Source: a virus
Direction: 5' to 3' (one strand)
Length of the DNA: 64,000 nt
Virus record (IMG/VR): IMGVR_UViG_3300002835_000050
Location: 1-64,000 of that record
The translations under genes were made by a program, and so were the position numbers. The notes under the pieces were generated by a model. The model had not been told where the DNA came from. It did no database searches and worked only from the letters and a program-made list of their open reading frames with translations. This document shows, piece after piece, positions 1 through 64,000 of this stretch (positions within the stretch are counted from its first letter, which is position 1; every line of letters starts with the position of its first letter).

Positions 1-378
1 TCTTATGTGATTCCTTTCTTGGCAAATGTTAAGTTTGTATTGAACCCAGCATTTGACAATGTTCATACTAATGATATTGAGAACCCAATCATTGATGGTT
101 TCCCATTATCTTCTTATTCATTCATTATCTTTGATATCACAGATAACACTAATGACAACATCTTCTTGTTGAAATTATCTTGGGATAATCAATTGAAATG
201 GTGGTACCAAAATGGAACAATGGATTACATGGGACGTACCCAAGGATTCCAGTCTTCTGGACAATTCAATGGATACCGTGTAATGATGTCTCAAACAATG
301 CCAGCTATTTGGGTTAAAGATCCAACTAAAGTTTTGAAAATTGTTATGAGAAATCCAATTACTGGTGGATCATTCTAA
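1..378 (+). CDS. Major capsid protein, C-terminal part (5'-truncated by window)
   Basis: Frame is open from base 1. The C-terminus (...MPAIWVKDPTKVLKIVMRNP) resembles crAss-like MCP ends. High-expression codons (TTC, AAC, ATC, CGT), followed by a strong terminator. Confidence 0.7.
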   Translation, partial: SYVIPFLANVKFVLNPAFDNVHTNDIENPIIDGFPLSSYSFIIFDITDNTNDNIFLLKLSWDNQLKWWYQNGTMDYMGRTQGFQSSGQFNGYRVMMSQTMPAIWVKDPTKVLKIVMRNPITGGSF

Positions 379-394
379 TCTATAATAAACTAAG

Positions 395-429
395 TAGAGA
401 GGGACATTACAGTCTCTCTCTATTTTTTT
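395..429 (+). terminator. Rho-independent terminator after MCP
   Basis: TAGAGAGGGAC-attaca-GTCTCTCTCTA hairpin followed by T7. Confidence 0.85.
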
Positions 430-466
430 AAAAATTAAAACCAATAAAATAAAAACCAACAACAAC

Positions 467-1483
467 ATGGAAAATTTCACAATGGTAGAAACAGGGAATG
501 GAACAGTAAAGCAAACAGCTATTGCAGTTAGACCATTCTTTGATGCAAGTGCTTCTAATATGGGTTTAGAAGATTATGGTATGTCTCTTTTTGATGGTGT
601 TCAACATCATGAACAAGTAGCATGCTTAGAAAACAATGGAGTAGTAAGATACATAACTGGTCTTAATGAATTTGCTCCAGAAATTAAATTACTTAATGCA
701 GAAGACAGAGATGCTAGAGTAAAAGAAATAAGAAATGCAATTGCAGAATTAGAAAAAGAATTAGCTGCAAATGTATTAGATGTAGAGGATGTGCAGTTCT
801 GGAATAAAGTAAAATTACTTAAACCAGATAACCATGACTTTTGGAATAGAATATCAATTGCTTGTGGAAATGAGCCAGTATTCTTAGATCCAAGAGATCC
901 TTATGATAGAATTAAATTATTTGCTATTGAAGCTGGTGGGTTTTCAATTGTATCTAAAAGTTTTGAAGATGCAAGATCAAGACCAGTAGCTCCTAAGTTT
1001 TACTTAGATAAAACAGAAGAGACAGTTAGCACAAGAACTGAATACAAGAAAATGCGTAACAAAGCATTGTCTGAGCTTCAGAAATTATTTGACAAAAATA
1101 GTACTAAGTTATTCTACATTGCAAAAGTTGTAGATATCAATAGTACACAGTATAAGAAGTCTACTCCAAATGATGTCATCTATGAGAACATGGATAACTT
1201 CATTAACGGAATAGGTGGAGAAACAAACTTAGAGCGTGCAGCTAAATCATTTATTGATACTGCAAGTATGGATATGGAAACACTAAAAATTAAATCAATT
1301 GTTAGAGATTCCATATTTTTTAAGTATATTATAAATAAGGCAGATGGTTATATCTATCACACAAAATCTAGTGCAATGCTAGGAAGAAATGTGTCTGATG
1401 TAGTAGAGCACTTGAAGAACCCTTTAAATGAGGATATCTTGAAAGATCTAAATCAATCTGTAGAGAAGTATTGGAATTCATAA
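467..1483 (+). CDS. Conserved crAss-like protein encoded immediately downstream of MCP (function unknown)
   Basis: 338-aa ORF with A-rich leader; position next to the capsid gene. Confidence 0.6.
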   Translation: MENFTMVETGNGTVKQTAIAVRPFFDASASNMGLEDYGMSLFDGVQHHEQVACLENNGVVRYITGLNEFAPEIKLLNAEDRDARVKEIRNAIAELEKELAANVLDVEDVQFWNKVKLLKPDNHDFWNRISIACGNEPVFLDPRDPYDRIKLFAIEAGGFSIVSKSFEDARSRPVAPKFYLDKTEETVSTRTEYKKMRNKALSELQKLFDKNSTKLFYIAKVVDINSTQYKKSTPNDVIYENMDNFINGIGGETNLERAAKSFIDTASMDMETLKIKSIVRDSIFFKYIINKADGYIYHTKSSAMLGRNVSDVVEHLKNPLNEDILKDLNQSVEKYWNS

Positions 1484-1496
1484 AATTAAAATAAAA

Positions 1497-2615
1497 ATGG
1501 CTAAGAAAACTGTAAAAAGAAACACCGTACCACCAATTGATCTTTCAACTAGTATGATGTTTAAGAATAATCCAAAAGTTGTTAAACCTACAGTTAGTAA
1601 ATCTAAAACTGTTAAACCTACTGGTGTAACTAGAAAGGCTACAGAAGATCCTAATTATAGAAATTTACAGAATAAATTAAATGCTCGTGTAGTTTATGAC
1701 TATGAAAAAAAGAAAACTCCAGAGTCAAAAAAATCTGAAAGCAAAACTGTAACTAAAGCTCCAGCTAAAACTGTATCTCAAATTTGGAAAGAAAAAACAG
1801 GTAAAGATTGGTCAGAAGCTAAAAAATTAGGATTGTCTGATGGGTCAGCTTCTTCTAATATGGCTTTATTGAAAAAACTTAATTCAGGTAGTTTAAGTAA
1901 CTCAGACTTAAGTTCATCAAAATTTAAAGAAGTTGGTACATTAGAGCCAAAAAAAGCAACTGAAATATCTACAACTAACAATAATACAACAATGAAAAAA
2001 GGAGGATCTATTAAAAAGATGGCAAATGGTGGTGTAACACCAAGTGACAGTACAAAAATTTATGTAAAGAAAGCTGAAAAAGCTCTAGGTGCAGGAGACA
2101 TGAAAAAAGGCAAAAAAGCCTTAAGTGATGCTGCACGTCAAGGGCTGAAAGGTAAAGCTGGATTTGATGAATTAGGTAAGTGGAAGTATAAAACAGGTGG
2201 CACTAAGACTTCTAAACTTAAAGAAGGTATTAAATCAACACCAGGTGCTAAAACTGTTATTAAGGCTGTAAAATCAATGCCTGAATATAAAGCTTATAAA
2301 GCAGTTGGTAAAACTGCAAAAAGTATTGATGATAGTATAGAAAAAAGATATCCTAACTATACAGGTAAAGGATCTATGTATGATGGAGCAAAACAAGCTG
2401 CTAAAACTTTATTAGGTTATAAAACTGGTGGTATGGTAAATTCTAATGCAAAAGTTACTGCATCTAAAGTTGCTAAAGGTAGACCTGCTAAATCTGCTGA
2501 ACCAAGAACTGCAGCTAAAAAAGCTACAGGTAAAGTAGGTGGAGTTTCTAAAGCTCCAAAAGCGGCTGCACCAAAAATGAAAATGGGTGGTAGCATGAAA
2601 AAGAAAAGTTGTTAA
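1497..2615 (+). CDS. Lys-rich basic protein with repeated MKKGG/YKTGG motifs (putative internal/DNA-condensing virion protein)
   Basis: Very Lys/Ala/Ser-rich; MKKGG, MANGG, YKTGG x2, MKMGG. Confidence 0.55.
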   Translation: MAKKTVKRNTVPPIDLSTSMMFKNNPKVVKPTVSKSKTVKPTGVTRKATEDPNYRNLQNKLNARVVYDYEKKKTPESKKSESKTVTKAPAKTVSQIWKEKTGKDWSEAKKLGLSDGSASSNMALLKKLNSGSLSNSDLSSSKFKEVGTLEPKKATEISTTNNNTTMKKGGSIKKMANGGVTPSDSTKIYVKKAEKALGAGDMKKGKKALSDAARQGLKGKAGFDELGKWKYKTGGTKTSKLKEGIKSTPGAKTVIKAVKSMPEYKAYKAVGKTAKSIDDSIEKRYPNYTGKGSMYDGAKQAAKTLLGYKTGGMVNSNAKVTASKVAKGRPAKSAEPRTAAKKATGKVGGVSKAPKAAAPKMKMGGSMKKKSC

Positions 2616-2616
2616 T

Positions 2617-2955
2617 ATGCCAAAAGATGCTTGTTATACAAAAGTAAAAGCACAGTATGCTGTGTTTCCTTCAGCAAGAGCTTCACAAGCAATTGCTAAA
2701 TGTAGGAAAGGTTCTGGTATTGTTAGAAAAACAAAAGCTGGAACAGACTTAAAAAGATGGCAATCAGAAAAATGGCAAGATACTAAATCAGGAAAAGCTT
2801 GTGGTGCCGGTGGTAAAAATGAATACTGCCGGCCAACAAGAAGAGTATCTAAGGATACACCAAAAACAAAAAGTGAATTAACACCTTTTAAACTAGCTGC
2901 TAAAAAAGCTGAAAAGTCTAGAGTAGGAATGGGAAGAAGAGTTAAAAAAGTATAG
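2617..2955 (+). CDS. Small basic Cys-containing phage protein (DUF5872-like)
   Basis: DACYxKVKxxYxVFPSA...LKRWxxEKWxD...YCRP pattern recalled from phage hypothetical proteins. Confidence 0.5.
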   Translation: MPKDACYTKVKAQYAVFPSARASQAIAKCRKGSGIVRKTKAGTDLKRWQSEKWQDTKSGKACGAGGKNEYCRPTRRVSKDTPKTKSELTPFKLAAKKAEKSRVGMGRRVKKV

Positions 2956-2957
2956 TT

Positions 2958-3467
2958 ATGGCAGGTAAAGTTAAATTTTCTACAGGTAATGAAAAACATG
3001 TAGTTTATAAAAAAGCTACTAAAAAAGGTGAAGGTAAAGTTGGTGACATTATGGTTAACCATACAAACAAAAACAAAGGTACATATGATACTATTAGTTT
3101 AACCAGAACTGCAAATGCTAAGACTGTAAAACAAGGTGTTTCTGCTGAAAAAAATTGGCACAAACAAAATGATAAAACACCTAAAATGAAAACTGGAGGA
3201 TCTACACCTGCATGGACGAGATCAGAAGGAAAGAATAAAACTGGTGGTTTAAATGCTAAGGGTGTTGCTTCTTATAGAGCTGCAAATCCAGGTAGTAAAT
3301 TAAAGATGGCTGTTACAACTAAACCATCTAAATTAGATCCAGATAGTAAAGATGCTAAGAGACGCAAGAGTTTTTGTAGCAGAATGTCTGGGGTATCTGG
3401 TCCTATGAAGGATGAGAAGGGAAGACCTACAAGAAAAGCATTAGCTTTAAGAAAATGGAACTGTTAA
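2958..3467 (+). CDS. Basic two-module protein with C-terminal DUF6321-like domain
   Basis: PAWTRSEGKNKTGGLNAKG...RRKSFCSRMSG...GPMKDEKGRPTRKALALRKWNC, preceded by MKTGG. Confidence 0.6.
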   Translation: MAGKVKFSTGNEKHVVYKKATKKGEGKVGDIMVNHTNKNKGTYDTISLTRTANAKTVKQGVSAEKNWHKQNDKTPKMKTGGSTPAWTRSEGKNKTGGLNAKGVASYRAANPGSKLKMAVTTKPSKLDPDSKDAKRRKSFCSRMSGVSGPMKDEKGRPTRKALALRKWNC

Positions 3468-3480
3468 ATTTATTTATATT

Positions 3481-4365
3481 ATGAAAAAGTGTATGAAATG
3501 TGGAGGTTCCACAAAAATGGCTAAAGGTGGTACTGTATCAAAACCATTTGCTGCTGGTATTCCTTATGCTTCTGGTGCTGGTGCAACAGATGGTAAAAAC
3601 GGAATGATGAAAAAAGGTGGTGCTGTTAAAAAAGCTTTACCTAAAGCTCAAGATGGGAAAACTGTTAAAAAAGTTGGTCCTAATAAATATGCTAAAGATC
3701 AAGTAATTGTAAATAAAAAAGATGGTTCTTCAGCTTCATATGTTGCAACAAATAAAGGAACTGTATATTCTACAAAAAATAAAAAAAATGGTCCAGCAGA
3801 TGTTTTAAGTATTGATACAACAGGTTACTCAAAAGGTAAACCAAATTATGATCAAATTTATACAGGAAATGCGGGTTATAACAAAAGTACTGTAAAAAGA
3901 AAAGATGTTAAACCTTTATTAAAATCTATGAAAAAAGAAACATTAAGTTTTAAAACTGGTGGAATAACTAAAGGTGGTGTATCTGGTGAAGAACTAAGAA
4001 ACCGCGGAATTGATATGAAATACAATGGTATAGATTTAAAAGATGCTGGTACTTACCAAAAAGAACTTGGTAGAGAAATGAAAGCTGTTGGTAAAGGTTC
4101 AAAAGCTAGAGGAATGGCTATGAAAGAAAAAGGAAAAGCTTTAAAACAAGAAGCTCTTGATAAATTAAGACCTAGAAAAGTAACACAAAATTTAATGATT
4201 AATCCTGATAAAAGATCAATGTCAGCAACAGGACCAAAACCTATGATGGCTAAAAAAGGAGGAGCTGTTAAAAATGCTAAGTTAGCTGCACTTGCCGCTC
4301 CAAAAAATAAAATCACTAGAGCTGATGTTATTGTAGGTGCTAAAAGAAATGCTAAAAAGAAATAA
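3481..4365 (+). CDS. Lys-rich basic protein with repeated GG motifs
   Basis: MKCGG, MAKGG, MKKGG, FKTGG, AKKGG; C-terminal LAALAAPKNKITRADVI module. Confidence 0.55.
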   Translation: MKKCMKCGGSTKMAKGGTVSKPFAAGIPYASGAGATDGKNGMMKKGGAVKKALPKAQDGKTVKKVGPNKYAKDQVIVNKKDGSSASYVATNKGTVYSTKNKKNGPADVLSIDTTGYSKGKPNYDQIYTGNAGYNKSTVKRKDVKPLLKSMKKETLSFKTGGITKGGVSGEELRNRGIDMKYNGIDLKDAGTYQKELGREMKAVGKGSKARGMAMKEKGKALKQEALDKLRPRKVTQNLMINPDKRSMSATGPKPMMAKKGGAVKNAKLAALAAPKNKITRADVIVGAKRNAKKK

Positions 4366-4367
4366 TC

Positions 4368-4610
4368 ATGGCAACAACTAGAGCTGTAAAAACTTCTTGT
4401 AAAAATACAAAAGTTAGATCTGCAAGCGGATCATGTGTTAGTGAAAGACCATCAATGAAAAAAGGTGGAGTTGTCAAAGATAAGAAGTGGATTCAAAAAG
4501 CTATTAACCCAGCTCATAAAGGATTTTGTACACCGCTTACTAAAAAAACTTGCACACCAAAAAGAAAAGCTCTTGCTATTACTTTAAAAAAAATAGCTAA
4601 AAAGAAATAA
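4368..4610 (+). CDS. Small basic protein (MKKGG followed by KKWIQKAI module)
   Basis: 80-aa ORF tightly packed between neighbours. Confidence 0.55.
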   Translation: MATTRAVKTSCKNTKVRSASGSCVSERPSMKKGGVVKDKKWIQKAINPAHKGFCTPLTKKTCTPKRKALAITLKKIAKKK

Positions 4611-4613
4611 GAC

Positions 4614-5312
4614 ATGCAAAACAGTGTACTTACAATAAAGATTAAACAAAGGCTAAATAAATTAGATAGCAATGACTATGACAACATAGAATGCTGGCAA
4701 GTTGTGGAGGCATTTAATAAAGCCCAAGTTGAGTGGTCTAGAAGACAACTTCATGGAATCAATCTTGTTAAAGAAGGAGATGAACAATCTACCAGAAGAA
4801 AAGATGATTTACAGGTCTTGTTAAGAACACATGACTTAGTACTTGCAAATAAAGATTATTACTTTAGAGCTCCTCTTCCATTAGACTACATGCAATGGAA
4901 AAGAGTAGATGCCTATGCTAAGAAAGACTGTTGTGACAAAAGAAGAATGACTGTTTATCTTGCTGAAGAAGGTAATCTTAATCAACTCTTGAGAGATAAA
5001 TCTAAACAGCCAAATTTTGAATGGTCAGAAACATTTGCTACTTTAATAGATAATACAGTTCATATTTATACTAATAATGACTTTGATGTAGAATCAGGAG
5101 ACTTAGTATATTATAGACAACCTGTTAAAATTCAAATTCAAGGATGTGTAGACCCATATACTGGACAAGCTTCTCCTGTAAATGTAGACTCAGAGTTTAA
5201 AGATGATATAGTAGAATTAATAATAGATGAAGCAGCTGCTATATTAGCTGGAGATATTGAGTCAGGAAACCAATTCTCTAGAGGTACAGAAGGTGCAGAA
5301 CGCAATAACTAA
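4614..5312 (+). CDS. Putative head-tail ring/adaptor protein
   Basis: RLNKLDS...FNKAQ, LPxDY, YYRQP, helical C-terminus (ELIIDEAAAILAGDIE), typical of crAss-like ring proteins. Confidence 0.55.
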   Translation: MQNSVLTIKIKQRLNKLDSNDYDNIECWQVVEAFNKAQVEWSRRQLHGINLVKEGDEQSTRRKDDLQVLLRTHDLVLANKDYYFRAPLPLDYMQWKRVDAYAKKDCCDKRRMTVYLAEEGNLNQLLRDKSKQPNFEWSETFATLIDNTVHIYTNNDFDVESGDLVYYRQPVKIQIQGCVDPYTGQASPVNVDSEFKDDIVELIIDEAAAILAGDIESGNQFSRGTEGAERNN

Positions 5313-5314
5313 TT

Positions 5315-5833
5315 ATGGAAACTAAAGGAAGATTATTAAAAAGAAATCCTGAACCTACTAAAACAATTAGTAGACCACAGGTTAATGTAACACAACCTAA
5401 GAGTGAACCAGCTAAACCTCAACCTACTCCAGATACAGGTGTAGGGGGAAGTTCATTAGATACAATGACTGCAGCATGTGCAACAGAGATGATGAATGCA
5501 GCAATTAGTTTTCATAGACTTCATTTAAAAGTAAAAGGAGATGGTTCTTATGCAGCACATAAAGCTCTTGGAAATTTTTATGAAGGACTTCATGATCAAG
5601 CAGATACACTGGTAGAAGGATATCAAGGAGTATGTGAAAAACTTTTATCATATAAAGATTCACCTATTAGAACTCTAGATACTGTGTCAGATGCTATAGG
5701 TTACTTAAGAGACATGTACAACATGGTAAATAAATTACAAGGTATGATGCCTTACTCAGAAATTGTCAACAATCTGGATCTTGTAAAAGATTCAATTAAT
5801 AGCACTAAGTATAAGTTACTTTTCTTGAAATAA
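5315..5833 (+). CDS. Ferritin/Dps-like four-helix protein (DUF5856-like) with Pro-rich N-terminal extension
   Basis: HRLHL..G.GSYAAHKALGNFYEGLHDQADTLVEGYQG...TKYKL; His/Asp/Glu spacing of Dps-like bundles. Confidence 0.7.
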   Translation: METKGRLLKRNPEPTKTISRPQVNVTQPKSEPAKPQPTPDTGVGGSSLDTMTAACATEMMNAAISFHRLHLKVKGDGSYAAHKALGNFYEGLHDQADTLVEGYQGVCEKLLSYKDSPIRTLDTVSDAIGYLRDMYNMVNKLQGMMPYSEIVNNLDLVKDSINSTKYKLLFLK

Positions 5834-5834
5834 T

Positions 5835-5865
5835 TTTGTTAATTCAAAAAGTTTTGTTATATTAT
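5835..5865 (+). promoter_or_regulatory. Putative late promoter (TTTG-N19-TATATTAT)
   Basis: TTTG at 5835, TATATT at 5858; the motif recurs before other late genes. Confidence 0.55.
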
Positions 5866-5899
5866 AGTATATTATATTATTAACTAAAAAAAAAATAAA

Positions 5900-7585
5900 A
5901 TGGCTTATTTTAATCATGCTTTCAAAAAAAGCTTTCTAGCAACAGGACCGACACAAAATGCGTTTCCTGTTACTCTTCCAAATGGAACTACTGTTAATGC
6001 TACAACATCTTTAGGTTATGTGGTATCAAATGGTATTCCTACTTATGGTTTAAATCAATTATCTGCAATTAGAGTTGGTACTTACGGTACAGCTACTACA
6101 GAAACTACTGATGGGTACATTGGATGGTTTAACCCAAAAACAAATTTATCAGTTGATATCAATGATGAAGGATTTGCACCTTGTTGTAATTTATATCTTG
6201 CTGGTTCAGCAATTTATTCAAATGATAAGATTGGTCCTTTAGCAGGTGGTTACCAAGAGACTAACAAGTCTAAAATGGTTAACCCTAAATATGTATCTAG
6301 ATTTTATCAAGTAAATCCATGTACTCCACAAAACAATGTAATTCACGTAGGTTCTACTTACTGGACTGCAGGTGGTGGTGCTTTAACTGTTGATACTTTA
6401 GTAGCTGGTACAGGTTATGCTGACGGTACTTATGCTGTTGAAGTTACAACTACTGGTGATGGTGTAGGTGCTATCTTAGAAATCGTTGTTACAGGTGGAA
6501 CAGTTGATTCAGCTACAGTTTTAAATCCTGGTAAAGGATATTTAGTAAATGATACATTAACTTTAGTTGGTGGTAATGATGATGCTACTGTAGATGTTGC
6601 TACAATTACTACAGCTCATGCACAAGAAGGTTGTGGTATTACAACTAACTGTTGTAAAGAATTTTTATGTGGTGAGACTTATAACTTACGTATTGATGTT
6701 AAAGGTTCTCCTGCATTACGTTTCTTAGATCACAATGCTTACTACACTGCGGATGCTTACACGGGATGTTGTCCAGAAGGATCTATTGCACCAGTTGCAG
6801 TTGACTCTACTGAGGTAATGATCAAATGGGCAAGTGCTTTAACTAATAGTCCAATTGTATCTCCTTTCTTACAAGTTGTTGTACAAGCTGAAGATGGTCA
6901 ATTATTGTATGCTCCTGGAACATCTGCTACATTCTTAGCTGATAATGGAGCTATCACTTGGGATAACTATGCATCTGCTGGTCATACAGACGGAGCTTGT
7001 GCAGGTTTAATCTTGAACGGAGCTTATGTTGATACTAAATTTGGAGATTGTACATTCCAATTGACTGACTTCTATGAAGTTGAGCCAGTTAAATTGTATG
7101 CTTCTGAAGTAGACTTAACAGGAGATCCTTGTACATTTGATGCATTATGTGTTGTTACTGAGTGTCAAGGATTACAAGTTCAAGGTTTAGGAGAAACAGT
7201 TGTAAGAGACTTGACTATGTCAGAGTCTTACAGACAAAATTTCTTGGCTACTGACTTGCGTATCCGTGAGATTACTCAAGGTAACCAAATTATCAGTTCA
7301 GTTAATAGAAGTGCATTATACTACAGATATATGTTACAACACAATGTTCCAAGAAATTACAATCCTTCTGGTACATTTGATTCTGATCAGTACATGTTAG
7401 AGATATTCTCTTTAGATGCTCTTAATACTTTTGCAACTGATACTTCTGGTTGGTTAGAAGCTTGTGGTGTATGTGAAACTAATGTATTAGACAATGCATA
7501 TGCTTGTGATACGGAATGTGATGTTCCAATTGCATTCCCTGCAATCCCTAAATACAATCCTTACAATACAGTTGCTTGTAACTAA
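5900..7585 (+). CDS. Abundant structural protein (auxiliary capsid protein-like), Cys-rich
   Basis: Own promoter and terminator; MCP-like high-expression codon bias; position in the head module. Confidence 0.55.
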   Translation: MAYFNHAFKKSFLATGPTQNAFPVTLPNGTTVNATTSLGYVVSNGIPTYGLNQLSAIRVGTYGTATTETTDGYIGWFNPKTNLSVDINDEGFAPCCNLYLAGSAIYSNDKIGPLAGGYQETNKSKMVNPKYVSRFYQVNPCTPQNNVIHVGSTYWTAGGGALTVDTLVAGTGYADGTYAVEVTTTGDGVGAILEIVVTGGTVDSATVLNPGKGYLVNDTLTLVGGNDDATVDVATITTAHAQEGCGITTNCCKEFLCGETYNLRIDVKGSPALRFLDHNAYYTADAYTGCCPEGSIAPVAVDSTEVMIKWASALTNSPIVSPFLQVVVQAEDGQLLYAPGTSATFLADNGAITWDNYASAGHTDGACAGLILNGAYVDTKFGDCTFQLTDFYEVEPVKLYASEVDLTGDPCTFDALCVVTECQGLQVQGLGETVVRDLTMSESYRQNFLATDLRIREITQGNQIISSVNRSALYYRYMLQHNVPRNYNPSGTFDSDQYMLEIFSLDALNTFATDTSGWLEACGVCETNVLDNAYACDTECDVPIAFPAIPKYNPYNTVACN

Positions 7586-7610
7586 TAAGTAACTCAATTT
7601 TAAAAACAAT

Positions 7611-7649
7611 AAAGGGGAGAAGAGTTCTAAACTCCTATCCCCTTTTTTT
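7611..7649 (+). terminator. Rho-independent terminator
   Basis: AAAGGGGA..GAGTT-cta-AACTC..TCCCCTTT followed by a T tract. Confidence 0.75.
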
Positions 7650-7659
7650 ATTATACAAT

Positions 7660-8202
7660 ATGGCAAATCACGTCTTAAGTTTAGAAGTACCTACAGTTTT
7701 AAATACATGTGTAATGACTGTTATGGACACTAGTGTTTACACTGATCTTATTCCGGTTGTGTGTGATACATTAGCAATCACAGTTCCAGGATTTACATAT
7801 TCAGTTGAATTACCTGTAACAGAAGGTTTTATTGAAAATATAACAGCTTGTGACTTAGGTTTACAAACAACAGACTGTGGTACCAGTTATGTAGAAATAC
7901 CAGATGGTATCTATATAATTAAATACAGTGTTTCTCCAAAGGAACAAGTGTATGTAGAATACAATCATTTGAGAATATCAAAAGCATTAAACATGTATAA
8001 CAAGACTCTATGTGGAGTTGATGTTAATGCATGTGATCCTCCTTTTGTAATTAAAGAAAAACTTGAAGCATTAAGAATGATATTTATGTATCTTCAAGCT
8101 GCAAAAGCAAAAGTAGAAACATGTCATGAACCTCAAAAGGGAATGAGCTTATATAATTATGCTGTAAAGCTTTTGAAGAAAATGGGATGTGTAAATTGTT
8201 AA
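7660..8202 (+). CDS. Structural protein (tail/ring-associated, hypothetical)
   Basis: IPDGIYIIKYSV motif and helical C-terminus; late module. Confidence 0.45.
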   Translation: MANHVLSLEVPTVLNTCVMTVMDTSVYTDLIPVVCDTLAITVPGFTYSVELPVTEGFIENITACDLGLQTTDCGTSYVEIPDGIYIIKYSVSPKEQVYVEYNHLRISKALNMYNKTLCGVDVNACDPPFVIKEKLEALRMIFMYLQAAKAKVETCHEPQKGMSLYNYAVKLLKKMGCVNC

Positions 8203-8223
8203 CAAACTAAAAACCAATAAGTT

Positions 8224-8436
8224 ATGGCAAAGTGTGCAAATTGCGGGGCTAATATGTCTTGCGGATGTCAAAAAAGAGCAGCTTCAAATGGAGCTTCAGC
8301 ATGTTCATCATGTATTAATGGATTAGAAGCAAAATTAAAAAATGCAAAAGTAACAGCAGCTAGAGTTGCTAGTACTGTACAAAAAACAGCTCAACCAAAT
8401 GAATGGGGAGCAAATAGATATAATACAACTAAATAG
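8224..8436 (+). CDS. Small Cys-rich protein (CxxC...CGC...CxxC)
   Basis: 70-aa ORF with AAAAACCAATAA leader. Confidence 0.55.
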   Translation: MAKCANCGANMSCGCQKRAASNGASACSSCINGLEAKLKNAKVTAARVASTVQKTAQPNEWGANRYNTTK

Positions 8437-8442
8437 ATTAAC

Positions 8443-10854
8443 ATGTCCGTATCAACATATACCATTACCAGTTGTTGTTCTCAATCTGTAACTACAGGTA
8501 CTTTTACTATAAGTGGTGTAGCTCCAGGTAACTTTTTAGGAAATGATCTTTTTATATATAATGGTCTTAGTTATACTGAACCGACAACGGGTATGCAATT
8601 TATACACGGATTTTGTTATCAAGTAGTAACATTAAGTCCTGGTCCAATTACTACACCTGTTGCATTTAATCTAAATGATATTGTACTTGTAGTTAATGGT
8701 AAAAATTGTGCCGGAGGTATTCAATTAGGAGCATGTGTAACATGTGGTCCACCACCAGATGCATATCAAATTAGTCCTTGTTGTGATTTAACAAATACAA
8801 CAATTGTAAATATAGATCCAACATCATGTACTATAGTAGGTAATGTTTGGGTTTATACAGGTCCTGGATTTATTACAACTGGTGCTTATGGTGTACCTGG
8901 AAACTTTATGTTTTATACAGATGAATGTTATTATGTAACTCAAGTAGCTGATGGATGGTATCCACAAGGACCTCCATGTACAGACTTTGATTATATACCT
9001 GTAGATACATGTCTTGATGCAGATGCATTAGGAGAATGTCCTATTTGCCCAACATCATTACAATATTTAGCATTCAGAAGTTGTTGTGGTACAGGTTTTT
9101 TATTATTTAAAAATAATCCTGCATATACATATACAGGGATAAGAGAATATTTAGGTCCTTTAGTAGACGGGTTAGAAAATATTTGTTATGCAATAAGTGT
9201 ACAAACTGCAGGCAGTGCTGATGTACCAACTACAGCAGCATATAATGCTTTACCAGATCCTCCAGCATTTGTTGAGGGATTAACATTTAGTACTATTTCT
9301 AATACTTCACAAGATTGTGCTGCATTTACTGCACAATGTCCTGTGTGTCTTATACCTTGTTATAGATTATATAGTTGTGATGGTCAAATCTTTAATACTA
9401 TATTAGATTTATCTGCTTATGTAGGTGAGTTTATTACTATTTCAGATGCTGATGGTCCTGTACCAGGTGTATGGTTTGTAACATTATATACAGGAAGTTG
9501 TTTTGATGCACTTGATGATATTATTGTAGATGGTATTGCAACTGATCCATGTATACCACAATGTTATGAAGTACTAGGAACAGGATCAATTACTTATATT
9601 GATACTACATTAAATCTTGTTACAGCTTTTGCACCCTTAAAGTTTTGTTCATATGTGTATCCTCAAATATCAGGTACATTTACAATAAATACTTATGGAG
9701 ATTGTGTACCTGATCCTGTAACATTAGATTTAACATGTCCTTTATTATGTTTTAAGTTAACTAACTGTGTAACTAATCAGATATATAATTCTAATACACA
9801 AGTATTATCTCAGTATTTAGGACAGATTGTGACTATTGCTGGATATGATGGATGCTGGTTAGTAGAGTTAAATGAAGATGAATGTGATTGTCCAATCAAT
9901 GTATCAGTTCTTCAAAGCTTTACAGATTGTGTAGCATGTTTACCTATCATTAATTATAGATTTGTAAACTGTTTAAACTCATTACAAGTACAATATTCTG
10001 ATTTAGACTATAGTGCATTAGTAGGACAAGTAGTAGAATTAGGTTGTGGAGGTTGTTGGATAGTAGAACAAATTGATTACTATCCTCCAAGCATTCAGAT
10101 CATTACAGTATTGTATGTATTTGGGACATGTCTTGATTGTTCAAGAACTTATTACAAACTTACAGACTGTGATGGTATTGAAGCTGACGTATATACTTAT
10201 ACAGATTTATCAACTTACCTTAACTTAGATCAGACAATTACATTAAAAGGTTGTACTACATGTTGGACAATTGAAGAGACAAGAGAAGGTTCTGCTTTAG
10301 CGGGATTGGTAAATGTAGAAAATGCATATGATGATTGTGCTGAATGTGGTAATGATAAACCATGTCTTTGTAGTTCTATCAGAAATGATGGTACAGTAGC
10401 TAGAACATTTGATTATGTAGATTGTACAGGGGTAACTCAAACAACACCATTAATACAACCTGGAGAAACATCATTAAGATATTGTTTAAGAACATGGAAG
10501 AATAATGTTACTCTTACTAATTATGTTAAGTACTATGGTACATGTACAAATGGAGTATGTCCCCCAATGGTATATAATGTAAGAAGTATTAAACCAGGAT
10601 ATAATACACCAGCATGTAGTGCTGAAAAATATGAAACAATTTCTTGTAAGTCAGCACAAATTTTATACAGAAATGTATTGACTTTAAGATATGGAATAAG
10701 TAATTGTTGTCCAGAAGAAGATGAGTATTGGCTAGTTAAAAAAGAACTAATTGATATTGCTGCTTTGTACAATCCAGATTATCCATGTGCCCCATCAAAT
10801 AGTTGTGGTTGTGGACAACCAAGTGATTGTGGATGTAATAGTTGCAATTCTTAA
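8443..10854 (+). CDS. Large Cys-rich repeat protein (putative fibre/decoration protein)
   Basis: Three YxxxxCC units followed by four C/Y-x-L-x-x-C...LSxYxG...CWxVE units. Confidence 0.55.
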   Translation: MSVSTYTITSCCSQSVTTGTFTISGVAPGNFLGNDLFIYNGLSYTEPTTGMQFIHGFCYQVVTLSPGPITTPVAFNLNDIVLVVNGKNCAGGIQLGACVTCGPPPDAYQISPCCDLTNTTIVNIDPTSCTIVGNVWVYTGPGFITTGAYGVPGNFMFYTDECYYVTQVADGWYPQGPPCTDFDYIPVDTCLDADALGECPICPTSLQYLAFRSCCGTGFLLFKNNPAYTYTGIREYLGPLVDGLENICYAISVQTAGSADVPTTAAYNALPDPPAFVEGLTFSTISNTSQDCAAFTAQCPVCLIPCYRLYSCDGQIFNTILDLSAYVGEFITISDADGPVPGVWFVTLYTGSCFDALDDIIVDGIATDPCIPQCYEVLGTGSITYIDTTLNLVTAFAPLKFCSYVYPQISGTFTINTYGDCVPDPVTLDLTCPLLCFKLTNCVTNQIYNSNTQVLSQYLGQIVTIAGYDGCWLVELNEDECDCPINVSVLQSFTDCVACLPIINYRFVNCLNSLQVQYSDLDYSALVGQVVELGCGGCWIVEQIDYYPPSIQIITVLYVFGTCLDCSRTYYKLTDCDGIEADVYTYTDLSTYLNLDQTITLKGCTTCWTIEETREGSALAGLVNVENAYDDCAECGNDKPCLCSSIRNDGTVARTFDYVDCTGVTQTTPLIQPGETSLRYCLRTWKNNVTLTNYVKYYGTCTNGVCPPMVYNVRSIKPGYNTPACSAEKYETISCKSAQILYRNVLTLRYGISNCCPEEDEYWLVKKELIDIAALYNPDYPCAPSNSCGCGQPSDCGCNSCNS

Positions 10855-10872
10855 TTATAATTAGTATATTAT
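10842..10872 (+). promoter_or_regulatory. Putative late promoter (TTG-N20-TATATT)
   Basis: TTAGTATATT at 10861-10870; TTG 20 nt upstream of TATATT. Confidence 0.5.
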
Positions 10873-10888
10873 TATTAATAGAAAAAGT

Positions 10889-12382
10889 ATGAAGCCTTTA
10901 AATTTAGACAATTCGCCATGTTCTCCAATGTCATCTAACTGTGTTATTTGGCAAGGACCTGATATTCCATGTATCAAGTTATGTAAAGGTGATACAATAT
11001 CAGACATAGTTAATAAATTAGCTATTGAATTATGTACTATCATAGAAACAATGAATGTTGGTAACTATGATCTTACATGTTTTAATGCTGTTGGATGTCC
11101 TCCTTCAAATTTTCAAGCATTGATCCAATACTTGATTGATGAGATTTGTAGACAGAATGAAATTATAATTAATGGTTCATCTAGTGGATCAAGTTCATCT
11201 TGTCCTGATTGTGTAGTTAGTGTTGCTCCTTGTTTTGTTACAGGAAATCAAACTAGTATGCAATTGGTAGATTATGTTAATATGATTGCAAATAAGATCT
11301 GTACTTTAATTACACAAATTACAGATTTACAAAATCAAATTAATGATTTAGATACTAGAGTAACTATATTAGAAAACACACCTCCAGGAACATATACATT
11401 ACCAGATATTGCTACAGGATGTTTAGCAACAGCAGTAGGTGCCTCATCTGCTGCAATTAATTTAGTATTAGATGCTTTAGTAAATGATCCAGGAACTGGT
11501 TATTGTGCTTTAATTGGATCATTAGGTTTACCTGTAGATATTAATGCTGCAATTGCTGCACAATGTATTACTGATAGTTCTACATCTTTAGTATATGGTA
11601 CACCTATGGGAACAGCTTATCCTTCTTGGGAAAGTTCACCAAATACTTTATCAGAATCATTTATTGATGTGTGGTTAAGTGTATGTGATATATATAATTA
11701 TTTATTAGTTAATGCAAGCACAGTAGTTGTAGCTGCTGGAGAAAATATTACAGTAGTTCCTACAGTAGTAGGTACAACAACAACATACACTGTTGGTTCA
11801 GTTGGTTTAAATTCATTTGTGGCAGAGTTAATTATTAATGGAAGTAGACAACCAGCTAACGGTTCTATTCCAGCTATAACACCTGCTGCTCAGACAGGTT
11901 TACCAAGTAGTATAGTAGTAAATCAGTATAACTCTATTACATCAAATAATGTACAAGTTATTGCAGCAGCAACTCCATTAACATATGTAATTAATGCATC
12001 TATACCGCCTTGTCCATTTGGAACTTTTGATAATGCTACAGGAGGTAAGTTTACAATTACTGAAGCAGGAATGTATTTAGTTGAAGCATCTGTATATTTA
12101 AAATCAGATAATACTTCAACATCTTATTGGCAAGCAGCCGGAACTGGTTCTTTTGGAGTAGGTATTTTAGTAGATACTCAACAACCATTATTTGGATCAT
12201 TTAAAACAGTTACTGCGAGTGTAGATAAAAATGTTGAAATTGCTGGATCAGCTGTAGTATATTTAGCTGCAGCAACAGTTCTTTCATTAGGTGTATTAAA
12301 TACTACATCTAGAAGTTATGTGGGCAACAGTTATACTAATGATGATAAAATTAGATTTTCAATAACACAAATAAGATTATAA
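10889..12382 (+). CDS. Putative trimeric fibre: Cys-rich N-terminus, coiled coil, C-terminal C1q/TNF-like beta head
   Basis: Heptad ITQITDLQNQINDLDTRVTILE; FDNATGGKFTITEAGMYLVEASV matches the C1q-type FxxxxGxFTxxxxGxY pattern. Confidence 0.6.
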   Translation: MKPLNLDNSPCSPMSSNCVIWQGPDIPCIKLCKGDTISDIVNKLAIELCTIIETMNVGNYDLTCFNAVGCPPSNFQALIQYLIDEICRQNEIIINGSSSGSSSSCPDCVVSVAPCFVTGNQTSMQLVDYVNMIANKICTLITQITDLQNQINDLDTRVTILENTPPGTYTLPDIATGCLATAVGASSAAINLVLDALVNDPGTGYCALIGSLGLPVDINAAIAAQCITDSSTSLVYGTPMGTAYPSWESSPNTLSESFIDVWLSVCDIYNYLLVNASTVVVAAGENITVVPTVVGTTTTYTVGSVGLNSFVAELIINGSRQPANGSIPAITPAAQTGLPSSIVVNQYNSITSNNVQVIAAATPLTYVINASIPPCPFGTFDNATGGKFTITEAGMYLVEASVYLKSDNTSTSYWQAAGTGSFGVGILVDTQQPLFGSFKTVTASVDKNVEIAGSAVVYLAAATVLSLGVLNTTSRSYVGNSYTNDDKIRFSITQIRL

Positions 12383-13329
12383 TGGGACTTTTAAATACAT
12401 GTGCAAAATGTGGATGTGAAGATAATTTCTTAACAACACCACCTCCATGCCCAACAGCAATAGCATGTCCTACAGAAGAATGTTCTGCAGTACAGTATGC
12501 AAAATGTATAGCTTATACGGGCAGTGATATAGAATGTAATAATGATATAGTAGTACCTACTGATACAAATATGGCTGCTGCTATTAATAACATTGTAGAT
12601 TACTTTTGTACCGTTACTACAGTGCCAACTGCAATTTTATGCGATACAGATGTAGTTGTAGCTGCAAATACAGTTATTGTTGAAGCTTTAGCCGATACAA
12701 TTTCTTATTTCTGTAGTGCAACAACAGTACCTGCAATTCTTGATTGTAATTCAGCTACTGTAGTAGCAGCTAATACACCTGTAGTAACTGCATTAGGAAA
12801 CATTGTAGATTATTTTTGTAGTGTAACTACAACTAGTGCTAACATAACATGTGGTACAGATGTAGTAGTAGTTTCAGGAACTCCTGTGTTAGGTGCTTTA
12901 GTTTCAATGACTAATTATTTTTGTACTGAAATTGCTAACTTACCAACAGTATCTATACTTGGTGATAATGGAATTTTAGTTACCCCAGTTGTTGTAGGTA
13001 CTAATACTGAATATACAATAAGTGCAAATGGACTTAAGAAGTTTGTAAAAGAATTTACAGGTATAGAATTTGATGGTCAAGTAATAACTATACTGGGTAC
13101 AGAACTTACAGCATGTGACTTATTATCATCAGCTTGTGGTGTTAGCACAACTAAAGCATCAGATTTTACATTTAACATTATGTATCTTTTTGCAGGAAAT
13201 TGGATTAGTCTTACAAATCAAGCAGGAGTTGTCGTACAAGCAAATGATACCACAGGAAATATTTCAATTACTTTAGGTATACCAGCCGTTGATCCACCAG
13301 TTACTGTAAGAGTAACTATTATTGGATAA
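12382..13329 (+). CDS. Putative fibre protein with four ~35-aa C..VV..T..A...YFC repeats
   Basis: Repeats visible in the translation; shares motifs with the upstream fibre gene. Confidence 0.55.
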   Translation: MGLLNTCAKCGCEDNFLTTPPPCPTAIACPTEECSAVQYAKCIAYTGSDIECNNDIVVPTDTNMAAAINNIVDYFCTVTTVPTAILCDTDVVVAANTVIVEALADTISYFCSATTVPAILDCNSATVVAANTPVVTALGNIVDYFCSVTTTSANITCGTDVVVVSGTPVLGALVSMTNYFCTEIANLPTVSILGDNGILVTPVVVGTNTEYTISANGLKKFVKEFTGIEFDGQVITILGTELTACDLLSSACGVSTTKASDFTFNIMYLFAGNWISLTNQAGVVVQANDTTGNISITLGIPAVDPPVTVRVTIIG

Positions 13330-13335
13330 AAAGAA

Positions 13336-13369
13336 GTTACAGTTTGTTGGTTTCTGTGACAACAACAAC
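13336..13369 (+). ncRNA. Candidate structured RNA element (hairpin/pseudoknot)
   Basis: GTTACAG/CTGTGAC stem, loop TTTGTTGGTTT, downstream CAACAA complementary to the loop. Confidence 0.35.
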
Positions 13370-13371
13370 TT

Positions 13372-13403
13372 AACCCTTGCACTTGCAGGGGTTTTGTTTT
13401 TTT
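13372..13403 (+). terminator. Rho-independent terminator
   Basis: AACCCTTGCA-ct-TGCAGGGGTT followed by a T-rich tail. Confidence 0.8.
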
Positions 13404-13409
13404 ACTACA

Positions 13410-13441
13410 TTTGCTAGTCTCATTAATTTTTAGTATATTAA
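13410..13441 (+). promoter_or_regulatory. Putative late promoter (TTTG-N20-TATATTAA)
   Basis: TTTG at 13410, TATATT at 13434, immediately after a terminator. Confidence 0.6.
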
Positions 13442-13451
13442 TATATATGGT

Positions 13452-14033
13452 ATGAAGGAATTTAAAAAACCAGATGTAAAGGCTCCTAGATTTAGACCTG
13501 AAATAAAAAATGTTCTAGATAAAGAGTTTTTTAAATTATTTAAAAGTAAGTATCCTAAGTACAAAGACTTAGATGAAGTTTTGATTAGAACTGTTATTAA
13601 GAAGTTTAATCAAACAGTTTATCAGACAGTAATAGAAACAAGGGATGGGGTTCAATTACCAGAACAAATTGGTTGGCTGTTCATCGGAACATGTCAACAA
13701 AGTGTAAAAGAAAATATTGATTACTCAAAGTCATTGAAATATGGAGTAAAGGTAACTAACAAGAACTGGGACTCAGATGGTAAATTAGCTAAAATCTTTT
13801 TTTCCAATCATGCCCCAAAGCACAAAATAAAGAATAGAGAATTTTGGAGCTTTGTAGCATGTAGAGAATTTAAGAGAGCGGTTGCTAAAACATATCCTGA
13901 GAACTGGCAAATGTATATAGCTGCTGATCCAAAAACTAAAATACAATGGGCATACAGTAGATCAGTTTATAAAGAAATGAAAGCTAAGGAAACAACCAAG
14001 GCTTTACAAAATTATAATGAATTTGACTTATGA
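13452..14033 (+). CDS. HU/IHF-like protein of the crAss-like tail module
   Basis: Helix then GVQLPEQIGWLFI beta-hairpin (HU-like VxLxGFGxF); basic; lies upstream of ring/muzzle genes as in crAss-like phages. Confidence 0.55.
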   Translation: MKEFKKPDVKAPRFRPEIKNVLDKEFFKLFKSKYPKYKDLDEVLIRTVIKKFNQTVYQTVIETRDGVQLPEQIGWLFIGTCQQSVKENIDYSKSLKYGVKVTNKNWDSDGKLAKIFFSNHAPKHKIKNREFWSFVACREFKRAVAKTYPENWQMYIAADPKTKIQWAYSRSVYKEMKAKETTKALQNYNEFDL

Positions 14034-14692
14034 CAACAATTGGTGAAGCAATATCAAGAGTAAGGAATACCCTTAAAGCAGTTAAAGAAGATCCCTTCTT
14101 AACTGATAGAACAATCTATTATTCTCTAATGAAGTATGCACAGACATTAATCAAAAGAGAAGATAATCAAAATAGGCTTATGAAGATGAGTCAGATCTTT
14201 AAGGTTATGCCTTATGTAGAACTGATTGATGTAGATAAAGTTGAAGCAGGTTGTATTGGGGTTTACTCTGAATGTTACTTCAAAAGATCTAAAGAAAAGC
14301 TTCCTACTATTTTAAATGGAATGTTTGGTCCACTTATCCGTACAACATCATCTATTGATGGTACTATAGAAATGTTTAGAACAGATCCCGGTACATGGGC
14401 TTCAATAACTAAGTCTACTACTTTTAGATATAATAGAAAACAATACTTCTGGTATCTTAATGGTTATATATATTGTCCTAATGTAGATTGGGATGCAATT
14501 AGAATTGAAGCAATCTTTGATGGTGTACTTGAAACATGTGATACAGATCCATGTTTACTAAGACAAGATGATCAATTTGTTTTACCAGAATATTTATTTT
14601 CAGAAGTAGAACAGTTTGTAATAAAAGAATTAACAATGACTTTATCAATGCCAGGTGATGGTGCAGATGATAGTCAAAATGCATTTAGATAA
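14030..14692 (+). CDS. Tail ring/tubular protein
   Basis: Synteny; YFWYLNGYIY motif, helical N- and C-termini. Confidence 0.55.
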   Translation: MTTIGEAISRVRNTLKAVKEDPFLTDRTIYYSLMKYAQTLIKREDNQNRLMKMSQIFKVMPYVELIDVDKVEAGCIGVYSECYFKRSKEKLPTILNGMFGPLIRTTSSIDGTIEMFRTDPGTWASITKSTTFRYNRKQYFWYLNGYIYCPNVDWDAIRIEAIFDGVLETCDTDPCLLRQDDQFVLPEYLFSEVEQFVIKELTMTLSMPGDGADDSQNAFR

Positions 14693-15792
14693 TGGATTAT
14701 AATTACACATTGCGCTATAGAACATTTGACCAGATGCTGGAAGATGTTACTATTGATTTAAATACATTTGCTTTAGAGAATATGATTGAGCCTCAACAGC
14801 TTATCAAATTAGCTAAGAAGATTAATTATGATTTAGGTCTTAGAATTAATCAGACTAAAGAAGTAGCTTTAGATGTGTGTCATGGTAGAGTAAAATTACC
14901 AGATGATTTCTATACATGGAACTTTGGTTTAGTTTGTGGAGAATATGTAGTTAATACAGGTTATGGTGGTGCTGCATCCGGAACTAATATACAAGAAGTT
15001 CCGTATGTTGAGACTCCTTCTACAGTAGACTTATGTGCTCCTATAACAGTTAACTGTGCGGTATGTAATGCAAATCCTTGTAATCATACAGCAGCTTGTC
15101 CAGGAAACACATGTTCTTCAACGTGTCCATCTCCTACAATACCTGATGCATATGATCCAAATAATCCATATGGTGATACATGTATCCGTCCTAGAGTTTT
15201 CATGAACTGTAAAGGAGATAAATATGAATTAATACAAGTTATTAACCCTACTCAAACAAGAGTGTATAGAAGTCTTGTTCCATTAAGAATGGCAGTAGGT
15301 CAGGGCGTAGAACCAGGTTGTCCTAATATAAATGTAAATGTTGCTAACTCAGGTTTTATTAGAGGAGGTTTCCTATTTACTAATTTTCAAGAAGGTACCG
15401 TGTATATAAATTACCAAGGTCAAATGGAAGATGACAATGGGAACTTAATGGTACCTGATCATGATCTATTGAATGAGTATTATGAATATGCATTGAAGTT
15501 AAGAATCTTAGAAAACTTATATTTGAATGGGGAAGATGTAGCACAAAAAATGGGATTGATAGAACAAAGATTAAAAGCTGCTAGAAATCAAGCACTTAGT
15601 TTAGTTAATACTCCTAACTTTAGAGAGCTATATGATATATGGTGGACTAATAGGAGAGCACAGAATTCTAAATACTATGATATGTTTAATTCATATATTC
15701 CAGAAAATGCCCGTCCACAGAATCCAAATAATACAAGAGTAGTTGGATCAGGAAATGGACATGGATTTAACTCAAGAGGCACAGGTAGATAA
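14692..15792 (+). CDS. Tail ring/tubular protein with Cys-rich insertion
   Basis: VKLPDDF, FTNFQEGTVYINY, DDNGNLMVPD motifs; synteny. Confidence 0.55.
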   Translation: MDYNYTLRYRTFDQMLEDVTIDLNTFALENMIEPQQLIKLAKKINYDLGLRINQTKEVALDVCHGRVKLPDDFYTWNFGLVCGEYVVNTGYGGAASGTNIQEVPYVETPSTVDLCAPITVNCAVCNANPCNHTAACPGNTCSSTCPSPTIPDAYDPNNPYGDTCIRPRVFMNCKGDKYELIQVINPTQTRVYRSLVPLRMAVGQGVEPGCPNINVNVANSGFIRGGFLFTNFQEGTVYINYQGQMEDDNGNLMVPDHDLLNEYYEYALKLRILENLYLNGEDVAQKMGLIEQRLKAARNQALSLVNTPNFRELYDIWWTNRRAQNSKYYDMFNSYIPENARPQNPNNTRVVGSGNGHGFNSRGTGR

Positions 15793-15794
15793 TC

Positions 15795-18700
15795 ATGGCA
15801 GGTAAGATACAAAATACATCACAGAATATTAACCATAGTTTTACTAAAGGGTTAAATAAAGATTCAGATCCTTCTTTTGTACAAGATGGAATGTGGACAT
15901 ATGCACGTAATGCAGTAAACAATACTGTAGAAGGAGATCTAGGAGCAATCTCAAATGAGACTTCTAATTTTTTATGTGCTACAACAGGATCTACTATGCC
16001 TCCAATAGCAATCAAAAAATATATTATTGGTGCTATACAAGTTTATTCTGACAAGTGGTTAATATTTACAGCAGGTCATAATTCAAAAGGGCAACCTGTT
16101 AATTCTGAAATAGGACTATTAGAAGAAGAAAGATGTATCTATAGACCTATTGTTCAAGACTCTTGTTTAGGTTTTGATAAAAGATATTTAATATCTGGAG
16201 TATCTAGAGAAAAAGAAGATTGTACATGGCAAGTATATTTTGCAGATGGTTTAAATCCTGATAGATATCTTAATATTGGAGATCCTCAGACATGGCCTTC
16301 AAGTGGATATACTTGGATGGGAACAACAGCTGATATGAATTACTATACTAACGGTATAGATAAAATTCTTTGGCCTGGTGTACGTTGGAAAGAATTATGT
16401 AGTGACTCATTTGGAGTAACACAAACAACTCCTGGAGTTTGGCCAACAGGTAGTCCACAAGGATGTATAATTTGTAAAGACTTAAACTCATTAGATTGTG
16501 ATAAGATTAGATTAGCAAGACTAATGACTACACCCTGTCTTAAATTACGTCCAGGTTCATCTGGTGGTACTCTAAGAAATGGAACATATTTTGCTGTTAT
16601 AGCTTATACTATTAAAGGACAAAAAGTAACAGACTATTTTTCTCCAAGTAATACTCAACCTTTATGGACAGTAAATGATTCTGAAAGTTCACTTACACTT
16701 ACAATAGAAGCAGACTTTGTTAACTTTGATGAGTTTGTATTAGTGATAGTACAAAATATTAATCAAGGAACCGTTGCAAGACAGATTGGTACATACTCAA
16801 CTAAAACTACAAGAATTGAATTAGATCAGATAAAGGAAGATCTTATTACAGTTCCTACAGAGTTTTTACCAATACAAACTCCTGTATTTGAAAAGTCAGA
16901 TCAAATTGCTGAAGTAAATAATTACTTGCTTAGAGTAGGACCTACTTCTAAGTTTGATTTTAACTACCAACCATTAGCTAATTTAATTAAAGCTAAGTGG
17001 GCTTCAGTAGAATACCCAGCTGATTATTATGTGAAAGGTGGTTGGAAAGGAAGTTACTTAAGAGATGAAGTATATGCATTCTTTATCCGTTGGGTATATG
17101 ATACAGGAGATAAATCTTCATCATACCATATTCCAGGAAGAGCTCCTTCAACTTATACTTTACCTACATCAGGTAACTCAGTAGGAGAACTATTACTTAT
17201 ACCTAATGATCAAAATGCATTAGCTCCTGATGATCAAGTATTTGATGTATACAATACAGCAAGTGTTGATCCAGGCTCAACTTTAGTAAATACTGTATTA
17301 GAAGATGGAGGTAAGATTCTTGAAGTAGGTACTATGGGTTACTGGGAATCAACGGAAACATATCCTGATAATCAAGATTTTATTTGGAATGCTAGTTCAC
17401 ACTGCTGGACAGGAAAACAAAATTCTCCAAGTCAAGTATATGATCTATGTGGTTTACCAATAAGACATCATAAGTTTCCAGATAACTGTTTAAGCCCAAA
17501 CACTACACATTTTAAAAGTAATCCTAATTCATCTACACAAGGTGACTTGTTGAATATTAGAATTATGGGTGTATACTTTGAAAATATTATAACACCAAAA
17601 GATAATGAAGGTAATGAAGTAACAGGTGTTGTTGGTTATGAAATATTAAGAGGTTCTAGAGAAGGTAACAAATCTATCATTGCAAAAGGAATGATTAACA
17701 ATGTTAGAACTTATGCTATTAAAGGATCTGCAGCAAGAGGAAGAACAGGTATTTATCCTAACTATCCTTTTAACACAATTAAACCATTAAATAATATTGG
17801 TAGTAACGGTCAGGGTAACTATAATCTTAATGATCCTTATATTAGAATGACACCTACAGGATCAAATACTATAATAAATCAAACTATTCCTAAAGATATT
17901 GTTACTTTCCATTCACCGGATACAATGTTTAGAACACCTTTCTTATCTACTACAGAATTAAAACTCTATGGTTCTTTGTCAGGTTATTCTACACAAAACT
18001 TTCAGGATCCAGCTGAGCATCCTAAGTTTAAATTATTATCTGATTTTGTTATATTACCAATGTTCATGGTAGGTCTTGCTGAAGCAGTTGTATCTATCAC
18101 AGGTAAAAGAACAATGAATACATTAAGCCAACAAGATGTTTCTGCAGCATATGATACAAACTTATCAACTGTACCAGGAGTAGGAAATTCTCCAAGTTTA
18201 GTAGCTATTCCTCAACTAGCTGCTGCTAACGCAGCTATTAGTGTATATAATACAGCTGTAGAACTTTATTATAATTCAGCAGGAGGTTTATTTTTAGATG
18301 CTTTTGCTGTTATGTTTGGAGGTATTGATTCAAGTGTTCAAGCAATTGCTCAATCAACTTTACAATCAACATTAAATGGTATTGCTCTTTCAGGAACTTC
18401 TGGTTTAGGATATATTCCTTCTTTTACAGGTACTATTGAATATCCTTCTTATGCATATCTTCCTGGATTATTAAGAGCATTAGGGGGTATTAATCAATTC
18501 TTGTTTTATTTTGCTGAAGGGGCCAATACAAGTTTAGATTTTATTAATGCTATGCTACCATATGAGCAATTTGGAATGCAGTCACTTGCTCATGGTTTTT
18601 ATAGTGCTATGACTCCAGAAAATACTAAGACTGATATTGTTAGATTTAGAACTCCAGATAGTTTTTACATTAGAGATAATATTCAAGAAATCCCTAAATA

Positions 18701-21266
18701 TCAAGATAGTACAGGAACATATTATTCTTACTCAATTAATAATTTAAAAAGATCAGATGCTGTTACAGTAAGAACTGTAAATGGTAAAGGTGTAAGTACA
18801 GGTCCCGTATTTCTTAATACAGATAAATCTTTAGTTACATTAGGATCATTAATGAAAGCTGCCGTTAATTCAGAACCTGGTATATTACCTGGAGAAAAAC
18901 CAAGTTTTACAAATATTGATATTCCTTTTAGTTTACCAATTGCTAGTCATTATGGGGGACTAAAAGTTAGATTAAGAAATCAATATGGTCAATTACAAGG
19001 TATTAAACAAATTCCAATTACGCCTTGTGAACAAAAAATTGGTTCAGCGGATAATGCTTTTATAAGTCTTAATACAGGTCTAGTATGTCCTAGTATTACT
19101 ACAACTCCTGGAAGTGTTGTAATTAATACAGTATTAGCAAGTACACCAATATTCTTTGGAGGAGATACCTTTATAAATAGATACACAGAGAAAAATACTT
19201 TCTTTTATTTCTATGATTGGTTATTTGGTCAACCAGATGGATTTGAATATAACTACTATCAACATCAAATGATTCCTTCACCTAGATTTGCTGTAAACAA
19301 TATTAGATATGATGTTGGCGATATGGCAAGTGGTATTACAGATATATCAGCTCCCCCTGCACAAGGTACAGGAGCACTACCCTCTTCATTTTATAATTTA
19401 GATTGGGAAAACTATCACTATGAGGATGATGACCCAGGAGATTATCCAGGATTGTTTGGTGCAACAAGATGTAAATTTTATTTAGCTAATTCATCTGTAA
19501 GAGACTTTTTTGTTGAATCTGATGTATTAGTTGACTTTAGACAACAAGGTCTTGAGGAAGGAGCTAAACACTATGATCCATATAGATATACAAACTATCC
19601 GGCAATGTTTAATATGAATCCTCAAATTATTACAAGAGGTAATGAATATAGATATGATTACTCATTAAGTATATCCAAAGCATTTACTCAGTATTTTTCT
19701 CAAGGATCTTTACAAAGTAGATACTATGATCCTAATGTAGCCAAGTTATGTTATACATATTATCCTGATAGAATTTACTATTCACTACAACAACAGAATG
19801 AATCATTTAAAGATAGTTGGTTTGTTTACTTACCAAATAACTATAATGAATTTAAGTCTCAAGTCAGTGGAGTAAAGTCTATTAATAAAAGTGGTTTGTT
19901 TATTACTTTTAAAAATGATAGTCCATTAATGTACCAAGGTGTTGATACACTTCAAACAGATTTAAGTACTAAGATTACTATTGGTGACGGAGGTTTATTT
20001 AGTCAACCAGGACAATCTGTATCTAATGCAGATAAACCCTATGAATATGGATCATCTCAAAGTAGACTAGCTGTTATTTCTACACCTGCTGGATTATTTT
20101 ATATGTCTGAGAATCAGGCTAAGATATTTAACTATTCAGGTGGCTTAAAAGAAATTTCACAAACAGGTCTTAAGTGGTGGTTTACACTATTCTTACCATA
20201 TAAGTTAACTGATGATTTTCCAGATTATCCATATCAAGATAATCCAGTAGCTGGTATTGGTTGTCAAGCAATGTATGATAATACTAACTCTATTATTTAC
20301 TTTACTAAAAAAGATTATAAAGTAAAAGATGAATATAAAGGATTAGTAACATATGTACCTCTAATTACTTTTGGAGCATTAAAAGGACAAGGAGATTACT
20401 TTGTTTTAGATGGTAAAGGAAAATATTTAATTGGTGATCCAATGATATTTGAAGATGCTTCTTGGACATTAAGTTATGACCCTAAGAATGAATTTTGGAT
20501 TAGTTATCATGACTGGCATCCAGATTTATCTATGCCTACTAAGTCATACTTTATGACAAGTAAAGAAAATACTATTTGGAAACATAATTATGTTTGTGAC
20601 AGCTACTGTAACTACTATGGACAGAATTATCCATTTGAAGTTGAGATACCAATTATTACAGGTGAAACAGTTACTACATTAAAATCTGTTCAGTACATTC
20701 TAGAGTGTTATAAAAGAGATAGTTATAACTGTGTAGATCAGTTTCAAGTACTAGACTTTAACTTTGATAAAGCTGTAGTCTATAATATGGAACAAGTTTC
20801 TGGATACCTTAACTTAAATATATTCCCTAAGAATAATATCACATTAAGTTTAGAATATCCAAAACCACGTCCAGGTATAATTATTGAACCTAATGTACAA
20901 CCATTACCAGGATTTGATATCTTATTTTCTAAAGAAGAAAATAAATACAGATTTAATCAGTTCTGGGATATTACAAGAAACAGAGGAGAGTTTCCAAATG
21001 GAGCTGGTTATCCACCACAAGGTACATTAGTACCAGGAACAACAGTGCTTGCAGGTAATTATACTCAAGAGTACTTATGGGTAACACAATCAAATGGTTA
21101 CATTAAAACATTGAATCCAAATAATATGGATATTGCAAAACCATTACTTCAAAGAAAGAAGTTCAGACATTATCTAAACTTTTTAAATTTAAGAAAAGAT
21201 GTGTCAGGAGATGTCAATATGATATTGAAATTAACAAGTACTAAGAATCAATTATCCAATAGATAA
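15795..21266 (+). CDS. Tail stabilization/muzzle protein (P22 gp10-like)
   Basis: 1823 aa; N-terminal FTKGLNKD...YARNA; GYWESTETYP...IRHHKFP; WTLSY...WISYHDWHP near the C-terminus. Confidence 0.75.
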   Translation: MAGKIQNTSQNINHSFTKGLNKDSDPSFVQDGMWTYARNAVNNTVEGDLGAISNETSNFLCATTGSTMPPIAIKKYIIGAIQVYSDKWLIFTAGHNSKGQPVNSEIGLLEEERCIYRPIVQDSCLGFDKRYLISGVSREKEDCTWQVYFADGLNPDRYLNIGDPQTWPSSGYTWMGTTADMNYYTNGIDKILWPGVRWKELCSDSFGVTQTTPGVWPTGSPQGCIICKDLNSLDCDKIRLARLMTTPCLKLRPGSSGGTLRNGTYFAVIAYTIKGQKVTDYFSPSNTQPLWTVNDSESSLTLTIEADFVNFDEFVLVIVQNINQGTVARQIGTYSTKTTRIELDQIKEDLITVPTEFLPIQTPVFEKSDQIAEVNNYLLRVGPTSKFDFNYQPLANLIKAKWASVEYPADYYVKGGWKGSYLRDEVYAFFIRWVYDTGDKSSSYHIPGRAPSTYTLPTSGNSVGELLLIPNDQNALAPDDQVFDVYNTASVDPGSTLVNTVLEDGGKILEVGTMGYWESTETYPDNQDFIWNASSHCWTGKQNSPSQVYDLCGLPIRHHKFPDNCLSPNTTHFKSNPNSSTQGDLLNIRIMGVYFENIITPKDNEGNEVTGVVGYEILRGSREGNKSIIAKGMINNVRTYAIKGSAARGRTGIYPNYPFNTIKPLNNIGSNGQGNYNLNDPYIRMTPTGSNTIINQTIPKDIVTFHSPDTMFRTPFLSTTELKLYGSLSGYSTQNFQDPAEHPKFKLLSDFVILPMFMVGLAEAVVSITGKRTMNTLSQQDVSAAYDTNLSTVPGVGNSPSLVAIPQLAAANAAISVYNTAVELYYNSAGGLFLDAFAVMFGGIDSSVQAIAQSTLQSTLNGIALSGTSGLGYIPSFTGTIEYPSYAYLPGLLRALGGINQFLFYFAEGANTSLDFINAMLPYEQFGMQSLAHGFYSAMTPENTKTDIVRFRTPDSFYIRDNIQEIPKYQDSTGTYYSYSINNLKRSDAVTVRTVNGKGVSTGPVFLNTDKSLVTLGSLMKAAVNSEPGILPGEKPSFTNIDIPFSLPIASHYGGLKVRLRNQYGQLQGIKQIPITPCEQKIGSADNAFISLNTGLVCPSITTTPGSVVINTVLASTPIFFGGDTFINRYTEKNTFFYFYDWLFGQPDGFEYNYYQHQMIPSPRFAVNNIRYDVGDMASGITDISAPPAQGTGALPSSFYNLDWENYHYEDDDPGDYPGLFGATRCKFYLANSSVRDFFVESDVLVDFRQQGLEEGAKHYDPYRYTNYPAMFNMNPQIITRGNEYRYDYSLSISKAFTQYFSQGSLQSRYYDPNVAKLCYTYYPDRIYYSLQQQNESFKDSWFVYLPNNYNEFKSQVSGVKSINKSGLFITFKNDSPLMYQGVDTLQTDLSTKITIGDGGLFSQPGQSVSNADKPYEYGSSQSRLAVISTPAGLFYMSENQAKIFNYSGGLKEISQTGLKWWFTLFLPYKLTDDFPDYPYQDNPVAGIGCQAMYDNTNSIIYFTKKDYKVKDEYKGLVTYVPLITFGALKGQGDYFVLDGKGKYLIGDPMIFEDASWTLSYDPKNEFWISYHDWHPDLSMPTKSYFMTSKENTIWKHNYVCDSYCNYYGQNYPFEVEIPIITGETVTTLKSVQYILECYKRDSYNCVDQFQVLDFNFDKAVVYNMEQVSGYLNLNIFPKNNITLSLEYPKPRPGIIIEPNVQPLPGFDILFSKEENKYRFNQFWDITRNRGEFPNGAGYPPQGTLVPGTTVLAGNYTQEYLWVTQSNGYIKTLNPNNMDIAKPLLQRKKFRHYLNFLNLRKDVSGDVNMILKLTSTKNQLSNR

Positions 21267-22357
21267 TGACTAATAAAAAAGTTCTATCCAAAGCTGTATC
21301 TGAATTAGATAAAGCAAAGGCTCCGGCAAAACCTAAAGATATAATCACTGATCCAATGGGTCAGTGGAAATATCCTGGACAAGTTACCAGAATACCTTCT
21401 GATAATATAACAATGCAAGGTGTTAATTATCCAGTATGGGCACAACCTAATATAGGCCCTGGTATGATGATGCAACCAGGTCAAGATTACATGTTTCCAG
21501 AAGCTGATTATGTAGATGAATATCCTCAAATGAAAAGAGGAGGGTCTAAAAAAAATAAAAAGTATACTAGGAATATTACTGCTCTTAATAAACTTTTTGC
21601 TGAAAACTATTTATTTAAAAAACCAGGTAAGAAACAAATCTATGATCCTAATACTCCACTATTTGAAGATGGAGGATATATTGAAGAAGACATATCTGTA
21701 CCTTCATTGCAAAATAATGTATTTGCTCCAGGTGGTGTTGTAGATCTTAATCCTGAAACAATGAAAAAATATCTTGCTGCTTTAAAGGTACAAGAGAATA
21801 ATGAAAATACAGGACTTAGAAAAAATAAATGGTATCCTTATCCAAGTTCTGAAAAAGGAACTGATACAATTGCTTATGGTCATAAATTATTACCAGGAGA
21901 ACAAAAGTATTATGAAGGCATAACTACACAACAAGCTGAAGCTTTAGCAAGAAAAGATGTATTAGAAAAACAAGAATCTGCTAAAGGACGTATTGATAAA
22001 AAATATGGTAAGGGTACATTTGATAAGTTACCACAGGATGCTCAAATGTTATTAGTTGATTATCAGTATAATGTAGGTTTACAAAAGTTTCCTAAATTTG
22101 TAGAAGCTGTAATAAAAGGTGATAAGCCTACAATGCTAAAAGAATATGAAAGAACTTCTGATGTAGGTAAGTTAACTAAAAGAAATAATTGGACTAAAGA
22201 GGTTATTGACAACTTAGAATATCCTGTAATTAAAAAACCAGCAAAAGCTAAAGTTGCAAGTCTAGAATCTGAAAATGATTATACAGAAGCAGAACTAACC
22301 CCAGAAGAAATAGAGTGGTATAAATCACAAGGTTATATAGTAGAAGAACTTGATTAA
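21266..22357 (+). CDS. Virion-associated lysozyme (T4/GH24-like domain) with N-terminal accessory module
   Basis: LKVQEN...YP..EKGTDTIAYGHKL...FDKLPQDAQMLLVDYQYNVG..KFPKFVEAVIKGD. Confidence 0.65.
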   Translation: MTNKKVLSKAVSELDKAKAPAKPKDIITDPMGQWKYPGQVTRIPSDNITMQGVNYPVWAQPNIGPGMMMQPGQDYMFPEADYVDEYPQMKRGGSKKNKKYTRNITALNKLFAENYLFKKPGKKQIYDPNTPLFEDGGYIEEDISVPSLQNNVFAPGGVVDLNPETMKKYLAALKVQENNENTGLRKNKWYPYPSSEKGTDTIAYGHKLLPGEQKYYEGITTQQAEALARKDVLEKQESAKGRIDKKYGKGTFDKLPQDAQMLLVDYQYNVGLQKFPKFVEAVIKGDKPTMLKEYERTSDVGKLTKRNNWTKEVIDNLEYPVIKKPAKAKVASLESENDYTEAELTPEEIEWYKSQGYIVEELD

Positions 22358-22399
22358 ACTTATTAAGTTTATTGAATAAATTAAAATTTACTATATTTA
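22355..22399 (+). promoter_or_regulatory. Putative late promoter with 17-bp palindrome (TAAACTT-att-AAGTTTA-N20-TATATTTA)
   Basis: Perfect inverted repeat at 22355-22371; TATATT at 22392. Confidence 0.55.
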
Positions 22400-22414
22400 A
22401 TTATAACTAGTTAT

Positions 22415-25400
22415 ATGAAAAAAAGAGTAAGATTATATAAGGCACAAGAAGGTGGTACACCTGATGTCAATATGTTAAGTTACCCAGGTGCTCAAGCGCA
22501 ACAATCTGATGAAGGATCCAATGATCAATTAGTATCTATGATATTAAGTGATATTGGTAATTCTTTATCTAAAGATCAAATTGTAGGTAAGTTAGTTACT
22601 GTATTTAATACAGATCCAAATGAAGCAAATCAAATTGTAGATCAAGTTTTTAAATATGTAGAACAACAAAAACAATCTGAGATAGAAGCTGCTGATGATG
22701 AGGACAATGAAGAAGATGTTCAAGAAACTGTTGTAGCTGAAGAAGAAGTTGTAGAAGAACCTGAAAGTAGAGGACAGACTGGTACTCAAATGTCTAATGA
22801 AATAATTGATGAATGGGATGATTCATCTGCTGATGATACAGAATTTTCTTCAAATTTAGTTATGCAGTATGGTGGTTATCCAATGGCACAAGAAGGTATG
22901 GAAGTACCAATTCAAATGCCAGATGTAAGTTCTTACTTGCCTCAAGATATGGCTGATTATTTAGGAGGAACAACTAATCCTTATTCAGGTTTAGCATGGA
23001 ATTCTCCAGATCAAACAGAAAATATAGTAGAGGATGAAGAAGTATTTTCTGATTATACTGAGCCAGAATTACCTGAAGAAAGATTTGGTGGTATGCCAAG
23101 TAAAAGAAGTTATGTAAATTCTGTTCTTAAGTTGGTTAAGAAACAAATGGGTGGTGATAGTGCTGCTCCAGAATCTGCTAAATATGATGATGACAATGCT
23201 GATCCAACAGGTGCTAATGTAAGAAAGAAAGCATTAGATAAATTTATTGGATCTGTTAAGAATCAATCTGGTATGGCTTTAGCTAAACAACAAGCAGAGC
23301 AACAGTATGAACAAATGATGCAACAGCAAATGGCTATGCAACAATATCCTATGGCTCAACAAGGAGGAGAACAAGATACTGAAAATCCAATGCATCATCT
23401 ACAAGCATTTTCTCAATCTATGAACAATGTTTTTGATGATCAACAAAATGAATTAGTACAAGCTCAATTTGGTGGTTTATTTGGTAGAAGAAGAATGAAT
23501 AACATGATGCAACAAGGTATGCCTATGATACCTGGAATGCCTCCTATTACTAAAATTGATGTAAGAAAATCAGGTTGGTTATTTAATAGACCAAAAGAAT
23601 ATTCAATTGAATTTGGTGCATATAGTCCAATGCCTGGAATGAGTCCACAAGGATTACCACCTCAAGCATATGGTTATAGTACAAGAACTATTAAAACACC
23701 TGCTAAAAGAATTAAAGTAGAAACAACAGCTGAAGTAGTTAATAATGAAGCTATTAAAGAAGTATCTGCTGCTACTCCTACATCTGATGCAACTACAAAA
23801 GCAGCTGATGCCCCTGTTACAACTACAACTCCAGTAACTACAAGTACGGGCACTAAAAATGTTCCTATAAAAGTAAATCCAAAAGTTGTAGATAAAATTA
23901 AAACAGATAATAAAGTAAATAGTAAAAATACTAAAGATGGTATTTATGCATATGGTACTGCAGATGGTACATACAAAAAACAAAATGGTATTTGGTATGT
24001 AAACCGTGGTGTTAAAACAAAAATGCAGTACTTACCTATAACTGATCAAAGAAGAATTAATGAGTTAAATAAAAAAGCAGATTATAAAGGAGAGGCTAGT
24101 AAACAAGAAGATGGTAAGTTTACTATGCAAAATCCTTTTGGATATAATCCTGCTATAGATCCTCGTACAGGTAACTATAGACCAATGAGTGCAATTGCTG
24201 ATGATGACTTTGTACAAACAGCAGCTTTTTTAGGCGCAGCTGGTAGAGTAGGAAGCGGAACTGCAGATGTCTTAGAACAATTTACATTTAAAAGACCAAC
24301 TAACCTTTTAGGTAAAGGAAGAAACATGGTTAATCCAGGACAACCTATGTTAGGACCAGGACAACCTATGCTTAATCCAGGTCAAGGATTAATTAATCCT
24401 CCTGGAGGTTTTCAATATGCTTTACCATTTCAAGAAGGTGGTGTAGTAGATAATCCTTTTGCAGATGAGTATGGTAATCTACAACAATTTATTGGTGGTG
24501 GAGATGAAGATATTACACAAGGAGATTTAGATGATGTTTATTCTAAAGATACAGCTAATGGAGATTTTCCTATGGCTCAATGGGGTGGTGTAATAGAAGC
24601 TTTATTTCCTGCTAATATTATGCCTAGACGTTATGGAAGAGGATATTCTCAAATGGTAGGTTCACCTTATGATCCTAGAACTAAGATGGCTATGCCTAAT
24701 TTTATGCCAGGACCTGGAGCGCATCTTAATAAAATTGATGTAACTAAATCAAATTGGTTAACAGGAGCTCCAAAGAAATATACTGTAACTTATGGTCAAA
24801 CTATGGCAGGTCCAAGAAATCAGCCAGGTTTACCTAACTCAGGGACTAATACTCCTCAGACTCAAATGAGAAACTCTAAGAGAACTGATATTCCTGATGA
24901 TTTAAGTTTAGCTGCTAAAATGGCTATTAACAGAGGTGATAGACAAACTGCTAGAAATGATAGAAGATTAGCAAGACATCCTGAGTATTTAGAATCTCCA
25001 TTTACTCCTGAACAACAAGAAGCTAGAAAGTTATTTAAAAAAGTAACTGGTCCTAAAGAACCTGTTAAACCAGGAATGACTGATGAGCAATTACAACAGT
25101 TTAACCAAGCAGTTAGTAATTCTGCAGGAGTACCTGGATATAATGGACAGTTTCAAAGAGGTGGTGATTTACAAAGATTTATTCCCCAAGCTCAAACAGG
25201 TATGCAAAATCCTGTAAGTTATGCTAATAATCCTGCAGTAGCTAATGTAACTCAAAATTATTTTGATAAAAACAATCAAGCTAAACCAGGTGACTTTACA
25301 GATATTTTTGCAGACTATGCTAGAGCAAATAAACAAGATGCTTCTGGTGGTTATGAACAAGAGACTGCCGTAGATTACAAAGCTAAAAAAGCTCCTGGAT

Positions 25401-26062
25401 CATTTGATGGAGAAGCAATGGTTAATACAATCAATGCTGGTGTACAAGGTGTAACAGGATTAATTAACAGAGCTCAAGATCAAAAAGCTGAAGCTAAAAT
25501 GCAAGAGAATCTTACAGCAGATAACTTATATGCATCTGATCCTAGCAAAGACCGTGGAGACTATGATACTAACTCTGGTTTATACAGATTAGATGAGATG
25601 GGTCAAAAATGGAATAGCCGTTCTAAACAATATGGTGGAGATATCTATCAAGATGGTGGTCAGAAAGCTAGATTTTATGATACAGCTATTGGTGAATATA
25701 ATCAATGGTTAGCTACTCCTGCAGCATGGCAAGAAGATCCCGAGATGTTAGCTCCAGATGGTAAAAATTTAAACTTATGTTTAGATTGTATGGATGTAGA
25801 TTGGAACAGTGAGCAAGATATAAGAGATGCTCATAAACTAATTGAAGAGGGTTACTCAACAGGAACTCACAGAAATCAAGAAGTATTTAATACAGCTTTG
25901 AAAAAATATGGATTAGAAACACCTCAGTACAGTTCTAAAAAAGCAGTATCAAAAAAACAATTTGGTGGAAATATAGGATATACTGAAGGTGATGAAGTTG
26001 ATATGACTGAAGAAGAAATAGCAGACTTTATTGCTAACGGAGGTGAATTAGAATATTTATAA
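22415..26062 (+). CDS. Low-complexity internal (cargo) virion protein with many AQxGG/QxGG motifs
   Basis: 1215 aa, acidic and Gln/Met/Pro-rich; lies between muzzle and vRNAP genes. Confidence 0.55.
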   Translation: MKKRVRLYKAQEGGTPDVNMLSYPGAQAQQSDEGSNDQLVSMILSDIGNSLSKDQIVGKLVTVFNTDPNEANQIVDQVFKYVEQQKQSEIEAADDEDNEEDVQETVVAEEEVVEEPESRGQTGTQMSNEIIDEWDDSSADDTEFSSNLVMQYGGYPMAQEGMEVPIQMPDVSSYLPQDMADYLGGTTNPYSGLAWNSPDQTENIVEDEEVFSDYTEPELPEERFGGMPSKRSYVNSVLKLVKKQMGGDSAAPESAKYDDDNADPTGANVRKKALDKFIGSVKNQSGMALAKQQAEQQYEQMMQQQMAMQQYPMAQQGGEQDTENPMHHLQAFSQSMNNVFDDQQNELVQAQFGGLFGRRRMNNMMQQGMPMIPGMPPITKIDVRKSGWLFNRPKEYSIEFGAYSPMPGMSPQGLPPQAYGYSTRTIKTPAKRIKVETTAEVVNNEAIKEVSAATPTSDATTKAADAPVTTTTPVTTSTGTKNVPIKVNPKVVDKIKTDNKVNSKNTKDGIYAYGTADGTYKKQNGIWYVNRGVKTKMQYLPITDQRRINELNKKADYKGEASKQEDGKFTMQNPFGYNPAIDPRTGNYRPMSAIADDDFVQTAAFLGAAGRVGSGTADVLEQFTFKRPTNLLGKGRNMVNPGQPMLGPGQPMLNPGQGLINPPGGFQYALPFQEGGVVDNPFADEYGNLQQFIGGGDEDITQGDLDDVYSKDTANGDFPMAQWGGVIEALFPANIMPRRYGRGYSQMVGSPYDPRTKMAMPNFMPGPGAHLNKIDVTKSNWLTGAPKKYTVTYGQTMAGPRNQPGLPNSGTNTPQTQMRNSKRTDIPDDLSLAAKMAINRGDRQTARNDRRLARHPEYLESPFTPEQQEARKLFKKVTGPKEPVKPGMTDEQLQQFNQAVSNSAGVPGYNGQFQRGGDLQRFIPQAQTGMQNPVSYANNPAVANVTQNYFDKNNQAKPGDFTDIFADYARANKQDASGGYEQETAVDYKAKKAPGSFDGEAMVNTINAGVQGVTGLINRAQDQKAEAKMQENLTADNLYASDPSKDRGDYDTNSGLYRLDEMGQKWNSRSKQYGGDIYQDGGQKARFYDTAIGEYNQWLATPAAWQEDPEMLAPDGKNLNLCLDCMDVDWNSEQDIRDAHKLIEEGYSTGTHRNQEVFNTALKKYGLETPQYSSKKAVSKKQFGGNIGYTEGDEVDMTEEEIADFIANGGELEYL

Positions 26063-26071
26063 TATACAACT

Positions 26072-28252
26072 ATGAAAGTAAGAATTAAAAAAATTCCACA
26101 AGCAAGAACAGGGTACCAAGTTAAAGGTGCTTTAGTTAATGATGTGCCAGCTTTTGGTGGAGCAGATTATAACGCATATATTGGAAAACCAAATGCAAAA
26201 GCTTCAAGAACTTTAACTGCTGTTCCAAGAGAAGAAGCAAATCTTGAGGCAGAAGGAGGAGAAACTGTAGTTGGTAATCTTGATGGAAGCATGATGCCTT
26301 CATTTAAAACAATCAAAGGCCCAAGACATACTAATGGAGGTGTTCCATTAAATTTGCCAGATGATAGTTTTATCTATAGTGATACTAAAGATATGAAGAT
26401 TAATGATGCTCATATTTTAAAAATGTTTGGTAAGCCTGCTAAAAAAGGTGGCTATACTCCAGCAGAATTATCTAAAAAGTTTGATATCCAAAAGTATAGA
26501 GAGATATTACAAAATTCTGATTCTGATAAAATTGATAGAAAGACTGCAGAGTTAATGATTAAAACATATACTCTTAAGTTAGGAGCTTTAGCATTAGCGC
26601 AAGAATCTAAAAAAGGATTTCCACAAGGTATTCCAGAAATTGCTAAACCATATATGGAAGCAAATGATATTAAAGAAGAAGATTTAATACCACAAGAATA
26701 TCAAGAACAACAGGAAAGCATGCAGTATGAGCAATCAGAGAATCCTATGATGCAACAAATGGAAGGAGCAAATGAAGCTCCTATGCAGATGCCAAATGGT
26801 GAAGCTGTTGCAATGCCTCAAGAGATGTCAGAAATGTCGCCAGAGATGATGCAAGGAGCTCCTATGGCTATGTATGGAATGCAGATGGGTGGTTATGCTT
26901 TACCTTTCTATGATGATCCTAATGAAATGGCATATGGTGGCAGTTTATATAAAGCTGCAAATGGTGTTACTACAGGAGATCCTAAAGTATCTACTAGTGG
27001 AAGAGCACTTACTCCTGCTGAATTAGAAGAAAGAAGAAAAAAACAAGAAAAGATTAGAACTCAAAAAGGAACAACAGCTCCTGAAGGATATACTAAACTT
27101 GCAGATGGGACTTATGCTAAAGGTACTATGCGTGAAGGTGAAGTTAAACCTTTACAACCAAGACAAAAAATAACTAAACAAACTACTAATCCTGCACAAT
27201 ATAAAAAAGATATATGTGCTAAAATAAAAAGTTCTGGATATACCGCTGATCAAGCTGCTCAAATGGGATGGATTGATAAAAGTAGAGTTGGAGAATTTAA
27301 AGGTTGTGAAGGTGCAAAAAAATCTGAAGAAGAAGTTGACTTTTTAAAATTAGAAGAAGAACCTGGTACTGAAAGATGTGAATGTACTAGAAAAGATGGT
27401 ACTACATATGATCCAGGTAAAAATGATGATGATAGTTGTAAAGACTGTGAAGAAGCTATGTCAGTTCAAGAAAATAAAATGTCTTTTAAAGGTCAACAAA
27501 AACAACCTGCTGCATGGTGGTTACAGGATACTGTAAATACTATGGGTGCATTTGGTGATATGATGAGAACTAAGAAATATATGCCATGGGAAGCAAGAGT
27601 TGATCTTGAAGAACCAAGACCTACATTCTTAGATCCTACAAGAGAGTTAGCTGCACAATCTGAGCAAGCAAATATTGCTTCTCAAGCTGCTGCATCTTTT
27701 GCTGGACCTCAAGCTTTAAATGCTAGACTTTCTCAAATACAAGGACAAGGTGCTAGAGGAGCTGCTGATACTTTATCTAAAATAAATAATCAGAATGTAA
27801 ACATTGCTAATCAGTTTGAAGCTAATCAAGTTGGTGTAAGAAACCAAGAGAATATGTTGAATCAGCAAATGGCAAACAGAGTCTATGACAAAAATGTTGT
27901 AGCTAATCAACAATTTGATAATGCTAAAACTGCAGGTAGAGCTAACATGCGTCAAGCATATAATACAGCTCTTACTAATAGAGCTAAGACAGATGCTATG
28001 AATCAGTTATATCCTAACTATCAAGTTGATCCAAGTACAGGAGGTATGGTTAATTATACACCAACTGTAAAGAAAGCTGATCCAGGAGCTAAAGAAATGG
28101 ATGAATTTGAATACATGAATAAACTTAGAAAAAGTGGATTTTCAGATAAAGCTGCTGTTGATGCAATGAAAAGAAAGTTTGGTAGACTTGGTGGTCAAAT
28201 GTTTGAACATGGAGGATTTGTATACTCAGTTTTTCCTGTAGTATCACTATAA
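26072..28252 (+). CDS. Internal cargo protein
   Basis: NLEAEGGE...GPRHTNGGVP...FIYSD N-terminal module typical of crAss-like cargo proteins; Gln/Asn/Ala-rich coiled C-terminal region. Confidence 0.6.
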   Translation: MKVRIKKIPQARTGYQVKGALVNDVPAFGGADYNAYIGKPNAKASRTLTAVPREEANLEAEGGETVVGNLDGSMMPSFKTIKGPRHTNGGVPLNLPDDSFIYSDTKDMKINDAHILKMFGKPAKKGGYTPAELSKKFDIQKYREILQNSDSDKIDRKTAELMIKTYTLKLGALALAQESKKGFPQGIPEIAKPYMEANDIKEEDLIPQEYQEQQESMQYEQSENPMMQQMEGANEAPMQMPNGEAVAMPQEMSEMSPEMMQGAPMAMYGMQMGGYALPFYDDPNEMAYGGSLYKAANGVTTGDPKVSTSGRALTPAELEERRKKQEKIRTQKGTTAPEGYTKLADGTYAKGTMREGEVKPLQPRQKITKQTTNPAQYKKDICAKIKSSGYTADQAAQMGWIDKSRVGEFKGCEGAKKSEEEVDFLKLEEEPGTERCECTRKDGTTYDPGKNDDDSCKDCEEAMSVQENKMSFKGQQKQPAAWWLQDTVNTMGAFGDMMRTKKYMPWEARVDLEEPRPTFLDPTRELAAQSEQANIASQAAASFAGPQALNARLSQIQGQGARGAADTLSKINNQNVNIANQFEANQVGVRNQENMLNQQMANRVYDKNVVANQQFDNAKTAGRANMRQAYNTALTNRAKTDAMNQLYPNYQVDPSTGGMVNYTPTVKKADPGAKEMDEFEYMNKLRKSGFSDKAAVDAMKRKFGRLGGQMFEHGGFVYSVFPVVSL

Positions 28253-28294
28253 ACTTTATAGGTTTATTAAACTTATAAAATTTTAATATATTTA
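28250..28294 (+). promoter_or_regulatory. Putative promoter with palindrome (TAAACTT-tat-AGGTTTA-N20-TATATTTA)
   Basis: Near-identical architecture to 22355-22399. Confidence 0.55.
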
Positions 28295-28315
28295 CAATAT
28301 AGATAAAGATAAAAT

Positions 28316-31249
28316 ATGGCTACGTATTTACAAGGTGTCACAGATTATATTCCGCAATTTCAGCCTTTTCAGCCTGACTTAAATTTCTTTGGAAATGTAA
28401 TGCAGACTAAGCAAACTCAGTATGACACAAACTGGAAAGCTTTAAATAAAATGTATGGTCAGTACTATCATGCTGATTTAACAAAGGACAGTAATATTGC
28501 AAAGAAAGATAATTACTTAAAACAAATTGAGTTTAACTTACAAAGAGTTTCTCAATTAGATTTATCATTGGAACAAAATGTAGACCAAGCTACTCAGATC
28601 TTTAAACCTTTTTATGAGGATAAAGGACTGATGAAAGATATGGCTTATACTAAAAACAATATGAATCAAGTTAGTTATGGGCAATCTTTAAAAAATGCTT
28701 ACAACCAAGTAGAAAGAGACAGATATTGGAATGAAGGTATTTTGGAATTACAATATAAAAGACAAGAGTTTAAAGAGTCAACTGATGAAGAAGCTATGTC
28801 ATTTGAAGATACTGACTATACTTCTAATGTAGATGTTATTGGTAAGGCTCAGGAAACTGCTAAGGCTGCAGGTTTATCTATTGAAACTGTTGAGTTTAGT
28901 AAAGACGGTAAATTTATTGTAAAAAATAAAAATGGTGAACAGCTTATTGAACCTTTACAAAAGTTATTTGAAGCTAAATTAGGTAGTGATCCAAGTGTAC
29001 AAGCTAAGTATAAGACATTAGCATATGTAGATAGAAAAAATTATGCAGAGTATAATGCTGCTCAATTCAAAGGTGATAAGAATGCAGCTGAAATGGAATA
29101 TCTTGAGACTAATTTCAATAGACTTAAAGCTCAAAATATAGCAAGATTCAATGCACTTAAAGCTACATCTGCATCTTATGATGCTAAAATGCAAAATATC
29201 AAAAATCAAATTGATAAAGGTCAAGCTTCTCCTGATGCTAAATTAGCCTATGATCAGTATAAGATGAATAAAGATATTAATGATGAAGTACTTGCTAGAG
29301 CTGAACAAGAACAAAAAGAGTTGAGCTCAGGACAAAATGCAGCTTCATCTACTGGCTTTATTAATCCCTATGGTGACATTAAATCTTTAAGATACAAAGT
29401 TGATAATGCAATGGCTTCTTCATTAATGCAAAAAGATTTAGATGAGGCCGCCAACATCTTTGCATTTAAAGATGCTAAACAAGATATTGATGCTAATCCA
29501 TATGCTGTTCTTGCAGAAAAACATAAATATAGCATGTCAGAAATTGCTGCTAGAAATGCTGGTTTAGAAAGAGCAGCAGCATTACGTAATGCAGGAGAAA
29601 GAAAGAACAAACTTGATGAGTATGGTTTAAAGATTGGTACACATTACCGTGATGAAAAAACAGGAGAAGTAAGACCGGTTTCTGCATTAAATGAAATTTA
29701 TACTGAGTTTAATGATAAAGGTATTAGTACTGATAAGTATAATATGAAAACAGCTAGTGATCATATTAATAATATACAATCAGAAAATGTTGCAAAACCT
29801 TTCTTAAAAAATACTTTGACTTTAATGCAAGATCTTGTAAATAAAGGTCAAATGACTCAAGAAGAAGCAAGTAAAATTTTAAGTTATGGAAAAAATCCAA
29901 AAATTTCTATAAATAAGTTTAATGATAAACTTGATAAATATGGTGCTCAGTGGTTACGTACTGAAGTGGGACCTGATGATTTAAAAAATATTCAAAAAAG
30001 AATGGATACTTGGATAAGTCAAAATGGTGAATTGTCCGGACTATCTGGAGAAGATTATAAAAGTTATCAAACGTCAGCTCTTAAGTTTGATGACTATGCT
30101 AATTATTTAAAAGCAGATATTAAATGGAGAAAAGAAAGTTCTAAAGTTGTTGTTCAAGATTTGTATAGACAAGGTTACAAAAATGCTGAGTTTTTATATG
30201 ATGAAAAAGGAAACAAAAGAAGTGAAAAAGAATTTACTGCAGCTTTAATAAAAGCTAATAAAATTAAAAAAAGTGACAAGTATAGTCAACCAGATAAAAT
30301 AAATTTTGCTCCTTTAATGTCATCACAGGCGGTTAATGAAAAAGCTCCAACTAAAGCACAAGTAGATTACAATGAATTAGTAAATGCGGCTGCTGGTGTT
30401 TATTCATCTGGTAAAGTTAAAGCTCCAGAAGGTTTTGGTAGACTTGGTAAAATGACAGGTAGTGGATTATCAACAGGTAATGTAATACCTGGTGCAAATA
30501 CTACATGGGTAAATCCAAAAGCACATGGTACTAAAAGTACTGTATGGGCTGCTGAAAACTTTAGAACTTTAGCTAATATAGATTGGTCAGATGATACAAA
30601 AAATAGAGGTTCTCTTACAGGTATTAATAAAGAAAGTTGGAACAATCATGATGCAGAAACAAATGCAAAAGTAAAATCTGTATTTGACTTAATAAAAGCT
30701 GAGCTTACAAAACCTAATACTAAGATGGCAAACTTTAGAATGACTGTGTCACCTATTGCTGCAGGTTCATTAAGTAAATCAGCTATTACTGTTTATCCTG
30801 ATGCTGCGTGGTTAAAAACTTATGTTAAATCTGGTGAAAAAAATACAGGACCCGGAGTTCTTACTACTCAAGATTATAACAATGCTATAAAAAATGGATT
30901 CTCTTATATAGTAGACTCAAAAACTTTAGCAACTAATTCAATGTATATGGCTGCATTTCAATCTCCTTTAGAAGCTCATATTAAAGCTAATAAAAAATAT
31001 GAATATGTAGATCCAAGAAACCCTAATTATAAACTTTCTATAGCTCCAAATAAATTAGGAACTAGTGACTACACAGTTATTATGGGCTACCCTCTTTATA
31101 ACCCTAACTTAGGTAAATATGAATACAGAAGTGAAAGCTTTAGTACTTCAACATTAGGAGGTAATTTAGAAACAGCTAGAGAAATGGGTGTAAGCGCGCT
31201 TGATAGTATGTGGTTGTCAAATAAAAATTTAAATAATGGCAGATATTAA
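28316..31249 (+). CDS. Internal cargo/ejection protein
   Basis: 977 aa, helical, no Cys seen; directly upstream of the vRNAP gene trio. Confidence 0.55.
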   Translation: MATYLQGVTDYIPQFQPFQPDLNFFGNVMQTKQTQYDTNWKALNKMYGQYYHADLTKDSNIAKKDNYLKQIEFNLQRVSQLDLSLEQNVDQATQIFKPFYEDKGLMKDMAYTKNNMNQVSYGQSLKNAYNQVERDRYWNEGILELQYKRQEFKESTDEEAMSFEDTDYTSNVDVIGKAQETAKAAGLSIETVEFSKDGKFIVKNKNGEQLIEPLQKLFEAKLGSDPSVQAKYKTLAYVDRKNYAEYNAAQFKGDKNAAEMEYLETNFNRLKAQNIARFNALKATSASYDAKMQNIKNQIDKGQASPDAKLAYDQYKMNKDINDEVLARAEQEQKELSSGQNAASSTGFINPYGDIKSLRYKVDNAMASSLMQKDLDEAANIFAFKDAKQDIDANPYAVLAEKHKYSMSEIAARNAGLERAAALRNAGERKNKLDEYGLKIGTHYRDEKTGEVRPVSALNEIYTEFNDKGISTDKYNMKTASDHINNIQSENVAKPFLKNTLTLMQDLVNKGQMTQEEASKILSYGKNPKISINKFNDKLDKYGAQWLRTEVGPDDLKNIQKRMDTWISQNGELSGLSGEDYKSYQTSALKFDDYANYLKADIKWRKESSKVVVQDLYRQGYKNAEFLYDEKGNKRSEKEFTAALIKANKIKKSDKYSQPDKINFAPLMSSQAVNEKAPTKAQVDYNELVNAAAGVYSSGKVKAPEGFGRLGKMTGSGLSTGNVIPGANTTWVNPKAHGTKSTVWAAENFRTLANIDWSDDTKNRGSLTGINKESWNNHDAETNAKVKSVFDLIKAELTKPNTKMANFRMTVSPIAAGSLSKSAITVYPDAAWLKTYVKSGEKNTGPGVLTTQDYNNAIKNGFSYIVDSKTLATNSMYMAAFQSPLEAHIKANKKYEYVDPRNPNYKLSIAPNKLGTSDYTVIMGYPLYNPNLGKYEYRSESFSTSTLGGNLETAREMGVSALDSMWLSNKNLNNGRY

Positions 31250-34200
31250 TAATGCAGGTTTTAACCCATTAGATTCTTTAGGACCAGAATACGGTAGAAT
31301 TAATAGACCTATTTTAGATAATAAAGGTTTAGCTCCTTTTGAAGGTGATAAATTAGAAATGCCTAAAATTAATTTTCCTATTACTCCTTACTCAGATGTT
31401 CTTGAGTCACCCCAAAGAAATGTTAGAGAACAAGTTGTAGGTAATCCGCCTAATAAACCAGGAGCAAGTAAAGAAAAGTTTGATTTTGACTCTTACAAGA
31501 AAGGTATAAGTAATAAACTTAAAGCTGGTTTTGAAAGTTTACAAGATAATAGTACTTATGCTAAAGTATATTCATATGATGCTGGTCCAGATAGCAATGC
31601 ATTCTATAAAAGATATGCTGCATACGGAGCTGACACATTTGATAAGATTGGATTCTCTCCATTAAGAGATAATGAAGCTTTATTTAATTCTCATACTACA
31701 TGGTGGGATGATCATAAAAGAATGATGACTAATTCATTCTGGCCTTTATTTGGTAGAGGATTTGTAGCAGGACCTAAAAGTTTAGGTAGAATGCTTACTG
31801 GAGATTTTACTGGTACTGACATTGAAGATGCAAGAGCATATAAAGAGGCTGCTGCTATTGGTCAATCTAGTAAAAAAGGATTTGGTGCTTTTGCAAATAA
31901 TACTATGATGAACTTTGGTTACTCTGCAGGTATTATGTCAGAAGCAATCTTAGAAGAAATTGGAGGAGTATTATTAGCACCTGAAACTTTAGGTGGTAGT
32001 TTTTTTGCTGCTACAGCTAATGCTTCTAAAAATGTATTAAAAGCTACTAAAGGATTAGATGTTGCAGAAGATGGTTACAAAGCTGTAAATTCAACTTTGA
32101 ATGCAATTGATAATGTATCACAAGCAAGAACTTTTTGGCAAAATGCTAATAAGCTTGGTACTTCTGCATTTAGTCCTGTTGGAAGCACAATAAAAGGTTT
32201 TCAAGCTGCCAAAGCTGCAGATAACTTAAATAACTTAGGTAAAGCATTTAAAACATTTGGAGGTTTCTATAGAGATGTTCAAAGAATTAATATGGCTTTA
32301 TCTGAAGCTAGGCTTGAAGGCGGCATGGTTAAAAATGAAGTATATGATAAATTATATAATCAATACTATACTAAGAATAACCGTCCTCCAAGTGATGCTG
32401 AACAATATGAAATGATTAAACAATCTGAGAAAGCTTCACTTAATACAGTACTTTGGAATACAGCATTAATTTATGGAAGTAATGCAATTACATTCCCTAA
32501 TATAATGGGATCTAAAGGAGGTATTAGAAGTTTTATGAAGAACAGTCTTCAAGAATTTGCTACTGTTAAAGGTGGTAAGTTTGGAGATTTAGGAAAGATT
32601 GTATATGACAAGGGTCTTAAAAAAGTTGTTTTTGAAAAAAATAATCTTAAGAACTTAGCAAAAAGTTGGTTAAAACAACCAATTTACAAATCTACTATGG
32701 GAACTATAGGATACTTTAAAGCTAACTTTGCTGAAGGTATTCAAGAAAACTTACAAGAAGTTATCTCAGGTGCTAATGAAAGATACTATGTAGATAGTTT
32801 TAAAAGTCCTGCATTAAGATCACATAATTATTCTAAAGCTGTTGCTAAATATAATGAAGCATCTCAAACTGCTTATTTTGGTGATGAGCTTGGTAAACAA
32901 TTTACAGCTACGGGTTTTGAAACATTTGCTTCTGGTTTTGCTATGGGTGCATTAGCAACTCCTGTGAATGCTGTGTTTAATAATTTAAGTGTTGGTTATA
33001 ATAGAATTTTTGATAATAAAGCATATCAAGAGATTAAAGATAAAAAAGAAAAGATTGTAAATTCTTTAGCAGAACAACTTAATTCAATTGATGTTAATGA
33101 GTTTTTAAATGCTAGACCTTTTAATTATGCTACACAAGATGTTGTTGCTAGCATAAAACAATACGGGGATAAAAAACAAGCTAATGATGCTCACTTAGAT
33201 GCATTCATGAGTCAAATGGAAACAATGATTCAGACGGGCACAGTTGATGTCTTTAAAGATAGACTAATGGATTTAACTCAGTTATCTCCTGAAGAATTTG
33301 AAGAAGCTATCCCAACAGTACCTAAAGGTGAAGGAGCTGCTTATCAAAATAAAATACCTGACATCATTAAGAAAGCTAAAAAAATAGAAGAAAGATACAA
33401 GTACTATAATGAGAAGTTTCCTAATCCGGTAACTTATAATGAGATGCCTCCTAAAGATTCACCAGAATATGAGGATGCAGCTATATTACATAATGCTTGG
33501 AATAAAGGTATAGAGAATGCTATATATTTTAATGAAGCATTTGAAGATACTATGAATAGAAAGAAATCTATTATGGAAACATATCTTTCACAAGCTCCAT
33601 TAAAAGGCATGTCTCAAAGAGATTCTGAAGTTATATTTGACATTAAGAAACTTAGAAATGAACAGACTATTCTTAAAGATGAAATTTCTATTTTAAAAGA
33701 ATTAAATGATCCTGCATCACAATCTGAACTGCAGTTAAAAGAAAGAAAACTTGAAGCTTTAACTAAGTTAGGAGATAAAACAGCTACCTTAAGTAATTTC
33801 TTTAATAGATATGAAAGAGCAGAAGAAGTTAGAAAACAACTTCAAATTGAAAAAGGTGGAGAACCAGTTACAGATGAGGAAGTTGAAAAAACTTTAGATG
33901 AAGTATTTGGAGAGTATTCAGAAGAAAATAAAATTAAAACTTTTTCAGAACATGAAGCAGCATATAAAGATTATTTAAAAGCTCTTGCTAATGTAAATGG
34001 AGAATATTTATTTGATCAAAATATAGATGAGACTTATGAATTACTAGGACATCATTTTAAATTAGATTCAGAGTCTAGAAACTTAATGAAGTATGTAAAC
34101 TTATTACATGATCCTAATGGGTTTATAGAAAGTGTTCAGAGAAACCGTGTATGGATGAAAGATCTTTATAAAAGAAGAAGTGACATTTATAAACAAATGG

Positions 34201-36815
34201 TTGAAGAACAATTTAATTTAGTTATTGATAATACTTTATTAAATCATTTAGCTGATAGAGGTATTTATATTAGTCTTGATGATTTCCAAGATTGGAGATT
34301 AACAGGAACACCTCCTTCTGAGTTTTTTGATAATGCTAGAAAAATGGTTATTCCAGAAGGTACAGAGTTATATGATGAGTACTATAAGGAATTTGAAAAA
34401 GCTGCTTCATTAAAAAGTCAAGATTCTAGTCTTGTACCAGAATCATTAAATGAAGAACTTAAAAAAGATTTAGAGCAAGCAGATTTAGATATGGAAGCTG
34501 AATTAGATTCTATACCTAAAAAAGAAGTTAAGAATGTAATTAAAAATCTTAAACCTGATAGCGGTAAAACTTTAAGCTTAACTAAAATTAATACTGAACT
34601 TAATCCAAATGAATATGCCGAAGCTGAATATGGTGGAGACAATCCATTTGTTATTTTTAAGGATGAAGATGGTAATTTAAGATTAGAGAACATTGAGGGT
34701 GAGATTATAAAAGATACATCTAAAGTAGCAATTAACTTTAGTGAAGTAACTATCTATACTTTAGTTGAAAGAGCTGATCCAGAATTAGCTAAACCAGTTG
34801 TAGAAAAGTATGAAGCCTATAAAAATAAAATTAGAGATGAGTACGCTACTAAGATAGATAATCTTACTAAAGCTGAGGAAGCTCCAATTAATGATTTTGT
34901 ACCTATTGTTTCAGAAGTAAGCAGTGTTTTTAAATATCCTGCTTTATACAATACTCTATATACTAGCTTTACTGATAAAGTAATTAGTAAATTAGATCCT
35001 GCAGATTTAGATTCATTAACTGAAGAACAAGAATTAAACTTATTTAATAAATTCTTACAAACAGATAAAGAAGCTAAAACTGAAATAGAAAACTTTAATA
35101 AAAAACAAGTTACAGAAACTGAAGTAAAAGCTTCTCCTGAAAGATCTGATTTTGAATATATTTATCAAGGTAAGAAAAAAAACACAGCAGACTTAAAAAC
35201 AATAGCTGATTTAAGAAAAGCACAAAGAAGATTTAAGGCTTTAGTTGATGATATTACCAGTATGGAAAATCCAAACACTGAGGATATTACAAATAAAAGT
35301 AAATACAGTGTTATTGTTAAAGAATTTGATAAATTAATTCAAGCTAGATCTAAACAAAATTTAACTCCTGAATTAAGAACTGCTTTAGATAAAATAAACA
35401 AACTTAAAGAAGCACAAAGTGAAATACAAGTAGCTGATGCGGGTATGCTTATTGATGATGAAGAATATCAAAATGTTGAAACTGCATTAGGTCTTAAGAA
35501 AAATAAGGAGCCTTATAAGGTTTATATTGATGCTCAAATTAAAAACTTATTTGAGGGAATTACTCCACCAGTATTTGATACTAATGCTATATCTCAAGAA
35601 GCTTTTGATAACTTATTTGGTCCAAAAGGATACATCACTTCTATAAAGAATAGAGTAGATAATGGAGAATTATCTGTTATTGCTCAGGATCTTGCAGTAT
35701 ATGATTCAAATACTAAATTAGCAACTAATATTGATTTGTTATTAGCTGATACTCAAGGTAACTTACTTATTGTAAATACAATAAATGATTCAAAAAGTAA
35801 TTGGGATGTATTTACTAAAAAGGATAATCCAAATTCTAAGTTAAAAGATGTTAAGTTACTAGCAGTAGCTAAGGCTAATCTTTTAAATAATATGATTGGT
35901 GTAGATGCTAAAACATTAGTATTACCAATTGAGATGAGTGTAAGTACAGCTAATGATAAAATCATGATAGCTAATAAACCTACCTCACCTTCATTAACTG
36001 CTGTTGATGCTCTTATTACATTAGATAAAAAAGATGTCCAAGATCAGGTGAATAGTATTATTCCAATAGCTAAAAAAGAGACAGTTGAAACAAAAGTTGA
36101 AACTGAAAACATTAGCGTAGTTCCTGCTGATGCTGAATCAAGTGATGATACTCAATCTCCAGCTGTTGAGGCAGGAGAGCAAGAAAGAGAAACTAGATTT
36201 ATAGATGACAGTGTAAGATATGGAGCAAAAGAGTTTAAAGAAAGTTTAGCTAAAGCTGATATTACCACCTTTAATGCTGTTATGGCAGAGCTTAATCTTA
36301 AAATTCAAGAAGGTGTTGTAGATGTAAATGATCTTGAGACAATGTCAGAATTAGCAAAAGAAAGATTAGAACAATTAAAACAACCACAAAATGTAAAAAT
36401 TGTACCTGAATCTTTAACTGCAGATAAACAATTTGTTGCAAAAAGCATTATCTTTACAGAGCCCGGTAATCAAAAAAGTGAAATATTTGCTGAAGAAGAT
36501 GATACAGTAGTTATTAACTCTGTTAATACTAAAAATAAAACTGTATCTGTTTCAGCATTAGGTAGTTCAAAACAAATGACTATTGGTTTTAATGATATAA
36601 ATAAACTCTTTACATTAAAAGATTCAATAATGGATGCTACAGAAACACAAGATATGAGCCTATCTACAGAAGATAAAATTAAAATTAATGAGTCAATTGA
36701 CTTAGCTGATGGGTTTATAACAAATCCTGATAAACTTGGAAAAGTGGAAGGTGAGTCTTCTAGTAAATCACTAGAAGAATTAGATAATGAATTATTGAAT
36801 GACATAGATTGTTAA
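31236..36815 (+). CDS. Giant ejected virion protein (first of the vRNAP trio), with a degenerate PD-(D/E)XK-like domain
   Basis: 1859 aa; Gly/Ala-rich amphipathic N-terminal third; synteny with the vRNAP. Confidence 0.6.
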   Translation: MADINNAGFNPLDSLGPEYGRINRPILDNKGLAPFEGDKLEMPKINFPITPYSDVLESPQRNVREQVVGNPPNKPGASKEKFDFDSYKKGISNKLKAGFESLQDNSTYAKVYSYDAGPDSNAFYKRYAAYGADTFDKIGFSPLRDNEALFNSHTTWWDDHKRMMTNSFWPLFGRGFVAGPKSLGRMLTGDFTGTDIEDARAYKEAAAIGQSSKKGFGAFANNTMMNFGYSAGIMSEAILEEIGGVLLAPETLGGSFFAATANASKNVLKATKGLDVAEDGYKAVNSTLNAIDNVSQARTFWQNANKLGTSAFSPVGSTIKGFQAAKAADNLNNLGKAFKTFGGFYRDVQRINMALSEARLEGGMVKNEVYDKLYNQYYTKNNRPPSDAEQYEMIKQSEKASLNTVLWNTALIYGSNAITFPNIMGSKGGIRSFMKNSLQEFATVKGGKFGDLGKIVYDKGLKKVVFEKNNLKNLAKSWLKQPIYKSTMGTIGYFKANFAEGIQENLQEVISGANERYYVDSFKSPALRSHNYSKAVAKYNEASQTAYFGDELGKQFTATGFETFASGFAMGALATPVNAVFNNLSVGYNRIFDNKAYQEIKDKKEKIVNSLAEQLNSIDVNEFLNARPFNYATQDVVASIKQYGDKKQANDAHLDAFMSQMETMIQTGTVDVFKDRLMDLTQLSPEEFEEAIPTVPKGEGAAYQNKIPDIIKKAKKIEERYKYYNEKFPNPVTYNEMPPKDSPEYEDAAILHNAWNKGIENAIYFNEAFEDTMNRKKSIMETYLSQAPLKGMSQRDSEVIFDIKKLRNEQTILKDEISILKELNDPASQSELQLKERKLEALTKLGDKTATLSNFFNRYERAEEVRKQLQIEKGGEPVTDEEVEKTLDEVFGEYSEENKIKTFSEHEAAYKDYLKALANVNGEYLFDQNIDETYELLGHHFKLDSESRNLMKYVNLLHDPNGFIESVQRNRVWMKDLYKRRSDIYKQMVEEQFNLVIDNTLLNHLADRGIYISLDDFQDWRLTGTPPSEFFDNARKMVIPEGTELYDEYYKEFEKAASLKSQDSSLVPESLNEELKKDLEQADLDMEAELDSIPKKEVKNVIKNLKPDSGKTLSLTKINTELNPNEYAEAEYGGDNPFVIFKDEDGNLRLENIEGEIIKDTSKVAINFSEVTIYTLVERADPELAKPVVEKYEAYKNKIRDEYATKIDNLTKAEEAPINDFVPIVSEVSSVFKYPALYNTLYTSFTDKVISKLDPADLDSLTEEQELNLFNKFLQTDKEAKTEIENFNKKQVTETEVKASPERSDFEYIYQGKKKNTADLKTIADLRKAQRRFKALVDDITSMENPNTEDITNKSKYSVIVKEFDKLIQARSKQNLTPELRTALDKINKLKEAQSEIQVADAGMLIDDEEYQNVETALGLKKNKEPYKVYIDAQIKNLFEGITPPVFDTNAISQEAFDNLFGPKGYITSIKNRVDNGELSVIAQDLAVYDSNTKLATNIDLLLADTQGNLLIVNTINDSKSNWDVFTKKDNPNSKLKDVKLLAVAKANLLNNMIGVDAKTLVLPIEMSVSTANDKIMIANKPTSPSLTAVDALITLDKKDVQDQVNSIIPIAKKETVETKVETENISVVPADAESSDDTQSPAVEAGEQERETRFIDDSVRYGAKEFKESLAKADITTFNAVMAELNLKIQEGVVDVNDLETMSELAKERLEQLKQPQNVKIVPESLTADKQFVAKSIIFTEPGNQKSEIFAEEDDTVVINSVNTKNKTVSVSALGSSKQMTIGFNDINKLFTLKDSIMDATETQDMSLSTEDKIKINESIDLADGFITNPDKLGKVEGESSSKSLEELDNELLNDIDC

Positions 36816-36819
36816 TATT

Positions 36820-39800
36820 ATGAAAATAACTTGTGCTTTATCTCAATCTCAAATTGAGAAATTATATGCTAATGTTTATGGTTACATGCTTAATAAAGGT
36901 AATGATTTTGAGCCTAAACAATACATGATAGATTTATTTGATAAGCTTGCTAAAAAGAAAGATGTAGAAACTGCAGCTAAATTTTTGCAACAAGTACCAT
37001 CTTTAATTGGTACAGCATCATTTAGACCAGGTCTTGAACAGTTTGAGATTAGTACTGATATACTTAAACCATTAATAAATCAATTTAAAAGAGATGAGAA
37101 TGGTTTGGTTAATGTAGTTAAATATTTTAATCCAGTATTGGATCCTGAAGTAAAAAAAGAATTAGTTGAGAAAAAAGCTAATGATGCTTTTGATATTATT
37201 GAAGTAGATACAAATAGAATTATTACACAAGATTTTGATTTTAAACCTTATTCTGCATTATCTACAACAATGCAACAGTTTATTACTCAAAATCCAAAAG
37301 ATAAGACAAATGCAAGTGAAACTTTAGATCCTTCAAGAAAAGTTATTTATAATACACTAGATGCAATAAGATCTGTTGTTAATGATAATACAGCTTTTAA
37401 AGAAGTAGTTTACCAAGGTAAAGTATTAAAACTAAAACCTGTTAGACTAAATGAAATCAATCCTGTATTATTAGATAAAACAACTAATGCTCTATTAAAT
37501 AAAGCTGGTGCAATTAATGCTGGTAAAAAAGGTGTAGAATCTGTTACTCCTATAAATGAAATCTTCTTAATGGTTCTTTCAGATAGTAAAGGAGAATTAT
37601 TATACTTTACAGAAGATGGTAACATTACAACTCAGGATAAAGGTGGTAGATTAGTTTATCAGTTTTTAAGAGATGCTAGAAAAGATGGAAATAATATTAT
37701 GATAACTGATATGTATGGTTATCAAAATTCTATTTTAGATCCTGCTACTATTGCAAATAAAGCTGGAGTACCTGTTGAAGTTATTGAAGAGCAACAAAAT
37801 AAAGAATTTAAAGAACTTTATGACTATAGACAAAAGTTAATCAATAATGAAAAAGTTGATTTACTAGATATAGTAAGTGTAAGTAATGGTATTGCAGAAT
37901 ATGCTCCAGATAAATTAAATTTATCTAACATCTCTACAATCTTAAATGATAATGATGCAGCTATAAGAAGTATTGATACAGTTAACTCACCGCGTTCTGG
38001 ATTTATTGAAGGACAAGCTGTTATAACTATTAAAGGTGTTGAATATGCTGTTGATAGACCTAACATATCTTTAGACCTTATAAATAAAATTGCAACTGTT
38101 CTTACAAATAAAGACATTACAAATAAAAAGAAATATAGATTTGTTAGTACATTCTTAGCAGATAAAGCTTCTCCTTCAACAAGAAAACATAATATTACTT
38201 ATTTACCAAATAGTGATGTTTTACTATTTGAATATTCTGAAACTACTTTTGATGAAGGATATAGTAAAATGAAATCTGTAAACTTAGATAGTCCTACAGC
38301 AAAAAATGATATTGTAAAAGCTTTACAGTTTGCTTCTGGTAAAAACGGAAAATACTATACAGCTAAAATGACTATCAGTAATGAAGCACTAGATAAAGGT
38401 TATCAAGATTATAATTTGAATACAAATACATTAGATGATAATTATTCAAACTACATTGATCTATTAAAAACATTAGATAATACTAATATTAGTGTAGATC
38501 TTAATCCTGCTGGAAGAACTTTTAATAGTTACTTAAGATTTGCTTTACCAAATGAGTTTACAGAACAATTAGCAAATGCTCAAAAAAATACTGATGAGAT
38601 TGTTAAGGATGACTTATTTGAAACACTTTCTGAACCTGAAGATGAAAAACCTGTTTTTGGAGTTAAAGCAACTAGAGAAAAATTAATCAATGCTTTAGAA
38701 AAAAATGAAACAGTTAGTGGTACTATTTCTTTTGTAACAGGAAGTAAATGGTTATTAACAACACCAGAGGGTCAAGTAGTTGAGTTTTTTAATAAAGAAA
38801 ACAATATAACTAATGAAGATGTAATTAGTACAGCAACTCTTAATTTAATTCCAGAGATTACATTAGATAATAAACCTTTTACTAATGTAATTGAAGTTAA
38901 AGTTGGTAATAAATTTATTGGTTATGTAAGAGAAACTGAAGATTTTTCTAAACCAGTAAAACAAAAATCAATTGAGGAAATTGAAGCTGAGATAAATCAA
39001 GTTATTGATGGTAAAGGTGAAGCTACACCAGAAGATGATGGAGCAGCAAGTGTGTTCTTTCTTAGAAAAGGAAGTTTACCTGCAGATGTAACAGAGAAAC
39101 AAATCAAGGATGCTAAGAAATGGTGGACTAATTCTCCATTAAATAAACACATTGGTTTCAAAGAGGTAGCAAATATTGTTAACTCAGATGCTTATGCAAG
39201 ATTTACTAAATATGGAGCTGTCCTTAATGGAAACTTAGGTATTATAGAACTTGCTGATAAAGGTTCTATGGTAGATGTGTATCATGAAGCATGGCACGGG
39301 TTTTCCCAATTATACTTAAGTAAAGCTGAGAAAAAAGCTTTGTATAAAGAGGTACAAAAAAAGATGGGTTCTAAAGCTGACTTCTTTGATATAGAAGAAA
39401 ACTTAGCTGAAGCTTTCCGTGAATATGTAAGAACAGGGAAAGCTTTGAAAGGTGCTCCTAAGACAAACAGCATTTTCAAAAAGATCCTTAACTTCTTAAG
39501 AGAGTTGTTTGGAAAAGGTAGTGTTACTGATGTTACTGATATTAAAAGAGTTAATGAGTTATTTAATGAGCTATACTTAGGTACTGAACTTAATAAGTAC
39601 ACTCCTTCTATTGCTAATGTTATGTTTAATACATTAAATAGAAGCTTGGGTATAATCAAACCAGGTACTGCAGATGAACAAGTTCTTAATAGACAAGACT
39701 CTAATAAGTTAAAAGATAGTATGGATTCTATCATATCTGACATTGTAGATAATGAAGCTAAAAGAAGTAATAAGAAATCTGGTACTTTAAGTATATTATT

Positions 39801-42800
39801 AGACTCAAGAAACAGAGAACCTTTATACATACTAATTAAACAACAACTTAACAACAAATTAGAATTATCTAAAACACAATTACAGGATACTCCAAATAAT
39901 TTAGAAAATGCTCTTAAGAGAGAGATACTAGAAAATAGAATTAGAATTCTACAAACTGGTTTAGATAATTATGGAGACACTAAAGAAGGTTTAATTGGAT
40001 ACCATGTTGAAAATAGTACATATGACTTAATGAAACAAAAGTATACAGTTCTTGAGTTAGATGAAGAAGGTAATTTATTTGATCCTGCTAATATTAAAAA
40101 TACAGAAAGATACGGTGATAAAGAAGAAGGTCAAAAATCTTTGATTGAATTAGCAGGTAAAGAAACATTATACATTCTTAAAAGTTTACATAAAGGAAAA
40201 ATCAATAAGGATACAAACTTAATTGAGTTTACATATGATGATTTAGGTTTTAAACAGTTAGCAGATTTTAGATCTACTTGGAATACTGTAGTTAGAACTA
40301 TTGGTGGTGTACAAGATCCACAAGAAATGTATGATAGATTAGCTAATGAAGGTGAAACAGATTCTCAATTAAGACAATTAGTACAAACTAAATTAGCTAA
40401 TCCTAAATTAGTTACAGAAGATATTGCTAAGAATAATCAATATGAATTTAAAGCTACTACTTCTATTTGGCAAGATTTTAGTAAATCTAAGATTCCTTAT
40501 ATTCAGTTAACTATCCGCAAAACAGAAACTGGAGAAAAAGAAGTATATGATTATAATGGTAATCCAATACCAAATAAAAGCTATAAAACTTATGATTATT
40601 CAAGTGCTGTTACTGATGCTTCAATTGAAGCATATAATATCATTAGAAAATTTGAAGATAAATTTAAATCTAATCTGGATAATCCATATGTAGAAAGACT
40701 TGGTATTGACAATATACCTACATTAAACATTCAACAAGTTGTTAAAGACTTTGGTGTTAATGGTAAACTTAATACTGAAAAATCATTTGCTTTTGCAAGA
40801 GCTCTTGGATTTGCATTAGATGATCTTAGTATTATTAAAGGTGTGCTTAATAAAAAAGATAATAAAACTATAGAACAGTTTGGTTTATCATATATATTTG
40901 ATGTAGTTAAAAAGCTTAGTGATAAGGAAAACTTAGAAAATGTAAGCAGTGCAACTAAAAAAGCTATCTTAAACTTTAGAACTAATCCAATAAATACATT
41001 AATGAATGATATCCCAGCAGGGGTAATTGGAAACAGTAAAGTAAATCAAAAAAATAAAGTACTAGAAATAGCAAAATTACAAAGTAGATATGGTTTAGAT
41101 ACTTCTAACAACATGGTATTAAATGCTGAAAGAAATAGAGTATCTGAATTTATTGAGAATAACTCTATATCTAAACAAGTGTCTGCTTTAAATAATGCTT
41201 CAAAGCTTTCTGATTTATGGACATCTGATAAGTATCAACATATGGCTTATTTAGATCCTAGAATTAATGCTTATACAAAAAGATTAGGTATAATCAGATC
41301 ATTATATGATATGTCAAGTGCAGAGCAATTAAAAAGATCTAATAAATCTTTAACATTGTTTATGGACTCAGGAACTCAAATTGCTGATGAAGATGGTGGT
41401 TTAAATACTGCTAATTTAGATATTGCTTCTAAAAGACTTCAAGAAATGAATACTATGTTAAAAAGCGGTGTTCAAGAATTCTTAAGACATGCATCTAAAT
41501 CATCTGCATTTGGTGTTAAGATAGATAGTGGTATTATTGGTTCTCCAGATAAATCAGGATTTGATAATTATCTTTGGGTTGACAGTGATATGTTTGTTGA
41601 TGGTACTGCTTATGATTATGCATTCTTAACTCACTTTTTACCTTACATTGAAGGGGAAGCAGAAAGAATTTATAAATTTAGAAAGAACAAGACTGAGTAT
41701 TCTAAATATGCAGGATACAATAGAAAAGTTGAAGGAGGTTTTATGGCTGGAGAAATCTTTACTGCATTTGATGATATTATTGAAGATGATACAAAAAAAT
41801 TAATTTATAAAGCAATTGATGCTGCTATAGCAAACAATGAATCATTTGACTTAAGAACATACATAAGAACTCAAAATAATCCTTTAGCAACTACATTAAG
41901 AAACCAGGTAAGAAGTTATTTTGATAATCAAAGTAAAGTCAATTATAATAATTTACAAGAGTTAAAGTTTATTGATCCGGAGTTGATTGATAAAATGAAA
42001 AGTCTTAATACTCCAGAAGATCAGATTGAGAAAAAACTTGTAGAAGTATATACTTATAATTCATGGATTCAAAACTTTGAAACAGCTGTTTTATTTTATG
42101 GAGATATAGCACAATATAATCATGCTAAACAAGAACTACATAAAAGAAATACAGGTTCAACTTCTGGAGGACGCGCTTTTAGAACAGATGTTGCTGCAAG
42201 AAATTTTGTAAATTCTTTCTTAAGTGAAACTTCTTATGCAAAAAAATATAACAAGCCTACTATAAATTATAATGGTACATACAATACAGCAATTGTACAA
42301 GACATAAAAAGAACTTCAGAGTATTTAGGTGAAATTGAAAAAGGATTAACAGATGAGTATACTAAAAGATATGCTACTTCTAAAGATCCTAATAAAGAAG
42401 CTGAGATAAAACGTAGAGTTGCAATTGAGATTGCTAAGTATGTAGATATGGAAGAAGGAGATGGTCAAGGTTATATTAGTTTTGATGCATATAGAAATTT
42501 AAAATATCTAGAAAATTCATGGTCAAATGATCAAGAGATCTTATTCCAAAAAATTAAAAATGGAGAAGAAGTAAAAGCATCTGACATAAAAGAATTTTTC
42601 CCAGTATATAAATTACAAAACTATGGACCTTTAGCAAATAAGGAAATAGGTTTACCTATTACAGCTATGCATAAGTTTGCTTTATTTCCATTAATCCCTA
42701 ATGTTATTGCAGGATCAGATCTTGAGTCTTTACATTTGCAAATGATTGATAAAAACATTCAATATGTAACATTCCAAACGGGTTCTAAAGTAGGTAGTGT

Positions 42801-45800
42801 AACTTCTGCAGTTAATAAAGATGGTGATCCTGTAGCTGATGAAATATATGTTGGTGATCAGAAAAAATTAAAAGCTGATATAACTTTTACTCCTAATACA
42901 ATTTACTTAGAGTATCTTAAAAATGTAACTAATGTACCTAATGCATATAAAAATAAGACTGTATTCTCAACTCAGTTAAGAAAACTTATCTTAAAAGATA
43001 TGTATAAGGATAAAAAAATCATTAATGATGCTAATGAATCTGCAGTTAAAAGATATGAAAAAGCTGTAGACTCTTATAGCCAGTTATTGAAAATGGAGTT
43101 ACTACAAGAAGTTGATTATGAATATGATATAGAAACTGGTACTTATAAAGGAAACATCAGTAAGTTTTTAGAAGTAGTAGAAAGAGAATTAGGTAGAAGA
43201 AATATACCTGAGCACTTAATTGAATTTATAGGTTTAAATAGAGATACTACAATTAAAACAGATTTATCTTTACACTTAGTAGCAGATCAAATTGAAGCTA
43301 TCATTACAGGTTTAATTGAAAAAAGATTAATCAAACAAAAAGTTAAAGGTGAGGCTCTAGTACAAGTTGCTAGTTCAATGTCAAATGGGCTTTGGGATAC
43401 TAAACTTAAAAAAGGTACTAAAGAAGAGATTATGAAGTACTTAGGTACTAATAACTTACCTTTTTATAATAAAGATGCAAACACAGGTAAAACAAATGCA
43501 ATGAAAGTTGCTATTGCTTTACAAGGTGATTTCTCTAACTTGCTTAAACTTAATGCTTTAGATGGTCAACCGATTGCTACAAGAGCAAGATTAAATGATA
43601 TGATTAAAGAAGATGCATGGTTAGATATAGCTGATAACAGAAAGTCAGTTACTTTAGCTGCTGTACGTATTCCAGTACAAGGATTAAACTCTATGGAATT
43701 TATGGAAGTTTATGAATTCTTAGATCCATCTGCTGGAAATATTATCATTCCTCCAACTGAGATTGTTGCTAAATCAGGAGCTGATTTTGACGTTGATAAA
43801 TTGACTACATTCATGCCTGCAATTGATTCTTATGGAAATTTTGTAAAAACAGGATTAAGTAATGATGAATTGTCAATGAAGTTAGATGGTGTTGAAAATG
43901 AAAATGTAGGTAAAGGCTTAATTAAAAATCAAAAAGCTGCATTAGAAAATGAACTTATCATGGCTATTTCTGGTATCTTAGAATTATCTGATAATTATGC
44001 ATCACTGGTAAGACCAAATGATACATACTTAATGAAAGATGATATTGCTGATGAATTAGAAAAGTATGTTACTAGTTATGATAGATTCAGTAACTTCAAT
44101 AGAAAAACTCCAGGTTTCAGTCCAACAAAAACTCTTGAGGTAGGTTATAACTTACATAACCATGAGGTAAACATGATTGGTAAAAGAGTATTAGGTATGT
44201 TAGCAATAGAAAATTCATTACATCCAGTTATGAATTCAATTGGTTTATCATTACCTAAAACATATAAAAACTTAGAGTTTGACCAAGATTTAAACAGAAA
44301 TAAAGAAGGGACTACTGATTTTGAAATGAGATTATTTTTACCTCATAACAAAACAGAAGATGGTAGAATTTCTTTATCAGGTGTAGATACTGTTGATGGA
44401 CTTGACAACATAGGTGAAATGTTTTCACAAATGATGAATGGTGCTGTGGATGTTGAAAAAAATCCATGGATATTCTTTATACAAGGGAATTATGAAATGA
44501 TTCCAATGATTACTTTTTTATTAAAAGCCGGAGTCCCAAGAAAACAAGCTATATATTTTGTTTCTAATCCAATTGTAAGAGAGTATGCTAAAGAACAACG
44601 TAAACTTAAAAGTGCTTATGCTAAAATTACAGGAACTGTAGAAGAAAATTTTGGTAAAAGTTTTGTTAAATATACAGCTGCAACAAATGCTCTTACTAAA
44701 TTTGGAGTTTCTCAAGCAGGTAAAAAAATAACTAATAAAACATATTTTAAATCTGTTAATGATGCTGTAGCTAAACAAGGAGTATTAAATGATGAAGGTT
44801 TATTTGATGAGACTTCAATGAGAATGCTTATAGAAAATCCCGAAGCTCCTGAATATAAAGATCAAGCAATAGCAATGTTCTTACACTTTTTAGAATTAGA
44901 AAAATCTACAAGAGGTTACAATGCATTAAAGTTTGTAGCTAATCCAGATACTAAGACATCTAAAACTTTACAAGAGATTATAAGAAGAAATGTAGCTTTT
45001 GATGAAGCTGCTGCATTATCTACTTTAGAGAAAGGTTCTGTAAATGAATTATTAAACTCTGTATTAGGTTCTTTCTATAATAATAAAATCATAGGAGATT
45101 TAGTAGCCCCGGTGTTTAAATTAAGAAACAATGATGTAGTTACTGATTATATCTTAGATAGACTTAAAAATAATTCTTCTAGTATAACAAAAGCATTTGG
45201 TACAGATCAAGATGGTACAAGAAAGTTTATTACTTCTTTTAAAAATGCTATTCCTAATTATATCTTCCAAAATTACATGTCTAATTTTATAGATGAGTCA
45301 GGAGAAATAACTAGTATGCCTAAATACTATAAAGGAATTGAAGTTATTAATAAAGCTGGTGCTAAAGAGGGTGCTGAAATAATTGATAATAAACTTTATA
45401 TTGATAAGGCAAGATTAGAAAAAGAATATGCTGAAGAGTTATATGCTGCTTCTAATACAAATCCTGGTAACTATAATAGTGAAGGCTTAAGAGGTTTTGG
45501 TAATACTATAAACTTATTCAATACAGAATCAGCTTATTTTAAATATGTATTTGAAAGAGCTATTCAAAAAGATTTATACAGTCCAGAATCAGTTAAAGAA
45601 GATAAAGACTATTTAAGATTTAATGAGTTTCTTAAAGATGATAAACAAGCTTACTTAGCTTATATTAATCAAAGAGCACTTGTGTATGCATTTAATAGAA
45701 AGATTATTACAGGAATGGATAATGATTCTTATACTAACATGCTATTAAACATGATAAATGATTATCCTATTTTAGCAAGTAAATATAATATCATATCTCA

Positions 45801-47631
45801 ATTTACTAAACCTAATGTTAAAGAAAGTGTACTTTCATTAAATGATGTTAGTTCATTAAAAGATGGAGATACTGCTGAAATCTATTATCAAAATCTAAAA
45901 GACTTGGCGGATGAGACTGTTAAGAAAGTTTCTGATCCTATAGAAAATAGAAAGATAAGCAAGATGTTTGAAATGTTGCCATTAATTGCAATATATCAAC
46001 ATGGTATTGGTTATAGTAAAAATGGATTTAATGAAGCATTACCTTATGATAATTTCATAGAAGTTATGCAAACAGCTTCTGAAATTTTTATGAATAAGCA
46101 ATTAAATGAAGCAACATTAAATACTATATTTGATAAACTACTTGCTCAGAACTTTAAAACTTTTAAAGATTATACATCATCTCCGGAGGCATACAATAAA
46201 CCTACTACACCAACACCAGTAGATATTATGTCTCAAGAAGAAGCAGCGGCTATGTTAGAAGGAAAAGGTCTTAAAGTTACTGAAGAAGTTTCTACTACTC
46301 AACCTTCTACTAGTGTTAAAGAAGGTGTGTCAGTATTATTTGAATCTAACCCAGAATTAGCTAATGTTGGAACACCTCAGCAATACTCACAATATCTTGA
46401 TGGTATATTTCCGGATAGTAAAGTTAAAGATATTGTTTATCACTGGTCTGCAGGTTCACAAATATCTGAACAATTTGGAGATGACTTAGGTAGGGTAAAA
46501 GGTATTTGGATAAGTAAAGATCCTAATCAATGGAAAGACATTATTAAAAATAAAAGTAAAAGGCTAGGTATAAATCAAATTAAAAAACATGTTTTAATAA
46601 TAAATGCAAATAATATTTGGGTTGACTCAACCCTATCTAGTCCTGAAGGAAGTAATTTTCCTAAAGGTTATGATACCATAGCAGCATATGAAGAAGCTGA
46701 TTTAGCTTATTCTGGAGATTTAAAACCAGAATTTAAAAATATAGAAGGTTTTGAAGCAGTTATAAAATTAAAAAATCAAACTTATGAATTAGGTACTAAA
46801 CAAGATATAGAAGGATTTAAAAACTTTGTAGCTAATTCTATTCAACCAAGTCAAATTAGTACACAAGGTATTGTTAATAGACCAGATGTAAACTTGAGAG
46901 AAAAATACTTTAAAAACTCAGAAGTTAAAAAATTGTCTGAAGTATTAGGAGCTATTAGTAAATCTAATCATCCTCTAAGTACATTAGCTAAACACTTAAA
47001 TCAGTTTTCTAATATAAATAATGCTGACATAGCTTTAGAAGATGTTGATAATTTTGAAGTAACTGATGGTTTTACTAGTAATGCATACTATGATATCTAT
47101 TCCAATAGAGTTAGAATAGCAGAGTTTGCTAATGTAAACAATGGTAGTGCAGAAACATTATTGTTACATGAAATCTTACATGCATTATCATATAAAGCTT
47201 TAAGAAAAGGTGGTAACTATAATAAAGATTTCCAAAAGTTATATGAACATAGTATTCAACAATTAGGAGCTTTTGATGTATCTGCAAAAACAGGACCTTA
47301 TGCTAATTATACAATTGATGAATTTTTTGTAGCTTTGTTTACAGATGCTAAGTTCATTAAACAACTTTCAGAACTAGCACCTATTGATGTTAAAAAGTAT
47401 AGCAACTTATTACAAGAGATTGTTGACCACATCTTAAATTTACTTAAAATAAATAAAGGAGATTCAGTTTATGATCAAGCTTTTGCAGTAGCTACTAACA
47501 TACTTCAAGAAGAAAGTGACTATGTAAACGCTATGAATATGGCAGCACAAGAGCAAGATAATATAAATTTTGAAATAAATGCTCCTGAAGGTTTGCCTGG
47601 AATACCAAGAACATCAACAGATTGTCAATAA
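36820..47631 (+). CDS. Virion RNA polymerase (crAss-like single-chain two-barrel type), polyvalent, with two zincin motifs and an ART-like insert
   Basis: GADFDVDK catalytic loop (43777-43800) preceded by RIPVQGLNSM; DGQGY; HEAWH at 39283 and HEILH at 47167. Confidence 0.85.
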   Translation: MKITCALSQSQIEKLYANVYGYMLNKGNDFEPKQYMIDLFDKLAKKKDVETAAKFLQQVPSLIGTASFRPGLEQFEISTDILKPLINQFKRDENGLVNVVKYFNPVLDPEVKKELVEKKANDAFDIIEVDTNRIITQDFDFKPYSALSTTMQQFITQNPKDKTNASETLDPSRKVIYNTLDAIRSVVNDNTAFKEVVYQGKVLKLKPVRLNEINPVLLDKTTNALLNKAGAINAGKKGVESVTPINEIFLMVLSDSKGELLYFTEDGNITTQDKGGRLVYQFLRDARKDGNNIMITDMYGYQNSILDPATIANKAGVPVEVIEEQQNKEFKELYDYRQKLINNEKVDLLDIVSVSNGIAEYAPDKLNLSNISTILNDNDAAIRSIDTVNSPRSGFIEGQAVITIKGVEYAVDRPNISLDLINKIATVLTNKDITNKKKYRFVSTFLADKASPSTRKHNITYLPNSDVLLFEYSETTFDEGYSKMKSVNLDSPTAKNDIVKALQFASGKNGKYYTAKMTISNEALDKGYQDYNLNTNTLDDNYSNYIDLLKTLDNTNISVDLNPAGRTFNSYLRFALPNEFTEQLANAQKNTDEIVKDDLFETLSEPEDEKPVFGVKATREKLINALEKNETVSGTISFVTGSKWLLTTPEGQVVEFFNKENNITNEDVISTATLNLIPEITLDNKPFTNVIEVKVGNKFIGYVRETEDFSKPVKQKSIEEIEAEINQVIDGKGEATPEDDGAASVFFLRKGSLPADVTEKQIKDAKKWWTNSPLNKHIGFKEVANIVNSDAYARFTKYGAVLNGNLGIIELADKGSMVDVYHEAWHGFSQLYLSKAEKKALYKEVQKKMGSKADFFDIEENLAEAFREYVRTGKALKGAPKTNSIFKKILNFLRELFGKGSVTDVTDIKRVNELFNELYLGTELNKYTPSIANVMFNTLNRSLGIIKPGTADEQVLNRQDSNKLKDSMDSIISDIVDNEAKRSNKKSGTLSILLDSRNREPLYILIKQQLNNKLELSKTQLQDTPNNLENALKREILENRIRILQTGLDNYGDTKEGLIGYHVENSTYDLMKQKYTVLELDEEGNLFDPANIKNTERYGDKEEGQKSLIELAGKETLYILKSLHKGKINKDTNLIEFTYDDLGFKQLADFRSTWNTVVRTIGGVQDPQEMYDRLANEGETDSQLRQLVQTKLANPKLVTEDIAKNNQYEFKATTSIWQDFSKSKIPYIQLTIRKTETGEKEVYDYNGNPIPNKSYKTYDYSSAVTDASIEAYNIIRKFEDKFKSNLDNPYVERLGIDNIPTLNIQQVVKDFGVNGKLNTEKSFAFARALGFALDDLSIIKGVLNKKDNKTIEQFGLSYIFDVVKKLSDKENLENVSSATKKAILNFRTNPINTLMNDIPAGVIGNSKVNQKNKVLEIAKLQSRYGLDTSNNMVLNAERNRVSEFIENNSISKQVSALNNASKLSDLWTSDKYQHMAYLDPRINAYTKRLGIIRSLYDMSSAEQLKRSNKSLTLFMDSGTQIADEDGGLNTANLDIASKRLQEMNTMLKSGVQEFLRHASKSSAFGVKIDSGIIGSPDKSGFDNYLWVDSDMFVDGTAYDYAFLTHFLPYIEGEAERIYKFRKNKTEYSKYAGYNRKVEGGFMAGEIFTAFDDIIEDDTKKLIYKAIDAAIANNESFDLRTYIRTQNNPLATTLRNQVRSYFDNQSKVNYNNLQELKFIDPELIDKMKSLNTPEDQIEKKLVEVYTYNSWIQNFETAVLFYGDIAQYNHAKQELHKRNTGSTSGGRAFRTDVAARNFVNSFLSETSYAKKYNKPTINYNGTYNTAIVQDIKRTSEYLGEIEKGLTDEYTKRYATSKDPNKEAEIKRRVAIEIAKYVDMEEGDGQGYISFDAYRNLKYLENSWSNDQEILFQKIKNGEEVKASDIKEFFPVYKLQNYGPLANKEIGLPITAMHKFALFPLIPNVIAGSDLESLHLQMIDKNIQYVTFQTGSKVGSVTSAVNKDGDPVADEIYVGDQKKLKADITFTPNTIYLEYLKNVTNVPNAYKNKTVFSTQLRKLILKDMYKDKKIINDANESAVKRYEKAVDSYSQLLKMELLQEVDYEYDIETGTYKGNISKFLEVVERELGRRNIPEHLIEFIGLNRDTTIKTDLSLHLVADQIEAIITGLIEKRLIKQKVKGEALVQVASSMSNGLWDTKLKKGTKEEIMKYLGTNNLPFYNKDANTGKTNAMKVAIALQGDFSNLLKLNALDGQPIATRARLNDMIKEDAWLDIADNRKSVTLAAVRIPVQGLNSMEFMEVYEFLDPSAGNIIIPPTEIVAKSGADFDVDKLTTFMPAIDSYGNFVKTGLSNDELSMKLDGVENENVGKGLIKNQKAALENELIMAISGILELSDNYASLVRPNDTYLMKDDIADELEKYVTSYDRFSNFNRKTPGFSPTKTLEVGYNLHNHEVNMIGKRVLGMLAIENSLHPVMNSIGLSLPKTYKNLEFDQDLNRNKEGTTDFEMRLFLPHNKTEDGRISLSGVDTVDGLDNIGEMFSQMMNGAVDVEKNPWIFFIQGNYEMIPMITFLLKAGVPRKQAIYFVSNPIVREYAKEQRKLKSAYAKITGTVEENFGKSFVKYTAATNALTKFGVSQAGKKITNKTYFKSVNDAVAKQGVLNDEGLFDETSMRMLIENPEAPEYKDQAIAMFLHFLELEKSTRGYNALKFVANPDTKTSKTLQEIIRRNVAFDEAAALSTLEKGSVNELLNSVLGSFYNNKIIGDLVAPVFKLRNNDVVTDYILDRLKNNSSSITKAFGTDQDGTRKFITSFKNAIPNYIFQNYMSNFIDESGEITSMPKYYKGIEVINKAGAKEGAEIIDNKLYIDKARLEKEYAEELYAASNTNPGNYNSEGLRGFGNTINLFNTESAYFKYVFERAIQKDLYSPESVKEDKDYLRFNEFLKDDKQAYLAYINQRALVYAFNRKIITGMDNDSYTNMLLNMINDYPILASKYNIISQFTKPNVKESVLSLNDVSSLKDGDTAEIYYQNLKDLADETVKKVSDPIENRKISKMFEMLPLIAIYQHGIGYSKNGFNEALPYDNFIEVMQTASEIFMNKQLNEATLNTIFDKLLAQNFKTFKDYTSSPEAYNKPTTPTPVDIMSQEEAAAMLEGKGLKVTEEVSTTQPSTSVKEGVSVLFESNPELANVGTPQQYSQYLDGIFPDSKVKDIVYHWSAGSQISEQFGDDLGRVKGIWISKDPNQWKDIIKNKSKRLGINQIKKHVLIINANNIWVDSTLSSPEGSNFPKGYDTIAAYEEADLAYSGDLKPEFKNIEGFEAVIKLKNQTYELGTKQDIEGFKNFVANSIQPSQISTQGIVNRPDVNLREKYFKNSEVKKLSEVLGAISKSNHPLSTLAKHLNQFSNINNADIALEDVDNFEVTDGFTSNAYYDIYSNRVRIAEFANVNNGSAETLLLHEILHALSYKALRKGGNYNKDFQKLYEHSIQQLGAFDVSAKTGPYANYTIDEFFVALFTDAKFIKQLSELAPIDVKKYSNLLQEIVDHILNLLKINKGDSVYDQAFAVATNILQEESDYVNAMNMAAQEQDNINFEINAPEGLPGIPRTSTDCQ

Positions 47632-47632
47632 A

Positions 47633-47646
47633 AATTAGTATATTTA
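47633..47646 (+). promoter_or_regulatory. Putative late promoter core (AATTAGTATATTTA)
   Basis: Same TTAGTATATT core as at 10861 and 13430; no TTTG at the expected distance. Confidence 0.4.
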
Positions 47647-47667
47647 AGTATAATTATAATTAGTATT

Positions 47668-50600
47668 ATGCCTTGTGTAAATAAAATAACTCAGTTCATT
47701 AACGAACTTATATTTAATGAAGCTAGCCCAGCAATGAATATGTCATTAGCTAATGCTAAAACTCTCATTAAAAATGTTAATAGGAAGTATGGATATGAAG
47801 CAGCTAGACTTATCATTGGTGATACTCTAGATGTTACAACATATGCTAGTAAAGATTTGATTGATAAGTTTTATGCTAATGAGCTTGCTTTAGAAATGGC
47901 TGAAGCAAGTAAGACTGAAAATGAAGCTAGATCTGCTGAAATAAATAATATTGATTCAGAAGAAGACTTTATTAAAAGACAGTTTGAACAAGCTAGAGAT
48001 TATGAAATTGCTTCAAAACTAGGAGATAAATATCAAAAAGCATTTGGTATTGACTATAGTATAGTTACACCTGCAGAAGCAGCTTTAATACTAGAGCTTA
48101 CACCTACACCATATGATCCATCTGTATCTGCATTCTTTTATGCTAATAGAGTTTATTTTATTGAAGGTAATTTTAAGTCTAATACAGTAGTTCATGAGTT
48201 TGCTCACCCATTAATTAAAGCAATTGCTTTTCAAAATCCTAAGTTATTTGATAGTTTATATGCTAGATTAACAGGTACTGTGACAGGAAGAGAAGCATTG
48301 AATAGAGTTAATGAAAGGTATCCTGAATTAGAAGAAGGTTCTGATAGATACAGAGAAGAAGCTTTAGTGACTGCAATTGAACTAGATGCTGAAATAAAAT
48401 TATCAGGTATCAAAACTTCAGATACTGCTTTTGATAAGTTTATGGAAAATCTTTTGTTTGCAATTAAAAAAGTTATTCAAGCTCTTACAAAGAAAGTAAC
48501 CTTAAAAAATTTAAGTAGTCAGACAACAAGAGATCAGTTGGTAGACATGATGCTTAATGAAGACTTTGTTATTCAAGATATAAATTATCAAACAAATATG
48601 TTTGCTGAGTTTAGTAAAGATACAGATCAGTTCTTAAAAGAACTTAAAGCTGTTGAACCTAAACAAATCATTAATATCATTAACAAGTTTCATACTGAAA
48701 TGTCTTTCCAGTTAAATGAGTTAAGAAATTCTCCTAAGAAATTTAAAGAAAGCTTAGGTAAAGATGCTGCAGCAAATATTAGATTGATCAGAGATTATGT
48801 TAAAGGATATAAAACTGTAGATGAAGATATAACAGATGATGAATTAAAAGATTTGCTTGATTCATTAGTAGTAGATGAGGCAGATTTAAATGTAAGATCT
48901 TTAGCATTCATTAATAGTTTATCTGAGTTAATGTTGTTTGCAAGAAAAATTGAAAAAATATTTAATGATATCAAAGCATCCAAAGAATACTTAACAGAAG
49001 AAGGTAATCAAAAAATCCAATACTTTAAACAGTATATGGAAAGAGAGTCTAAGTTCTTAAAAGATGTATTGAATGAGTTAGATATGGACTCTTCTAATAA
49101 ATTAAGTAAAGAGATTCTATCTATTAAAGAACTTATGGATAGAAATATAGATAAAGCAAAAGTATTATCTTTTAATTATGTTAAAGACTTTATTCTTGCT
49201 AATGGTATTTCTATGCAAGAAAATGTAAAGAAAGATTTATCTGATAAAATTGATCTTATACTTAAAGCAGATGGGTTTACTGAAGATGAGATAAATGTAT
49301 TTAAGGATGATCTATTTCAAAAATTAGATGTAGATAACATTAGAGCTATTTCTGAATCTGATTTTAATTTACCAAGAAAACCAACCAAGTTTGCTAAAAA
49401 TATAATCAATGAGATTAAACAATACAATAACAATAAAATTACAGAGCAAACAGTAGATGAATATCTAAGAGGGCATGTAAGAGATCTTAGTTTAGCAGGT
49501 GCTACATTTACACCAACAGGAAATATTAATGACTTGTTTGGTACATTTGTTAAAGCAATGAAAAATAAAATTTCAGATGCTGAGGTTCTTAGTCAACAAG
49601 AACAAATGAAGTTTGTAGAGAACTTAAAACCTTTATTAACTGCTGTTAACTGGAATCCTAATAATACAAATCAACTTGCAGACATGTTATTGTTTGAAGA
49701 TGAGAAAGGTATTATTGATGAACAAGGTAATGTTACTTCATATCAAGCTTATAGTTATATTGATAAATTTAAGAATTGGGAATTTGCTCAAGCTCAATTA
49801 ATGGGTAATCTCAAAAAAGCTAAACTGAAAGGTGATAAAGCAGAAATTAAAGCTGCTATGCAAGCAATGAGAGATTTTGAAAGAGATTATAAAATAAGAA
49901 GATTTACTGATGAAGTATATGAAGTACAGGATATATGGTTACAATCTAATACAGTATATGATCCTACAACTAAGAAAAATATTACCATTTCTGCAGATAT
50001 ATCTTTAGAAGCATTTAATGAAAGAAAAGCTGCACTAGATGATCTTGCTACTTATAGTAATTCTTCTGAGTTTACTTCATTAGATGACTTACTTGAGTTT
50101 ACACCTTCAGCAGAGGCAAAAGTAAAGTATAATAACTTATATAATTTGTATGATGCAGATGGTAATTATAAACAAGGAGTTGAATTACAAAAAGTATTAG
50201 TTAGAAGATTTTATAGACAAGAGTCAAGAAAGTTTTATGAATCTAATCCTGATACAAAGAAGTTTCAAAATGATTTTGATCACTTTGTAAACAGTGAGTT
50301 AGCAAGTTTAGGTATTACTAAAGATGATAATCCTGAAAGATATGAAGCTGAGATTAAAAAATTCTTAGCTAAGAATACAAGAGTGGCTTATACTGATGAG
50401 TACTATCAAGAAAAAACTGAGACTTTAGCAGAAATTAATGCTATTAATGAAAAAGCTAAAGGTGCAGAAATATCTAAAAAACTAGCTAGCTTATATGAGC
50501 AAAGATACAGTATTACAAATAGAGTAACTGACAAAGACGGTGAACCTAATGGTGCTGAACTTGGTAATGAATCTCTTAATAGATTAAAAGATATTGAAGA

Positions 50601-53478
50601 AGAGATTATAAAATACAATGCTGAGTTTGATAGAGCTACAGGTTTATCTAAAGATGAAGCTAAAAAATTAAGATATTATGAAGATGAGATAATTGCTTTA
50701 GGAAAAGCTTCAGAAATGACTGATGCTCAAAAAGCTGAATATCAATCATTTATAAGTAATAAAACTGCATTTGGTTTATCTGAACAACAAATTGTTTATT
50801 TAAGAAGTAGATTTAAAAAATTAGCTGAATTAACATATACAGAACCTACTGATTACTATATTACTACATTTAATGCAATGTTAGGTGACACTGATATAGA
50901 ACTTATAACTAAAGAAACTGCAGATAGTTGGGTAAATTCAGAAAACCTTAGAGTTGCAAAAGAAGCAAATCCAAAGTTTGCAGAATGGTTTGATAGAAAT
51001 CATGTTGAGAAAGAAGTATTTAATGAAGGTAAAGCTGTTTATGAAACAGCTAACATTAGAACTAAAGCATGGACAGTATCTAAACCAACTAATCCAAGTC
51101 ATTATAAAAAAACAACATTAACTGATCCTAGTACAGGTTTAGAAATAGCAGTTGATGGTATTCCTATTGGGAAATATTCATATTCAACAATTAAAAATGA
51201 ATATAAGACAGGATATGATCCAAAAACTGGTAAAGTTAAATTAGAAGTAGGTAAGCATATTGATAACCGTGGTAACTTTTTACCAAAGGAACAACCATTA
51301 GGAGGCCCATTCAGTAAATATATGAATGAGAAGTACTATGAGATGAAGAAAGCTAACTCTGCTGAATTTAAATTATTAGAAGCTATTAAAAAACAAAGAT
51401 TAATTAACCAAGAAAAGTCTCCATATGCATCAAGATTATATCTTGATTATGCAAGATTTAGAATTAATACTAACCTTGAATATGGTCAATCTGGTAAATT
51501 AGCAAGTGATGCAAAAGATAAAGTTGGTGCAGTAAGTGATGCTTTAAAAGCTTCTGTTACTAGAGCAGCTGATGATGTTGAAATTGGACAAGCTAATTTT
51601 GATCCTAAGTTTTTATATGTACCAACAGATTTACAAGGTAAGGCTTTACCAAAAGTTCCAGTAGCTGGTTTATATAAAATGAATCTTAATTCTGTTTCTA
51701 AAGATGTAATTACTTCAGAGTTAAATTATATGAACTCTTTAGATCTTCAAAAAGTATTGCTTGATACACAATCAACAGCTAATGCAGTAGTTGATGTATT
51801 AGGAGATCCTGATAATGCATTAGATAGATTAGATAGAGTAAGTAGTAAATTATCTAGAGCTCAAGACAAAGCTGCAGTATTCTTAAAAAGAGATACTAAT
51901 AATAAGTTACAATTTGCTAAAGATTTTATTGCCCGTACATGGTATGGTGAAAATGTTAGTGAGTACCAACAAGAAAACCCTATTATTTCTAAGTTAGTTA
52001 GAAAATCTATGGGTGCTGCTAGTTTTGCTTTCTATAATTTAAATCCAACATCTACTATTAAGAATAAGGGTGGGATGACCTTTCAAAAATTAATTTTTAC
52101 TGCTGGAGGCAAACACATTAGTTTTGCGTCAATGGCAAGAGGACAAATTAAAGCTACTAAAGCTGTATTTGAATATGCTACATCTGGTAATTATACAACA
52201 GGTATTAAAAGTTTAGATATGCAGTTAATGGATGCATTTGATATGTCTCCAGGTAAAACTAAAAAGGATGCTAAAAAATCTCATACTAATACAGCAATTA
52301 AACAATTACTTGATGGAGCATGGATGTATTCAGATAGAAAATTAACTGAGGTACAAGGAGCTCTAGAAATAGGATTCAGTTTAATGGATTGGCAAATGGT
52401 AGACCAAGTTCAACCAGACGGTACTGTTAAACAAATAAGATATGTTGATGCATTTGAAACAGGTGATGATGGTATTGCTAAATTAAAAGATGGTATCAAT
52501 CCTGAGTGGGGAATGAACTATATTGATCATGTTGTAGAAACTGGTGAGACTCTAGAGTCTATTGCTAAAAAATACAATATGACTGTAGAAGAGTTAAAAT
52601 TAAAAAATAAAATTACTAAAGCAGATACTGTTGAAGAAGGTAAATCTTTAATCATTTCTAGAAACACTAAGTTTAATATGATGAAACTTAGAATGGCTAG
52701 TGCTAACAAAAAACTTAATGGTAGTATGTCAGCAATAGATTCTCCAACAGCAGAAAAAAATCTATGGTATGATGTTGTATCATTCTCTAGAAAGTTTGCT
52801 ACAGGTATGTTCTTATCAAGATTTCAAATGGATACATCTAAAGGAAACTTTGGAGGTAAAGTATGGGATTGGGATTTAGATGAAGCTACTAGAGGTTCTT
52901 ATATTACTTTCTTACAAAATGGTTATCAGTTAACAAAAAGTGTTGGTAAGTATTGGTCAGTAATGACTAAAGATGAAAAAGCTGCTTTTTATAAAATCAT
53001 GATGGAAGGAATGCTATTGACTTTATCTACTATAGCAATTACAATGTTATTTGGTTTTGAAGGAGATGATGAAGACAGGTTTAAAAAGTTAAAAGAAAGA
53101 GAAGAGAAATATGGTAATGTAGGTTGGTTAGCTAATCATATGCTTTATCAAATCATCATGGTACAAAAAGAAAATAGTACAATGATACCTCTTCCTGGAT
53201 TAGGAGCTGCAGACTGGTTAGATTTTAGTAGTACTAGTAGTATTGTTATGGGTCCAACATTAGAGTTGTATCAAAAAATATTTATGGATTTAGCTTATAT
53301 AGTAACAGGTAATGATAAAGCTATTTATAAACAAGAAGTAGGACCTTACTCATGGCAAGAAGAAGGTAATTACAAATTGTGGAATCATTTAGCAAGTATA
53401 TTTGGAGTATCTGGTAAAAACTACAGTCCAATATGGGCAATTAAGAAAAATGAAGTTTTCACAAATCTTAGAAGTTAA
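47668..53478 (+). CDS. Giant ejected virion protein (third of the vRNAP trio) with zincin motif and LysM domain
   Basis: HEFAH (48193-48207) with downstream EEALV; LysM HVVETGETLESIAKKYNMTVEELKLKN (52528-52656); hydrophobic segment at 53008-53058. Confidence 0.7.
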   Translation: MPCVNKITQFINELIFNEASPAMNMSLANAKTLIKNVNRKYGYEAARLIIGDTLDVTTYASKDLIDKFYANELALEMAEASKTENEARSAEINNIDSEEDFIKRQFEQARDYEIASKLGDKYQKAFGIDYSIVTPAEAALILELTPTPYDPSVSAFFYANRVYFIEGNFKSNTVVHEFAHPLIKAIAFQNPKLFDSLYARLTGTVTGREALNRVNERYPELEEGSDRYREEALVTAIELDAEIKLSGIKTSDTAFDKFMENLLFAIKKVIQALTKKVTLKNLSSQTTRDQLVDMMLNEDFVIQDINYQTNMFAEFSKDTDQFLKELKAVEPKQIINIINKFHTEMSFQLNELRNSPKKFKESLGKDAAANIRLIRDYVKGYKTVDEDITDDELKDLLDSLVVDEADLNVRSLAFINSLSELMLFARKIEKIFNDIKASKEYLTEEGNQKIQYFKQYMERESKFLKDVLNELDMDSSNKLSKEILSIKELMDRNIDKAKVLSFNYVKDFILANGISMQENVKKDLSDKIDLILKADGFTEDEINVFKDDLFQKLDVDNIRAISESDFNLPRKPTKFAKNIINEIKQYNNNKITEQTVDEYLRGHVRDLSLAGATFTPTGNINDLFGTFVKAMKNKISDAEVLSQQEQMKFVENLKPLLTAVNWNPNNTNQLADMLLFEDEKGIIDEQGNVTSYQAYSYIDKFKNWEFAQAQLMGNLKKAKLKGDKAEIKAAMQAMRDFERDYKIRRFTDEVYEVQDIWLQSNTVYDPTTKKNITISADISLEAFNERKAALDDLATYSNSSEFTSLDDLLEFTPSAEAKVKYNNLYNLYDADGNYKQGVELQKVLVRRFYRQESRKFYESNPDTKKFQNDFDHFVNSELASLGITKDDNPERYEAEIKKFLAKNTRVAYTDEYYQEKTETLAEINAINEKAKGAEISKKLASLYEQRYSITNRVTDKDGEPNGAELGNESLNRLKDIEEEIIKYNAEFDRATGLSKDEAKKLRYYEDEIIALGKASEMTDAQKAEYQSFISNKTAFGLSEQQIVYLRSRFKKLAELTYTEPTDYYITTFNAMLGDTDIELITKETADSWVNSENLRVAKEANPKFAEWFDRNHVEKEVFNEGKAVYETANIRTKAWTVSKPTNPSHYKKTTLTDPSTGLEIAVDGIPIGKYSYSTIKNEYKTGYDPKTGKVKLEVGKHIDNRGNFLPKEQPLGGPFSKYMNEKYYEMKKANSAEFKLLEAIKKQRLINQEKSPYASRLYLDYARFRINTNLEYGQSGKLASDAKDKVGAVSDALKASVTRAADDVEIGQANFDPKFLYVPTDLQGKALPKVPVAGLYKMNLNSVSKDVITSELNYMNSLDLQKVLLDTQSTANAVVDVLGDPDNALDRLDRVSSKLSRAQDKAAVFLKRDTNNKLQFAKDFIARTWYGENVSEYQQENPIISKLVRKSMGAASFAFYNLNPTSTIKNKGGMTFQKLIFTAGGKHISFASMARGQIKATKAVFEYATSGNYTTGIKSLDMQLMDAFDMSPGKTKKDAKKSHTNTAIKQLLDGAWMYSDRKLTEVQGALEIGFSLMDWQMVDQVQPDGTVKQIRYVDAFETGDDGIAKLKDGINPEWGMNYIDHVVETGETLESIAKKYNMTVEELKLKNKITKADTVEEGKSLIISRNTKFNMMKLRMASANKKLNGSMSAIDSPTAEKNLWYDVVSFSRKFATGMFLSRFQMDTSKGNFGGKVWDWDLDEATRGSYITFLQNGYQLTKSVGKYWSVMTKDEKAAFYKIMMEGMLLTLSTIAITMLFGFEGDDEDRFKKLKEREEKYGNVGWLANHMLYQIIMVQKENSTMIPLPGLGAADWLDFSSTSSIVMGPTLELYQKIFMDLAYIVTGNDKAIYKQEVGPYSWQEEGNYKLWNHLASIFGVSGKNYSPIWAIKKNEVFTNLRS

Positions 53479-53495
53479 ACAATAAATAGTAAACA

Positions 53496-53633
53496 ATGGC
53501 AAAGGCAACAACAACAATCAAAATTTACACTAAGCCTAAAGTATCTAGGCCGGGTGTACATGCTAAAACTAAATCTTCTAAAATGAAGAGCTCTAAGAAT
53601 TATCAAAAGAAATATAATTCACAAGGGAGGTAA
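53496..53633 (+). CDS. Small basic protein, 45 aa (not in ORF track): MAKATTTIKIYTKPKVSRPGVHAKTKSSKMKSSKNYQKKYNSQGR
   Basis: A-rich leader; ATG at 53496, TAA at 53631-53633; fills the gap before the terminator. Confidence 0.65.
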   Translation: MAKATTTIKIYTKPKVSRPGVHAKTKSSKMKSSKNYQKKYNSQGR

Positions 53634-53634
53634 G

Positions 53635-53665
53635 AAAAAAAAAGGGGAACCATTACAGTTCCCCT
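53635..53665 (-). terminator. Terminator at the junction of the convergent transcription units
   Basis: AGGGGAAC/GTTCCCCT stem; A9 on the + strand gives a U tract on the - strand. Confidence 0.8.
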
Positions 53666-54000
53666 AATTCTATGTCAAGTAATTGACAAAATAATTTTTT
53701 TGTTTCAGCTTCTACAGCTTCTTTTGGCCACTTTTCAATACTGTCATTGTAGTGACTAGTATCAAAACCAATCACCCACCAATCTTTTGGTGCATTAACA
53801 CCATCTCCAAAATCAAAATATGTAATTCCTCCGTGTACATCTATATCATATAACATATTATGATAATCCATTTTACATGCAGGATGTGTTGGTGGTACAG
53901 CTACATAACCATTACCCCAACCTCTACTAACAAATACATTTCCTCTTACTAAATTTGGATAAATATTTTTGTTTTCTTTTTCAATTATATACCAAATCAT
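53653..54000 (-). CDS. Conserved phage hypothetical protein
   Basis: GNGYV..P..HP...VHGGITY...WVIGFDTSH pattern common in phage early proteins. Confidence 0.65.
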   Translation of the reverse strand: MIWYIIEKENKNIYPNLVRGNVFVSRGWGNGYVAVPPTHPACKMDYHNMLYDIDVHGGITYFDFGDGVNAPKDWWVIGFDTSHYNDSIEKWPKEAVEAETKKLFCQLLDIELGEL

Positions 54001-54003
54001 AGT

Positions 54004-54177
54004 TTATTCATCTTCTTCACAACATTCACAATCTTCTATCTCTTCAATACCAAAATAGTCATCATGCCAAGTTCTAGCATCATCTTTTGTAGGTCTTTCA
54101 TAACACCCACAATACATTGATTCAGCACCAGCCATGTATGCTTCTATTAATAGTTTTTTAAGAGTTGCTTTGTTCAT
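54004..54177 (-). CDS. Small hypothetical protein (likely start MNKATLKK)
   Basis: ORF-track ORF trimmed to reduce overlap; acidic, Cys-containing C-terminus. Confidence 0.45.
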   Translation of the reverse strand: MNKATLKKLLIEAYMAGAESMYCGCYERPTKDDARTWHDDYFGIEEIEDCECCEEDE

Positions 54178-54583
54178 GTTTTTCTTGTGTTTCAACTAAA
54201 TTTTGTATTCTTTTTCTACCCTTTTCTGCAATTGGAATAGGATTACCTTCTTCATCTATATGTACAAAAGTAATTTGTGTTTTTAATACTAAAACCTGCT
54301 TCCCTGTATATACATTGTGAGCACGGGCCTCCATATATAAAGTTACAGATGCATTACCTAATCTAGTTGGATAACCATAGATTTTAAGTAATTGACTCTC
54401 TCTTGCAGGTTTTTCAAAATTACACTTATCAATAGACACAGTAACCATTCTTGGGGTATCACATAATTGCATAGAGTATCCTGCAGCTGCAGCATCTATC
54501 CATGCTAAAAGTTTACCTCCAAATAAATTTCCATGAAAACCTAAATCAGATTTCTTAATTGGGTGTGTATTCAGCAGTTCCAT
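54158..54583 (-). CDS. Acyl-CoA thioesterase (hotdog fold, YciA-like)
   Basis: DLGFHGNLFGGKLLAWIDAAAA...VTVSIDKCNFEKP...TFVHIDEEGNP. Confidence 0.85.
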   Translation of the reverse strand: MELLNTHPIKKSDLGFHGNLFGGKLLAWIDAAAAGYSMQLCDTPRMVTVSIDKCNFEKPARESQLLKIYGYPTRLGNASVTLYMEARAHNVYTGKQVLVLKTQITFVHIDEEGNPIPIAEKGRKRIQNLVETQEKHEQSNS

Positions 54584-54923
54584 CTTCAATTTCTACTAGT
54601 TTATATTTAGATAAATCTATTCCTTGTCTTGTTAATGTTGTAATATTTGCTAAAGCTGTACCGTCACCTTTTGCTAATTGTTCTCCTATGATAACAATAG
54701 CTTGCATAAAAGTTGGTGCTGTTTCAGGATCATTATCCCACATCTGTCTTTTTCTCTTATCATTAACTTGAGTCAGTGCATTAATAGCTTCTCTAATTTT
54801 AACTTTGACTTTACCTTGTTGATAAACAGTACCTTCTAATTCAAGAGCACAATTTTGTACAACCTGCATTGCAGACAGTAAAGTAACATAAGTTATTAAA
54901 TCTTGTGAGATTTCTTCAGACAT
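54555..54923 (-). CDS. Hypothetical protein
   Basis: 122-aa ORF within a contiguous - strand operon. Confidence 0.55.
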   Translation of the reverse strand: MSEEISQDLITYVTLLSAMQVVQNCALELEGTVYQQGKVKVKIREAINALTQVNDKRKRQMWDNDPETAPTFMQAIVIIGEQLAKGDGTALANITTLTRQGIDLSKYKLVEIEDGTAEYTPN

Positions 54924-54925
54924 AA

Positions 54926-55312
54926 TTAATCAACTTTAATAAATTTAGTTAAGTCTGGTTTAAAGTAATTGGGACCTTTTAGAATTTTAAGATCATCTCT
55001 TAATACAGGTTTACCATCTTCTCCTAACTTACTCATATTACTTGCTTGGATTTCATCAAATACATCTTCTATAATATGTTGCATACCATGTCTTAGGATT
55101 GTACCACATAAGATATACAACTGATCTCCCAAAGCATCTGCAATTTCTATTAAAGAATTAGATTCACATCCTTCTAAGTATTCATAGTTTTCTTCAGCCA
55201 TTAACTTATATCTAAGATCATACTCATCTTTTGTTAAAGGTCTTGGATATGTACCATTATCTTGTCCAAATGCATTATGGAACTTTTCTACTGCTTCAAT
55301 TTGTTTTTTCAT
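54926..55312 (-). CDS. MazG-like/PRA-PH-family nucleoside triphosphate pyrophosphohydrolase
   Basis: VEKFHNAFG...LMAEENYEY...EIADALGDQLY...SNMSKLG.DGKP..R.D.KILKGPNY. Confidence 0.85.
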   Translation of the reverse strand: MKKQIEAVEKFHNAFGQDNGTYPRPLTKDEYDLRYKLMAEENYEYLEGCESNSLIEIADALGDQLYILCGTILRHGMQHIIEDVFDEIQASNMSKLGEDGKPVLRDDLKILKGPNYFKPDLTKFIKVD

Positions 55313-55614
55313 GGGCGTGTTTGTTTTAATAACTGCATTAATTGTTTGTGTAGTAACTCATTTCTTTTTGTTAAGTCTACTATCTTATTAAGATTATCTT
55401 TATTTATTAACTTTAATTTTTCAGTTTCTTTACTTAATAAACTGTTTTTATAGTTCATTTTCATAATCACTGCATCTTTTTCAGATTGTTTTAACTTAAC
55501 AGCTTCTTCTAACTCAACAATATATGCATTCTGTTTACCTAATTCAATTCTTAATGTTTGAATTAATAATTCATCTGGAACTTTTTCTAATCCTGACCAT
55601 TCTTTATCTTTCAT
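55309..55614 (-). CDS. Coiled-coil hypothetical protein
   Basis: Heptad-rich 101-aa ORF, ATGA-coupled to the next gene. Confidence 0.55.
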   Translation of the reverse strand: MKDKEWSGLEKVPDELLIQTLRIELGKQNAYIVELEEAVKLKQSEKDAVIMKMNYKNSLLSKETEKLKLINKDNLNKIVDLTKRNELLHKQLMQLLKQTRP

Positions 55615-55618
55615 ATAA

Positions 55619-55626
55619 CAAAGTTA
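55619..55626 (-). promoter_or_regulatory. Bacteroidota-type -7 element TAACTTTG (possible leaderless transcript)
   Basis: Exact TAnnTTTG 4 nt upstream of the ATG at 55614, just after a terminator; no clear -33 box. Confidence 0.4.
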
Positions 55627-55658
55627 AAAAAAAAGAGGTAACATATGCTACCCCTTTT
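55626..55658 (-). terminator. Rho-independent terminator
   Basis: - strand GGGGTAGC-atat-GTTACCTC followed by T9. Confidence 0.75.
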
Positions 55659-55669
55659 ATTAGTAAATA

Positions 55670-56878
55670 TTAAAATTCAAATGCTACATCATCATCTTCA
55701 TCTTCAACAGAAGTAAAGTCTAAATCAAAATTAGCTTCTTCCATTTCTATAACCGGTTCTATAACAGGTTGAATAAGATCTAGATTAGCTTCTTCATATT
55801 CTTCTGGTGTTGGTTCTAAGCTTGGTTGAGGATCTACTTCTTCAAAGAAGTTTTCTACTTCAGTTAGTAATATTTCTTCTTCCAAATCTTTCACAGTCTC
55901 AGCATCATGTCCAGCACAAGGAGGAACTACTGGTGCTTCAAAAGTATTACCTGCAGCATCAGTATATTGCATTACTTCATCTATCGTAATATTACGATCA
56001 ATGACCTCTTGTTCATCATTTGCAGCATATCTGATATCTTCATCTATGATATCAGCTTCCATATCAGCAATCTGATCTAACAAACTAACTTGATTAGGAT
56101 CTGAATAGACAACCGGTACAACTACCTCTTCTACTACAGGAACAACAACAACTGCTGGAGCCTGTGCAAAGTTATTAATACTAGAAATAAAGTAGTGTAA
56201 TATTCTTTGATCTTCCATCCAAGTCTTAGGATGAGAAATCTGTAAAGCTAAAGTTACATAGTTATAGAATGCCCATAAGGAACCACTCTCTTCAAATACA
56301 TGAGTAGGCTTATCCATTTGTTGTCTAATTACACTAGCTTGTTCTGTAGTAAGAATTTGATACTCAGCAAATAAAATACCAAGCATTTGAGCTTGTTTTC
56401 TTTTAGTCATTGGTACTTGTTTCATTGCTTCTTTATCACTAACTAATTGATCATAATACATTTGAGCATTAGCAATTTGATCAGTAATAGTATTCAATGT
56501 TTCTTCATCTGCAGTTCCGGTGTGTTTTCTAGACCAGTTACCCATATCTCCACAAACCATTACGGTTCCTGTTTTATTGATAAAAGCACCAACACCACAT
56601 TTAAATCTTACTTGTTTGTTATAACTGTTTGTCCAAGCAAACATCATTGATAACTCAGGATCATTATTATAGGTTAATCTATAAATTGCTTGAGCAATAT
56701 TTCCATCGGCAGTAGCTCTGTACTCCTCATCAGCAATACTAAATCCTGCATTAGTAAGAGCAGTAGCTGACATATCCATAACTGATTCATGACTAATAAC
56801 AGTATAGCTGTCCCCATGTACGGGAAGAGCTATATCTATTAAACTTGCTTTTGTGCAATCTTGAATTTTCTTTGGCAT
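55670..56878 (-). CDS. DUF932-like protein with long acidic C-terminal tail
   Basis: YTVISH...FAWTNSYNK..RF..GVG..I...G...RKHTG...SLWAFYNYVT pattern. Confidence 0.6.
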   Translation of the reverse strand: MPKKIQDCTKASLIDIALPVHGDSYTVISHESVMDMSATALTNAGFSIADEEYRATADGNIAQAIYRLTYNNDPELSMMFAWTNSYNKQVRFKCGVGAFINKTGTVMVCGDMGNWSRKHTGTADEETLNTITDQIANAQMYYDQLVSDKEAMKQVPMTKRKQAQMLGILFAEYQILTTEQASVIRQQMDKPTHVFEESGSLWAFYNYVTLALQISHPKTWMEDQRILHYFISSINNFAQAPAVVVVPVVEEVVVPVVYSDPNQVSLLDQIADMEADIIDEDIRYAANDEQEVIDRNITIDEVMQYTDAAGNTFEAPVVPPCAGHDAETVKDLEEEILLTEVENFFEEVDPQPSLEPTPEEYEEANLDLIQPVIEPVIEMEEANFDLDFTSVEDEDDDVAFEF

Positions 56879-56879
56879 T

Positions 56880-58787
56880 TTAAAATAATTTTAATTGGTT
56901 ATTAATAGGTTCTAAAGACCTAATTTCTTTATAAATATTTTCTAAATAATATTTTTGATTGATTCTATATTCAGAAAATACTTTCTCTTCATAGTCAATC
57001 ATAATAGTTTGCATCCATTTCCCGGCCTCTACCTGGATTTCTCTGCCATCACTATTATTAGTTTTAATTATTTTAGATCCATTGTCTGATACAAAATATC
57101 TTATTGTATGTTGTAAAGGAGTATTAGTATAAGTTCCATCAACAACAGTATGCTGATGAAATGTCCAATCACCTTTAATTTTTACACCACCACAATAATC
57201 AAATATGTTTTGGTTCTCAGCTAAATAATCTTCAGGTTTAACACCTTCTACAAAGTATGCATGTATAGCTTTAGGTATAATTAAGAAACTCTTGTTTTTA
57301 TGAAGAGCTAAATCTTTATACTCAAATCTACCTTTACACTTAGATTTTCCATCTTCAGTAACAGCAATATAGTTATTAACGTCACCTAAGATTATTTTAC
57401 TATAAGTGTCATGCTCAAGCTGCAGTAATGTTTGTTTTTCCCAGCGCGCACATATCTCCATATACTTATCTACATATTCTCTTGGGATTAAAGTCTCAAG
57501 ACCATCTGTATTTTGCATAATCGGCATAGCACCCGGAATCTCTTCACAAATCATTTCATATAACATGCTTAGACATAACTGACCATTAATAGTAATTCTC
57601 ATAGTAAACTCAGGATCATATAGAAAACTATGTTCATCATTACTTAAACCATAAGTTGAATTTAAGATAATCTTATACACATAATTTCTTGGATCAGATT
57701 TAGGAATCTTTTTTCTTTCTTCAAAGAACCACTCATATAAATCACAAAAATCTTTTTGTGGTAAGTGTCCTGGTGCCCATTTATTTCTAATAGCTAGATT
57801 AGGATAGAAACTGGTAACATCAGAAGTCATAATAACCATGTCTTTATCAGATTCATAAACCTTAGAAGATCTAGCACCATGTATACCACCTAAGCCATAA
57901 TCTGTTTTCACTCCTTTGTACTGAATAGAATACTTAAATCCTCCTTTAGTCTCACCTGGATAGATGTCTACTTCATTAAACTTCTTTAAAAGATTTTGAA
58001 ATGTAGCTGTCTTAAATTCAATATAAGGTAGTATAATATCTTTTACTACAATCTTAGGCCTATGAGTTCTCATTTGCTTAAGATGGTATTTTTTAATTCC
58101 TGTCTGATTACTTAAGAAATGTAAAAATAATTCTTTAGAAATTCTAGGCTCAGAGGCAGAGAATAAATCAATGTTGTATTCTTCAGTTAAAGTTCTTCTC
58201 AAAGCAATCTGATCTTTACTAAACTTCATTATCTGTTTAGTAGACTTAACATCATTAATACAATATGTAATTATCATTGGAATTTGTGAACTCTCAATTT
58301 TAGTAGTATGGTGTATGGGCATATCAATGATATTCTTCCAATCCATAGTATACTGAATCCACTTTAATGAACTTCTCTTAGCTGGATTATCCCAGTGATT
58401 AAGTTTAAATACATCTACCTGTCTAATTTGGATATCACGGGGTCTAAACTCTAAAAATTCTCCATTGTTTTGTCTATAAATTACTTCTTGTGCTTTTCCA
58501 TAAATAAATTTAGCTACATCTTCAGCTGTCATATTTAACAGTTCATATGCATTATTTAAGATATATTGTGTTATTTGACTATCAAAGCCTAGACCATTGA
58601 AACTTACATGCCATTCATCTTGTACAATATTAGTATCAAGAAAGTTTAGGAATTCTTTTAGATCATTTCTACTTTCATGTATAACAAATACTTCTTGATG
58701 TTCAGACTTAATATCCTCAAAGCAGGCTATAAAACAGTTGGATAAGGTCTCGAAATCCATCACCCAATGTGTGCGGTCTCTATTCAT
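56880..58787 (-). CDS. polB: DNA polymerase family B with 3'-5' exonuclease
   Basis: Exo I DFET, Exo II FNGLGFD, Exo III YCINDV; polymerase motifs DVTSFYPN, KIILNSTYG, NTDG. Confidence 0.9.
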   Translation of the reverse strand: MNRDRTHWVMDFETLSNCFIACFEDIKSEHQEVFVIHESRNDLKEFLNFLDTNIVQDEWHVSFNGLGFDSQITQYILNNAYELLNMTAEDVAKFIYGKAQEVIYRQNNGEFLEFRPRDIQIRQVDVFKLNHWDNPAKRSSLKWIQYTMDWKNIIDMPIHHTTKIESSQIPMIITYCINDVKSTKQIMKFSKDQIALRRTLTEEYNIDLFSASEPRISKELFLHFLSNQTGIKKYHLKQMRTHRPKIVVKDIILPYIEFKTATFQNLLKKFNEVDIYPGETKGGFKYSIQYKGVKTDYGLGGIHGARSSKVYESDKDMVIMTSDVTSFYPNLAIRNKWAPGHLPQKDFCDLYEWFFEERKKIPKSDPRNYVYKIILNSTYGLSNDEHSFLYDPEFTMRITINGQLCLSMLYEMICEEIPGAMPIMQNTDGLETLIPREYVDKYMEICARWEKQTLLQLEHDTYSKIILGDVNNYIAVTEDGKSKCKGRFEYKDLALHKNKSFLIIPKAIHAYFVEGVKPEDYLAENQNIFDYCGGVKIKGDWTFHQHTVVDGTYTNTPLQHTIRYFVSDNGSKIIKTNNSDGREIQVEAGKWMQTIMIDYEEKVFSEYRINQKYYLENIYKEIRSLEPINNQLKLF

Positions 58788-59244
58788 TTTTTAAATATTT
58801 AATTGCATTTTCTAAACTATGGATGTTGTCTTTAAAATTACCCAAAGCAAGATTGCAGTTATTACATAACAGTCCTCTTACTTTTCCTGTAGTATGACAA
58901 TGATCAACTGATAATAACTTATCAAGGTCTGTGTCAAGAGTTAAACAAATAGCACACCTATGACCTTGTTCTTCTAACATTTGTAAATAAATATCATGAG
59001 TAATATCAATACCATAGGTTTTATTCCATGAGTATACTTTTCTTCTCAAGATATGTTTATGTTTATTTTTTACATAAGCCTTATTAGCAATTGCCTTACA
59101 TTTATCAGGATTTTTTGCATAATAATCAAGCATATGCTTATTAGAACAGGTTTTACAATGTGAATGTAAACCATCTTTTCTACTTCTATCAGTCCTAAAA
59201 CACTCATTAGGCTGAGCAATTTTGCATTTTGTACATGTTTTCAT
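58780..59244 (-). CDS. Free-standing endonuclease VII-type HNH homing endonuclease (start at MKTCTKC)
   Basis: N-terminal CTKC...CKTC; CAIC...VDHCHTTGKVRGLLCNNCN. Confidence 0.8.
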   Translation of the reverse strand: MKTCTKCKIAQPNECFRTDRSRKDGLHSHCKTCSNKHMLDYYAKNPDKCKAIANKAYVKNKHKHILRRKVYSWNKTYGIDITHDIYLQMLEEQGHRCAICLTLDTDLDKLLSVDHCHTTGKVRGLLCNNCNLALGNFKDNIHSLENAIKYLKNE

Positions 59245-59249
59245 GACTA

Positions 59250-59280
59250 TAAAAATACTAATAATTTTTATAATCACAAA
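59250..59280 (-). promoter_or_regulatory. Putative promoter of the endonuclease (TTTG-N19-TATTTTTA)
   Basis: - strand ...TTTG-tgattataaaaattattag-TATTTTTA-tagtc-ATG; one mismatch to the late core. Confidence 0.45.
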
Positions 59281-59302
59281 TAATCCATTACCCAGTGAGT
59301 TC

Positions 59303-59533
59303 TCATGGTACTTTTTTAAATAGTTCTTCAAGTATAGGATCAAGTAATTTCTTAGTATCAATCCAGATTTTTGTTTCAGAAGGCATTTTAGCCTCACAGT
59401 TATTACAGTGCTCAACTCTTTCTGAATGTGTAGGACTACAACAAGAACAAGTAATAGGAAATCTAAAATAAGTTATTAATACTGGACCTTCCTTTTTACA
59501 ATAGCGACACATTCCCCATGGTGCATTTCCCAT
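59303..59533 (-). CDS. Small Cys/His-rich (Zn-binding?) protein
   Basis: CRYC, CSCC..H, HCNNC. Confidence 0.5.
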   Translation of the reverse strand: MGNAPWGMCRYCKKEGPVLITYFRFPITCSCCSPTHSERVEHCNNCEAKMPSETKIWIDTKKLLDPILEELFKKVP

Positions 59534-59575
59534 AATATTGATGTTCAGTTAAGCTGTTCCCCCATTTAGTTAAAT

Positions 59576-59603
59576 AAAAAAAGGAGCAGTTAAACCACTC
59601 CTT
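59576..59603 (-). terminator. Rho-independent terminator
   Basis: - strand AAGGAGTGGT-tta-ACTGCTCCTT followed by a T tract. Confidence 0.75.
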
Positions 59604-59624
59604 CTTTATATAGTTGTAGTTTAA

Positions 59625-59996
59625 TTACTTTGTTTTTTCTGCAGGAACTTCTGTTCCTAAAAATTGATTATAGTCAAAAGTCTTTGCATTAATAGCAAAT
59701 AACTCTACTAAATCTTTAATAGCATCTGCATGCTCAATATAGAATTCTTGAAATACATCAACTTTATGTCTTTCTTCTTTACGGCCTTTTGCACCCATTG
59801 CTGGTTGACCATACTCATCTAACTTAGGAAGCATCTGTAAAGAAGTTCTTCTAATTTTAGAAATAATTACAAATACTTTTGTACCTGGATCAAAGATACA
59901 TTCCACATATGGACATGTTGCATCAATAGGAACCATTCTAAAAGTTTGACTTTCTTGCCATGTAGCTTGTACAAGCATCATTGTTTTTTCACTCAT
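59625..59996 (-). CDS. Hypothetical protein
   Basis: 123-aa ORF with its own promoter-like leader and terminator. Confidence 0.65.
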   Translation of the reverse strand: MSEKTMMLVQATWQESQTFRMVPIDATCPYVECIFDPGTKVFVIISKIRRTSLQMLPKLDEYGQPAMGAKGRKEERHKVDVFQEFYIEHADAIKDLVELFAINAKTFDYNQFLGTEVPAEKTK

Positions 59997-60013
59997 TTTG
60001 TTAGTTTTTTTTA

Positions 60014-60056
60014 TAAATATAGTGCAAATTAATCTAGAATTTTTATATTTTCCAAA
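60014..60056 (-). promoter_or_regulatory. Putative promoter (TTTG-N20-TTAATTTG, with adjacent TATATTTA)
   Basis: Near-consensus Bacteroidota -33/-7 spacing upstream of 59996. Confidence 0.4.
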
Positions 60057-60595
60057 TTTGTTACTTTAATAAGTAGATTTTCTTTTACTGCATCAGGCTT
60101 TTCACATAGTTCACTAACTTCTATTAGCAAACTAACCTCTACATTTAATAAAAGAGCATAATCTCCATAGTATTTTTCAGGAAATAAATAACTATTTACA
60201 TAAACATGATTTGCACTATTATCATTAAAATAATTTAGAATTTTGCGCTTAATTTTTTCATTCATTTTACTATATCTGCCATTAATAAAATGGTCCCAAT
60301 CAGTTTTTAAATCAGAAAAATCAAATATAAATACACTTGTTGTACTATCAACTTCAATATAATCACAAAGTCTAGTATTTTTCATAAGTACATTGTTTTC
60401 AAATTGAATATACTCAGGAGAATTACTAGTATGATATACACAAACAAGTTTAGCATCCTCAGAGGAATACTTATTATCCCAGCTAACATAAGTTTCACTT
60501 GGAACTGCATAAGAACCTCTTTTAATATCTAAGAGCGGATACATAAATATCTTAGACTTTTGGAAATATTTCCGGTAAAGCGCATTTAACCCCAT
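60029..60595 (-). CDS. Hypothetical protein
   Basis: 188-aa ORF in operon; FINGRYSKM motif. Confidence 0.6.
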   Translation of the reverse strand: MGLNALYRKYFQKSKIFMYPLLDIKRGSYAVPSETYVSWDNKYSSEDAKLVCVYHTSNSPEYIQFENNVLMKNTRLCDYIEVDSTTSVFIFDFSDLKTDWDHFINGRYSKMNEKIKRKILNYFNDNSANHVYVNSYLFPEKYYGDYALLLNVEVSLLIEVSELCEKPDAVKENLLIKVTNLENIKILD

Positions 60596-60599
60596 AATT

Positions 60600-61607
60600 T
60601 TACAATTTTACATTACCCAATGCTAGGTCATATGGAAGATCATATCTTTTGTTATTATAATGCCATGTAACTTTTTCTATTACATGATCAAAATCAATCT
60701 TCCACTTCACTAGTGTTTCTTGAGACACTTGATAAGGATAAACTTGATTGTACTTATCAATTACTATAAAAGTAACTTCAAAGTTGTAGTCCTTAAATGC
60801 TGAGAAGTAATGCTTTGCCAGCTGTATATAAATAATGGCTTGAATCCAGTATCTATAATACTCCACAGAATCAGGAAAATCTTGTATAGACTTACCCAGA
60901 GTCTTTAAATCATTTATAAAGATAGTTTTTGTATTGTGATCTATAACAACATTGTCAAGCATTCCATGATAGCCAAATGTTTGTTCACTTGGTTCGGCCT
61001 TAATAAATAACTCATTAAAAACTTCAATGGTTTTGTCATCTTCATCTTTGTCTAATTGTAACAGTGTTCTAATGTCCTGATTAGCTCTAAGCACTTCTAC
61101 AGAAATTCTGCATGCTGCTAATGTTGGCTCATCAACTACTGTTTTATCTAAACTAGCTTTGAGGAATTCAAAATAATCAATGTTTTCTTGAGTTAAGATC
61201 TTGTCAATTCTTTGTTGATCAGTTTTAAGAGCTTGGTATAAGTTAACTGTAAGAAGTTGTGTAAGTATTTCTTGAGAGTAATCAGACAAATTTAATGAAT
61301 TATTTCCTAATGTCAAGTGATATCTGAAAATATTATCAATAATTTTTTTTTGGCTATCCGTAGGGATCTTGCCAGGCATTGTTAAAAATTGTTTATCATA
61401 GTTCTCTTCCTCAAGTAACAAACAGTGCAGAACACGCCCTGCTACCAGGTGCGCGTCTGTACTGTCCTCTCTTTGGTTGAGCACATAATGATTGTAAAAC
61501 ATTACAGGGGAAAATAATAACTTATTAATCCCACTGTAACTAAAATAAAACTTTTTCTTGTAGAAAACTTCAAGTTCATCAGAACCAGTCAATATCTGGA
61601 GTGCCAT
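60600..61607 (-). CDS. PD-(D/E)XK exonuclease (RecB/exonuclease VIII-like)
   Basis: SYSG, GRVLHCLLLE, GMLDNVVID...INDLKT...Y.IQA.IY. Confidence 0.75.
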   Translation of the reverse strand: MALQILTGSDELEVFYKKKFYFSYSGINKLLFSPVMFYNHYVLNQREDSTDAHLVAGRVLHCLLLEEENYDKQFLTMPGKIPTDSQKKIIDNIFRYHLTLGNNSLNLSDYSQEILTQLLTVNLYQALKTDQQRIDKILTQENIDYFEFLKASLDKTVVDEPTLAACRISVEVLRANQDIRTLLQLDKDEDDKTIEVFNELFIKAEPSEQTFGYHGMLDNVVIDHNTKTIFINDLKTLGKSIQDFPDSVEYYRYWIQAIIYIQLAKHYFSAFKDYNFEVTFIVIDKYNQVYPYQVSQETLVKWKIDFDHVIEKVTWHYNNKRYDLPYDLALGNVKL

Positions 61608-62937
61608 TTGTGTCTATTTGATTGTTATTTAATTCAGATTCGGAAATTTCAGAAACAGCTTCTGGTTCTAATACATCTGTGTCATCTTCTTCTTCCTCTT
61701 CTAAAGTTAATGAAACTTCTATGTCTTCATTATCTACTCCATAAAGTAAATGTGACACTTCTTCCTCACTGGCAACTTCAAAATTGTCTTCAGTTGCAAA
61801 CTCAGATTCTGGAATTTCTTCTGTTATGTCTTCAATAACTTCTTCAACAGTTAGAATTTCAGATACTGGGTTTACAAAATCTTCTTGTATTCCATAAGTA
61901 TAGTTACTATTAAGTTCAGCTAAAAGATCTGGAACAACAGAAATAGTTTTTACTGTAAAGAATGTGCTATCTCCTCTATTCTGGATATCTTTAGATGCAT
62001 AAGTCAATAAGATATCAAGATTATCAGAAGTAAGTTGGCCTTTATCTATTAAAGAGTTTACTACTTTATCAATGTCAGTATCAAGATAGTTTTTATCTTT
62101 ACCTAAATAACTAATTAAAGACTTAAAGTTGACATGAGTCTTAGTCTTTGAGCTACTAATATTATAAGCATACTTATAAAACAATAACTCTAGATAAATA
62201 AGACTTTCTGTATATTTAGAATTAGCCATGATTTCCATAGCAAGAACATGATTATCAGTATCAGAACTATCTAACATTTCAGAAAGATGATCAAACATTA
62301 CTTTGTCAATCTCAGTAGCATCTTCACCATTCAATACATTAATTACAGAAGATTCATCTAGTATAGTTTTATCTTGTAAAAATTTGTAAAGCTCTTGATA
62401 CTCTTCTTTGACAATCATTAAGTTTTCACTATAACCAAAAGTCTCATCTTTAATAATTGAGTGCTCACTGTTTATCATTTCTTTTAGATTATAATCAACA
62501 GCAATGAGGTCTTCAGTATAAAATTCAAGAGATGTTTCAACCTTTTCTATATCATACTCATCCATTTTTGGTTTAACCAATTCAAAAAATGCTAAAAACT
62601 CTTTAATAGGACATTTATACAACCAATTTGTACTAGTCATTTCATTAAGACTTTTCTTTGAACCAAAAAATACAGTTGCTTGATTGAAGTCTCTTACATT
62701 TTTAACATTGTGTTCAACACATACATTTTTAAACTTTACTCTAGGTACATTTACATTTGGTAAAAAGAAAATTTTATCTCCTTTAGTTGGTGTATAAGGT
62801 ATTTTATTCAAAGATAACTCATCTGAAATATCTTGTCCAAAACCTCCTACATGTAATTTAATACTAAATGATACGGTACCAATTTCATTTACATAGTCAT
62901 ATCTTGAGATTCCAGACTTTATTTGTAATATATTCAT
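61579..62937 (-). CDS. Hypothetical protein with acidic C-terminal tail
   Basis: 452-aa ORF downstream of the AAA ATPase; ends ...PDIDWF. Confidence 0.6.
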   Translation of the reverse strand: MNILQIKSGISRYDYVNEIGTVSFSIKLHVGGFGQDISDELSLNKIPYTPTKGDKIFFLPNVNVPRVKFKNVCVEHNVKNVRDFNQATVFFGSKKSLNEMTSTNWLYKCPIKEFLAFFELVKPKMDEYDIEKVETSLEFYTEDLIAVDYNLKEMINSEHSIIKDETFGYSENLMIVKEEYQELYKFLQDKTILDESSVINVLNGEDATEIDKVMFDHLSEMLDSSDTDNHVLAMEIMANSKYTESLIYLELLFYKYAYNISSSKTKTHVNFKSLISYLGKDKNYLDTDIDKVVNSLIDKGQLTSDNLDILLTYASKDIQNRGDSTFFTVKTISVVPDLLAELNSNYTYGIQEDFVNPVSEILTVEEVIEDITEEIPESEFATEDNFEVASEEEVSHLLYGVDNEDIEVSLTLEEEEEDDTDVLEPEAVSEISESELNNNQIDTNGTPDIDWF

Positions 62938-62942
62938 AATTA

Positions 62943-62972
62943 AAAATTAAAAAGGGGAGTTTTACCTCCCCT
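62943..62972 (-). terminator. Rho-independent terminator
   Basis: AGGGGAG/CTCCCCT stem with a T-rich tail on the - strand. Confidence 0.7.
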
Positions 62973-62982
62973 GTTAAACAAT

Positions 62983-64000
62983 TTATTGTACAGCCATTTT
63001 GACTACATTAGTATTCATCATCATTTTAGAGAACTTGTTTTTGTTTCCATTAACAATCTCTTTGACCATATAATATCTTAAGTCATTTGTAAATGCATCA
63101 CAGTCAGTAGTTAACTTAACTAATCTATTAATCATTGCATCCGGTACTGGTTTAGTATCAGCATAAGTCAATGAATAATTAATCAATCTGGTAGCAATAA
63201 CACTAGAGATATCTGCTCTAAAGTCATCATCTTTACCTACTGCACCTGTTAAAGCTCCCATAACATAAGCTTCATCTTTTGTAAAGGTATCTTCCGGAGA
63301 TATAATTCTATCTAATTTGTTATTAATAAACATAGTAAACATACTAGAGAAATCAACACCAACTGAACCTTCACCAATCATTTGGATTAACGGAAGATCA
63401 TCTTCAAACTTAGGAATAGAACTAATACCATTAAAGAAAGTAGTCACAGATCTTGGATTAACTCTTTGAGTTACAAGTTCTGGATTCATCAACATAAAGT
63501 TAATACATCTACCATCAATCTTAGCTTGTTCTGCCCATTTAGCCCATACATTTACATCATACTTCAACTCAACAGAAATAAATCTTGTTTTCTGAGCTAC
63601 ATCTAGACTAGTAACATTATAGTCACCATTGTCTGGATTAGTAGTCAAGATAACATGCCAGTTCTTTGGTAACTTCCAAGAAACATATTCTTGTCTATCT
63701 AATATTTCCATAGTTGCTTGCATAAAGCGGTGATCAGCTCTAGTATAATCATCTAATACTAAGAAACCACCTTCACCTTTACCTTGAATCCATTCCGGAG
63801 CAGCATGAGACATGCGTTTATCTACAATCTTAAAGCCTGCTTTTTGAGCTGCTTGAATCTGTGCTTCATTAATCCATTTAGTTTGCCCTTCAGCATTCTG
63901 GATTTGAAATTCTTTTACAGGAAAACCTACTAAATCACCTAATTCTTCTAACTGAGATAAATTAAGTTTTACTACTTGCATGTTTAACTCTTTACCCAAC
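62983..64000 (-). CDS. MoxR-like AAA+ ATPase (5'-truncated)
   Basis: LNLSQLEELGDLVGFP, Walker B LVLDDYTRA, sensor ILTTNP, LDVAQKTRF, NPRS; Walker A lies outside the window. Confidence 0.8.
   Translation of the reverse strand, partial: LGKELNMQVVKLNLSQLEELGDLVGFPVKEFQIQNAEGQTKWINEAQIQAAQKAGFKIVDKRMSHAAPEWIQGKGEGGFLVLDDYTRADHRFMQATMEILDRQEYVSWKLPKNWHVILTTNPDNGDYNVTSLDVAQKTRFISVELKYDVNVWAKWAEQAKIDGRCINFMLMNPELVTQRVNPRSVTTFFNGISSIPKFEDDLPLIQMIGEGSVGVDFSSMFTMFINNKLDRIISPEDTFTKDEAYVMGALTGAVGKDDDFRADISSVIATRLINYSLTYADTKPVPDAMINRLVKLTTDCDAFTNDLRYYMVKEIVNGNKNKFSKMMMNTNVVKMAVQ

Follow-up and report, generated by a model that had tools for sequence, protein, structure and literature searches.

What is a short peptide ending in Gly-Gly doing at the module boundaries of seven late proteins of one phage: is it cut, does it dock its carriers inside the particle, or is it a mere consequence of how these proteins are built? 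The question matters because crassviruses rank among the most abundant known phages, and the protein cargo that they load, arrange and eject amounts to several megadaltons. To our knowledge, neither a maturation protease nor a cargo-targeting signal has been described for them.

The peptide occurs in an uncultured crAss-like phage with a genome of 114.5 kb (96% complete), of which the window, the whole stretch of DNA analysed here, is the left 64 kb. Megablast and tblastn found no close relative among cultured phages. The Crassvirales virion gene set is present, with a Crass-type major capsid protein and paralogous tail ring proteins (Table 1). The capsid gene is truncated, and its full 538-aa homologue in one relative (L001) is identified as Pfam Crass_capsid (7.5e-32). 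The ring protein encoded at 4614-5312 has a tblastn match annotated ‘ring protein’ and also matches MS-verified structural proteins of phi4:1. The motif carriers fall into two groups. Four ORFs constitute a hypervariable block, with 18-24% lysine, between the gp33-like and ring-protein genes, and three follow the muzzle gene, the position of the cargo genes in crAss001. PHROGs and Pfam searches of the carriers matched only DUF5872, DUF6321 and lysozyme, and protein atlas matches of ORF 3481 were to unnamed viral clusters only. Beyond the window, genome positions 106134-106484 encode an eighth carrier.

Table 1. Features of the window that bear on the Gly-Gly motif (ORFs are named by their first position)
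Feature	Position	Strand	Match or content
Major capsid protein gene, C-terminal 125 aa; contig begins inside gene	1-378	+	Weak match to crAss001 gp32 C-terminus
gp33-like conserved protein, 338 aa; left border of lysine-rich block	467-1483	+	
Lysine-rich protein, 372 aa, 21% K, 5 motifs	1497-2615	+	MKKGG 1992-2006; MANGG 2019-2033; YKTGG 2187-2201 and 2418-2432; MKMGG 2577-2591
DUF5872 module as separate gene, 112 aa, without motif	2617-2955	+	Pfam PF19197, 1.1e-12
N-terminal extension, motif, DUF6321 module	2958-3467	+	MKTGG 3186-3200; Pfam PF19846, aa 91-167
Lysine-rich protein, 294 aa	3481-4365	+	Leader MKKCMKCGG-STK-MAKGG; 3 motifs beyond leader, 3607-3621, 3949-3963, 4249-4263
N-terminal extension, motif, KKWIQKAI module	4368-4610	+	MKKGG 4455-4469
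Tail ring protein (gp34/35-like); right border of lysine-rich block	4614-5312	+	phrog_29507
Ring protein R2	14030-14692	+	Pfam CrAss_Ring_2, 4.3e-21
Ring protein R1	14692-15792	+	Pfam CrAss_Ring_1, 1e-9
Muzzle-like protein, 1823 aa	15795-21266	+	Weak match to crAss001 gp44 (6e-4) and position after R1
First cargo-position protein	21266-22357	+	Pfam Phage_lysozyme; conserved N-domain, MKRGG (21530-21544), basic segment, FEDGG (21662-21676), FAPGG (21722-21736), lysozyme, acidic C-terminal handle
Second cargo-position protein, 1215 aa	22415-26062	+	11 x-Q-x-G-G motifs
Third cargo-position protein, 726 aa	26072-28252	+	AKKGG, MQMGG, MAYGG, FEHGG

A sequence-only reading of the window had proposed that M, F, Y or A, two further residues and Gly-Gly form one signal shared by the seven late proteins. 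Every pentapeptide it listed is present in its ORF, and the proposal of a common peptide at module boundaries stands, with the correction that the NKTGG of ORF 2958 is part of DUF6321. The motif is enriched relative to both composition-keeping shuffles and the rest of the proteome. In the seven ORFs, which were chosen after the fact and whose profile is the same in 80 independent relatives, M, F, Y or A stands at position -3 of 27 of the 44 GG sites (background 0.19, binomial P about 1e-9) and Met at 12 (background 0.042, 2e-7), versus 11 and 2 of 87 GG sites in the other 135 ORFs of the genome (Fisher 1.5e-8 and 3e-5, respectively). GG density is 1.37 per 100 aa in the seven ORFs and 0.27 in the others. 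Per-protein shuffles give P ≤ 0.003 for ORFs 1497, 3481, 21266 and 22415 and about 0.02 for ORFs 4368 and 26072; the single copy of ORF 2958 is not significant by this measure. GG sites are at background in the muzzle-like protein, as is the motif in three giant proteins of the RNA-polymerase block, and a search for relatives with fused genes in that block, where a junction could carry the motif, retrieved none.

The earlier description left position -2 free, yet it is part of the motif: K, Q or A occurs there at 34 of the 44 sites. The block keeps the motif in the 80 relatives, whose 760 distinct GG contexts have M (32%) or Y (12%) foremost at -3 (1.0 bit) and K (43%), Q (16%) or A (11%) at -2, 70% together. 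The signature is thus Phi (mostly Met, Tyr or Phe), then Lys/Gln/Ala, any residue, and Gly-Gly. Tandem motifs prefer a spacing of 9 residues (44 cases), which a protease site does not explain and which counts against cleavage. The Gly codons show synonymous variation, and 15 DNA versions of one junction exist, so selection acts on the peptide; a DNA-level signal such as a recombination site was rejected because synonymous positions are free to vary. A literature search found no description of the motif.

The placement of the motif is best seen where the same module occurs both fused and alone. Within the window, MKTGG (aa 77-81) precedes DUF6321 (aa 91-167) in ORF 2958, MKKGG (aa 30-34) precedes KKWIQKAI (aa 39) in ORF 4368, and FAPGG (aa 153-157) precedes the lysozyme fold (helix from aa 163) in ORF 21266, as had been claimed. 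Among the relatives, 22 distinct separate DUF6321 genes begin MAK[ST][PA]AW. All 14 distinct N-extended forms, whose upstream sequences are unrelated, read [MY]-x-x-G-G-S-[ST]-[PA]-A-W, with the motif 3 residues before AWTR, where the separate genes start. For the KKWIQKA module, all 12 distinct fused forms have the motif in front, and 16 separate genes begin at the module; the one fused form of DUF5872 (relative L066, KMSEGG/SKDACY) also has it. The motif is therefore at 27 of 27 distinct fused junctions of the three families, and the separate genes have none. Unbiased mapping gave the same tendency, with 166 of 387 gene starts (43%) within 4 residues of a GG in the fused homologue, versus 20% for random positions. 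We read the motif as a junction code that marks the joints of independently exchangeable modules in proteins most likely loaded into the particle, as the lysine-rich proteins most likely are.

The cargo-position proteins extend this pattern to much longer chains. Homologues of ORF 21266 range from 179 to 2241 aa and share the N-domain; wherever the acidic C-terminal handle occurs internally, a further motif comes 4-13 residues behind it, ahead of the next module. In the AF2 model of ORF 21266, pLDDT falls below 50 at aa 90-97 and 132-158, and all three motifs are in such stretches between well-modelled domains; the model puts them in predicted flexible linkers. ORF 22415 opens with the leader MKKRVRLYKAQEGG and has the conserved end FIANGGELEYL, and in ORF 26072 FEHGG is followed by the conserved hydrophobic tail FVYSVFPVVSL. 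These conserved tails after the last GG (ANGG-ELEYL and xGG-FVYSVFP..L) suggest a structural handle. In the lysine-rich block, ORF 1497 closes with the tail SMKKKSC and the stop codon right behind its last motif, MKMGG.

So, is the peptide cut? Our leading, though tentative, reading is that it is the recognition site of a putative protease. In that case fused genes would release as free modules what relatives encode separately, and leaders at the N-terminus would be removed along with short, basic tails at the C-terminus, much as the T4 gp21 and adenovirus proteases process internal and core proteins. Substrates would come in two sets, one encoded by the lysine-rich block within the head-gene module, the other comprising the three products of the genes that follow muzzle. 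The suggestion that these are polyproteins gains comparative support, in that separate genes start at the motif of the fused genes and a T4-protease-type site occupies the same DUF6321 boundary in cyanophages. Its specific analogies with adenain, SUMO and C39 proteases are not supported, given a hydrophobic residue at P5 rather than P4 and no C5, C48 or C39 domain in the genome. For crassviruses in general, cargo polyproteins have been called ‘likely cleaved’, and gp65 orthologues have a zincin-like protease domain (bioRxiv 10.1101/2020.03.07.982082).

Searches of the whole genome found no match to Peptidase_C5 (PF00770, at E ≤ 10), Peptidase_C48 (PF02902), the C39 peptidase (PF03412) or the prohead protease families S77 (PF03420), S78 (PF04586) and ClpP (PF00574). 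In a complete relative (G001), the genes for terminase, portal, scaffold-like protein and capsid protein follow in that order, and the expected place of a prohead protease between the last three holds no additional gene. One candidate enzyme is a DUF2201_N metallopeptidase-VWA protein with a MoxR ATPase (genome positions 62983-65477, minus strand). All 3 complete relatives with the block encode DUF2201_N; crAss001 and phi4:1, in which the block is missing, do not. Another candidate is the HExxH stretch at residue 176 of a 1936-aa protein, and the HExxH stretches of the giant proteins have no Pfam peptidase match. The gp33-like protein was rejected as a protease, as 75 sequences show no conserved Cys, His, Ser or Asp columns. 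Its AF2 model is confident (pLDDT 94.7), and its fold recurs in proteins, so far uncharacterised, from phi14:2 and further crAss-like phages; the sole likeness given is of its C-terminus to the RecA C-terminal domain (VIA-align, Z 10.1 over 61 residues), and a Foldseek search of the PDB had no significant match. Autoproteolysis by N-O shift was likewise rejected because Ser, Thr or Cys follows GG in under half of the sites (760 contexts).

That no protease was found in the genome is no obstacle if the peptide is an uncut docking or packaging handle, a reading we consider rather unlikely but second only to cleavage. Such a handle would bind a repeated site in the procapsid, portal or tail lumen, or pair with other handles by strand addition, loading and ordering the cargo and staying in the mature protein. 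The confinement of the motif to cargo-position proteins and the head-module block is what one would expect of it, as are the copies in N-terminal leaders and conserved C-terminal tails and the preferred spacing of tandem copies. Both resolved segments of crAss001 gp45 also begin at or just after A-Phi-G-G, and one copy is ordered in the virion. However, the separate DUF6321, KKWIQKA and DUF5872 genes lack the motif, and their products would need another route into the particle; moreover, the motifs are unstructured in the AF2 model, no receptor was identified, and the cyanophage parallel points to a protease code.

The same split-versus-fused pattern could arise if GG and its upstream anchor residue are a passive hinge, a flexible seam needed only at fusions that lets modules fold, unfold and thread the tail channel singly. 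The predicted flexibility of the AF2 model agrees with this, and crassvirus cargo is thought to traverse the tail partly unfolded (PMC10172136). Yet a hinge needs no specific residue at -3 or -2 and leaves copies at residues 5-17, or 4-9 residues from the C-terminus, unexplained, and we find it improbable. Finally, the motif might have no common function and be a by-product of Lys/Gly-rich composition, of former M-K-K start codons at fusions, of internal translation starts, or of a DNA-binding hook in basic proteins. Met is indeed commonest at -3, M-[AK]-K resembles the N-termini of separate genes (MAKGGSTPAW versus MAKTPAW), and A-rich codons ahead of ATG are a plausible start context. But Tyr, Phe and Ala also fill -3, composition-keeping shuffles fail to reproduce the counts, GG is absent from the separate genes, and the same core recurs in acidic, Gln-rich cargo proteins, which cannot be DNA hooks; we hold this origin to be very improbable.

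Returning to cleavage, a bolder form is unlikely, albeit conceivable: crassviruses may have an independent, unrecognised Gly-Gly-directed maturation system whose enzyme is unlike known prohead proteases. In this aquatic clade it would chop lysine-rich polyproteins into small basic peptides and domains packed with the DNA, and would so parallel, in a tailed phage, the adenovirus core (pVII, Mu, pVI/pVIc). New here are the lysine-rich block and the split-versus-fused test, and in this clade the motif directs attention to internal proteins of a new, lysine-rich and probably DNA-associated class. The junction peptide predicts exact N-termini for virion proteomics and sets module borders for cloning many uncharacterised cassettes.

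Among known systems, the crAss001 cargo proteins C1 (gp45) and C2 (gp46) are the closest in gene position (Bayfield et al. 2023, PMC10172136): their genes, too, come immediately behind those for the ring and muzzle proteins, ahead of the virion RNA-polymerase block. They too are long and largely disordered, and gp45 likewise carries FAEGG, FAYGG and several x-A-[FY]-G-G copies. The structure paper mentions neither motif nor processing (PMC10172136), and neither a statement on gp45 processing nor gel or mass-spectrometry evidence of fragments was found in the crAss001 papers. In gp45, A425-F-G-G opens the modelled portal-bound domain (425-552), which means that this copy escapes cleavage after GG; with Asn at -3, it is not a canonical copy. 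The agreement detected with C1 is limited to gene position, as BLASTP against gp45 415-560 gave only E 4.7; crAss_CARG1 (PF25725) has no match in the genome at E ≤ 10, and ORFs 22415 and 26072 have no Pfam match at E ≤ 1. Position -2 is mostly Gln or Lys here and Ala in gp45, and in crAss001 no lysine-rich block separates gp33 from gp34.

Encapsulin cargo-loading peptides are short, Gly-containing and located at cargo termini, and they dock inside an HK97-fold shell. They have another consensus, and the motif here is mostly internal and absent from separate modules. Ulp1/SENP and SUMO-type Q-x-G-G sites differ in that the motifs here are in predicted disordered linkers and do not end a folded ubiquitin-like domain. 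Adenain cuts at (M/I/L)-x-G-G↓x, with pVII, pX (Mu) and pVI as core precursors. The likeness lies in basic, probably DNA-associated substrates, a hydrophobic residue upstream of G-G and paired N-terminal sites, and the GG-SMKKKSC tail of ORF 1497, short, basic and ending near Cys, recalls pVIc. However, the register is off by one residue, with K/Q/A at P4, and the virus realm is unrelated.

The T4 gp21 protease recognises (L/I)-x-E, and its internal protein substrates have capsid-targeting leaders. T4 prohead processing differs in its Glu code and in an S77 protease, which was not found in this genome. As here, though, T4 and cyanophages place a short linear code at leaders and between small head-associated modules. 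DUF6321 and DUF5872 proteins of T4-like cyanophages are lysine-rich and multi-module, and they are presumed to be cut. In six of these cyanomyoviruses, x-x-E (LPE/G, LGE/S, VSE/E, IDE/K, TNE/S, TNE/D) stands exactly where G-G stands here, before DUF6321. In a T7-like cyanophage and pelagiphage HTVC033P, both with small genomes, DUF6321 is a separate small gene. The same module joined by a different linker code suggests, by analogy, a general rule: small basic modules may move between phage lineages and adopt the local processing or loading code.

The motif Phi-[K/Q/A]-x-G-G (Phi mostly Met, Tyr or Phe; positions counted from GG) is real and more general than first stated. Every pentapeptide listed by the sequence-only reading is present in the seven carrier ORFs, named by start (1497, 2958, 3481, 4368, 21266, 22415 and 26072). 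M, F, Y or A occupies -3 in 27 of their 44 GG sites (background 0.19, P 1e-9), Met alone in 12 (P 2e-7), and K, Q or A occupies -2 in 34; the remaining proteome has M/F/Y/A at -3 in 11 of 87 GG sites and Met in 2. Enrichment over a composition-matched background held: in four of the seven ORFs, no more than 0.3% of composition-keeping per-protein shuffles reach the observed counts. There is no excess above background in the giant proteins, the muzzle or the 977-aa protein. Outside the window, an eighth carrier (genome 106134-106484, L126:1335-1685; 116 aa, 18% Lys) contains FAEGG and a hydrophobic stretch and terminates in GMKKGGSVKKKK. Upstream of its gene come a 214-aa ORF and, before that, an endolysin-like M15 peptidase gene.

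The window covers the opening 64 kb of a 114.5 kb viral contig (96% complete) whose source phage, judging by its genes, is crAss-like. Pfam assigns ORFs 14030 and 14692 to CrAss_Ring_2 and CrAss_Ring_1, respectively; the first ORF is truncated, but its full-length counterpart in a relative is Pfam Crass_capsid; and the muzzle protein (gp44) and RNA-polymerase subunit (gp47) of the cultured phage crAss001 match an 1823-aa ORF (weakly) and a 3603-aa ORF, respectively. The contig begins within the capsid gene (contig ends compared, genome 112086-114550). Judged against the gene order of a complete relative, G001 (terminase, 916-aa portal, 429-aa acidic helical scaffold-like protein, capsid protein), the part of the genome that is absent (~4%) should comprise the portal C-terminus, a scaffold-like gene and the capsid N-terminus. 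Odd for a virion module is a 172-aa Pfam DUF5856 protein (5315-5833) between the ring gene and a 561-aa Ig-like-domain protein; its PHROG match, 858, carries the annotation starvation-inducible, Dps-like.

Gene order in the window and location of a candidate peptidase
Feature	Position	Remark
Capsid protein gene, truncated	1-378	First in gene order
gp33-like	467-1483	Directly after capsid gene
Small lysine-rich genes (block)	1497-4610	After gp33-like
Ring protein	4614-5312	After lysine-rich block; then further structural genes, R2, R1, muzzle
Three proteins 21266, 22415, 26072	After muzzle	Position of crAss001 cargo genes gp45 and gp46
977-aa protein, then three giant RNA-polymerase-block proteins		Downstream of 26072
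DUF2201_N-VWA putative metallopeptidase and adjoining MoxR-type AAA+ gene	Genome 62983-65477 (L125)	Minus strand

IMG/VR holds hundreds of relatives, and in 80 of them the gp33-like-to-ring interval is hypervariable, with 4 to 10 small genes of ~20% lysine. In the 760 distinct GG contexts that this block supplies, Met (32%) or Tyr (12%) fills -3 (1.0 bit), K/Q/A fills -2 in 70%, and S/A/T follow at +1 and V/T at +2; in the neighbouring structural genes, GG sites have none of these preferences. Another 34 relatives show the same abundance of Y/M/F/A/K-[QKA]-x-G-G in their cargo-position genes. Since the motif Gly codons vary freely and one junction has 15 DNA versions, selection acts on the peptide. 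Terminal cysteines also recur in the block: ORF 1497 ends KKKSC (2601-2615), ORF 2958 ends RKWNC (3453-3467), and 67 of 424 block ORFs in relatives L001-L080 end in Cys, although Cys makes up 1.3% of residues overall. ORF 3481 starts MKKCMKC (3490-3504), and its leader (3481-3531), conserved in relatives as M-x(1-4)-C-M-x-C-G-G-x(2-4)-K-M-x-K-G-G, joins a CxxC pair with two motifs ~9 residues apart.

That the motif marks module boundaries was borne out by three small modules of the block, each occurring either as a separate gene or as the C-terminal part of a longer one. As a separate gene, DUF6321 starts MAK[ST][PA]AW[TQ]R (all 22 distinct sequences), whereas its extended forms read [MY]-x-x-G-G-S-[ST]-[PA]-A-W (14/14 distinct) after at least five unrelated upstream sequences. 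The KKWIQKA module has 16 separate genes and 12 fused forms, all 12 with Phi/K-K-x-G-G-[SA]-T-(G)-D just upstream; DUF5872 is MPKDACY when separate and KMSEGG-SKDACY when fused. The motif is nowhere in the separate versions of the three modules. When gene starts were mapped without bias onto longer homologues, 43% fell within 4 residues of a GG, versus 20% of random positions. The AlphaFold model of ORF 21266 has pLDDT <50 at aa 90-97 and 132-158, stretches that comprise all three motifs and fall between a confidently modelled N-domain and the lysozyme. Many cargo proteins end in an acidic handle, ELTxEEIxxYxxGGYIVEE; where this handle is internal, a further motif comes within 4-13 residues, ahead of the next module. 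This helix-GG-strand element (ELTPEEIxxYxxGGYIVEELD; window 22280-22357, 25976-26062; L083:8001-9335) itself holds the Phi-x-x-G-G core.

We ranked a protease site first, tentatively and at less than even odds, ahead of an uncut docking handle, a passive hinge and a by-product. The analogies drawn earlier with adenain, SUMO and C39 proteases fail, either because the register is wrong or because the enzyme is missing: Pfam searches of the genome found no Ulp1/C39/adenain-like or prohead protease (no matches to C48, C5, C39, S78, S77 or ClpP), and in G001 the terminase, portal, scaffold-like and capsid genes leave no room for a prohead protease. One candidate is a protein that joins a putative DUF2201_N metallopeptidase with a VWA-like domain and is accompanied by a MoxR-type ATPase; it occurs in 3/3 complete relatives but in neither crAss001 nor phi4:1 (another cultured crAss-like phage), both without the lysine-rich block; HExxH stretches in the giant proteins are another possible source. 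A zincin-like protease domain has been described in gp65 orthologues, and crassvirus polyproteins as ‘likely cleaved’ (Drobysheva et al., bioRxiv 10.1101/2020.03.07.982082). The gp33-like protein was rejected as a protease because it lacks conserved catalytic residues and its model (pLDDT 94.7) has a RecA-C-terminal-like domain, the sole PDB match. Conserved across crAss-like phages, it may serve assembly or DNA handling without being part of the virion; the crAss001 structural atlas does not mention gp33, and in phi4:1 the neighbours of its counterpart (gp063), but not gp063 itself, are annotated as structural from MS.

Some evidence speaks against cutting, and a docking handle that stays uncut, though less likely than not, ranks second. 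The modelled portal-bound domain of crAss001 gp45 (425-552) starts A425-F-G-G (PMC10172136), so this copy continues uncut; cargo proteins of the clade keep conserved tails past the last GG ([FIL]-A-N-G-G-E-L-E-Y-L and F-x-x-G-G-F-V-Y-S-V-F-P), and the distance between tandem motifs is preferentially 9 residues. A structured handle accounts for these features better than a site with a discarded downstream piece. However, the uncut gp45 copy has Asn at -3, and the canonical copies (FAEGG 261-265, FAYGG 559-563) fall outside the structural model and the quoted MS peptides. A passive hinge is improbable, and a by-product still less probable.

No description of the motif was found in the searchable literature; its presence in the lysine-rich head-module block, the exact split-versus-fused boundaries, the enzyme searches and a cyanophage parallel are new. 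Marine phages commonly carry DUF6321. Two with small genomes, a T7-like cyanophage and pelagiphage HTVC033P, encode it as a small separate gene, and six T4-like cyanophages (L116, L119, L121-L124) place it last in lysine-rich multi-module proteins, whose genes mostly adjoin terminase genes. Such T4-like cyanophage proteins (130-700 aa, with DUF6321 and DUF5872 modules) are seemingly unannotated, and from their sequences look like processed head-internal polyproteins. Directly before AW[TQ]R stand LPE, LGE, VSE, IDE, TNE and TNE, with Glu at P1 in 6/6 and L/I/V at P3 in 4/6, although these six related sequences are not independent. The T4 gp21 prohead protease is known for sites of this x-x-E type. 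With x-x-E in one lineage and G-G in the other, the short code at the DUF6321 boundary differs between phage lineages, as expected if the code serves local processing or loading machinery.

Follow-up and report, generated by a model that had tools for sequence, protein, structure and literature searches.

An acidic C-terminal module and a basic N-terminal strand meet at gene boundaries in the ejected-protein block of uncultured crAss-like phages and may form a non-covalent clasp

How podovirus-like phages load several large proteins into capsid and tail and eject them in order is still an open question, and in the crAss-like phages the parts seen so far are fragments of a single cargo protein. 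The locus described here raises the question of whether consecutive ejected proteins could be held together by their ends. The window analysed is the first 64 kb of the 114.5-kb genome of an uncultured crAss-like phage. The genes within it run in the order muzzle, GH24 lysozyme protein, cargo 1 and cargo 2 (Table 1), and the muzzle gene marks the start of the ejected-protein block. The organization is that of a Crassvirales ejected-protein block, with the muzzle and ring proteins directly upstream and large low-complexity proteins and a giant protein of RNA-polymerase size downstream. The ORFs 3' of the lysozyme gene encode, in order, proteins of 1215, 726, 977, 1859, 3603 and 1936 aa.

Table 1. 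Coordinates of the features at the lysozyme, cargo 1 and cargo 2 junctions and of the genes upstream (positions in the 64-kb window)
Feature	Position	Strand	Description
Ring protein 2	14030-14692		Just upstream of muzzle; Pfam CrAss_Ring_2 PF25702, E 4.3e-21
Muzzle (tail gatekeeper) protein	15795..21266	+	Pfam crAss_MUZ PF25731, E 1.8e-24
Lysozyme-family ejected protein	21266..22357	+	363 aa; conserved N-domain, GH24 lysozyme domain, C-terminal module
Degenerate internal connector remnant	21629..21712	+	In lysozyme protein; last strand and S-V-P-S-L piece only
Class I acidic module	22280..22354	+	Strand, helix, G-Y, strand; last 25 residues of lysozyme protein; HMM domain E 2.5e-13
Spacer, lysozyme gene to cargo 1	22358..22414	.	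57 nt; length and sequence conserved in relatives
Cargo protein 1	22415..26062	+	1215 aa; low-complexity; 648 to 1726 aa in relatives
Type A element of cargo 1	22415..22456	+	Basic strand (MKKRVRLYK), then K-A-Q-E-G-G
Class II acidic module	25976..26059	+	G-D-E-V strand, helix, G-G, strand; last 28 residues of cargo 1; HMM domain E 1.3e-7
Gap, cargo 1 to cargo 2	26063..26071	.	9 nt after TAA stop; in frame here
Cargo protein 2	26072..28252	+	726 aa; strongly conserved N-domain, residues about 45-210
Type B element of cargo 2	26072..26116	+	Basic strand (MKVRIKKIP), then P-Q-A-R-T-G-Y

The lysozyme protein matches the Pfam GH24 family PF00959 (Phage_lysozyme) over residues 191-296 with 24.4 bits (the Pfam gathering cut-off is 22.3), and PHROG lysozyme and endolysin families match it as well. 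We found 175 homologues of this protein, and the middle domains vary among the 120 that were listed. The internal connector remnant gives a weak HMM match (residues 134-172, E 0.9) and close relatives have a full internal module at the same site. Cargo 1 and cargo 2 matched no Pfam or PHROG family. Cargo 2 has ~390 relatives; among 39 orthologues the mean column identity is 62%, and its N-domain is predicted by AlphaFold2 at a pLDDT of 80-90; a Foldseek search with this domain against solved structures gave no match. Among GenBank phages no relatives of cargo 1, cargo 2 or the part of the lysozyme protein beyond the catalytic domain were found, and no cultured relative was found.

A preliminary description of this DNA had placed the same acidic module at the ends of the lysozyme protein and cargo 1, and had pointed out that the gene following each of them begins with a similar basic strand. 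Both modules do end these proteins, and both starts lie where they had been read (22415 and 26072). An HMM was made from 55 copies of the module from relatives, with the rows of the window itself excluded, and the whole 114.5-kb genome, translated in all six frames, was searched with it. There were two significant matches, namely the two C-termini, and the next best match had an E value of 0.02. The two tails are copies of one module. The net charge is -7 for the copy in the lysozyme protein and -10 for that in cargo 1. At least 54 of the 120 listed lysozyme protein homologues carry the class I tail. The module family comprises more than 1000 protein clusters, to which no Pfam family was matched. 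In the class II module AlphaFold2 places a strand at 39-41, a helix at 44-52 and a second strand at 56-59 (pLDDT about 70). The module is, on these predictions, a small strand-helix-strand connector that also joins domains inside long lysozyme-family proteins.

The two basic starts are likewise variants of one element, in which the strand is followed by a P/K-A-Q/R-x-G motif. The net charge of the N-terminal 14-15 residues is +4 in cargo 1 and +5 in cargo 2. A looser basic-strand N-terminus occurs in 5 of the 121 gene-like ORFs of the genome and the M-K-x-R-[VI]-[RK] form occurs in these two only. No other 15-residue stretch of cargo 1 is conserved as well as the type A element (0.68; values inside the protein are 0.02-0.52; 50 thinned orthologues). 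The first and last 15 residues of cargo 1 are its two best-conserved stretches (0.68 and 0.63), despite the wide range of lengths among relatives. In the type B strand all 56 distinct nucleotide versions encode the same V and I, with synonymous codons in use, and there is synonymous codon variation at the invariant residues of the module too. This suggests that selection acts on the protein in both cases. Module and strand are each conserved in more than 100 related contigs.

Junctions were compared across about 165 related contigs, where conserved gene order inflates the junction counts. A basic-strand start follows all 139 distinct C-terminal modules (131 recognized by pattern and 8 by eye). 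It follows none of the 66 internal modules, and it is present at only 20 of the 326 junctions without an upstream module. At split junctions the break falls directly after the module and the new protein has an extra basic strand of 6-8 residues before its P/K-A-Q-x-G-G piece, while internal connectors run directly into that piece. The two pieces can also be lost together: in the nested lineage L109/L112/L120 the last strand of the module and the V-R-I strand are both gone with the genes still separate, and the sister L123 keeps both. Across the lysozyme-cargo 1 junction, the canonical type A strand is kept in about six lineages (L078, L055, L057, L008/L064 and L106/L135, among them) in which the upstream protein has no C-terminal module or has a basic variant of it. 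Covariation analysis (MI/APC) of 63 junction pairs put no inter-protein pair among the top 25, and the power of this analysis is low with a strand that is nearly invariant.

Of 78 distinct junctions of the lysozyme gene with cargo 1, 62 have a gap of 56-60 nt, and the in-frame pseudo-translation of the gap is similar across distant relatives; the 57-nt spacer is conserved as DNA and, if translated, would yield a spurious hydrophobic linker. The gaps between cargo 1 and cargo 2 are 1-11 nt long. We considered programmed read-through of the in-frame TAA and rejected it, because only 15 of 38 distinct junctions are in frame (chance alone would give about one third) and a read-through form is not seen among the 50 fusions described below.

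There are 50 natural fusions of cargo 1 with cargo 2, in at least four groups. The module is absent before the cargo 2 core in every one and 46 have no strand; an internal strand without an adjacent module is present in four fused proteins. The fused protein P0277 matches its split relative L075 except that ~29 residues are missing from the end of cargo 1 and 11 from the start of cargo 2, and the same pieces are missing from P0317 in comparison with L034. L033 is a fusion across the lysozyme-cargo 1 junction and has neither the class I module nor the type A strand. No longer fusions of cargo 1 were found. A single deletion that fuses two genes takes out both ends at once, which is a confounder in comparisons of this kind. 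Pairing in cis of the N-terminal strand of cargo 1 with its own C-terminal module was also considered and was rejected, since the fusions keep the type A start and lose the class II module. The preliminary description had named the co-occurrence of the two pieces in adjacent genes as a check. This co-occurrence holds insofar as module and strand are linked, with both at broken junctions and neither in fused forms; it does not hold for the lysozyme-cargo 1 strand in those lineages where it persists without the module.

It had further been proposed that each module is half of a domain and that the joined pieces resemble the N-terminal domain of ribosomal protein L9, split across the gene boundary. 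The paired read-through alignment of the cargo 1-cargo 2 junction was used as input for AlphaFold2, with a four-residue linker that favours a hairpin. In the model the module is strand-helix-strand and the N-terminal piece adds another strand (pLDDT 60-73, moderate confidence); the type B element forms strand 66-71 (pLDDT 68). The module alone is predicted with the same confidence as with the strand, and this, together with the 66 internal copies that have no partner strand, argues against a half-domain. A complex prediction that paired residues 1-210 of cargo 2 with the C-terminal 60 residues of cargo 1, using both alignments, scored 0.03; the tool returned 'no answer', and the score weighs neither for nor against contact. 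A homologue of the L9 domain is very improbable. The predicted order of strand, strand, helix and strand would match if the N-terminal strand is placed first, and the secondary structure is compatible with it; when the small AlphaFold2 model was aligned with small ribosomal proteins, the best Z was 2.1-2.8, which is at noise level (<3) for the aligner. No L9 family was found by hmmscan at E values up to 10 with the artificially fused sequence, the read-through junction, a natural internal copy or either tail, and the only two matches in this set were chance ones (E 0.05-0.2).

Taken together, the data suggest, at slightly less than even probability, that the ejected-protein block of a large uncultured crAss-like clade contains a 'split-junction cassette', with the module on one side and the basic strand of the next gene on the other, and that the two form a non-covalent clasp in trans. 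The clasp appears to fit best at the cargo 1-cargo 2 junction; support at the lysozyme-cargo 1 junction is weaker because of the lineages that keep the strand with no C-terminal module upstream. The strongest alternative, which we nevertheless regard as rather unlikely, is that strand and module are independent end signals: each would dock on a part of the virion (tail lumen, ring proteins, muzzle or portal) or serve loading or ejection, with no mutual contact, and they would travel together since each separate polypeptide needs its own ends. There are precedents for docking of this sort, as short ordered segments of crAss001 gp45 sit on the tail barrel, portal and muzzle (PMC10172136) and about 16 N-terminal residues of N4 gp52 lie in the adaptor lumen in 12 copies (PMC13434306). 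Type A strands that persist without an upstream module, internal modules without strands and the equally good prediction of the module alone all fit such signals. However, a C-terminal module is missing from cargo 2 and a basic-strand start from the lysozyme protein, and the later cargo proteins have neither, so the pieces are not general end signals. Moreover, the class II module is never seen internally and is gone in all 50 fusions, though internal copies of class I are tolerated elsewhere, and the concerted decay of both pieces in L109/L112/L120 would have to be a coincidence.

Two other explanations seem improbable to us, to about the same degree. The pieces could be propeptides needed for assembly only, set off by di-glycine motifs and removed by a maturation protease after the cargo has been loaded, and such processing could coexist with a clasp. 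Consistent with this, there is a G-G 2-8 residues before nearly every module and another after the strand of cargo 1, the fused forms join exactly at G-G sites and many x-x-G-G motifs punctuate these proteins. Yet a protease was recognized in none of the 14 late proteins scanned, and in the window the strand of the type B element is followed by T-G-Y, not by G-G. The pieces could instead be passive leftovers that bind nothing, with the module conserved as a linker or recombination joint in an array whose many domains are shuffled and the basic start as a need of translation re-initiation in an AT-rich, Shine-Dalgarno-poor genome. The domains between modules (lysozyme, SET and zinc-ribbon) are indeed widely shuffled, with protein lengths of 377-2479 aa; the short gaps before cargo 2 suggest coupled translation, and the Lys/Arg codons after the ATG are A-rich. 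Against this stand the residues of strand and module that stay invariant through synonymous changes, the position of the best-conserved parts of cargo 1 at its two ends and the rarity of a similar start among the genes of the genome.

If the clasp exists, we infer that it would work as follows. The basic strand would pack on the last strand of the acidic module by beta-strand addition, aided by the opposite charge, and two polypeptides would thereby be joined end to end with no covalent bond. Loading into the virion and N-to-C extrusion through the tail could in this way follow the gene order, from the lysozyme protein to cargo 1 and cargo 2. A bolder and somewhat less probable proposal is that the junction is a portable 'gene-splitting cassette' of about 120 nt (acidic strand-helix-strand tail, stop, short gap, start and basic strand), which would allow a long ejected polyprotein to be encoded in separate genes, the products of which come together again non-covalently. 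With the terminal-cysteine pairs downstream, the whole cargo might then form a single train, with gene order setting the order of loading and injection.

A strand passed from one protein to the next is known from chaperone-usher pilins, which have an incomplete Ig fold and are unable to fold without a donor strand, until the N-terminal extension of the next subunit completes the sheet. The proposed clasp is similar in that the donor would be an N-terminal extension with alternating hydrophobic residues (K-V-R-I-K-K) and the result a head-to-tail chain; the analogy is one of mechanism only. It differs in that the acceptor is a module of ~25 residues with a strand-helix-strand order, which is not Ig-like and also exists without a partner. 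Short conserved N-terminal peptides are also found on proteins packaged by phage T4, where the capsid targeting sequence targets them to the scaffold core and is cleaved off. In contrast, the strand described here is tied to upstream genes that end in a module.

A close parallel among ejection proteins is in cyanopodophage A4, where gp26 receives the C-terminal helix of gp27 and a Cys1715-Cys5 disulfide holds the helix in place (PMC12002296). There, as proposed here, the C-terminal part of one ejection protein contacts the N-terminal region of its successor, so that the packaged ejection proteins are tied into one assembly. Instead of a long helix in a cleft and a disulfide, the contact here would rely on strand addition and charge (neither the modules nor the strands contain cysteine), and no sequence relation to gp27-gp26 was detected. 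The cargo of crAss001 is disordered with short conserved ordered islands, and ejection from N to C has been proposed for it (PMC10172136). The gene order of ring proteins, muzzle and then cargo is shared with that phage and cargo 1, after the lysozyme gene that follows the muzzle gene, occupies the position of gp45; in crAss001, however, gp45 directly follows the muzzle, whereas here the lysozyme protein lies between them. The ordered islands of crAss001 bind the tail, portal and muzzle and end-to-end contact is not reported (PMC10172136). In N4 and DEV ejection is ordered and sequential, with protein following protein via mutual contact, and a short N-terminal peptide is ordered in the virion (PMC13434306). 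The N4 peptide docks in the lumen of the tail adaptor and not on the tail of another cargo protein, and no comparable module has been described (PMC13434306).

As it is large and is not in Pfam, the module family would serve well as a marker when ejected proteins of aquatic crAss-like phages are annotated. The clasp would provide small peptides that can be tested at the bench and, if the pair binds tightly and specifically, possibly a small tag for joining proteins. If the reading is true, one clasp per gene boundary would give these phages a simple rule, in which gene order equals chain order.

The contig has a total length of 114,550 bp (~31% G+C), and its initial 64 kb form the window. The genes downstream of the muzzle gene constitute a crAss-like ejected-protein block; in crAss001, the cargo proteins gp45 and gp46 and RNA-polymerase proteins come after the muzzle (PMC10172136). 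No cultured relative was found among GenBank phages; hundreds of uncultured relatives are present in IMG/VR and metagenomes.

Features of the ejected-protein block and its surroundings, in window coordinates
Feature	Position	Strand	Remarks
crAss tail ring protein 2	14030-14692		Pfam
crAss muzzle protein	15795-21266		Pfam
GH24-lysozyme-domain protein	21266-22357	+	363 aa; after muzzle
Decayed internal connector, lysozyme protein	21629-21712
C-terminal module, lysozyme protein	22280-22354		class I
Lysozyme gene/cargo 1 spacer	22358-22414		57 nt
Cargo 1	22415-26062	+	1215 aa, low-complexity; type A start
Insert in cargo 1	25655-25969		~105 residues
C-terminal module, cargo 1	25976-26059		class II
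Cargo 2	26072-28252	+	726 aa; type B start
N-domain of cargo 2	26200-26700		residues ~45-210
Aromatic tail of cargo 2	28200-28249		follows G-G
Start of next protein	28316-28380		M-A-T-Y-L-Q-G-V-T-D-Y
Four further ORFs	after cargo 2	+	977, 1859, 3603 and 1936 aa

The acidic modules and basic strands have exactly the coordinates and sequences given in the preliminary description. An HMM built from 55 module copies from relatives, with the window's own rows excluded, was run against the entire genome translated in all six frames; it matched the two C-termini only (E 2.5e-13 and 1.3e-7), apart from a weak match to a decayed remnant within the lysozyme protein. The motif M-K-x-R-[VI]-[RK] opens both downstream genes, and even a loose form of it fits only 5 of 121 ORFs. 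The two C-termini share one module, and each is followed by a gene opening with a similar basic strand.

The module has no match among Pfam families and belongs to an extensive, previously undescribed family of repeats. A 57-copy profile returned 1011 protein clusters at E ≤ 0.001 from a set of 1.84 billion representatives, with two to five copies per protein. The best 150 included 139 newly retrieved proteins, and 116 of these have a C-terminal copy. The main carriers are lysozyme-position proteins with a common ~140-residue N-domain; carriers are 377-2479 aa long, with varied domains between copies. Internal copies are bounded by G-G a few residues upstream and continue into S-V-P-x-L-x-Q-x-Q-K-G-G or L-P-K-A-Q-x-G. 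AlphaFold2 predicts a strand, a 9-residue helix, G-G and a strand (pLDDT ~70), and the top covariation within the module, between a helix position and a last-strand position, agrees with this fold. Of the decayed connector in the lysozyme protein, only the last strand and the piece after it survive, which looks like the outcome of a deletion between two G-G-Y-I repeats; the close relatives L001 and L002 have a full module at this place.

ORFs were called in ~165 related contigs and the junctions were collapsed to distinct sequences, although the resulting junction counts are inflated by common ancestry and conserved gene order. A gene with a basic-strand start lies within 150 nt after all 139 C-terminal modules (131 fit the pattern and 8 variants were judged by eye), compared with 0 of 66 internal modules and 20 of 326 junctions with no upstream module, mostly involving the same cargo 1 gene. 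There are two pairings. In one, a class I tail (…G-Y-x-V-E-E-x-D) precedes a type A start (…R-V-R-I-Y-K-A) at a distance of 56-60 nt; in the other, 1-11 nt separate a class II or III tail (G-D-E-V…G-G-E-x-E-Y-L) from a type B start (…V-R-I-K-K-x-P-x-A-x-x-G). Some relatives (L013, L101, L115) carry three consecutive junctions of this kind. In both start types the strand is followed by the P/K-A-Q-x-G piece that also trails internal modules; the break therefore falls within a connector, with the strand as the sole addition. The lysozyme gene/cargo 1 spacer measures 56-60 nt at 62 of the 78 distinct junctions, and distant relatives share much of its sequence too; it may hold a late promoter or regulatory site.

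Searching for longer proteins that contain the cargo 2 core yielded 95, and in 50 of these the core is internal. No module precedes the core in any of the 50 fusions, and the strand is absent from 46, the other four, all distant, retaining an internal M-K-I-R-I strand. They form at least four groups, two of which are on separate deep branches of the cargo 2 tree. Pairwise, the correspondence is exact: fusion P0277 aligns with L075, a relative in which the genes are split, to cargo 1 until ~residue 732 of 761 and to cargo 2 from residue 12, and P0317 shows the same pattern against L034. There is also a fusion in L033 that spans the first junction and has neither module nor strand. A point mutation in the stop codon would fuse the genes with both pieces kept at the 15 of 38 junctions that are in frame, but despite this no read-through-type fusion is found among the 50.

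In three relatives (L109, L112 and L120) cargo 1 stops after the helix, with the last module strand missing, and cargo 2 opens with K-K-L-K-K-L-P instead of the V-R-I strand; the two are still separate genes and the remainder of cargo 2 is unchanged. Their sister L123 has both pieces. Both pieces go with the split form of the chain; at the cargo 1-cargo 2 junction they appear, disappear or degenerate in concert, and the change between split and joined genes may have been fusion or fission. About six lineages have a canonical type A start downstream of a protein whose end has no module or has a basic helix variant, and these count against a strict both-or-neither rule. A basic tail variant, which has a short strand, a basic helix and G but lacks the last strand, substitutes for the acidic module at the end of the lysozyme-position protein in L106, L107 and L135, and of cargo 1 in L109, L112 and L120.

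Cargo 1 orthologues vary from 648 to 1726 aa, and in a thinned set of 50 the two most conserved stretches are the 15 residues at the N-terminus (0.68) and the 15 at the C-terminus (0.63), vs 0.02-0.52 elsewhere. The invariant residues of both pieces use several synonymous codons. The insert right before the cargo 1 module is private, G-G-bounded, carries a C-x-x-C pair and is missing in nearly all of the 50 orthologues compared. The cargo 2 N-domain is the best-conserved stretch of the whole block (mean column identity 62% in 39 orthologues; pLDDT 80-90) and had no Foldseek match among solved structures. The hydrophobic aromatic tail of cargo 2 and the start of the next protein are conserved; in the distant relatives L034 and L076 the tail is absent and that start is unaltered. 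In several relatives (L017, 7841-8482; L018, L023, L011, L124) a GIY-YIG-type homing-endonuclease-like gene (~211-216 aa) lies immediately before the homologue of the gene starting at 28316, and its first five or six residues are those of the adjoining gene, as if the start had been copied. Module borders of the cargo proteins (21266-28252) carry recurrent x-x-G-G motifs, as do several small basic late proteins (1497-4610), and such sites are the exact join points of fused relatives. A scan of 14 late proteins revealed no recognisable protease.

For structure prediction, 11 junctions in which a 9-nt gap keeps the frame were translated past the stop and modelled with AlphaFold2 from the paired alignment. 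The model has strand 39-41, helix 44-52, strand 56-59 and, in the basic piece, strand 66-71 (pLDDT 60-73), an arrangement in which the 4-residue linker favours a hairpin; a disordered stretch and the confident cargo 2 domain follow. The tail alone (40 rows) gives identical elements with equal confidence, and its N-terminal region supplies a substitute strand at low confidence; the basic strand is not needed for the module to be predicted.

The main rival reading is that each end docks independently on virion parts. There are solved precedents for this in crAss001 and N4, but it accounts less well for the both-or-neither pattern and we consider it rather unlikely. With lower probability, the pieces might be propeptides or passive linkers. 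The preliminary description proposed L9-N-like half-domains, split across gene boundaries and re-forming in trans; the split L9 domain is dropped, and non-covalent joining is retained tentatively, at somewhat under an even chance overall, on the both-or-neither pattern. A solved end-to-end contact of ejection proteins is known from cyanophage A4, where helix insertion is locked by a disulfide. The simplest reading is that module and strand would act as a non-covalent clasp in place of the missing peptide bond, with the putative binding likelier than this overall estimate between cargo 1 and cargo 2 and less likely between the lysozyme protein and cargo 1.

Follow-up and report, generated by a model that had tools for sequence, protein, structure and literature searches.

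Three giant proteins encoded next to one another by a divergent crAss-like phage, here named A, B and C and identified by sequence comparison as its RNA-polymerase-associated cargo block, carry cysteines only at the ends at which they face each other. We find that this arrangement is conserved across crassviruses, that the two cysteines of a junction are lost together where the flanking genes are naturally fused, and that it depends neither on the order of the genes nor on where their domains lie. These residues probably form pairwise links, most likely disulfides made in the virion, that join A, B and C head to tail. The proteins are encoded in a stretch of 64,000 nucleotides (positions 1 to 64,000 of the IMG/VR virus record IMGVR_UViG_3300002835_000050), hereafter the window. 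No viruses of the human gut are more abundant than crassviruses, which have several megadaltons of protein to deliver before their DNA, and for this delivery the cysteine rule offers a directly testable model.

Four cysteines at the facing ends of three giant proteins

Together A, B and C contain just four cysteines in 7398 residues, all of them at most five residues away from the facing ends (Table 1), and the remaining window ORFs of at least 150 aa contain 218 in 12,377 residues (1.76%). If four cysteines were placed at random, all of them would fall within five residues of the facing ends with a probability of about 5e-11, from the window alone. This computed count gives ORFs and cysteine positions exactly as claimed in the original prediction, and agrees with it on the 977-aa protein upstream of A. 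The single cysteine of A is invariant across 37 aligned homologues. Given that Cys 5 of B and Cys 3 of C, along with the residues surrounding them, are invariant or nearly so (44 and 37 homologues respectively), the starts assigned to B and C are also supported. B and C share a reading frame and are separated by just one TAA, but readthrough was considered and rejected, since this frame is common to only about 40% of the loci of relatives.

Table 1. Cargo block of the window, its cysteine codons and motifs, and neighboring virion genes
Feature	Position in window	Strand	Remarks
Homologue of the crassvirus muzzle protein, 1823 aa with 21 Cys	15795..21266	+	PF25731 (crAss_MUZ), E 1.8e-24, above curated cut-off
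363-aa protein with phage-lysozyme domain, no Cys	21266..22357	+	PF00959, E 4.1e-5
977-aa protein, no Cys, directly upstream of A	28316..31249	+	
Protein A	31236..36815	+	1859 aa; single Cys is the last residue (1859)
PD-(D/E)XK-like domain of A	35493-35948 (residues 1420-1571)	+	hhalign against crAss001 gp47
Cys 1859 codon of A	TGT 36810..36812	+	Inside conserved tail motif ELDxELLxDhxC
Protein B, virion RNA polymerase homologue, middle of the three	36820..47631	+	3603 aa; Cys only at 5 and 3602
Cys 5 codon of B (MKITC)	TGT 36832..36834	+	Invariant among 44 aligned homologues
HEAWH, zincin-like motif of B	39283..39297 (residues 822-826)	+	Invariant in homologues
DFDVD of B, catalytic motif of crAss-like virion RNA polymerases	43783..43797 (residues 2322-2326)	+	
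Cys 3602 codon of B, penultimate residue (..STDCQ)	TGT 47623..47625	+	Invariant in homologue alignment
Protein C, last of the three	47668..53478	+	1936 aa; single Cys is residue 3
Cys 3 codon of C (MPC)	TGT 47674..47676	+	Invariant among 37 aligned homologues
Zincin motif HEFAH of C	48193-48207 (residues 176-180)	+	H176, E177 and H180 invariant
LysM domain of C	52528-52656 (residues 1621-1663)	+	PF01476, E 3.9e-8

A crAss-like RNA polymerase cargo block

Protein B is a homologue of the crassvirus virion RNA polymerases. Its DFDVD motif aligns with the DFDID at position 1361 of phi14:2 g066 and the DFDVD at position 1483 of crAss001 gp50, and the aspartates D2322, D2324 and D2326 are invariant in 44 homologues. 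A tblastn search initiated with B recovered matches in 76 crass-like records (e.g. phi14:2 g066, 2e-14; cr108_1, 3e-24), and in BLASTP residues 1391-2598 of B align with residues 486-1666 of g066. Searches of A and B against PHROGs and Pfam recovered no family, and a phmmer search with B alone against the PDB sequences gave no match. The position of the block within the virion module, which is marked upstream by the muzzle homologue, is that seen in the reference crassviruses, namely after the muzzle gene and a set of cysteine-free cargo genes.

The corresponding blocks of phi14:2 (g067-g066-g065) and crAss001 (gp47-gp50-gp49), the products of which have been detected in virions by mass spectrometry (PMC10172136), show this same position. 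As in the window, they have the DFDxD polymerase in the middle protein and a cysteine pattern of 0-1 / 1-1 / 1-0. By homology to these proteins, A, B and C are likely to be packaged into the virion of the uncultured phage from which the window derives. The block of the window differs from those of these two phages in that the identity across the polymerase core is only 21-24%, and in the much greater length of B (3603 aa), the counterparts of which have 2180-2412 aa.

Conservation of the cysteines and their paired loss on fusion

To establish how widely the pattern holds, we collected 223 homologues from the clade of the window, amounting to 625,440 residues. Of their 337 cysteines, 329 lie at junction-facing ends and none at outer ends, leaving only 8 that are internal. 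Among the A homologues 43 of 44 have one cysteine, which is the last residue; the C homologues have theirs within the first 8 residues in 58 of 59 cases (at positions 3-5 in 57); and 104 of the 120 B homologues have exactly one at the N-terminal end, one at the C-terminal end and none inside, the other 16 being mostly truncated ORFs. Two apparent exceptions, an A homologue that lacks the tail cysteine (P0036) and a B homologue that lacks the one at its C-terminal end (P0170), may be frameshifts or real. In IMG/VR the rule is followed by every one of the 78 loci in which A is complete and of the 53 loci in which both sides of the B|C junction are visible. These approximately 130 loci keep it down to 27% identity, and the relatives that follow it come from habitats as different as sea water and the human gut.

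We then examined 15 named genomes of the Steigviridae, Suoliviridae and Intestiviridae, including the cultured phages phi14:2, crAss001 and Rudgehvirus. At each of their 20 split junctions both facing ends have a cysteine no more than 10 residues away, giving 40 of 40 junction-facing ends as against 0 of 29 outer ends (Fisher 4e-20). Ten natural fusions (6 of A with B and 4 of B with C) provide the complementary case: the pair that belongs to the fused junction is missing in every one of them, and in all ten the pair of the other, unfused junction remains. The junction zones of the fused proteins, which were extrapolated from BLAST matches and are accurate to within 100-200 residues, are free of cysteine in 8 of the 10. 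The cr108_1 fusion has C1534, which falls inside the zincin domain, and two Obtuvirinae fusions have a single cysteine at the edge of the extrapolated zone, near the extrapolated end of the B part. Internal cysteines are tolerated in some lineages, as illustrated by C1334 of crAss001 gp50 and by the 15 cysteines of the Obtuvirinae B-C fusions; thus, their exclusion is strong rather than absolute.

Hence the expectation of the original prediction, that cysteine pairs at the junctions would be conserved and would be absent upon fusion, is borne out across the 223 homologues, the approximately 130 loci and the 15 named crassviruses. The loss of a pair upon fusion is consistent with the pair being the functional unit and argues against one site made of all four residues; a single four-cysteine metal knot was accordingly rejected, the two pairs being lost independently. 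The fused forms (A-B in Suoliviridae, B-C in Intestiviridae) contain the same series of domains in one chain, and are joined by translation with no cysteine pair where the parts meet, whereas in the window the parts are made separately and would be joined afterwards. A preprint that notes such fusions assumes that they are cleaved into their parts (10.1101/2020.03.07.982082).

Independence from gene order and domain position

In crAss001, cr128_1, cr85_1 and cr106_1, A is encoded on the strand opposite to B and the rule is kept, so it is not a by-product of gene adjacency. Profile comparisons with hhalign further revealed that the A|B boundary itself has shifted between lineages. Residues 1420-1571 of A match residues 1694-1870 of crAss001 gp47 (97% probability), and residues 796-974 of B match residues 2134-2322 of the same protein (93.7%, E 2e-7), which has 2341 residues in total. 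The zincin-like domain is thus at the extreme C-terminus of A in crAss001 but within B in the clade of the window, where the boundary precedes it by about 800 residues rather than following it. This claim is based on hhalign together with four concordant BLAST hits; HMMs of B 1-1300 and B 680-1150 had no match in the reference phages. Taken with the opposite-strand arrangement of A, the shifted boundary indicates that the cysteines track the split and neither gene order nor a particular domain.

A further zincin-like segment at the C-terminus of B (3250-3603) matches only protein C of cr1_1 and is present in only 23 homologues. We regard it as an accessory domain that has been shuffled, and do not count it as a sign of a moved B|C boundary.

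A proposed reducible link between the cargo proteins

From these patterns we infer the chemistry and timing of the link, and the threading and release of the cargo. Selection would strip cysteines from the cargo proteins, as in other ejected phage proteins, and exactly one would be kept at each chain end that arises where a gene is split. The facing pairs would then link the C-terminal end of A to the N-terminal end of B and the C-terminal end of B to the N-terminal end of C, most probably by disulfides that form after packaging into the virion; this pairing, which had been put forward in the original prediction, is well supported by the conservation and by the loss on fusion. The three products would thereby form a single thread almost free of branches, its side stubs being no longer than 4 residues in the window, and equivalent to the single polyprotein encoded by other crassviruses. 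Such a thread might keep the three proteins together, with each leading the next into the tail channel, and the reducing cytoplasm would subsequently separate A, B and C. That these proteins must be ejected unfolded had been taken as established, but for crAss001 it has been published as a proposal (PMC10172136) and is not an established fact. A more general form of the idea, a polyprotein assembled after translation, seems to us to have somewhat less than an even chance of being right: wherever the giant cargo gene splits, at sites that differ between lineages, a cysteine pair would rejoin the pieces by a disulfide in the particle, and the block of 5,000-7,400 residues would exit as one thread of uniform N-to-C polarity, to be cut into functional enzymes by the reducing cytoplasm of the host.

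The same working principle is known, by way of analogy, from two-chain toxins, in which one interchain disulfide holds the chains together while they cross a narrow channel and is then reduced in the cytosol. These toxins are unrelated to the phage proteins, and their chains are cleaved from one precursor, instead of being products of separate genes, and are not joined end to end. Within crassviruses, virions of crAss001 contain disulfides in the gp57 dimer, the tail hubs and the rings, showing that cysteines of the particle are oxidised in purified virions (PMC10172136), though these bonds stabilise immobile parts of the particle whereas the proposed ones would link mobile cargo. Against a tether we count that the cargo is not resolved in the crAss001 maps (PMC10172136). 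The supplement of that study has nothing on gp47, gp49 or gp50. A complex prediction of A 1620-1859 with B 1-300, using the window sequences alone, gave ipSAE values of 0.08-0.10, which speak neither for a link nor against one.

The N4-type phages (Schitoviridae) also have giant, nearly cysteine-free virion RNA polymerases and ejection proteins, a feature explained by their exit from the particle and passage through the envelope (PMC11445570). Their polymerase is the product of a single gene of about 3500 aa without any cysteine (PMC11445570), belongs to an unrelated polymerase family, and is neither cysteine-tipped nor part of a multi-gene chain. The complete absence of cysteine seen there does not extend to A, B and C, with their four conserved cysteines; only the internal suppression is common to both.

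Other accounts of the terminal cysteines have to be weighed against a disulfide. Particles are assembled in a reducing cytoplasm, and the lumen inhabited by gut crassviruses is anoxic, which counts against a disulfide and would suit a metal bridge, or non-covalent docking of the tails, at the facing pairs: it would need no oxidant, and would share both the pairing logic and the loss on fusion. The tail of A in the clade is acidic, with a nearly invariant aspartate three residues before the cysteine, which also fits this reading. Yet a pair of thiolates would by itself hardly provide a stable site, and no His, Cys or Asp ligand is conserved beside the cysteine across families (..DIDC, ..NTIC, ..LRCNS, ..FVCS, ..YTCS, ..ITCK). 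Moreover, a specific disulfide requires just one cysteine at each end and no others if scrambling is to be avoided, a pattern for which a metal site has no need. We accordingly regard this reading as unlikely. Which thiol meets which is not decided by sequence alone, and the cysteines could instead bond to copies of the same protein (A-A, B-B or C-C) or to anchors in the portal, capsid or tail; the tail and portal-vertex proteins of crAss001 are rich in disulfides (PMC10172136). Such partners would, however, leave unexplained the joint loss of both cysteines of a junction on fusion, the cysteine-free outer ends and the absence of cysteine from the other cargo proteins, and we consider them somewhat less likely still.

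It is also conceivable that there is no tether at all, and that the cysteines are a side effect of gene boundaries, through start and stop context or as relics of fission, or are simply tolerated in floppy tails. Nearly all of their codons are TGT in AT-rich DNA adjoining starts and stops, which speaks for it. This reading nevertheless appears highly improbable to us, since the cysteines stay invariant in homologues with as little as 22-29% identity, in which the residues beside them vary, both TGT and TGC are used, and the rule is kept with A and B on opposite strands and across intergenic spacings from overlaps to 32 nt. Besides, the outer tails are equally free and never have a cysteine, and the chance calculated above for the window alone is minute.

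Implications of the cysteine rule

In the literature that we searched we found no description of the rule, and the publications found on the cargo blocks of phi14:2 and crAss001 do not mention the terminal cysteines. The model of a covalent, reducible thread of cargo proteins names the exact residues concerned in the cultured phages phi14:2, crAss001 and Rudgehvirus. For crAss001, whose three proteins have masses of 262.5, 276.9 and 154.5 kDa, it predicts a linked species of about 690 kDa. Virions of this phage have been analysed by mass spectrometry in reduced and in non-reduced form (PMC10172136), and the tryptic peptides from the protein ends are very short, gp47 ending in ..R|CNS. If it is true, it would constitute a redox-gated relay for protein injection, of which the searched literature describes none for any phage; if confirmed, the known principle that ejected proteins have no cysteine would be extended, with cysteine admitted solely where a link is required. 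As an annotation marker, cysteine-tipped ends indicate which of the giant ORFs make up a common cargo chain, their true starts and the order in which they are joined, and can be used even where sequence similarity has faded.

Two neighboring products lie outside the cysteine chain. The 977-aa protein directly upstream of A, for which PHROGs and Pfam searches gave no family match, is cargo-like by its position (compare crAss001 gp45 and gp46). The 363-aa protein with the phage-lysozyme domain, encoded immediately after the muzzle homologue, is a candidate for a further ejected protein.

Cysteine distribution in the cargo proteins of the window

The original prediction held that the only four cysteines of three giant, consecutively encoded cargo proteins (A, B and C) lie at their adjoining ends, and on recheck the positions given for the ORFs and for all four cysteine codons proved exact. 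The other 26 ORFs of the window with at least 150 aa contain 218 cysteines in 12,377 residues (1.76%), a frequency at which ~130 would be expected in A, B and C together versus the four seen. Were four cysteines placed at random, the probability of all falling within five residues of the four ends facing the A/B and B/C junctions would be ~5e-11. The 977-aa ORF upstream of A has no cysteine.

Features of the window and of related genomes
Feature	Coordinates (nt)	Length	Observation
A	31236-36815	1859 aa	sole Cys is the final residue
B	36820-47631	3603 aa	Cys at residues 5 and 3602 only
C	47668-53478	1936 aa	sole Cys is residue 3
End of B to start of C	47629-47670		B and C in one frame; one TAA, then 12 sense codons without further stop
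HExxH, B residue 822	39283-39297		invariant
HExxH, B residue 3450	47167-47181		in a segment found in 23 homologues only, and in cr1_1 protein C
HExxH, C residue 176	48193-48207		invariant
Antisense ORF within B	39282-39857 (-)	191 aa	TTG start, without support; most likely spurious
Cys-rich protein	5900-7585	561 aa	19 Cys
Cys-rich protein	7660-8202	180 aa	9 Cys
Cys-rich protein	8443-10854	803 aa	61 Cys (7.6%)
Cys-rich protein	10889-12382	497 aa	17 Cys
Cys-rich protein	12382-13329	315 aa	17 Cys
Protein without assigned family	22415-26062	1215 aa	two Cys only, residues 1122 and 1125 (CxxC)
Protein without assigned family	26072-28252	726 aa	six Cys, all within residues 382-459
cr108_1 (L003), stretch without ORF	22764-23053	~290 nt	breaks up the polymerase gene
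cr107_1 (L006), first cargo protein upstream of A	5901-8279		single Cys 7-10 residues from C-end
Rudgehvirus jaberico (L007), first cargo protein upstream of A	6217-8490		single Cys 7-10 residues from C-end

Identity of the cargo block

B shows distant homology to the virion RNA polymerase of crAss-like phages: TBLASTN matched 76 crass-like phage records, including phi14:2 g066 (e-value = 2e-14), and its catalytic DFDVD motif (residues 2322-2326), which is invariant across 44 homologues, aligns with the corresponding motif in g066 and crAss001 gp50. Upstream of the block are encoded a crassvirus muzzle protein (PF25731, e-value = 1.8e-24) and a cysteine-free protein with a lysozyme domain; A contains a PD-(D/E)XK-like domain common to crAss001 gp47, and C an invariant HExxH motif close to its N-terminus along with a LysM domain. 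Taken together, these features identify the block as the RNA-polymerase cargo of a crass-like phage that has diverged from the known ones. As all three block proteins have been detected in the virions of cultured relatives (PMC10172136), A, B and C are by extension probably packaged and ejected.

With three HExxH motifs in the block, the cargo holds at least two conserved zincin-like domains. B homologues (e.g. P0106, P0109, P0114, P0116, P0146 and others) additionally display changing accessory domains, namely PF08719 (YbiA-like), PF13532 (2OG-Fe(II) oxygenase), PF18760 (ART-PolyVal), PF25176, PF13671 and PF09397, all kept cysteine-free; the polymerase protein thus seems to carry a changing kit of enzymes for injection.

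Conservation within the clade

In 43 of 44 homologues of A (29-100% identity) the final residue is the one and only cysteine. C homologues (27-100% identity) have a cysteine among the first 8 residues in 58 of 59 cases, at residue 3-5 in 57, and it is their sole cysteine in 54. Among the best 120 homologues of B (42-100% identity), 104 show one cysteine at residue 3-6, another 0-4 residues from the end and none between, the exceptions being mostly truncated ORFs. Two apparent exceptions on long contigs, an A homologue lacking the tail cysteine (P0036) and a B homologue lacking the C-terminal one (P0170), may be genuine or may reflect frameshifts. Across all these homologues (625,440 residues) the junction-facing ends hold 329 of the 337 cysteines, the remaining eight being internal and none lying at the outer ends (the A N-terminus and C C-terminus). 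At the DNA level the rule is obeyed in each of the 78 IMG/VR loci where A is complete, and in each of the 53 showing both sides of the B/C junction; the spacing of the genes varies from overlap to a gap of 32 nt. Readthrough from B into C was also considered and rejected: the reading frame they share in the window looks like chance, since it is shared in only ~40% of related loci.

Split and fused junctions across crassviruses

We then read the cargo block in 15 named genomes, so that the sampling covers three ICTV families in addition to the present clade. Both junctions are split in phi14:2, crAss001, cr128_1, cr85_1 and cr106_1; A-B is fused and B/C split in cr108_1, cr118_1, cr50_1, cr1_1, cr10_1 and the TAG-recoded cr113_1; and A/B is split and B-C fused in cr107_1, Rudgehvirus jaberico, cr8_1 and cr271_1. 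A cysteine lies within 10 residues of the terminus at 40/40 ends facing a split, versus 0/29 visible outer ends (Fisher 4e-20). None of the ten fusions, their junctions positioned by BLAST against split relatives, displays a cysteine pair there. The junction zone is entirely cysteine-free in eight; the cr108_1 fusion has one cysteine, inside the zincin domain, and in two Obtuvirinae fusions one lies at the edge of a zone placed only to within 100-200 residues. Terminal pairs at split junctions that vanish upon fusion, as originally predicted, are thus what these genomes display. The unit gained and lost is the pair, rather than a single cysteine or one four-cysteine cluster.

In crAss001, cr128_1, cr85_1 and cr106_1 gene A lies on the strand opposite to B and C, and A still has its cysteine only at the C-terminus, B at both ends and C only at the N-terminus. 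Hence, the pattern is not a by-product of neighboring stop and start codons. The boundary itself also seems to have shifted: the zincin-like domain ending 19 residues before the crAss001 gp47 C-terminus aligns with B 796-974 (hhalign 93.7%, E 2e-7), with concordant BLAST matches, and the PD-(D/E)XK-like domain remains in A. The A/B boundaries of the two phages thus appear to be at non-homologous sites, the cysteine pair having apparently moved along, which suggests that fission occurred repeatedly and that a new pair closed the gap each time. Since searches with our own profile HMMs did not recover the zincin match, we hold this point less firmly than the others.

A candidate disulfide tether

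For one thiol per chain with all others removed, the simplest chemistry would be a specific disulfide. Purified crAss001 virions contain disulfides in their fixed parts (PMC10172136). That ejected proteins lack cysteine is already documented in N4-like phages, where the polymerase is encoded by a single gene and contains no cysteine (PMC11445570). The stub beyond the terminal cysteine is 0-4 residues here and up to 10 elsewhere; such an extreme position is what a link would need if the joined chain must stay near-linear through portal and tail, and the termini of a newly split protein would already lie side by side where the pair arises. Given the pair as unit, the chemistry and the terminal position, we favor, with some reserve, a head-to-tail A-B-C thread that would form within the particle and be opened by reduction in the host; bond, timing, threading and release are alike what we infer.

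A metal bridge or pure docking of the facing ends would be compatible with paired cysteines, but we consider it unlikely, as no conserved extra ligands accompany them. Bonds to other partners are somewhat less probable still, for they leave unexplained both the paired loss upon fusion and the bare outer ends. That the cysteines are a non-functional by-product is highly improbable, being contradicted by their invariance at 22-29% identity. The published full texts searched, including the crAss001 atlas (PMC10172136) and the phi14:2 polymerase preprint (10.1101/2020.03.07.982082), make no mention of terminal cysteines in the cargo proteins.

Other observations

The virion genes just upstream, at 5900-13329, are unusually cysteine-rich and without family match; their products, which probably belong to the outer tail or the fibres and are braced by disulfides, contrast sharply with the cysteine-free inner cargo. 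The 1215- and 726-aa proteins, encoded between the lysozyme-like and 977-aa proteins, may be either cargo or fixed parts. The break in the cr108_1 polymerase gene separates a part that matches g066 as far as residue 1361 from one whose match resumes at ~residue 1466. It may represent an intron or reflect faulty assembly, and the 798-aa piece that follows still has its penultimate cysteine. In the Intestiviridae cr107_1 and Rudgehvirus jaberico, no partner cysteine was seen at the N-terminus of the protein following the first cargo protein, whose single C-terminal cysteine might serve as a further link or anchor.
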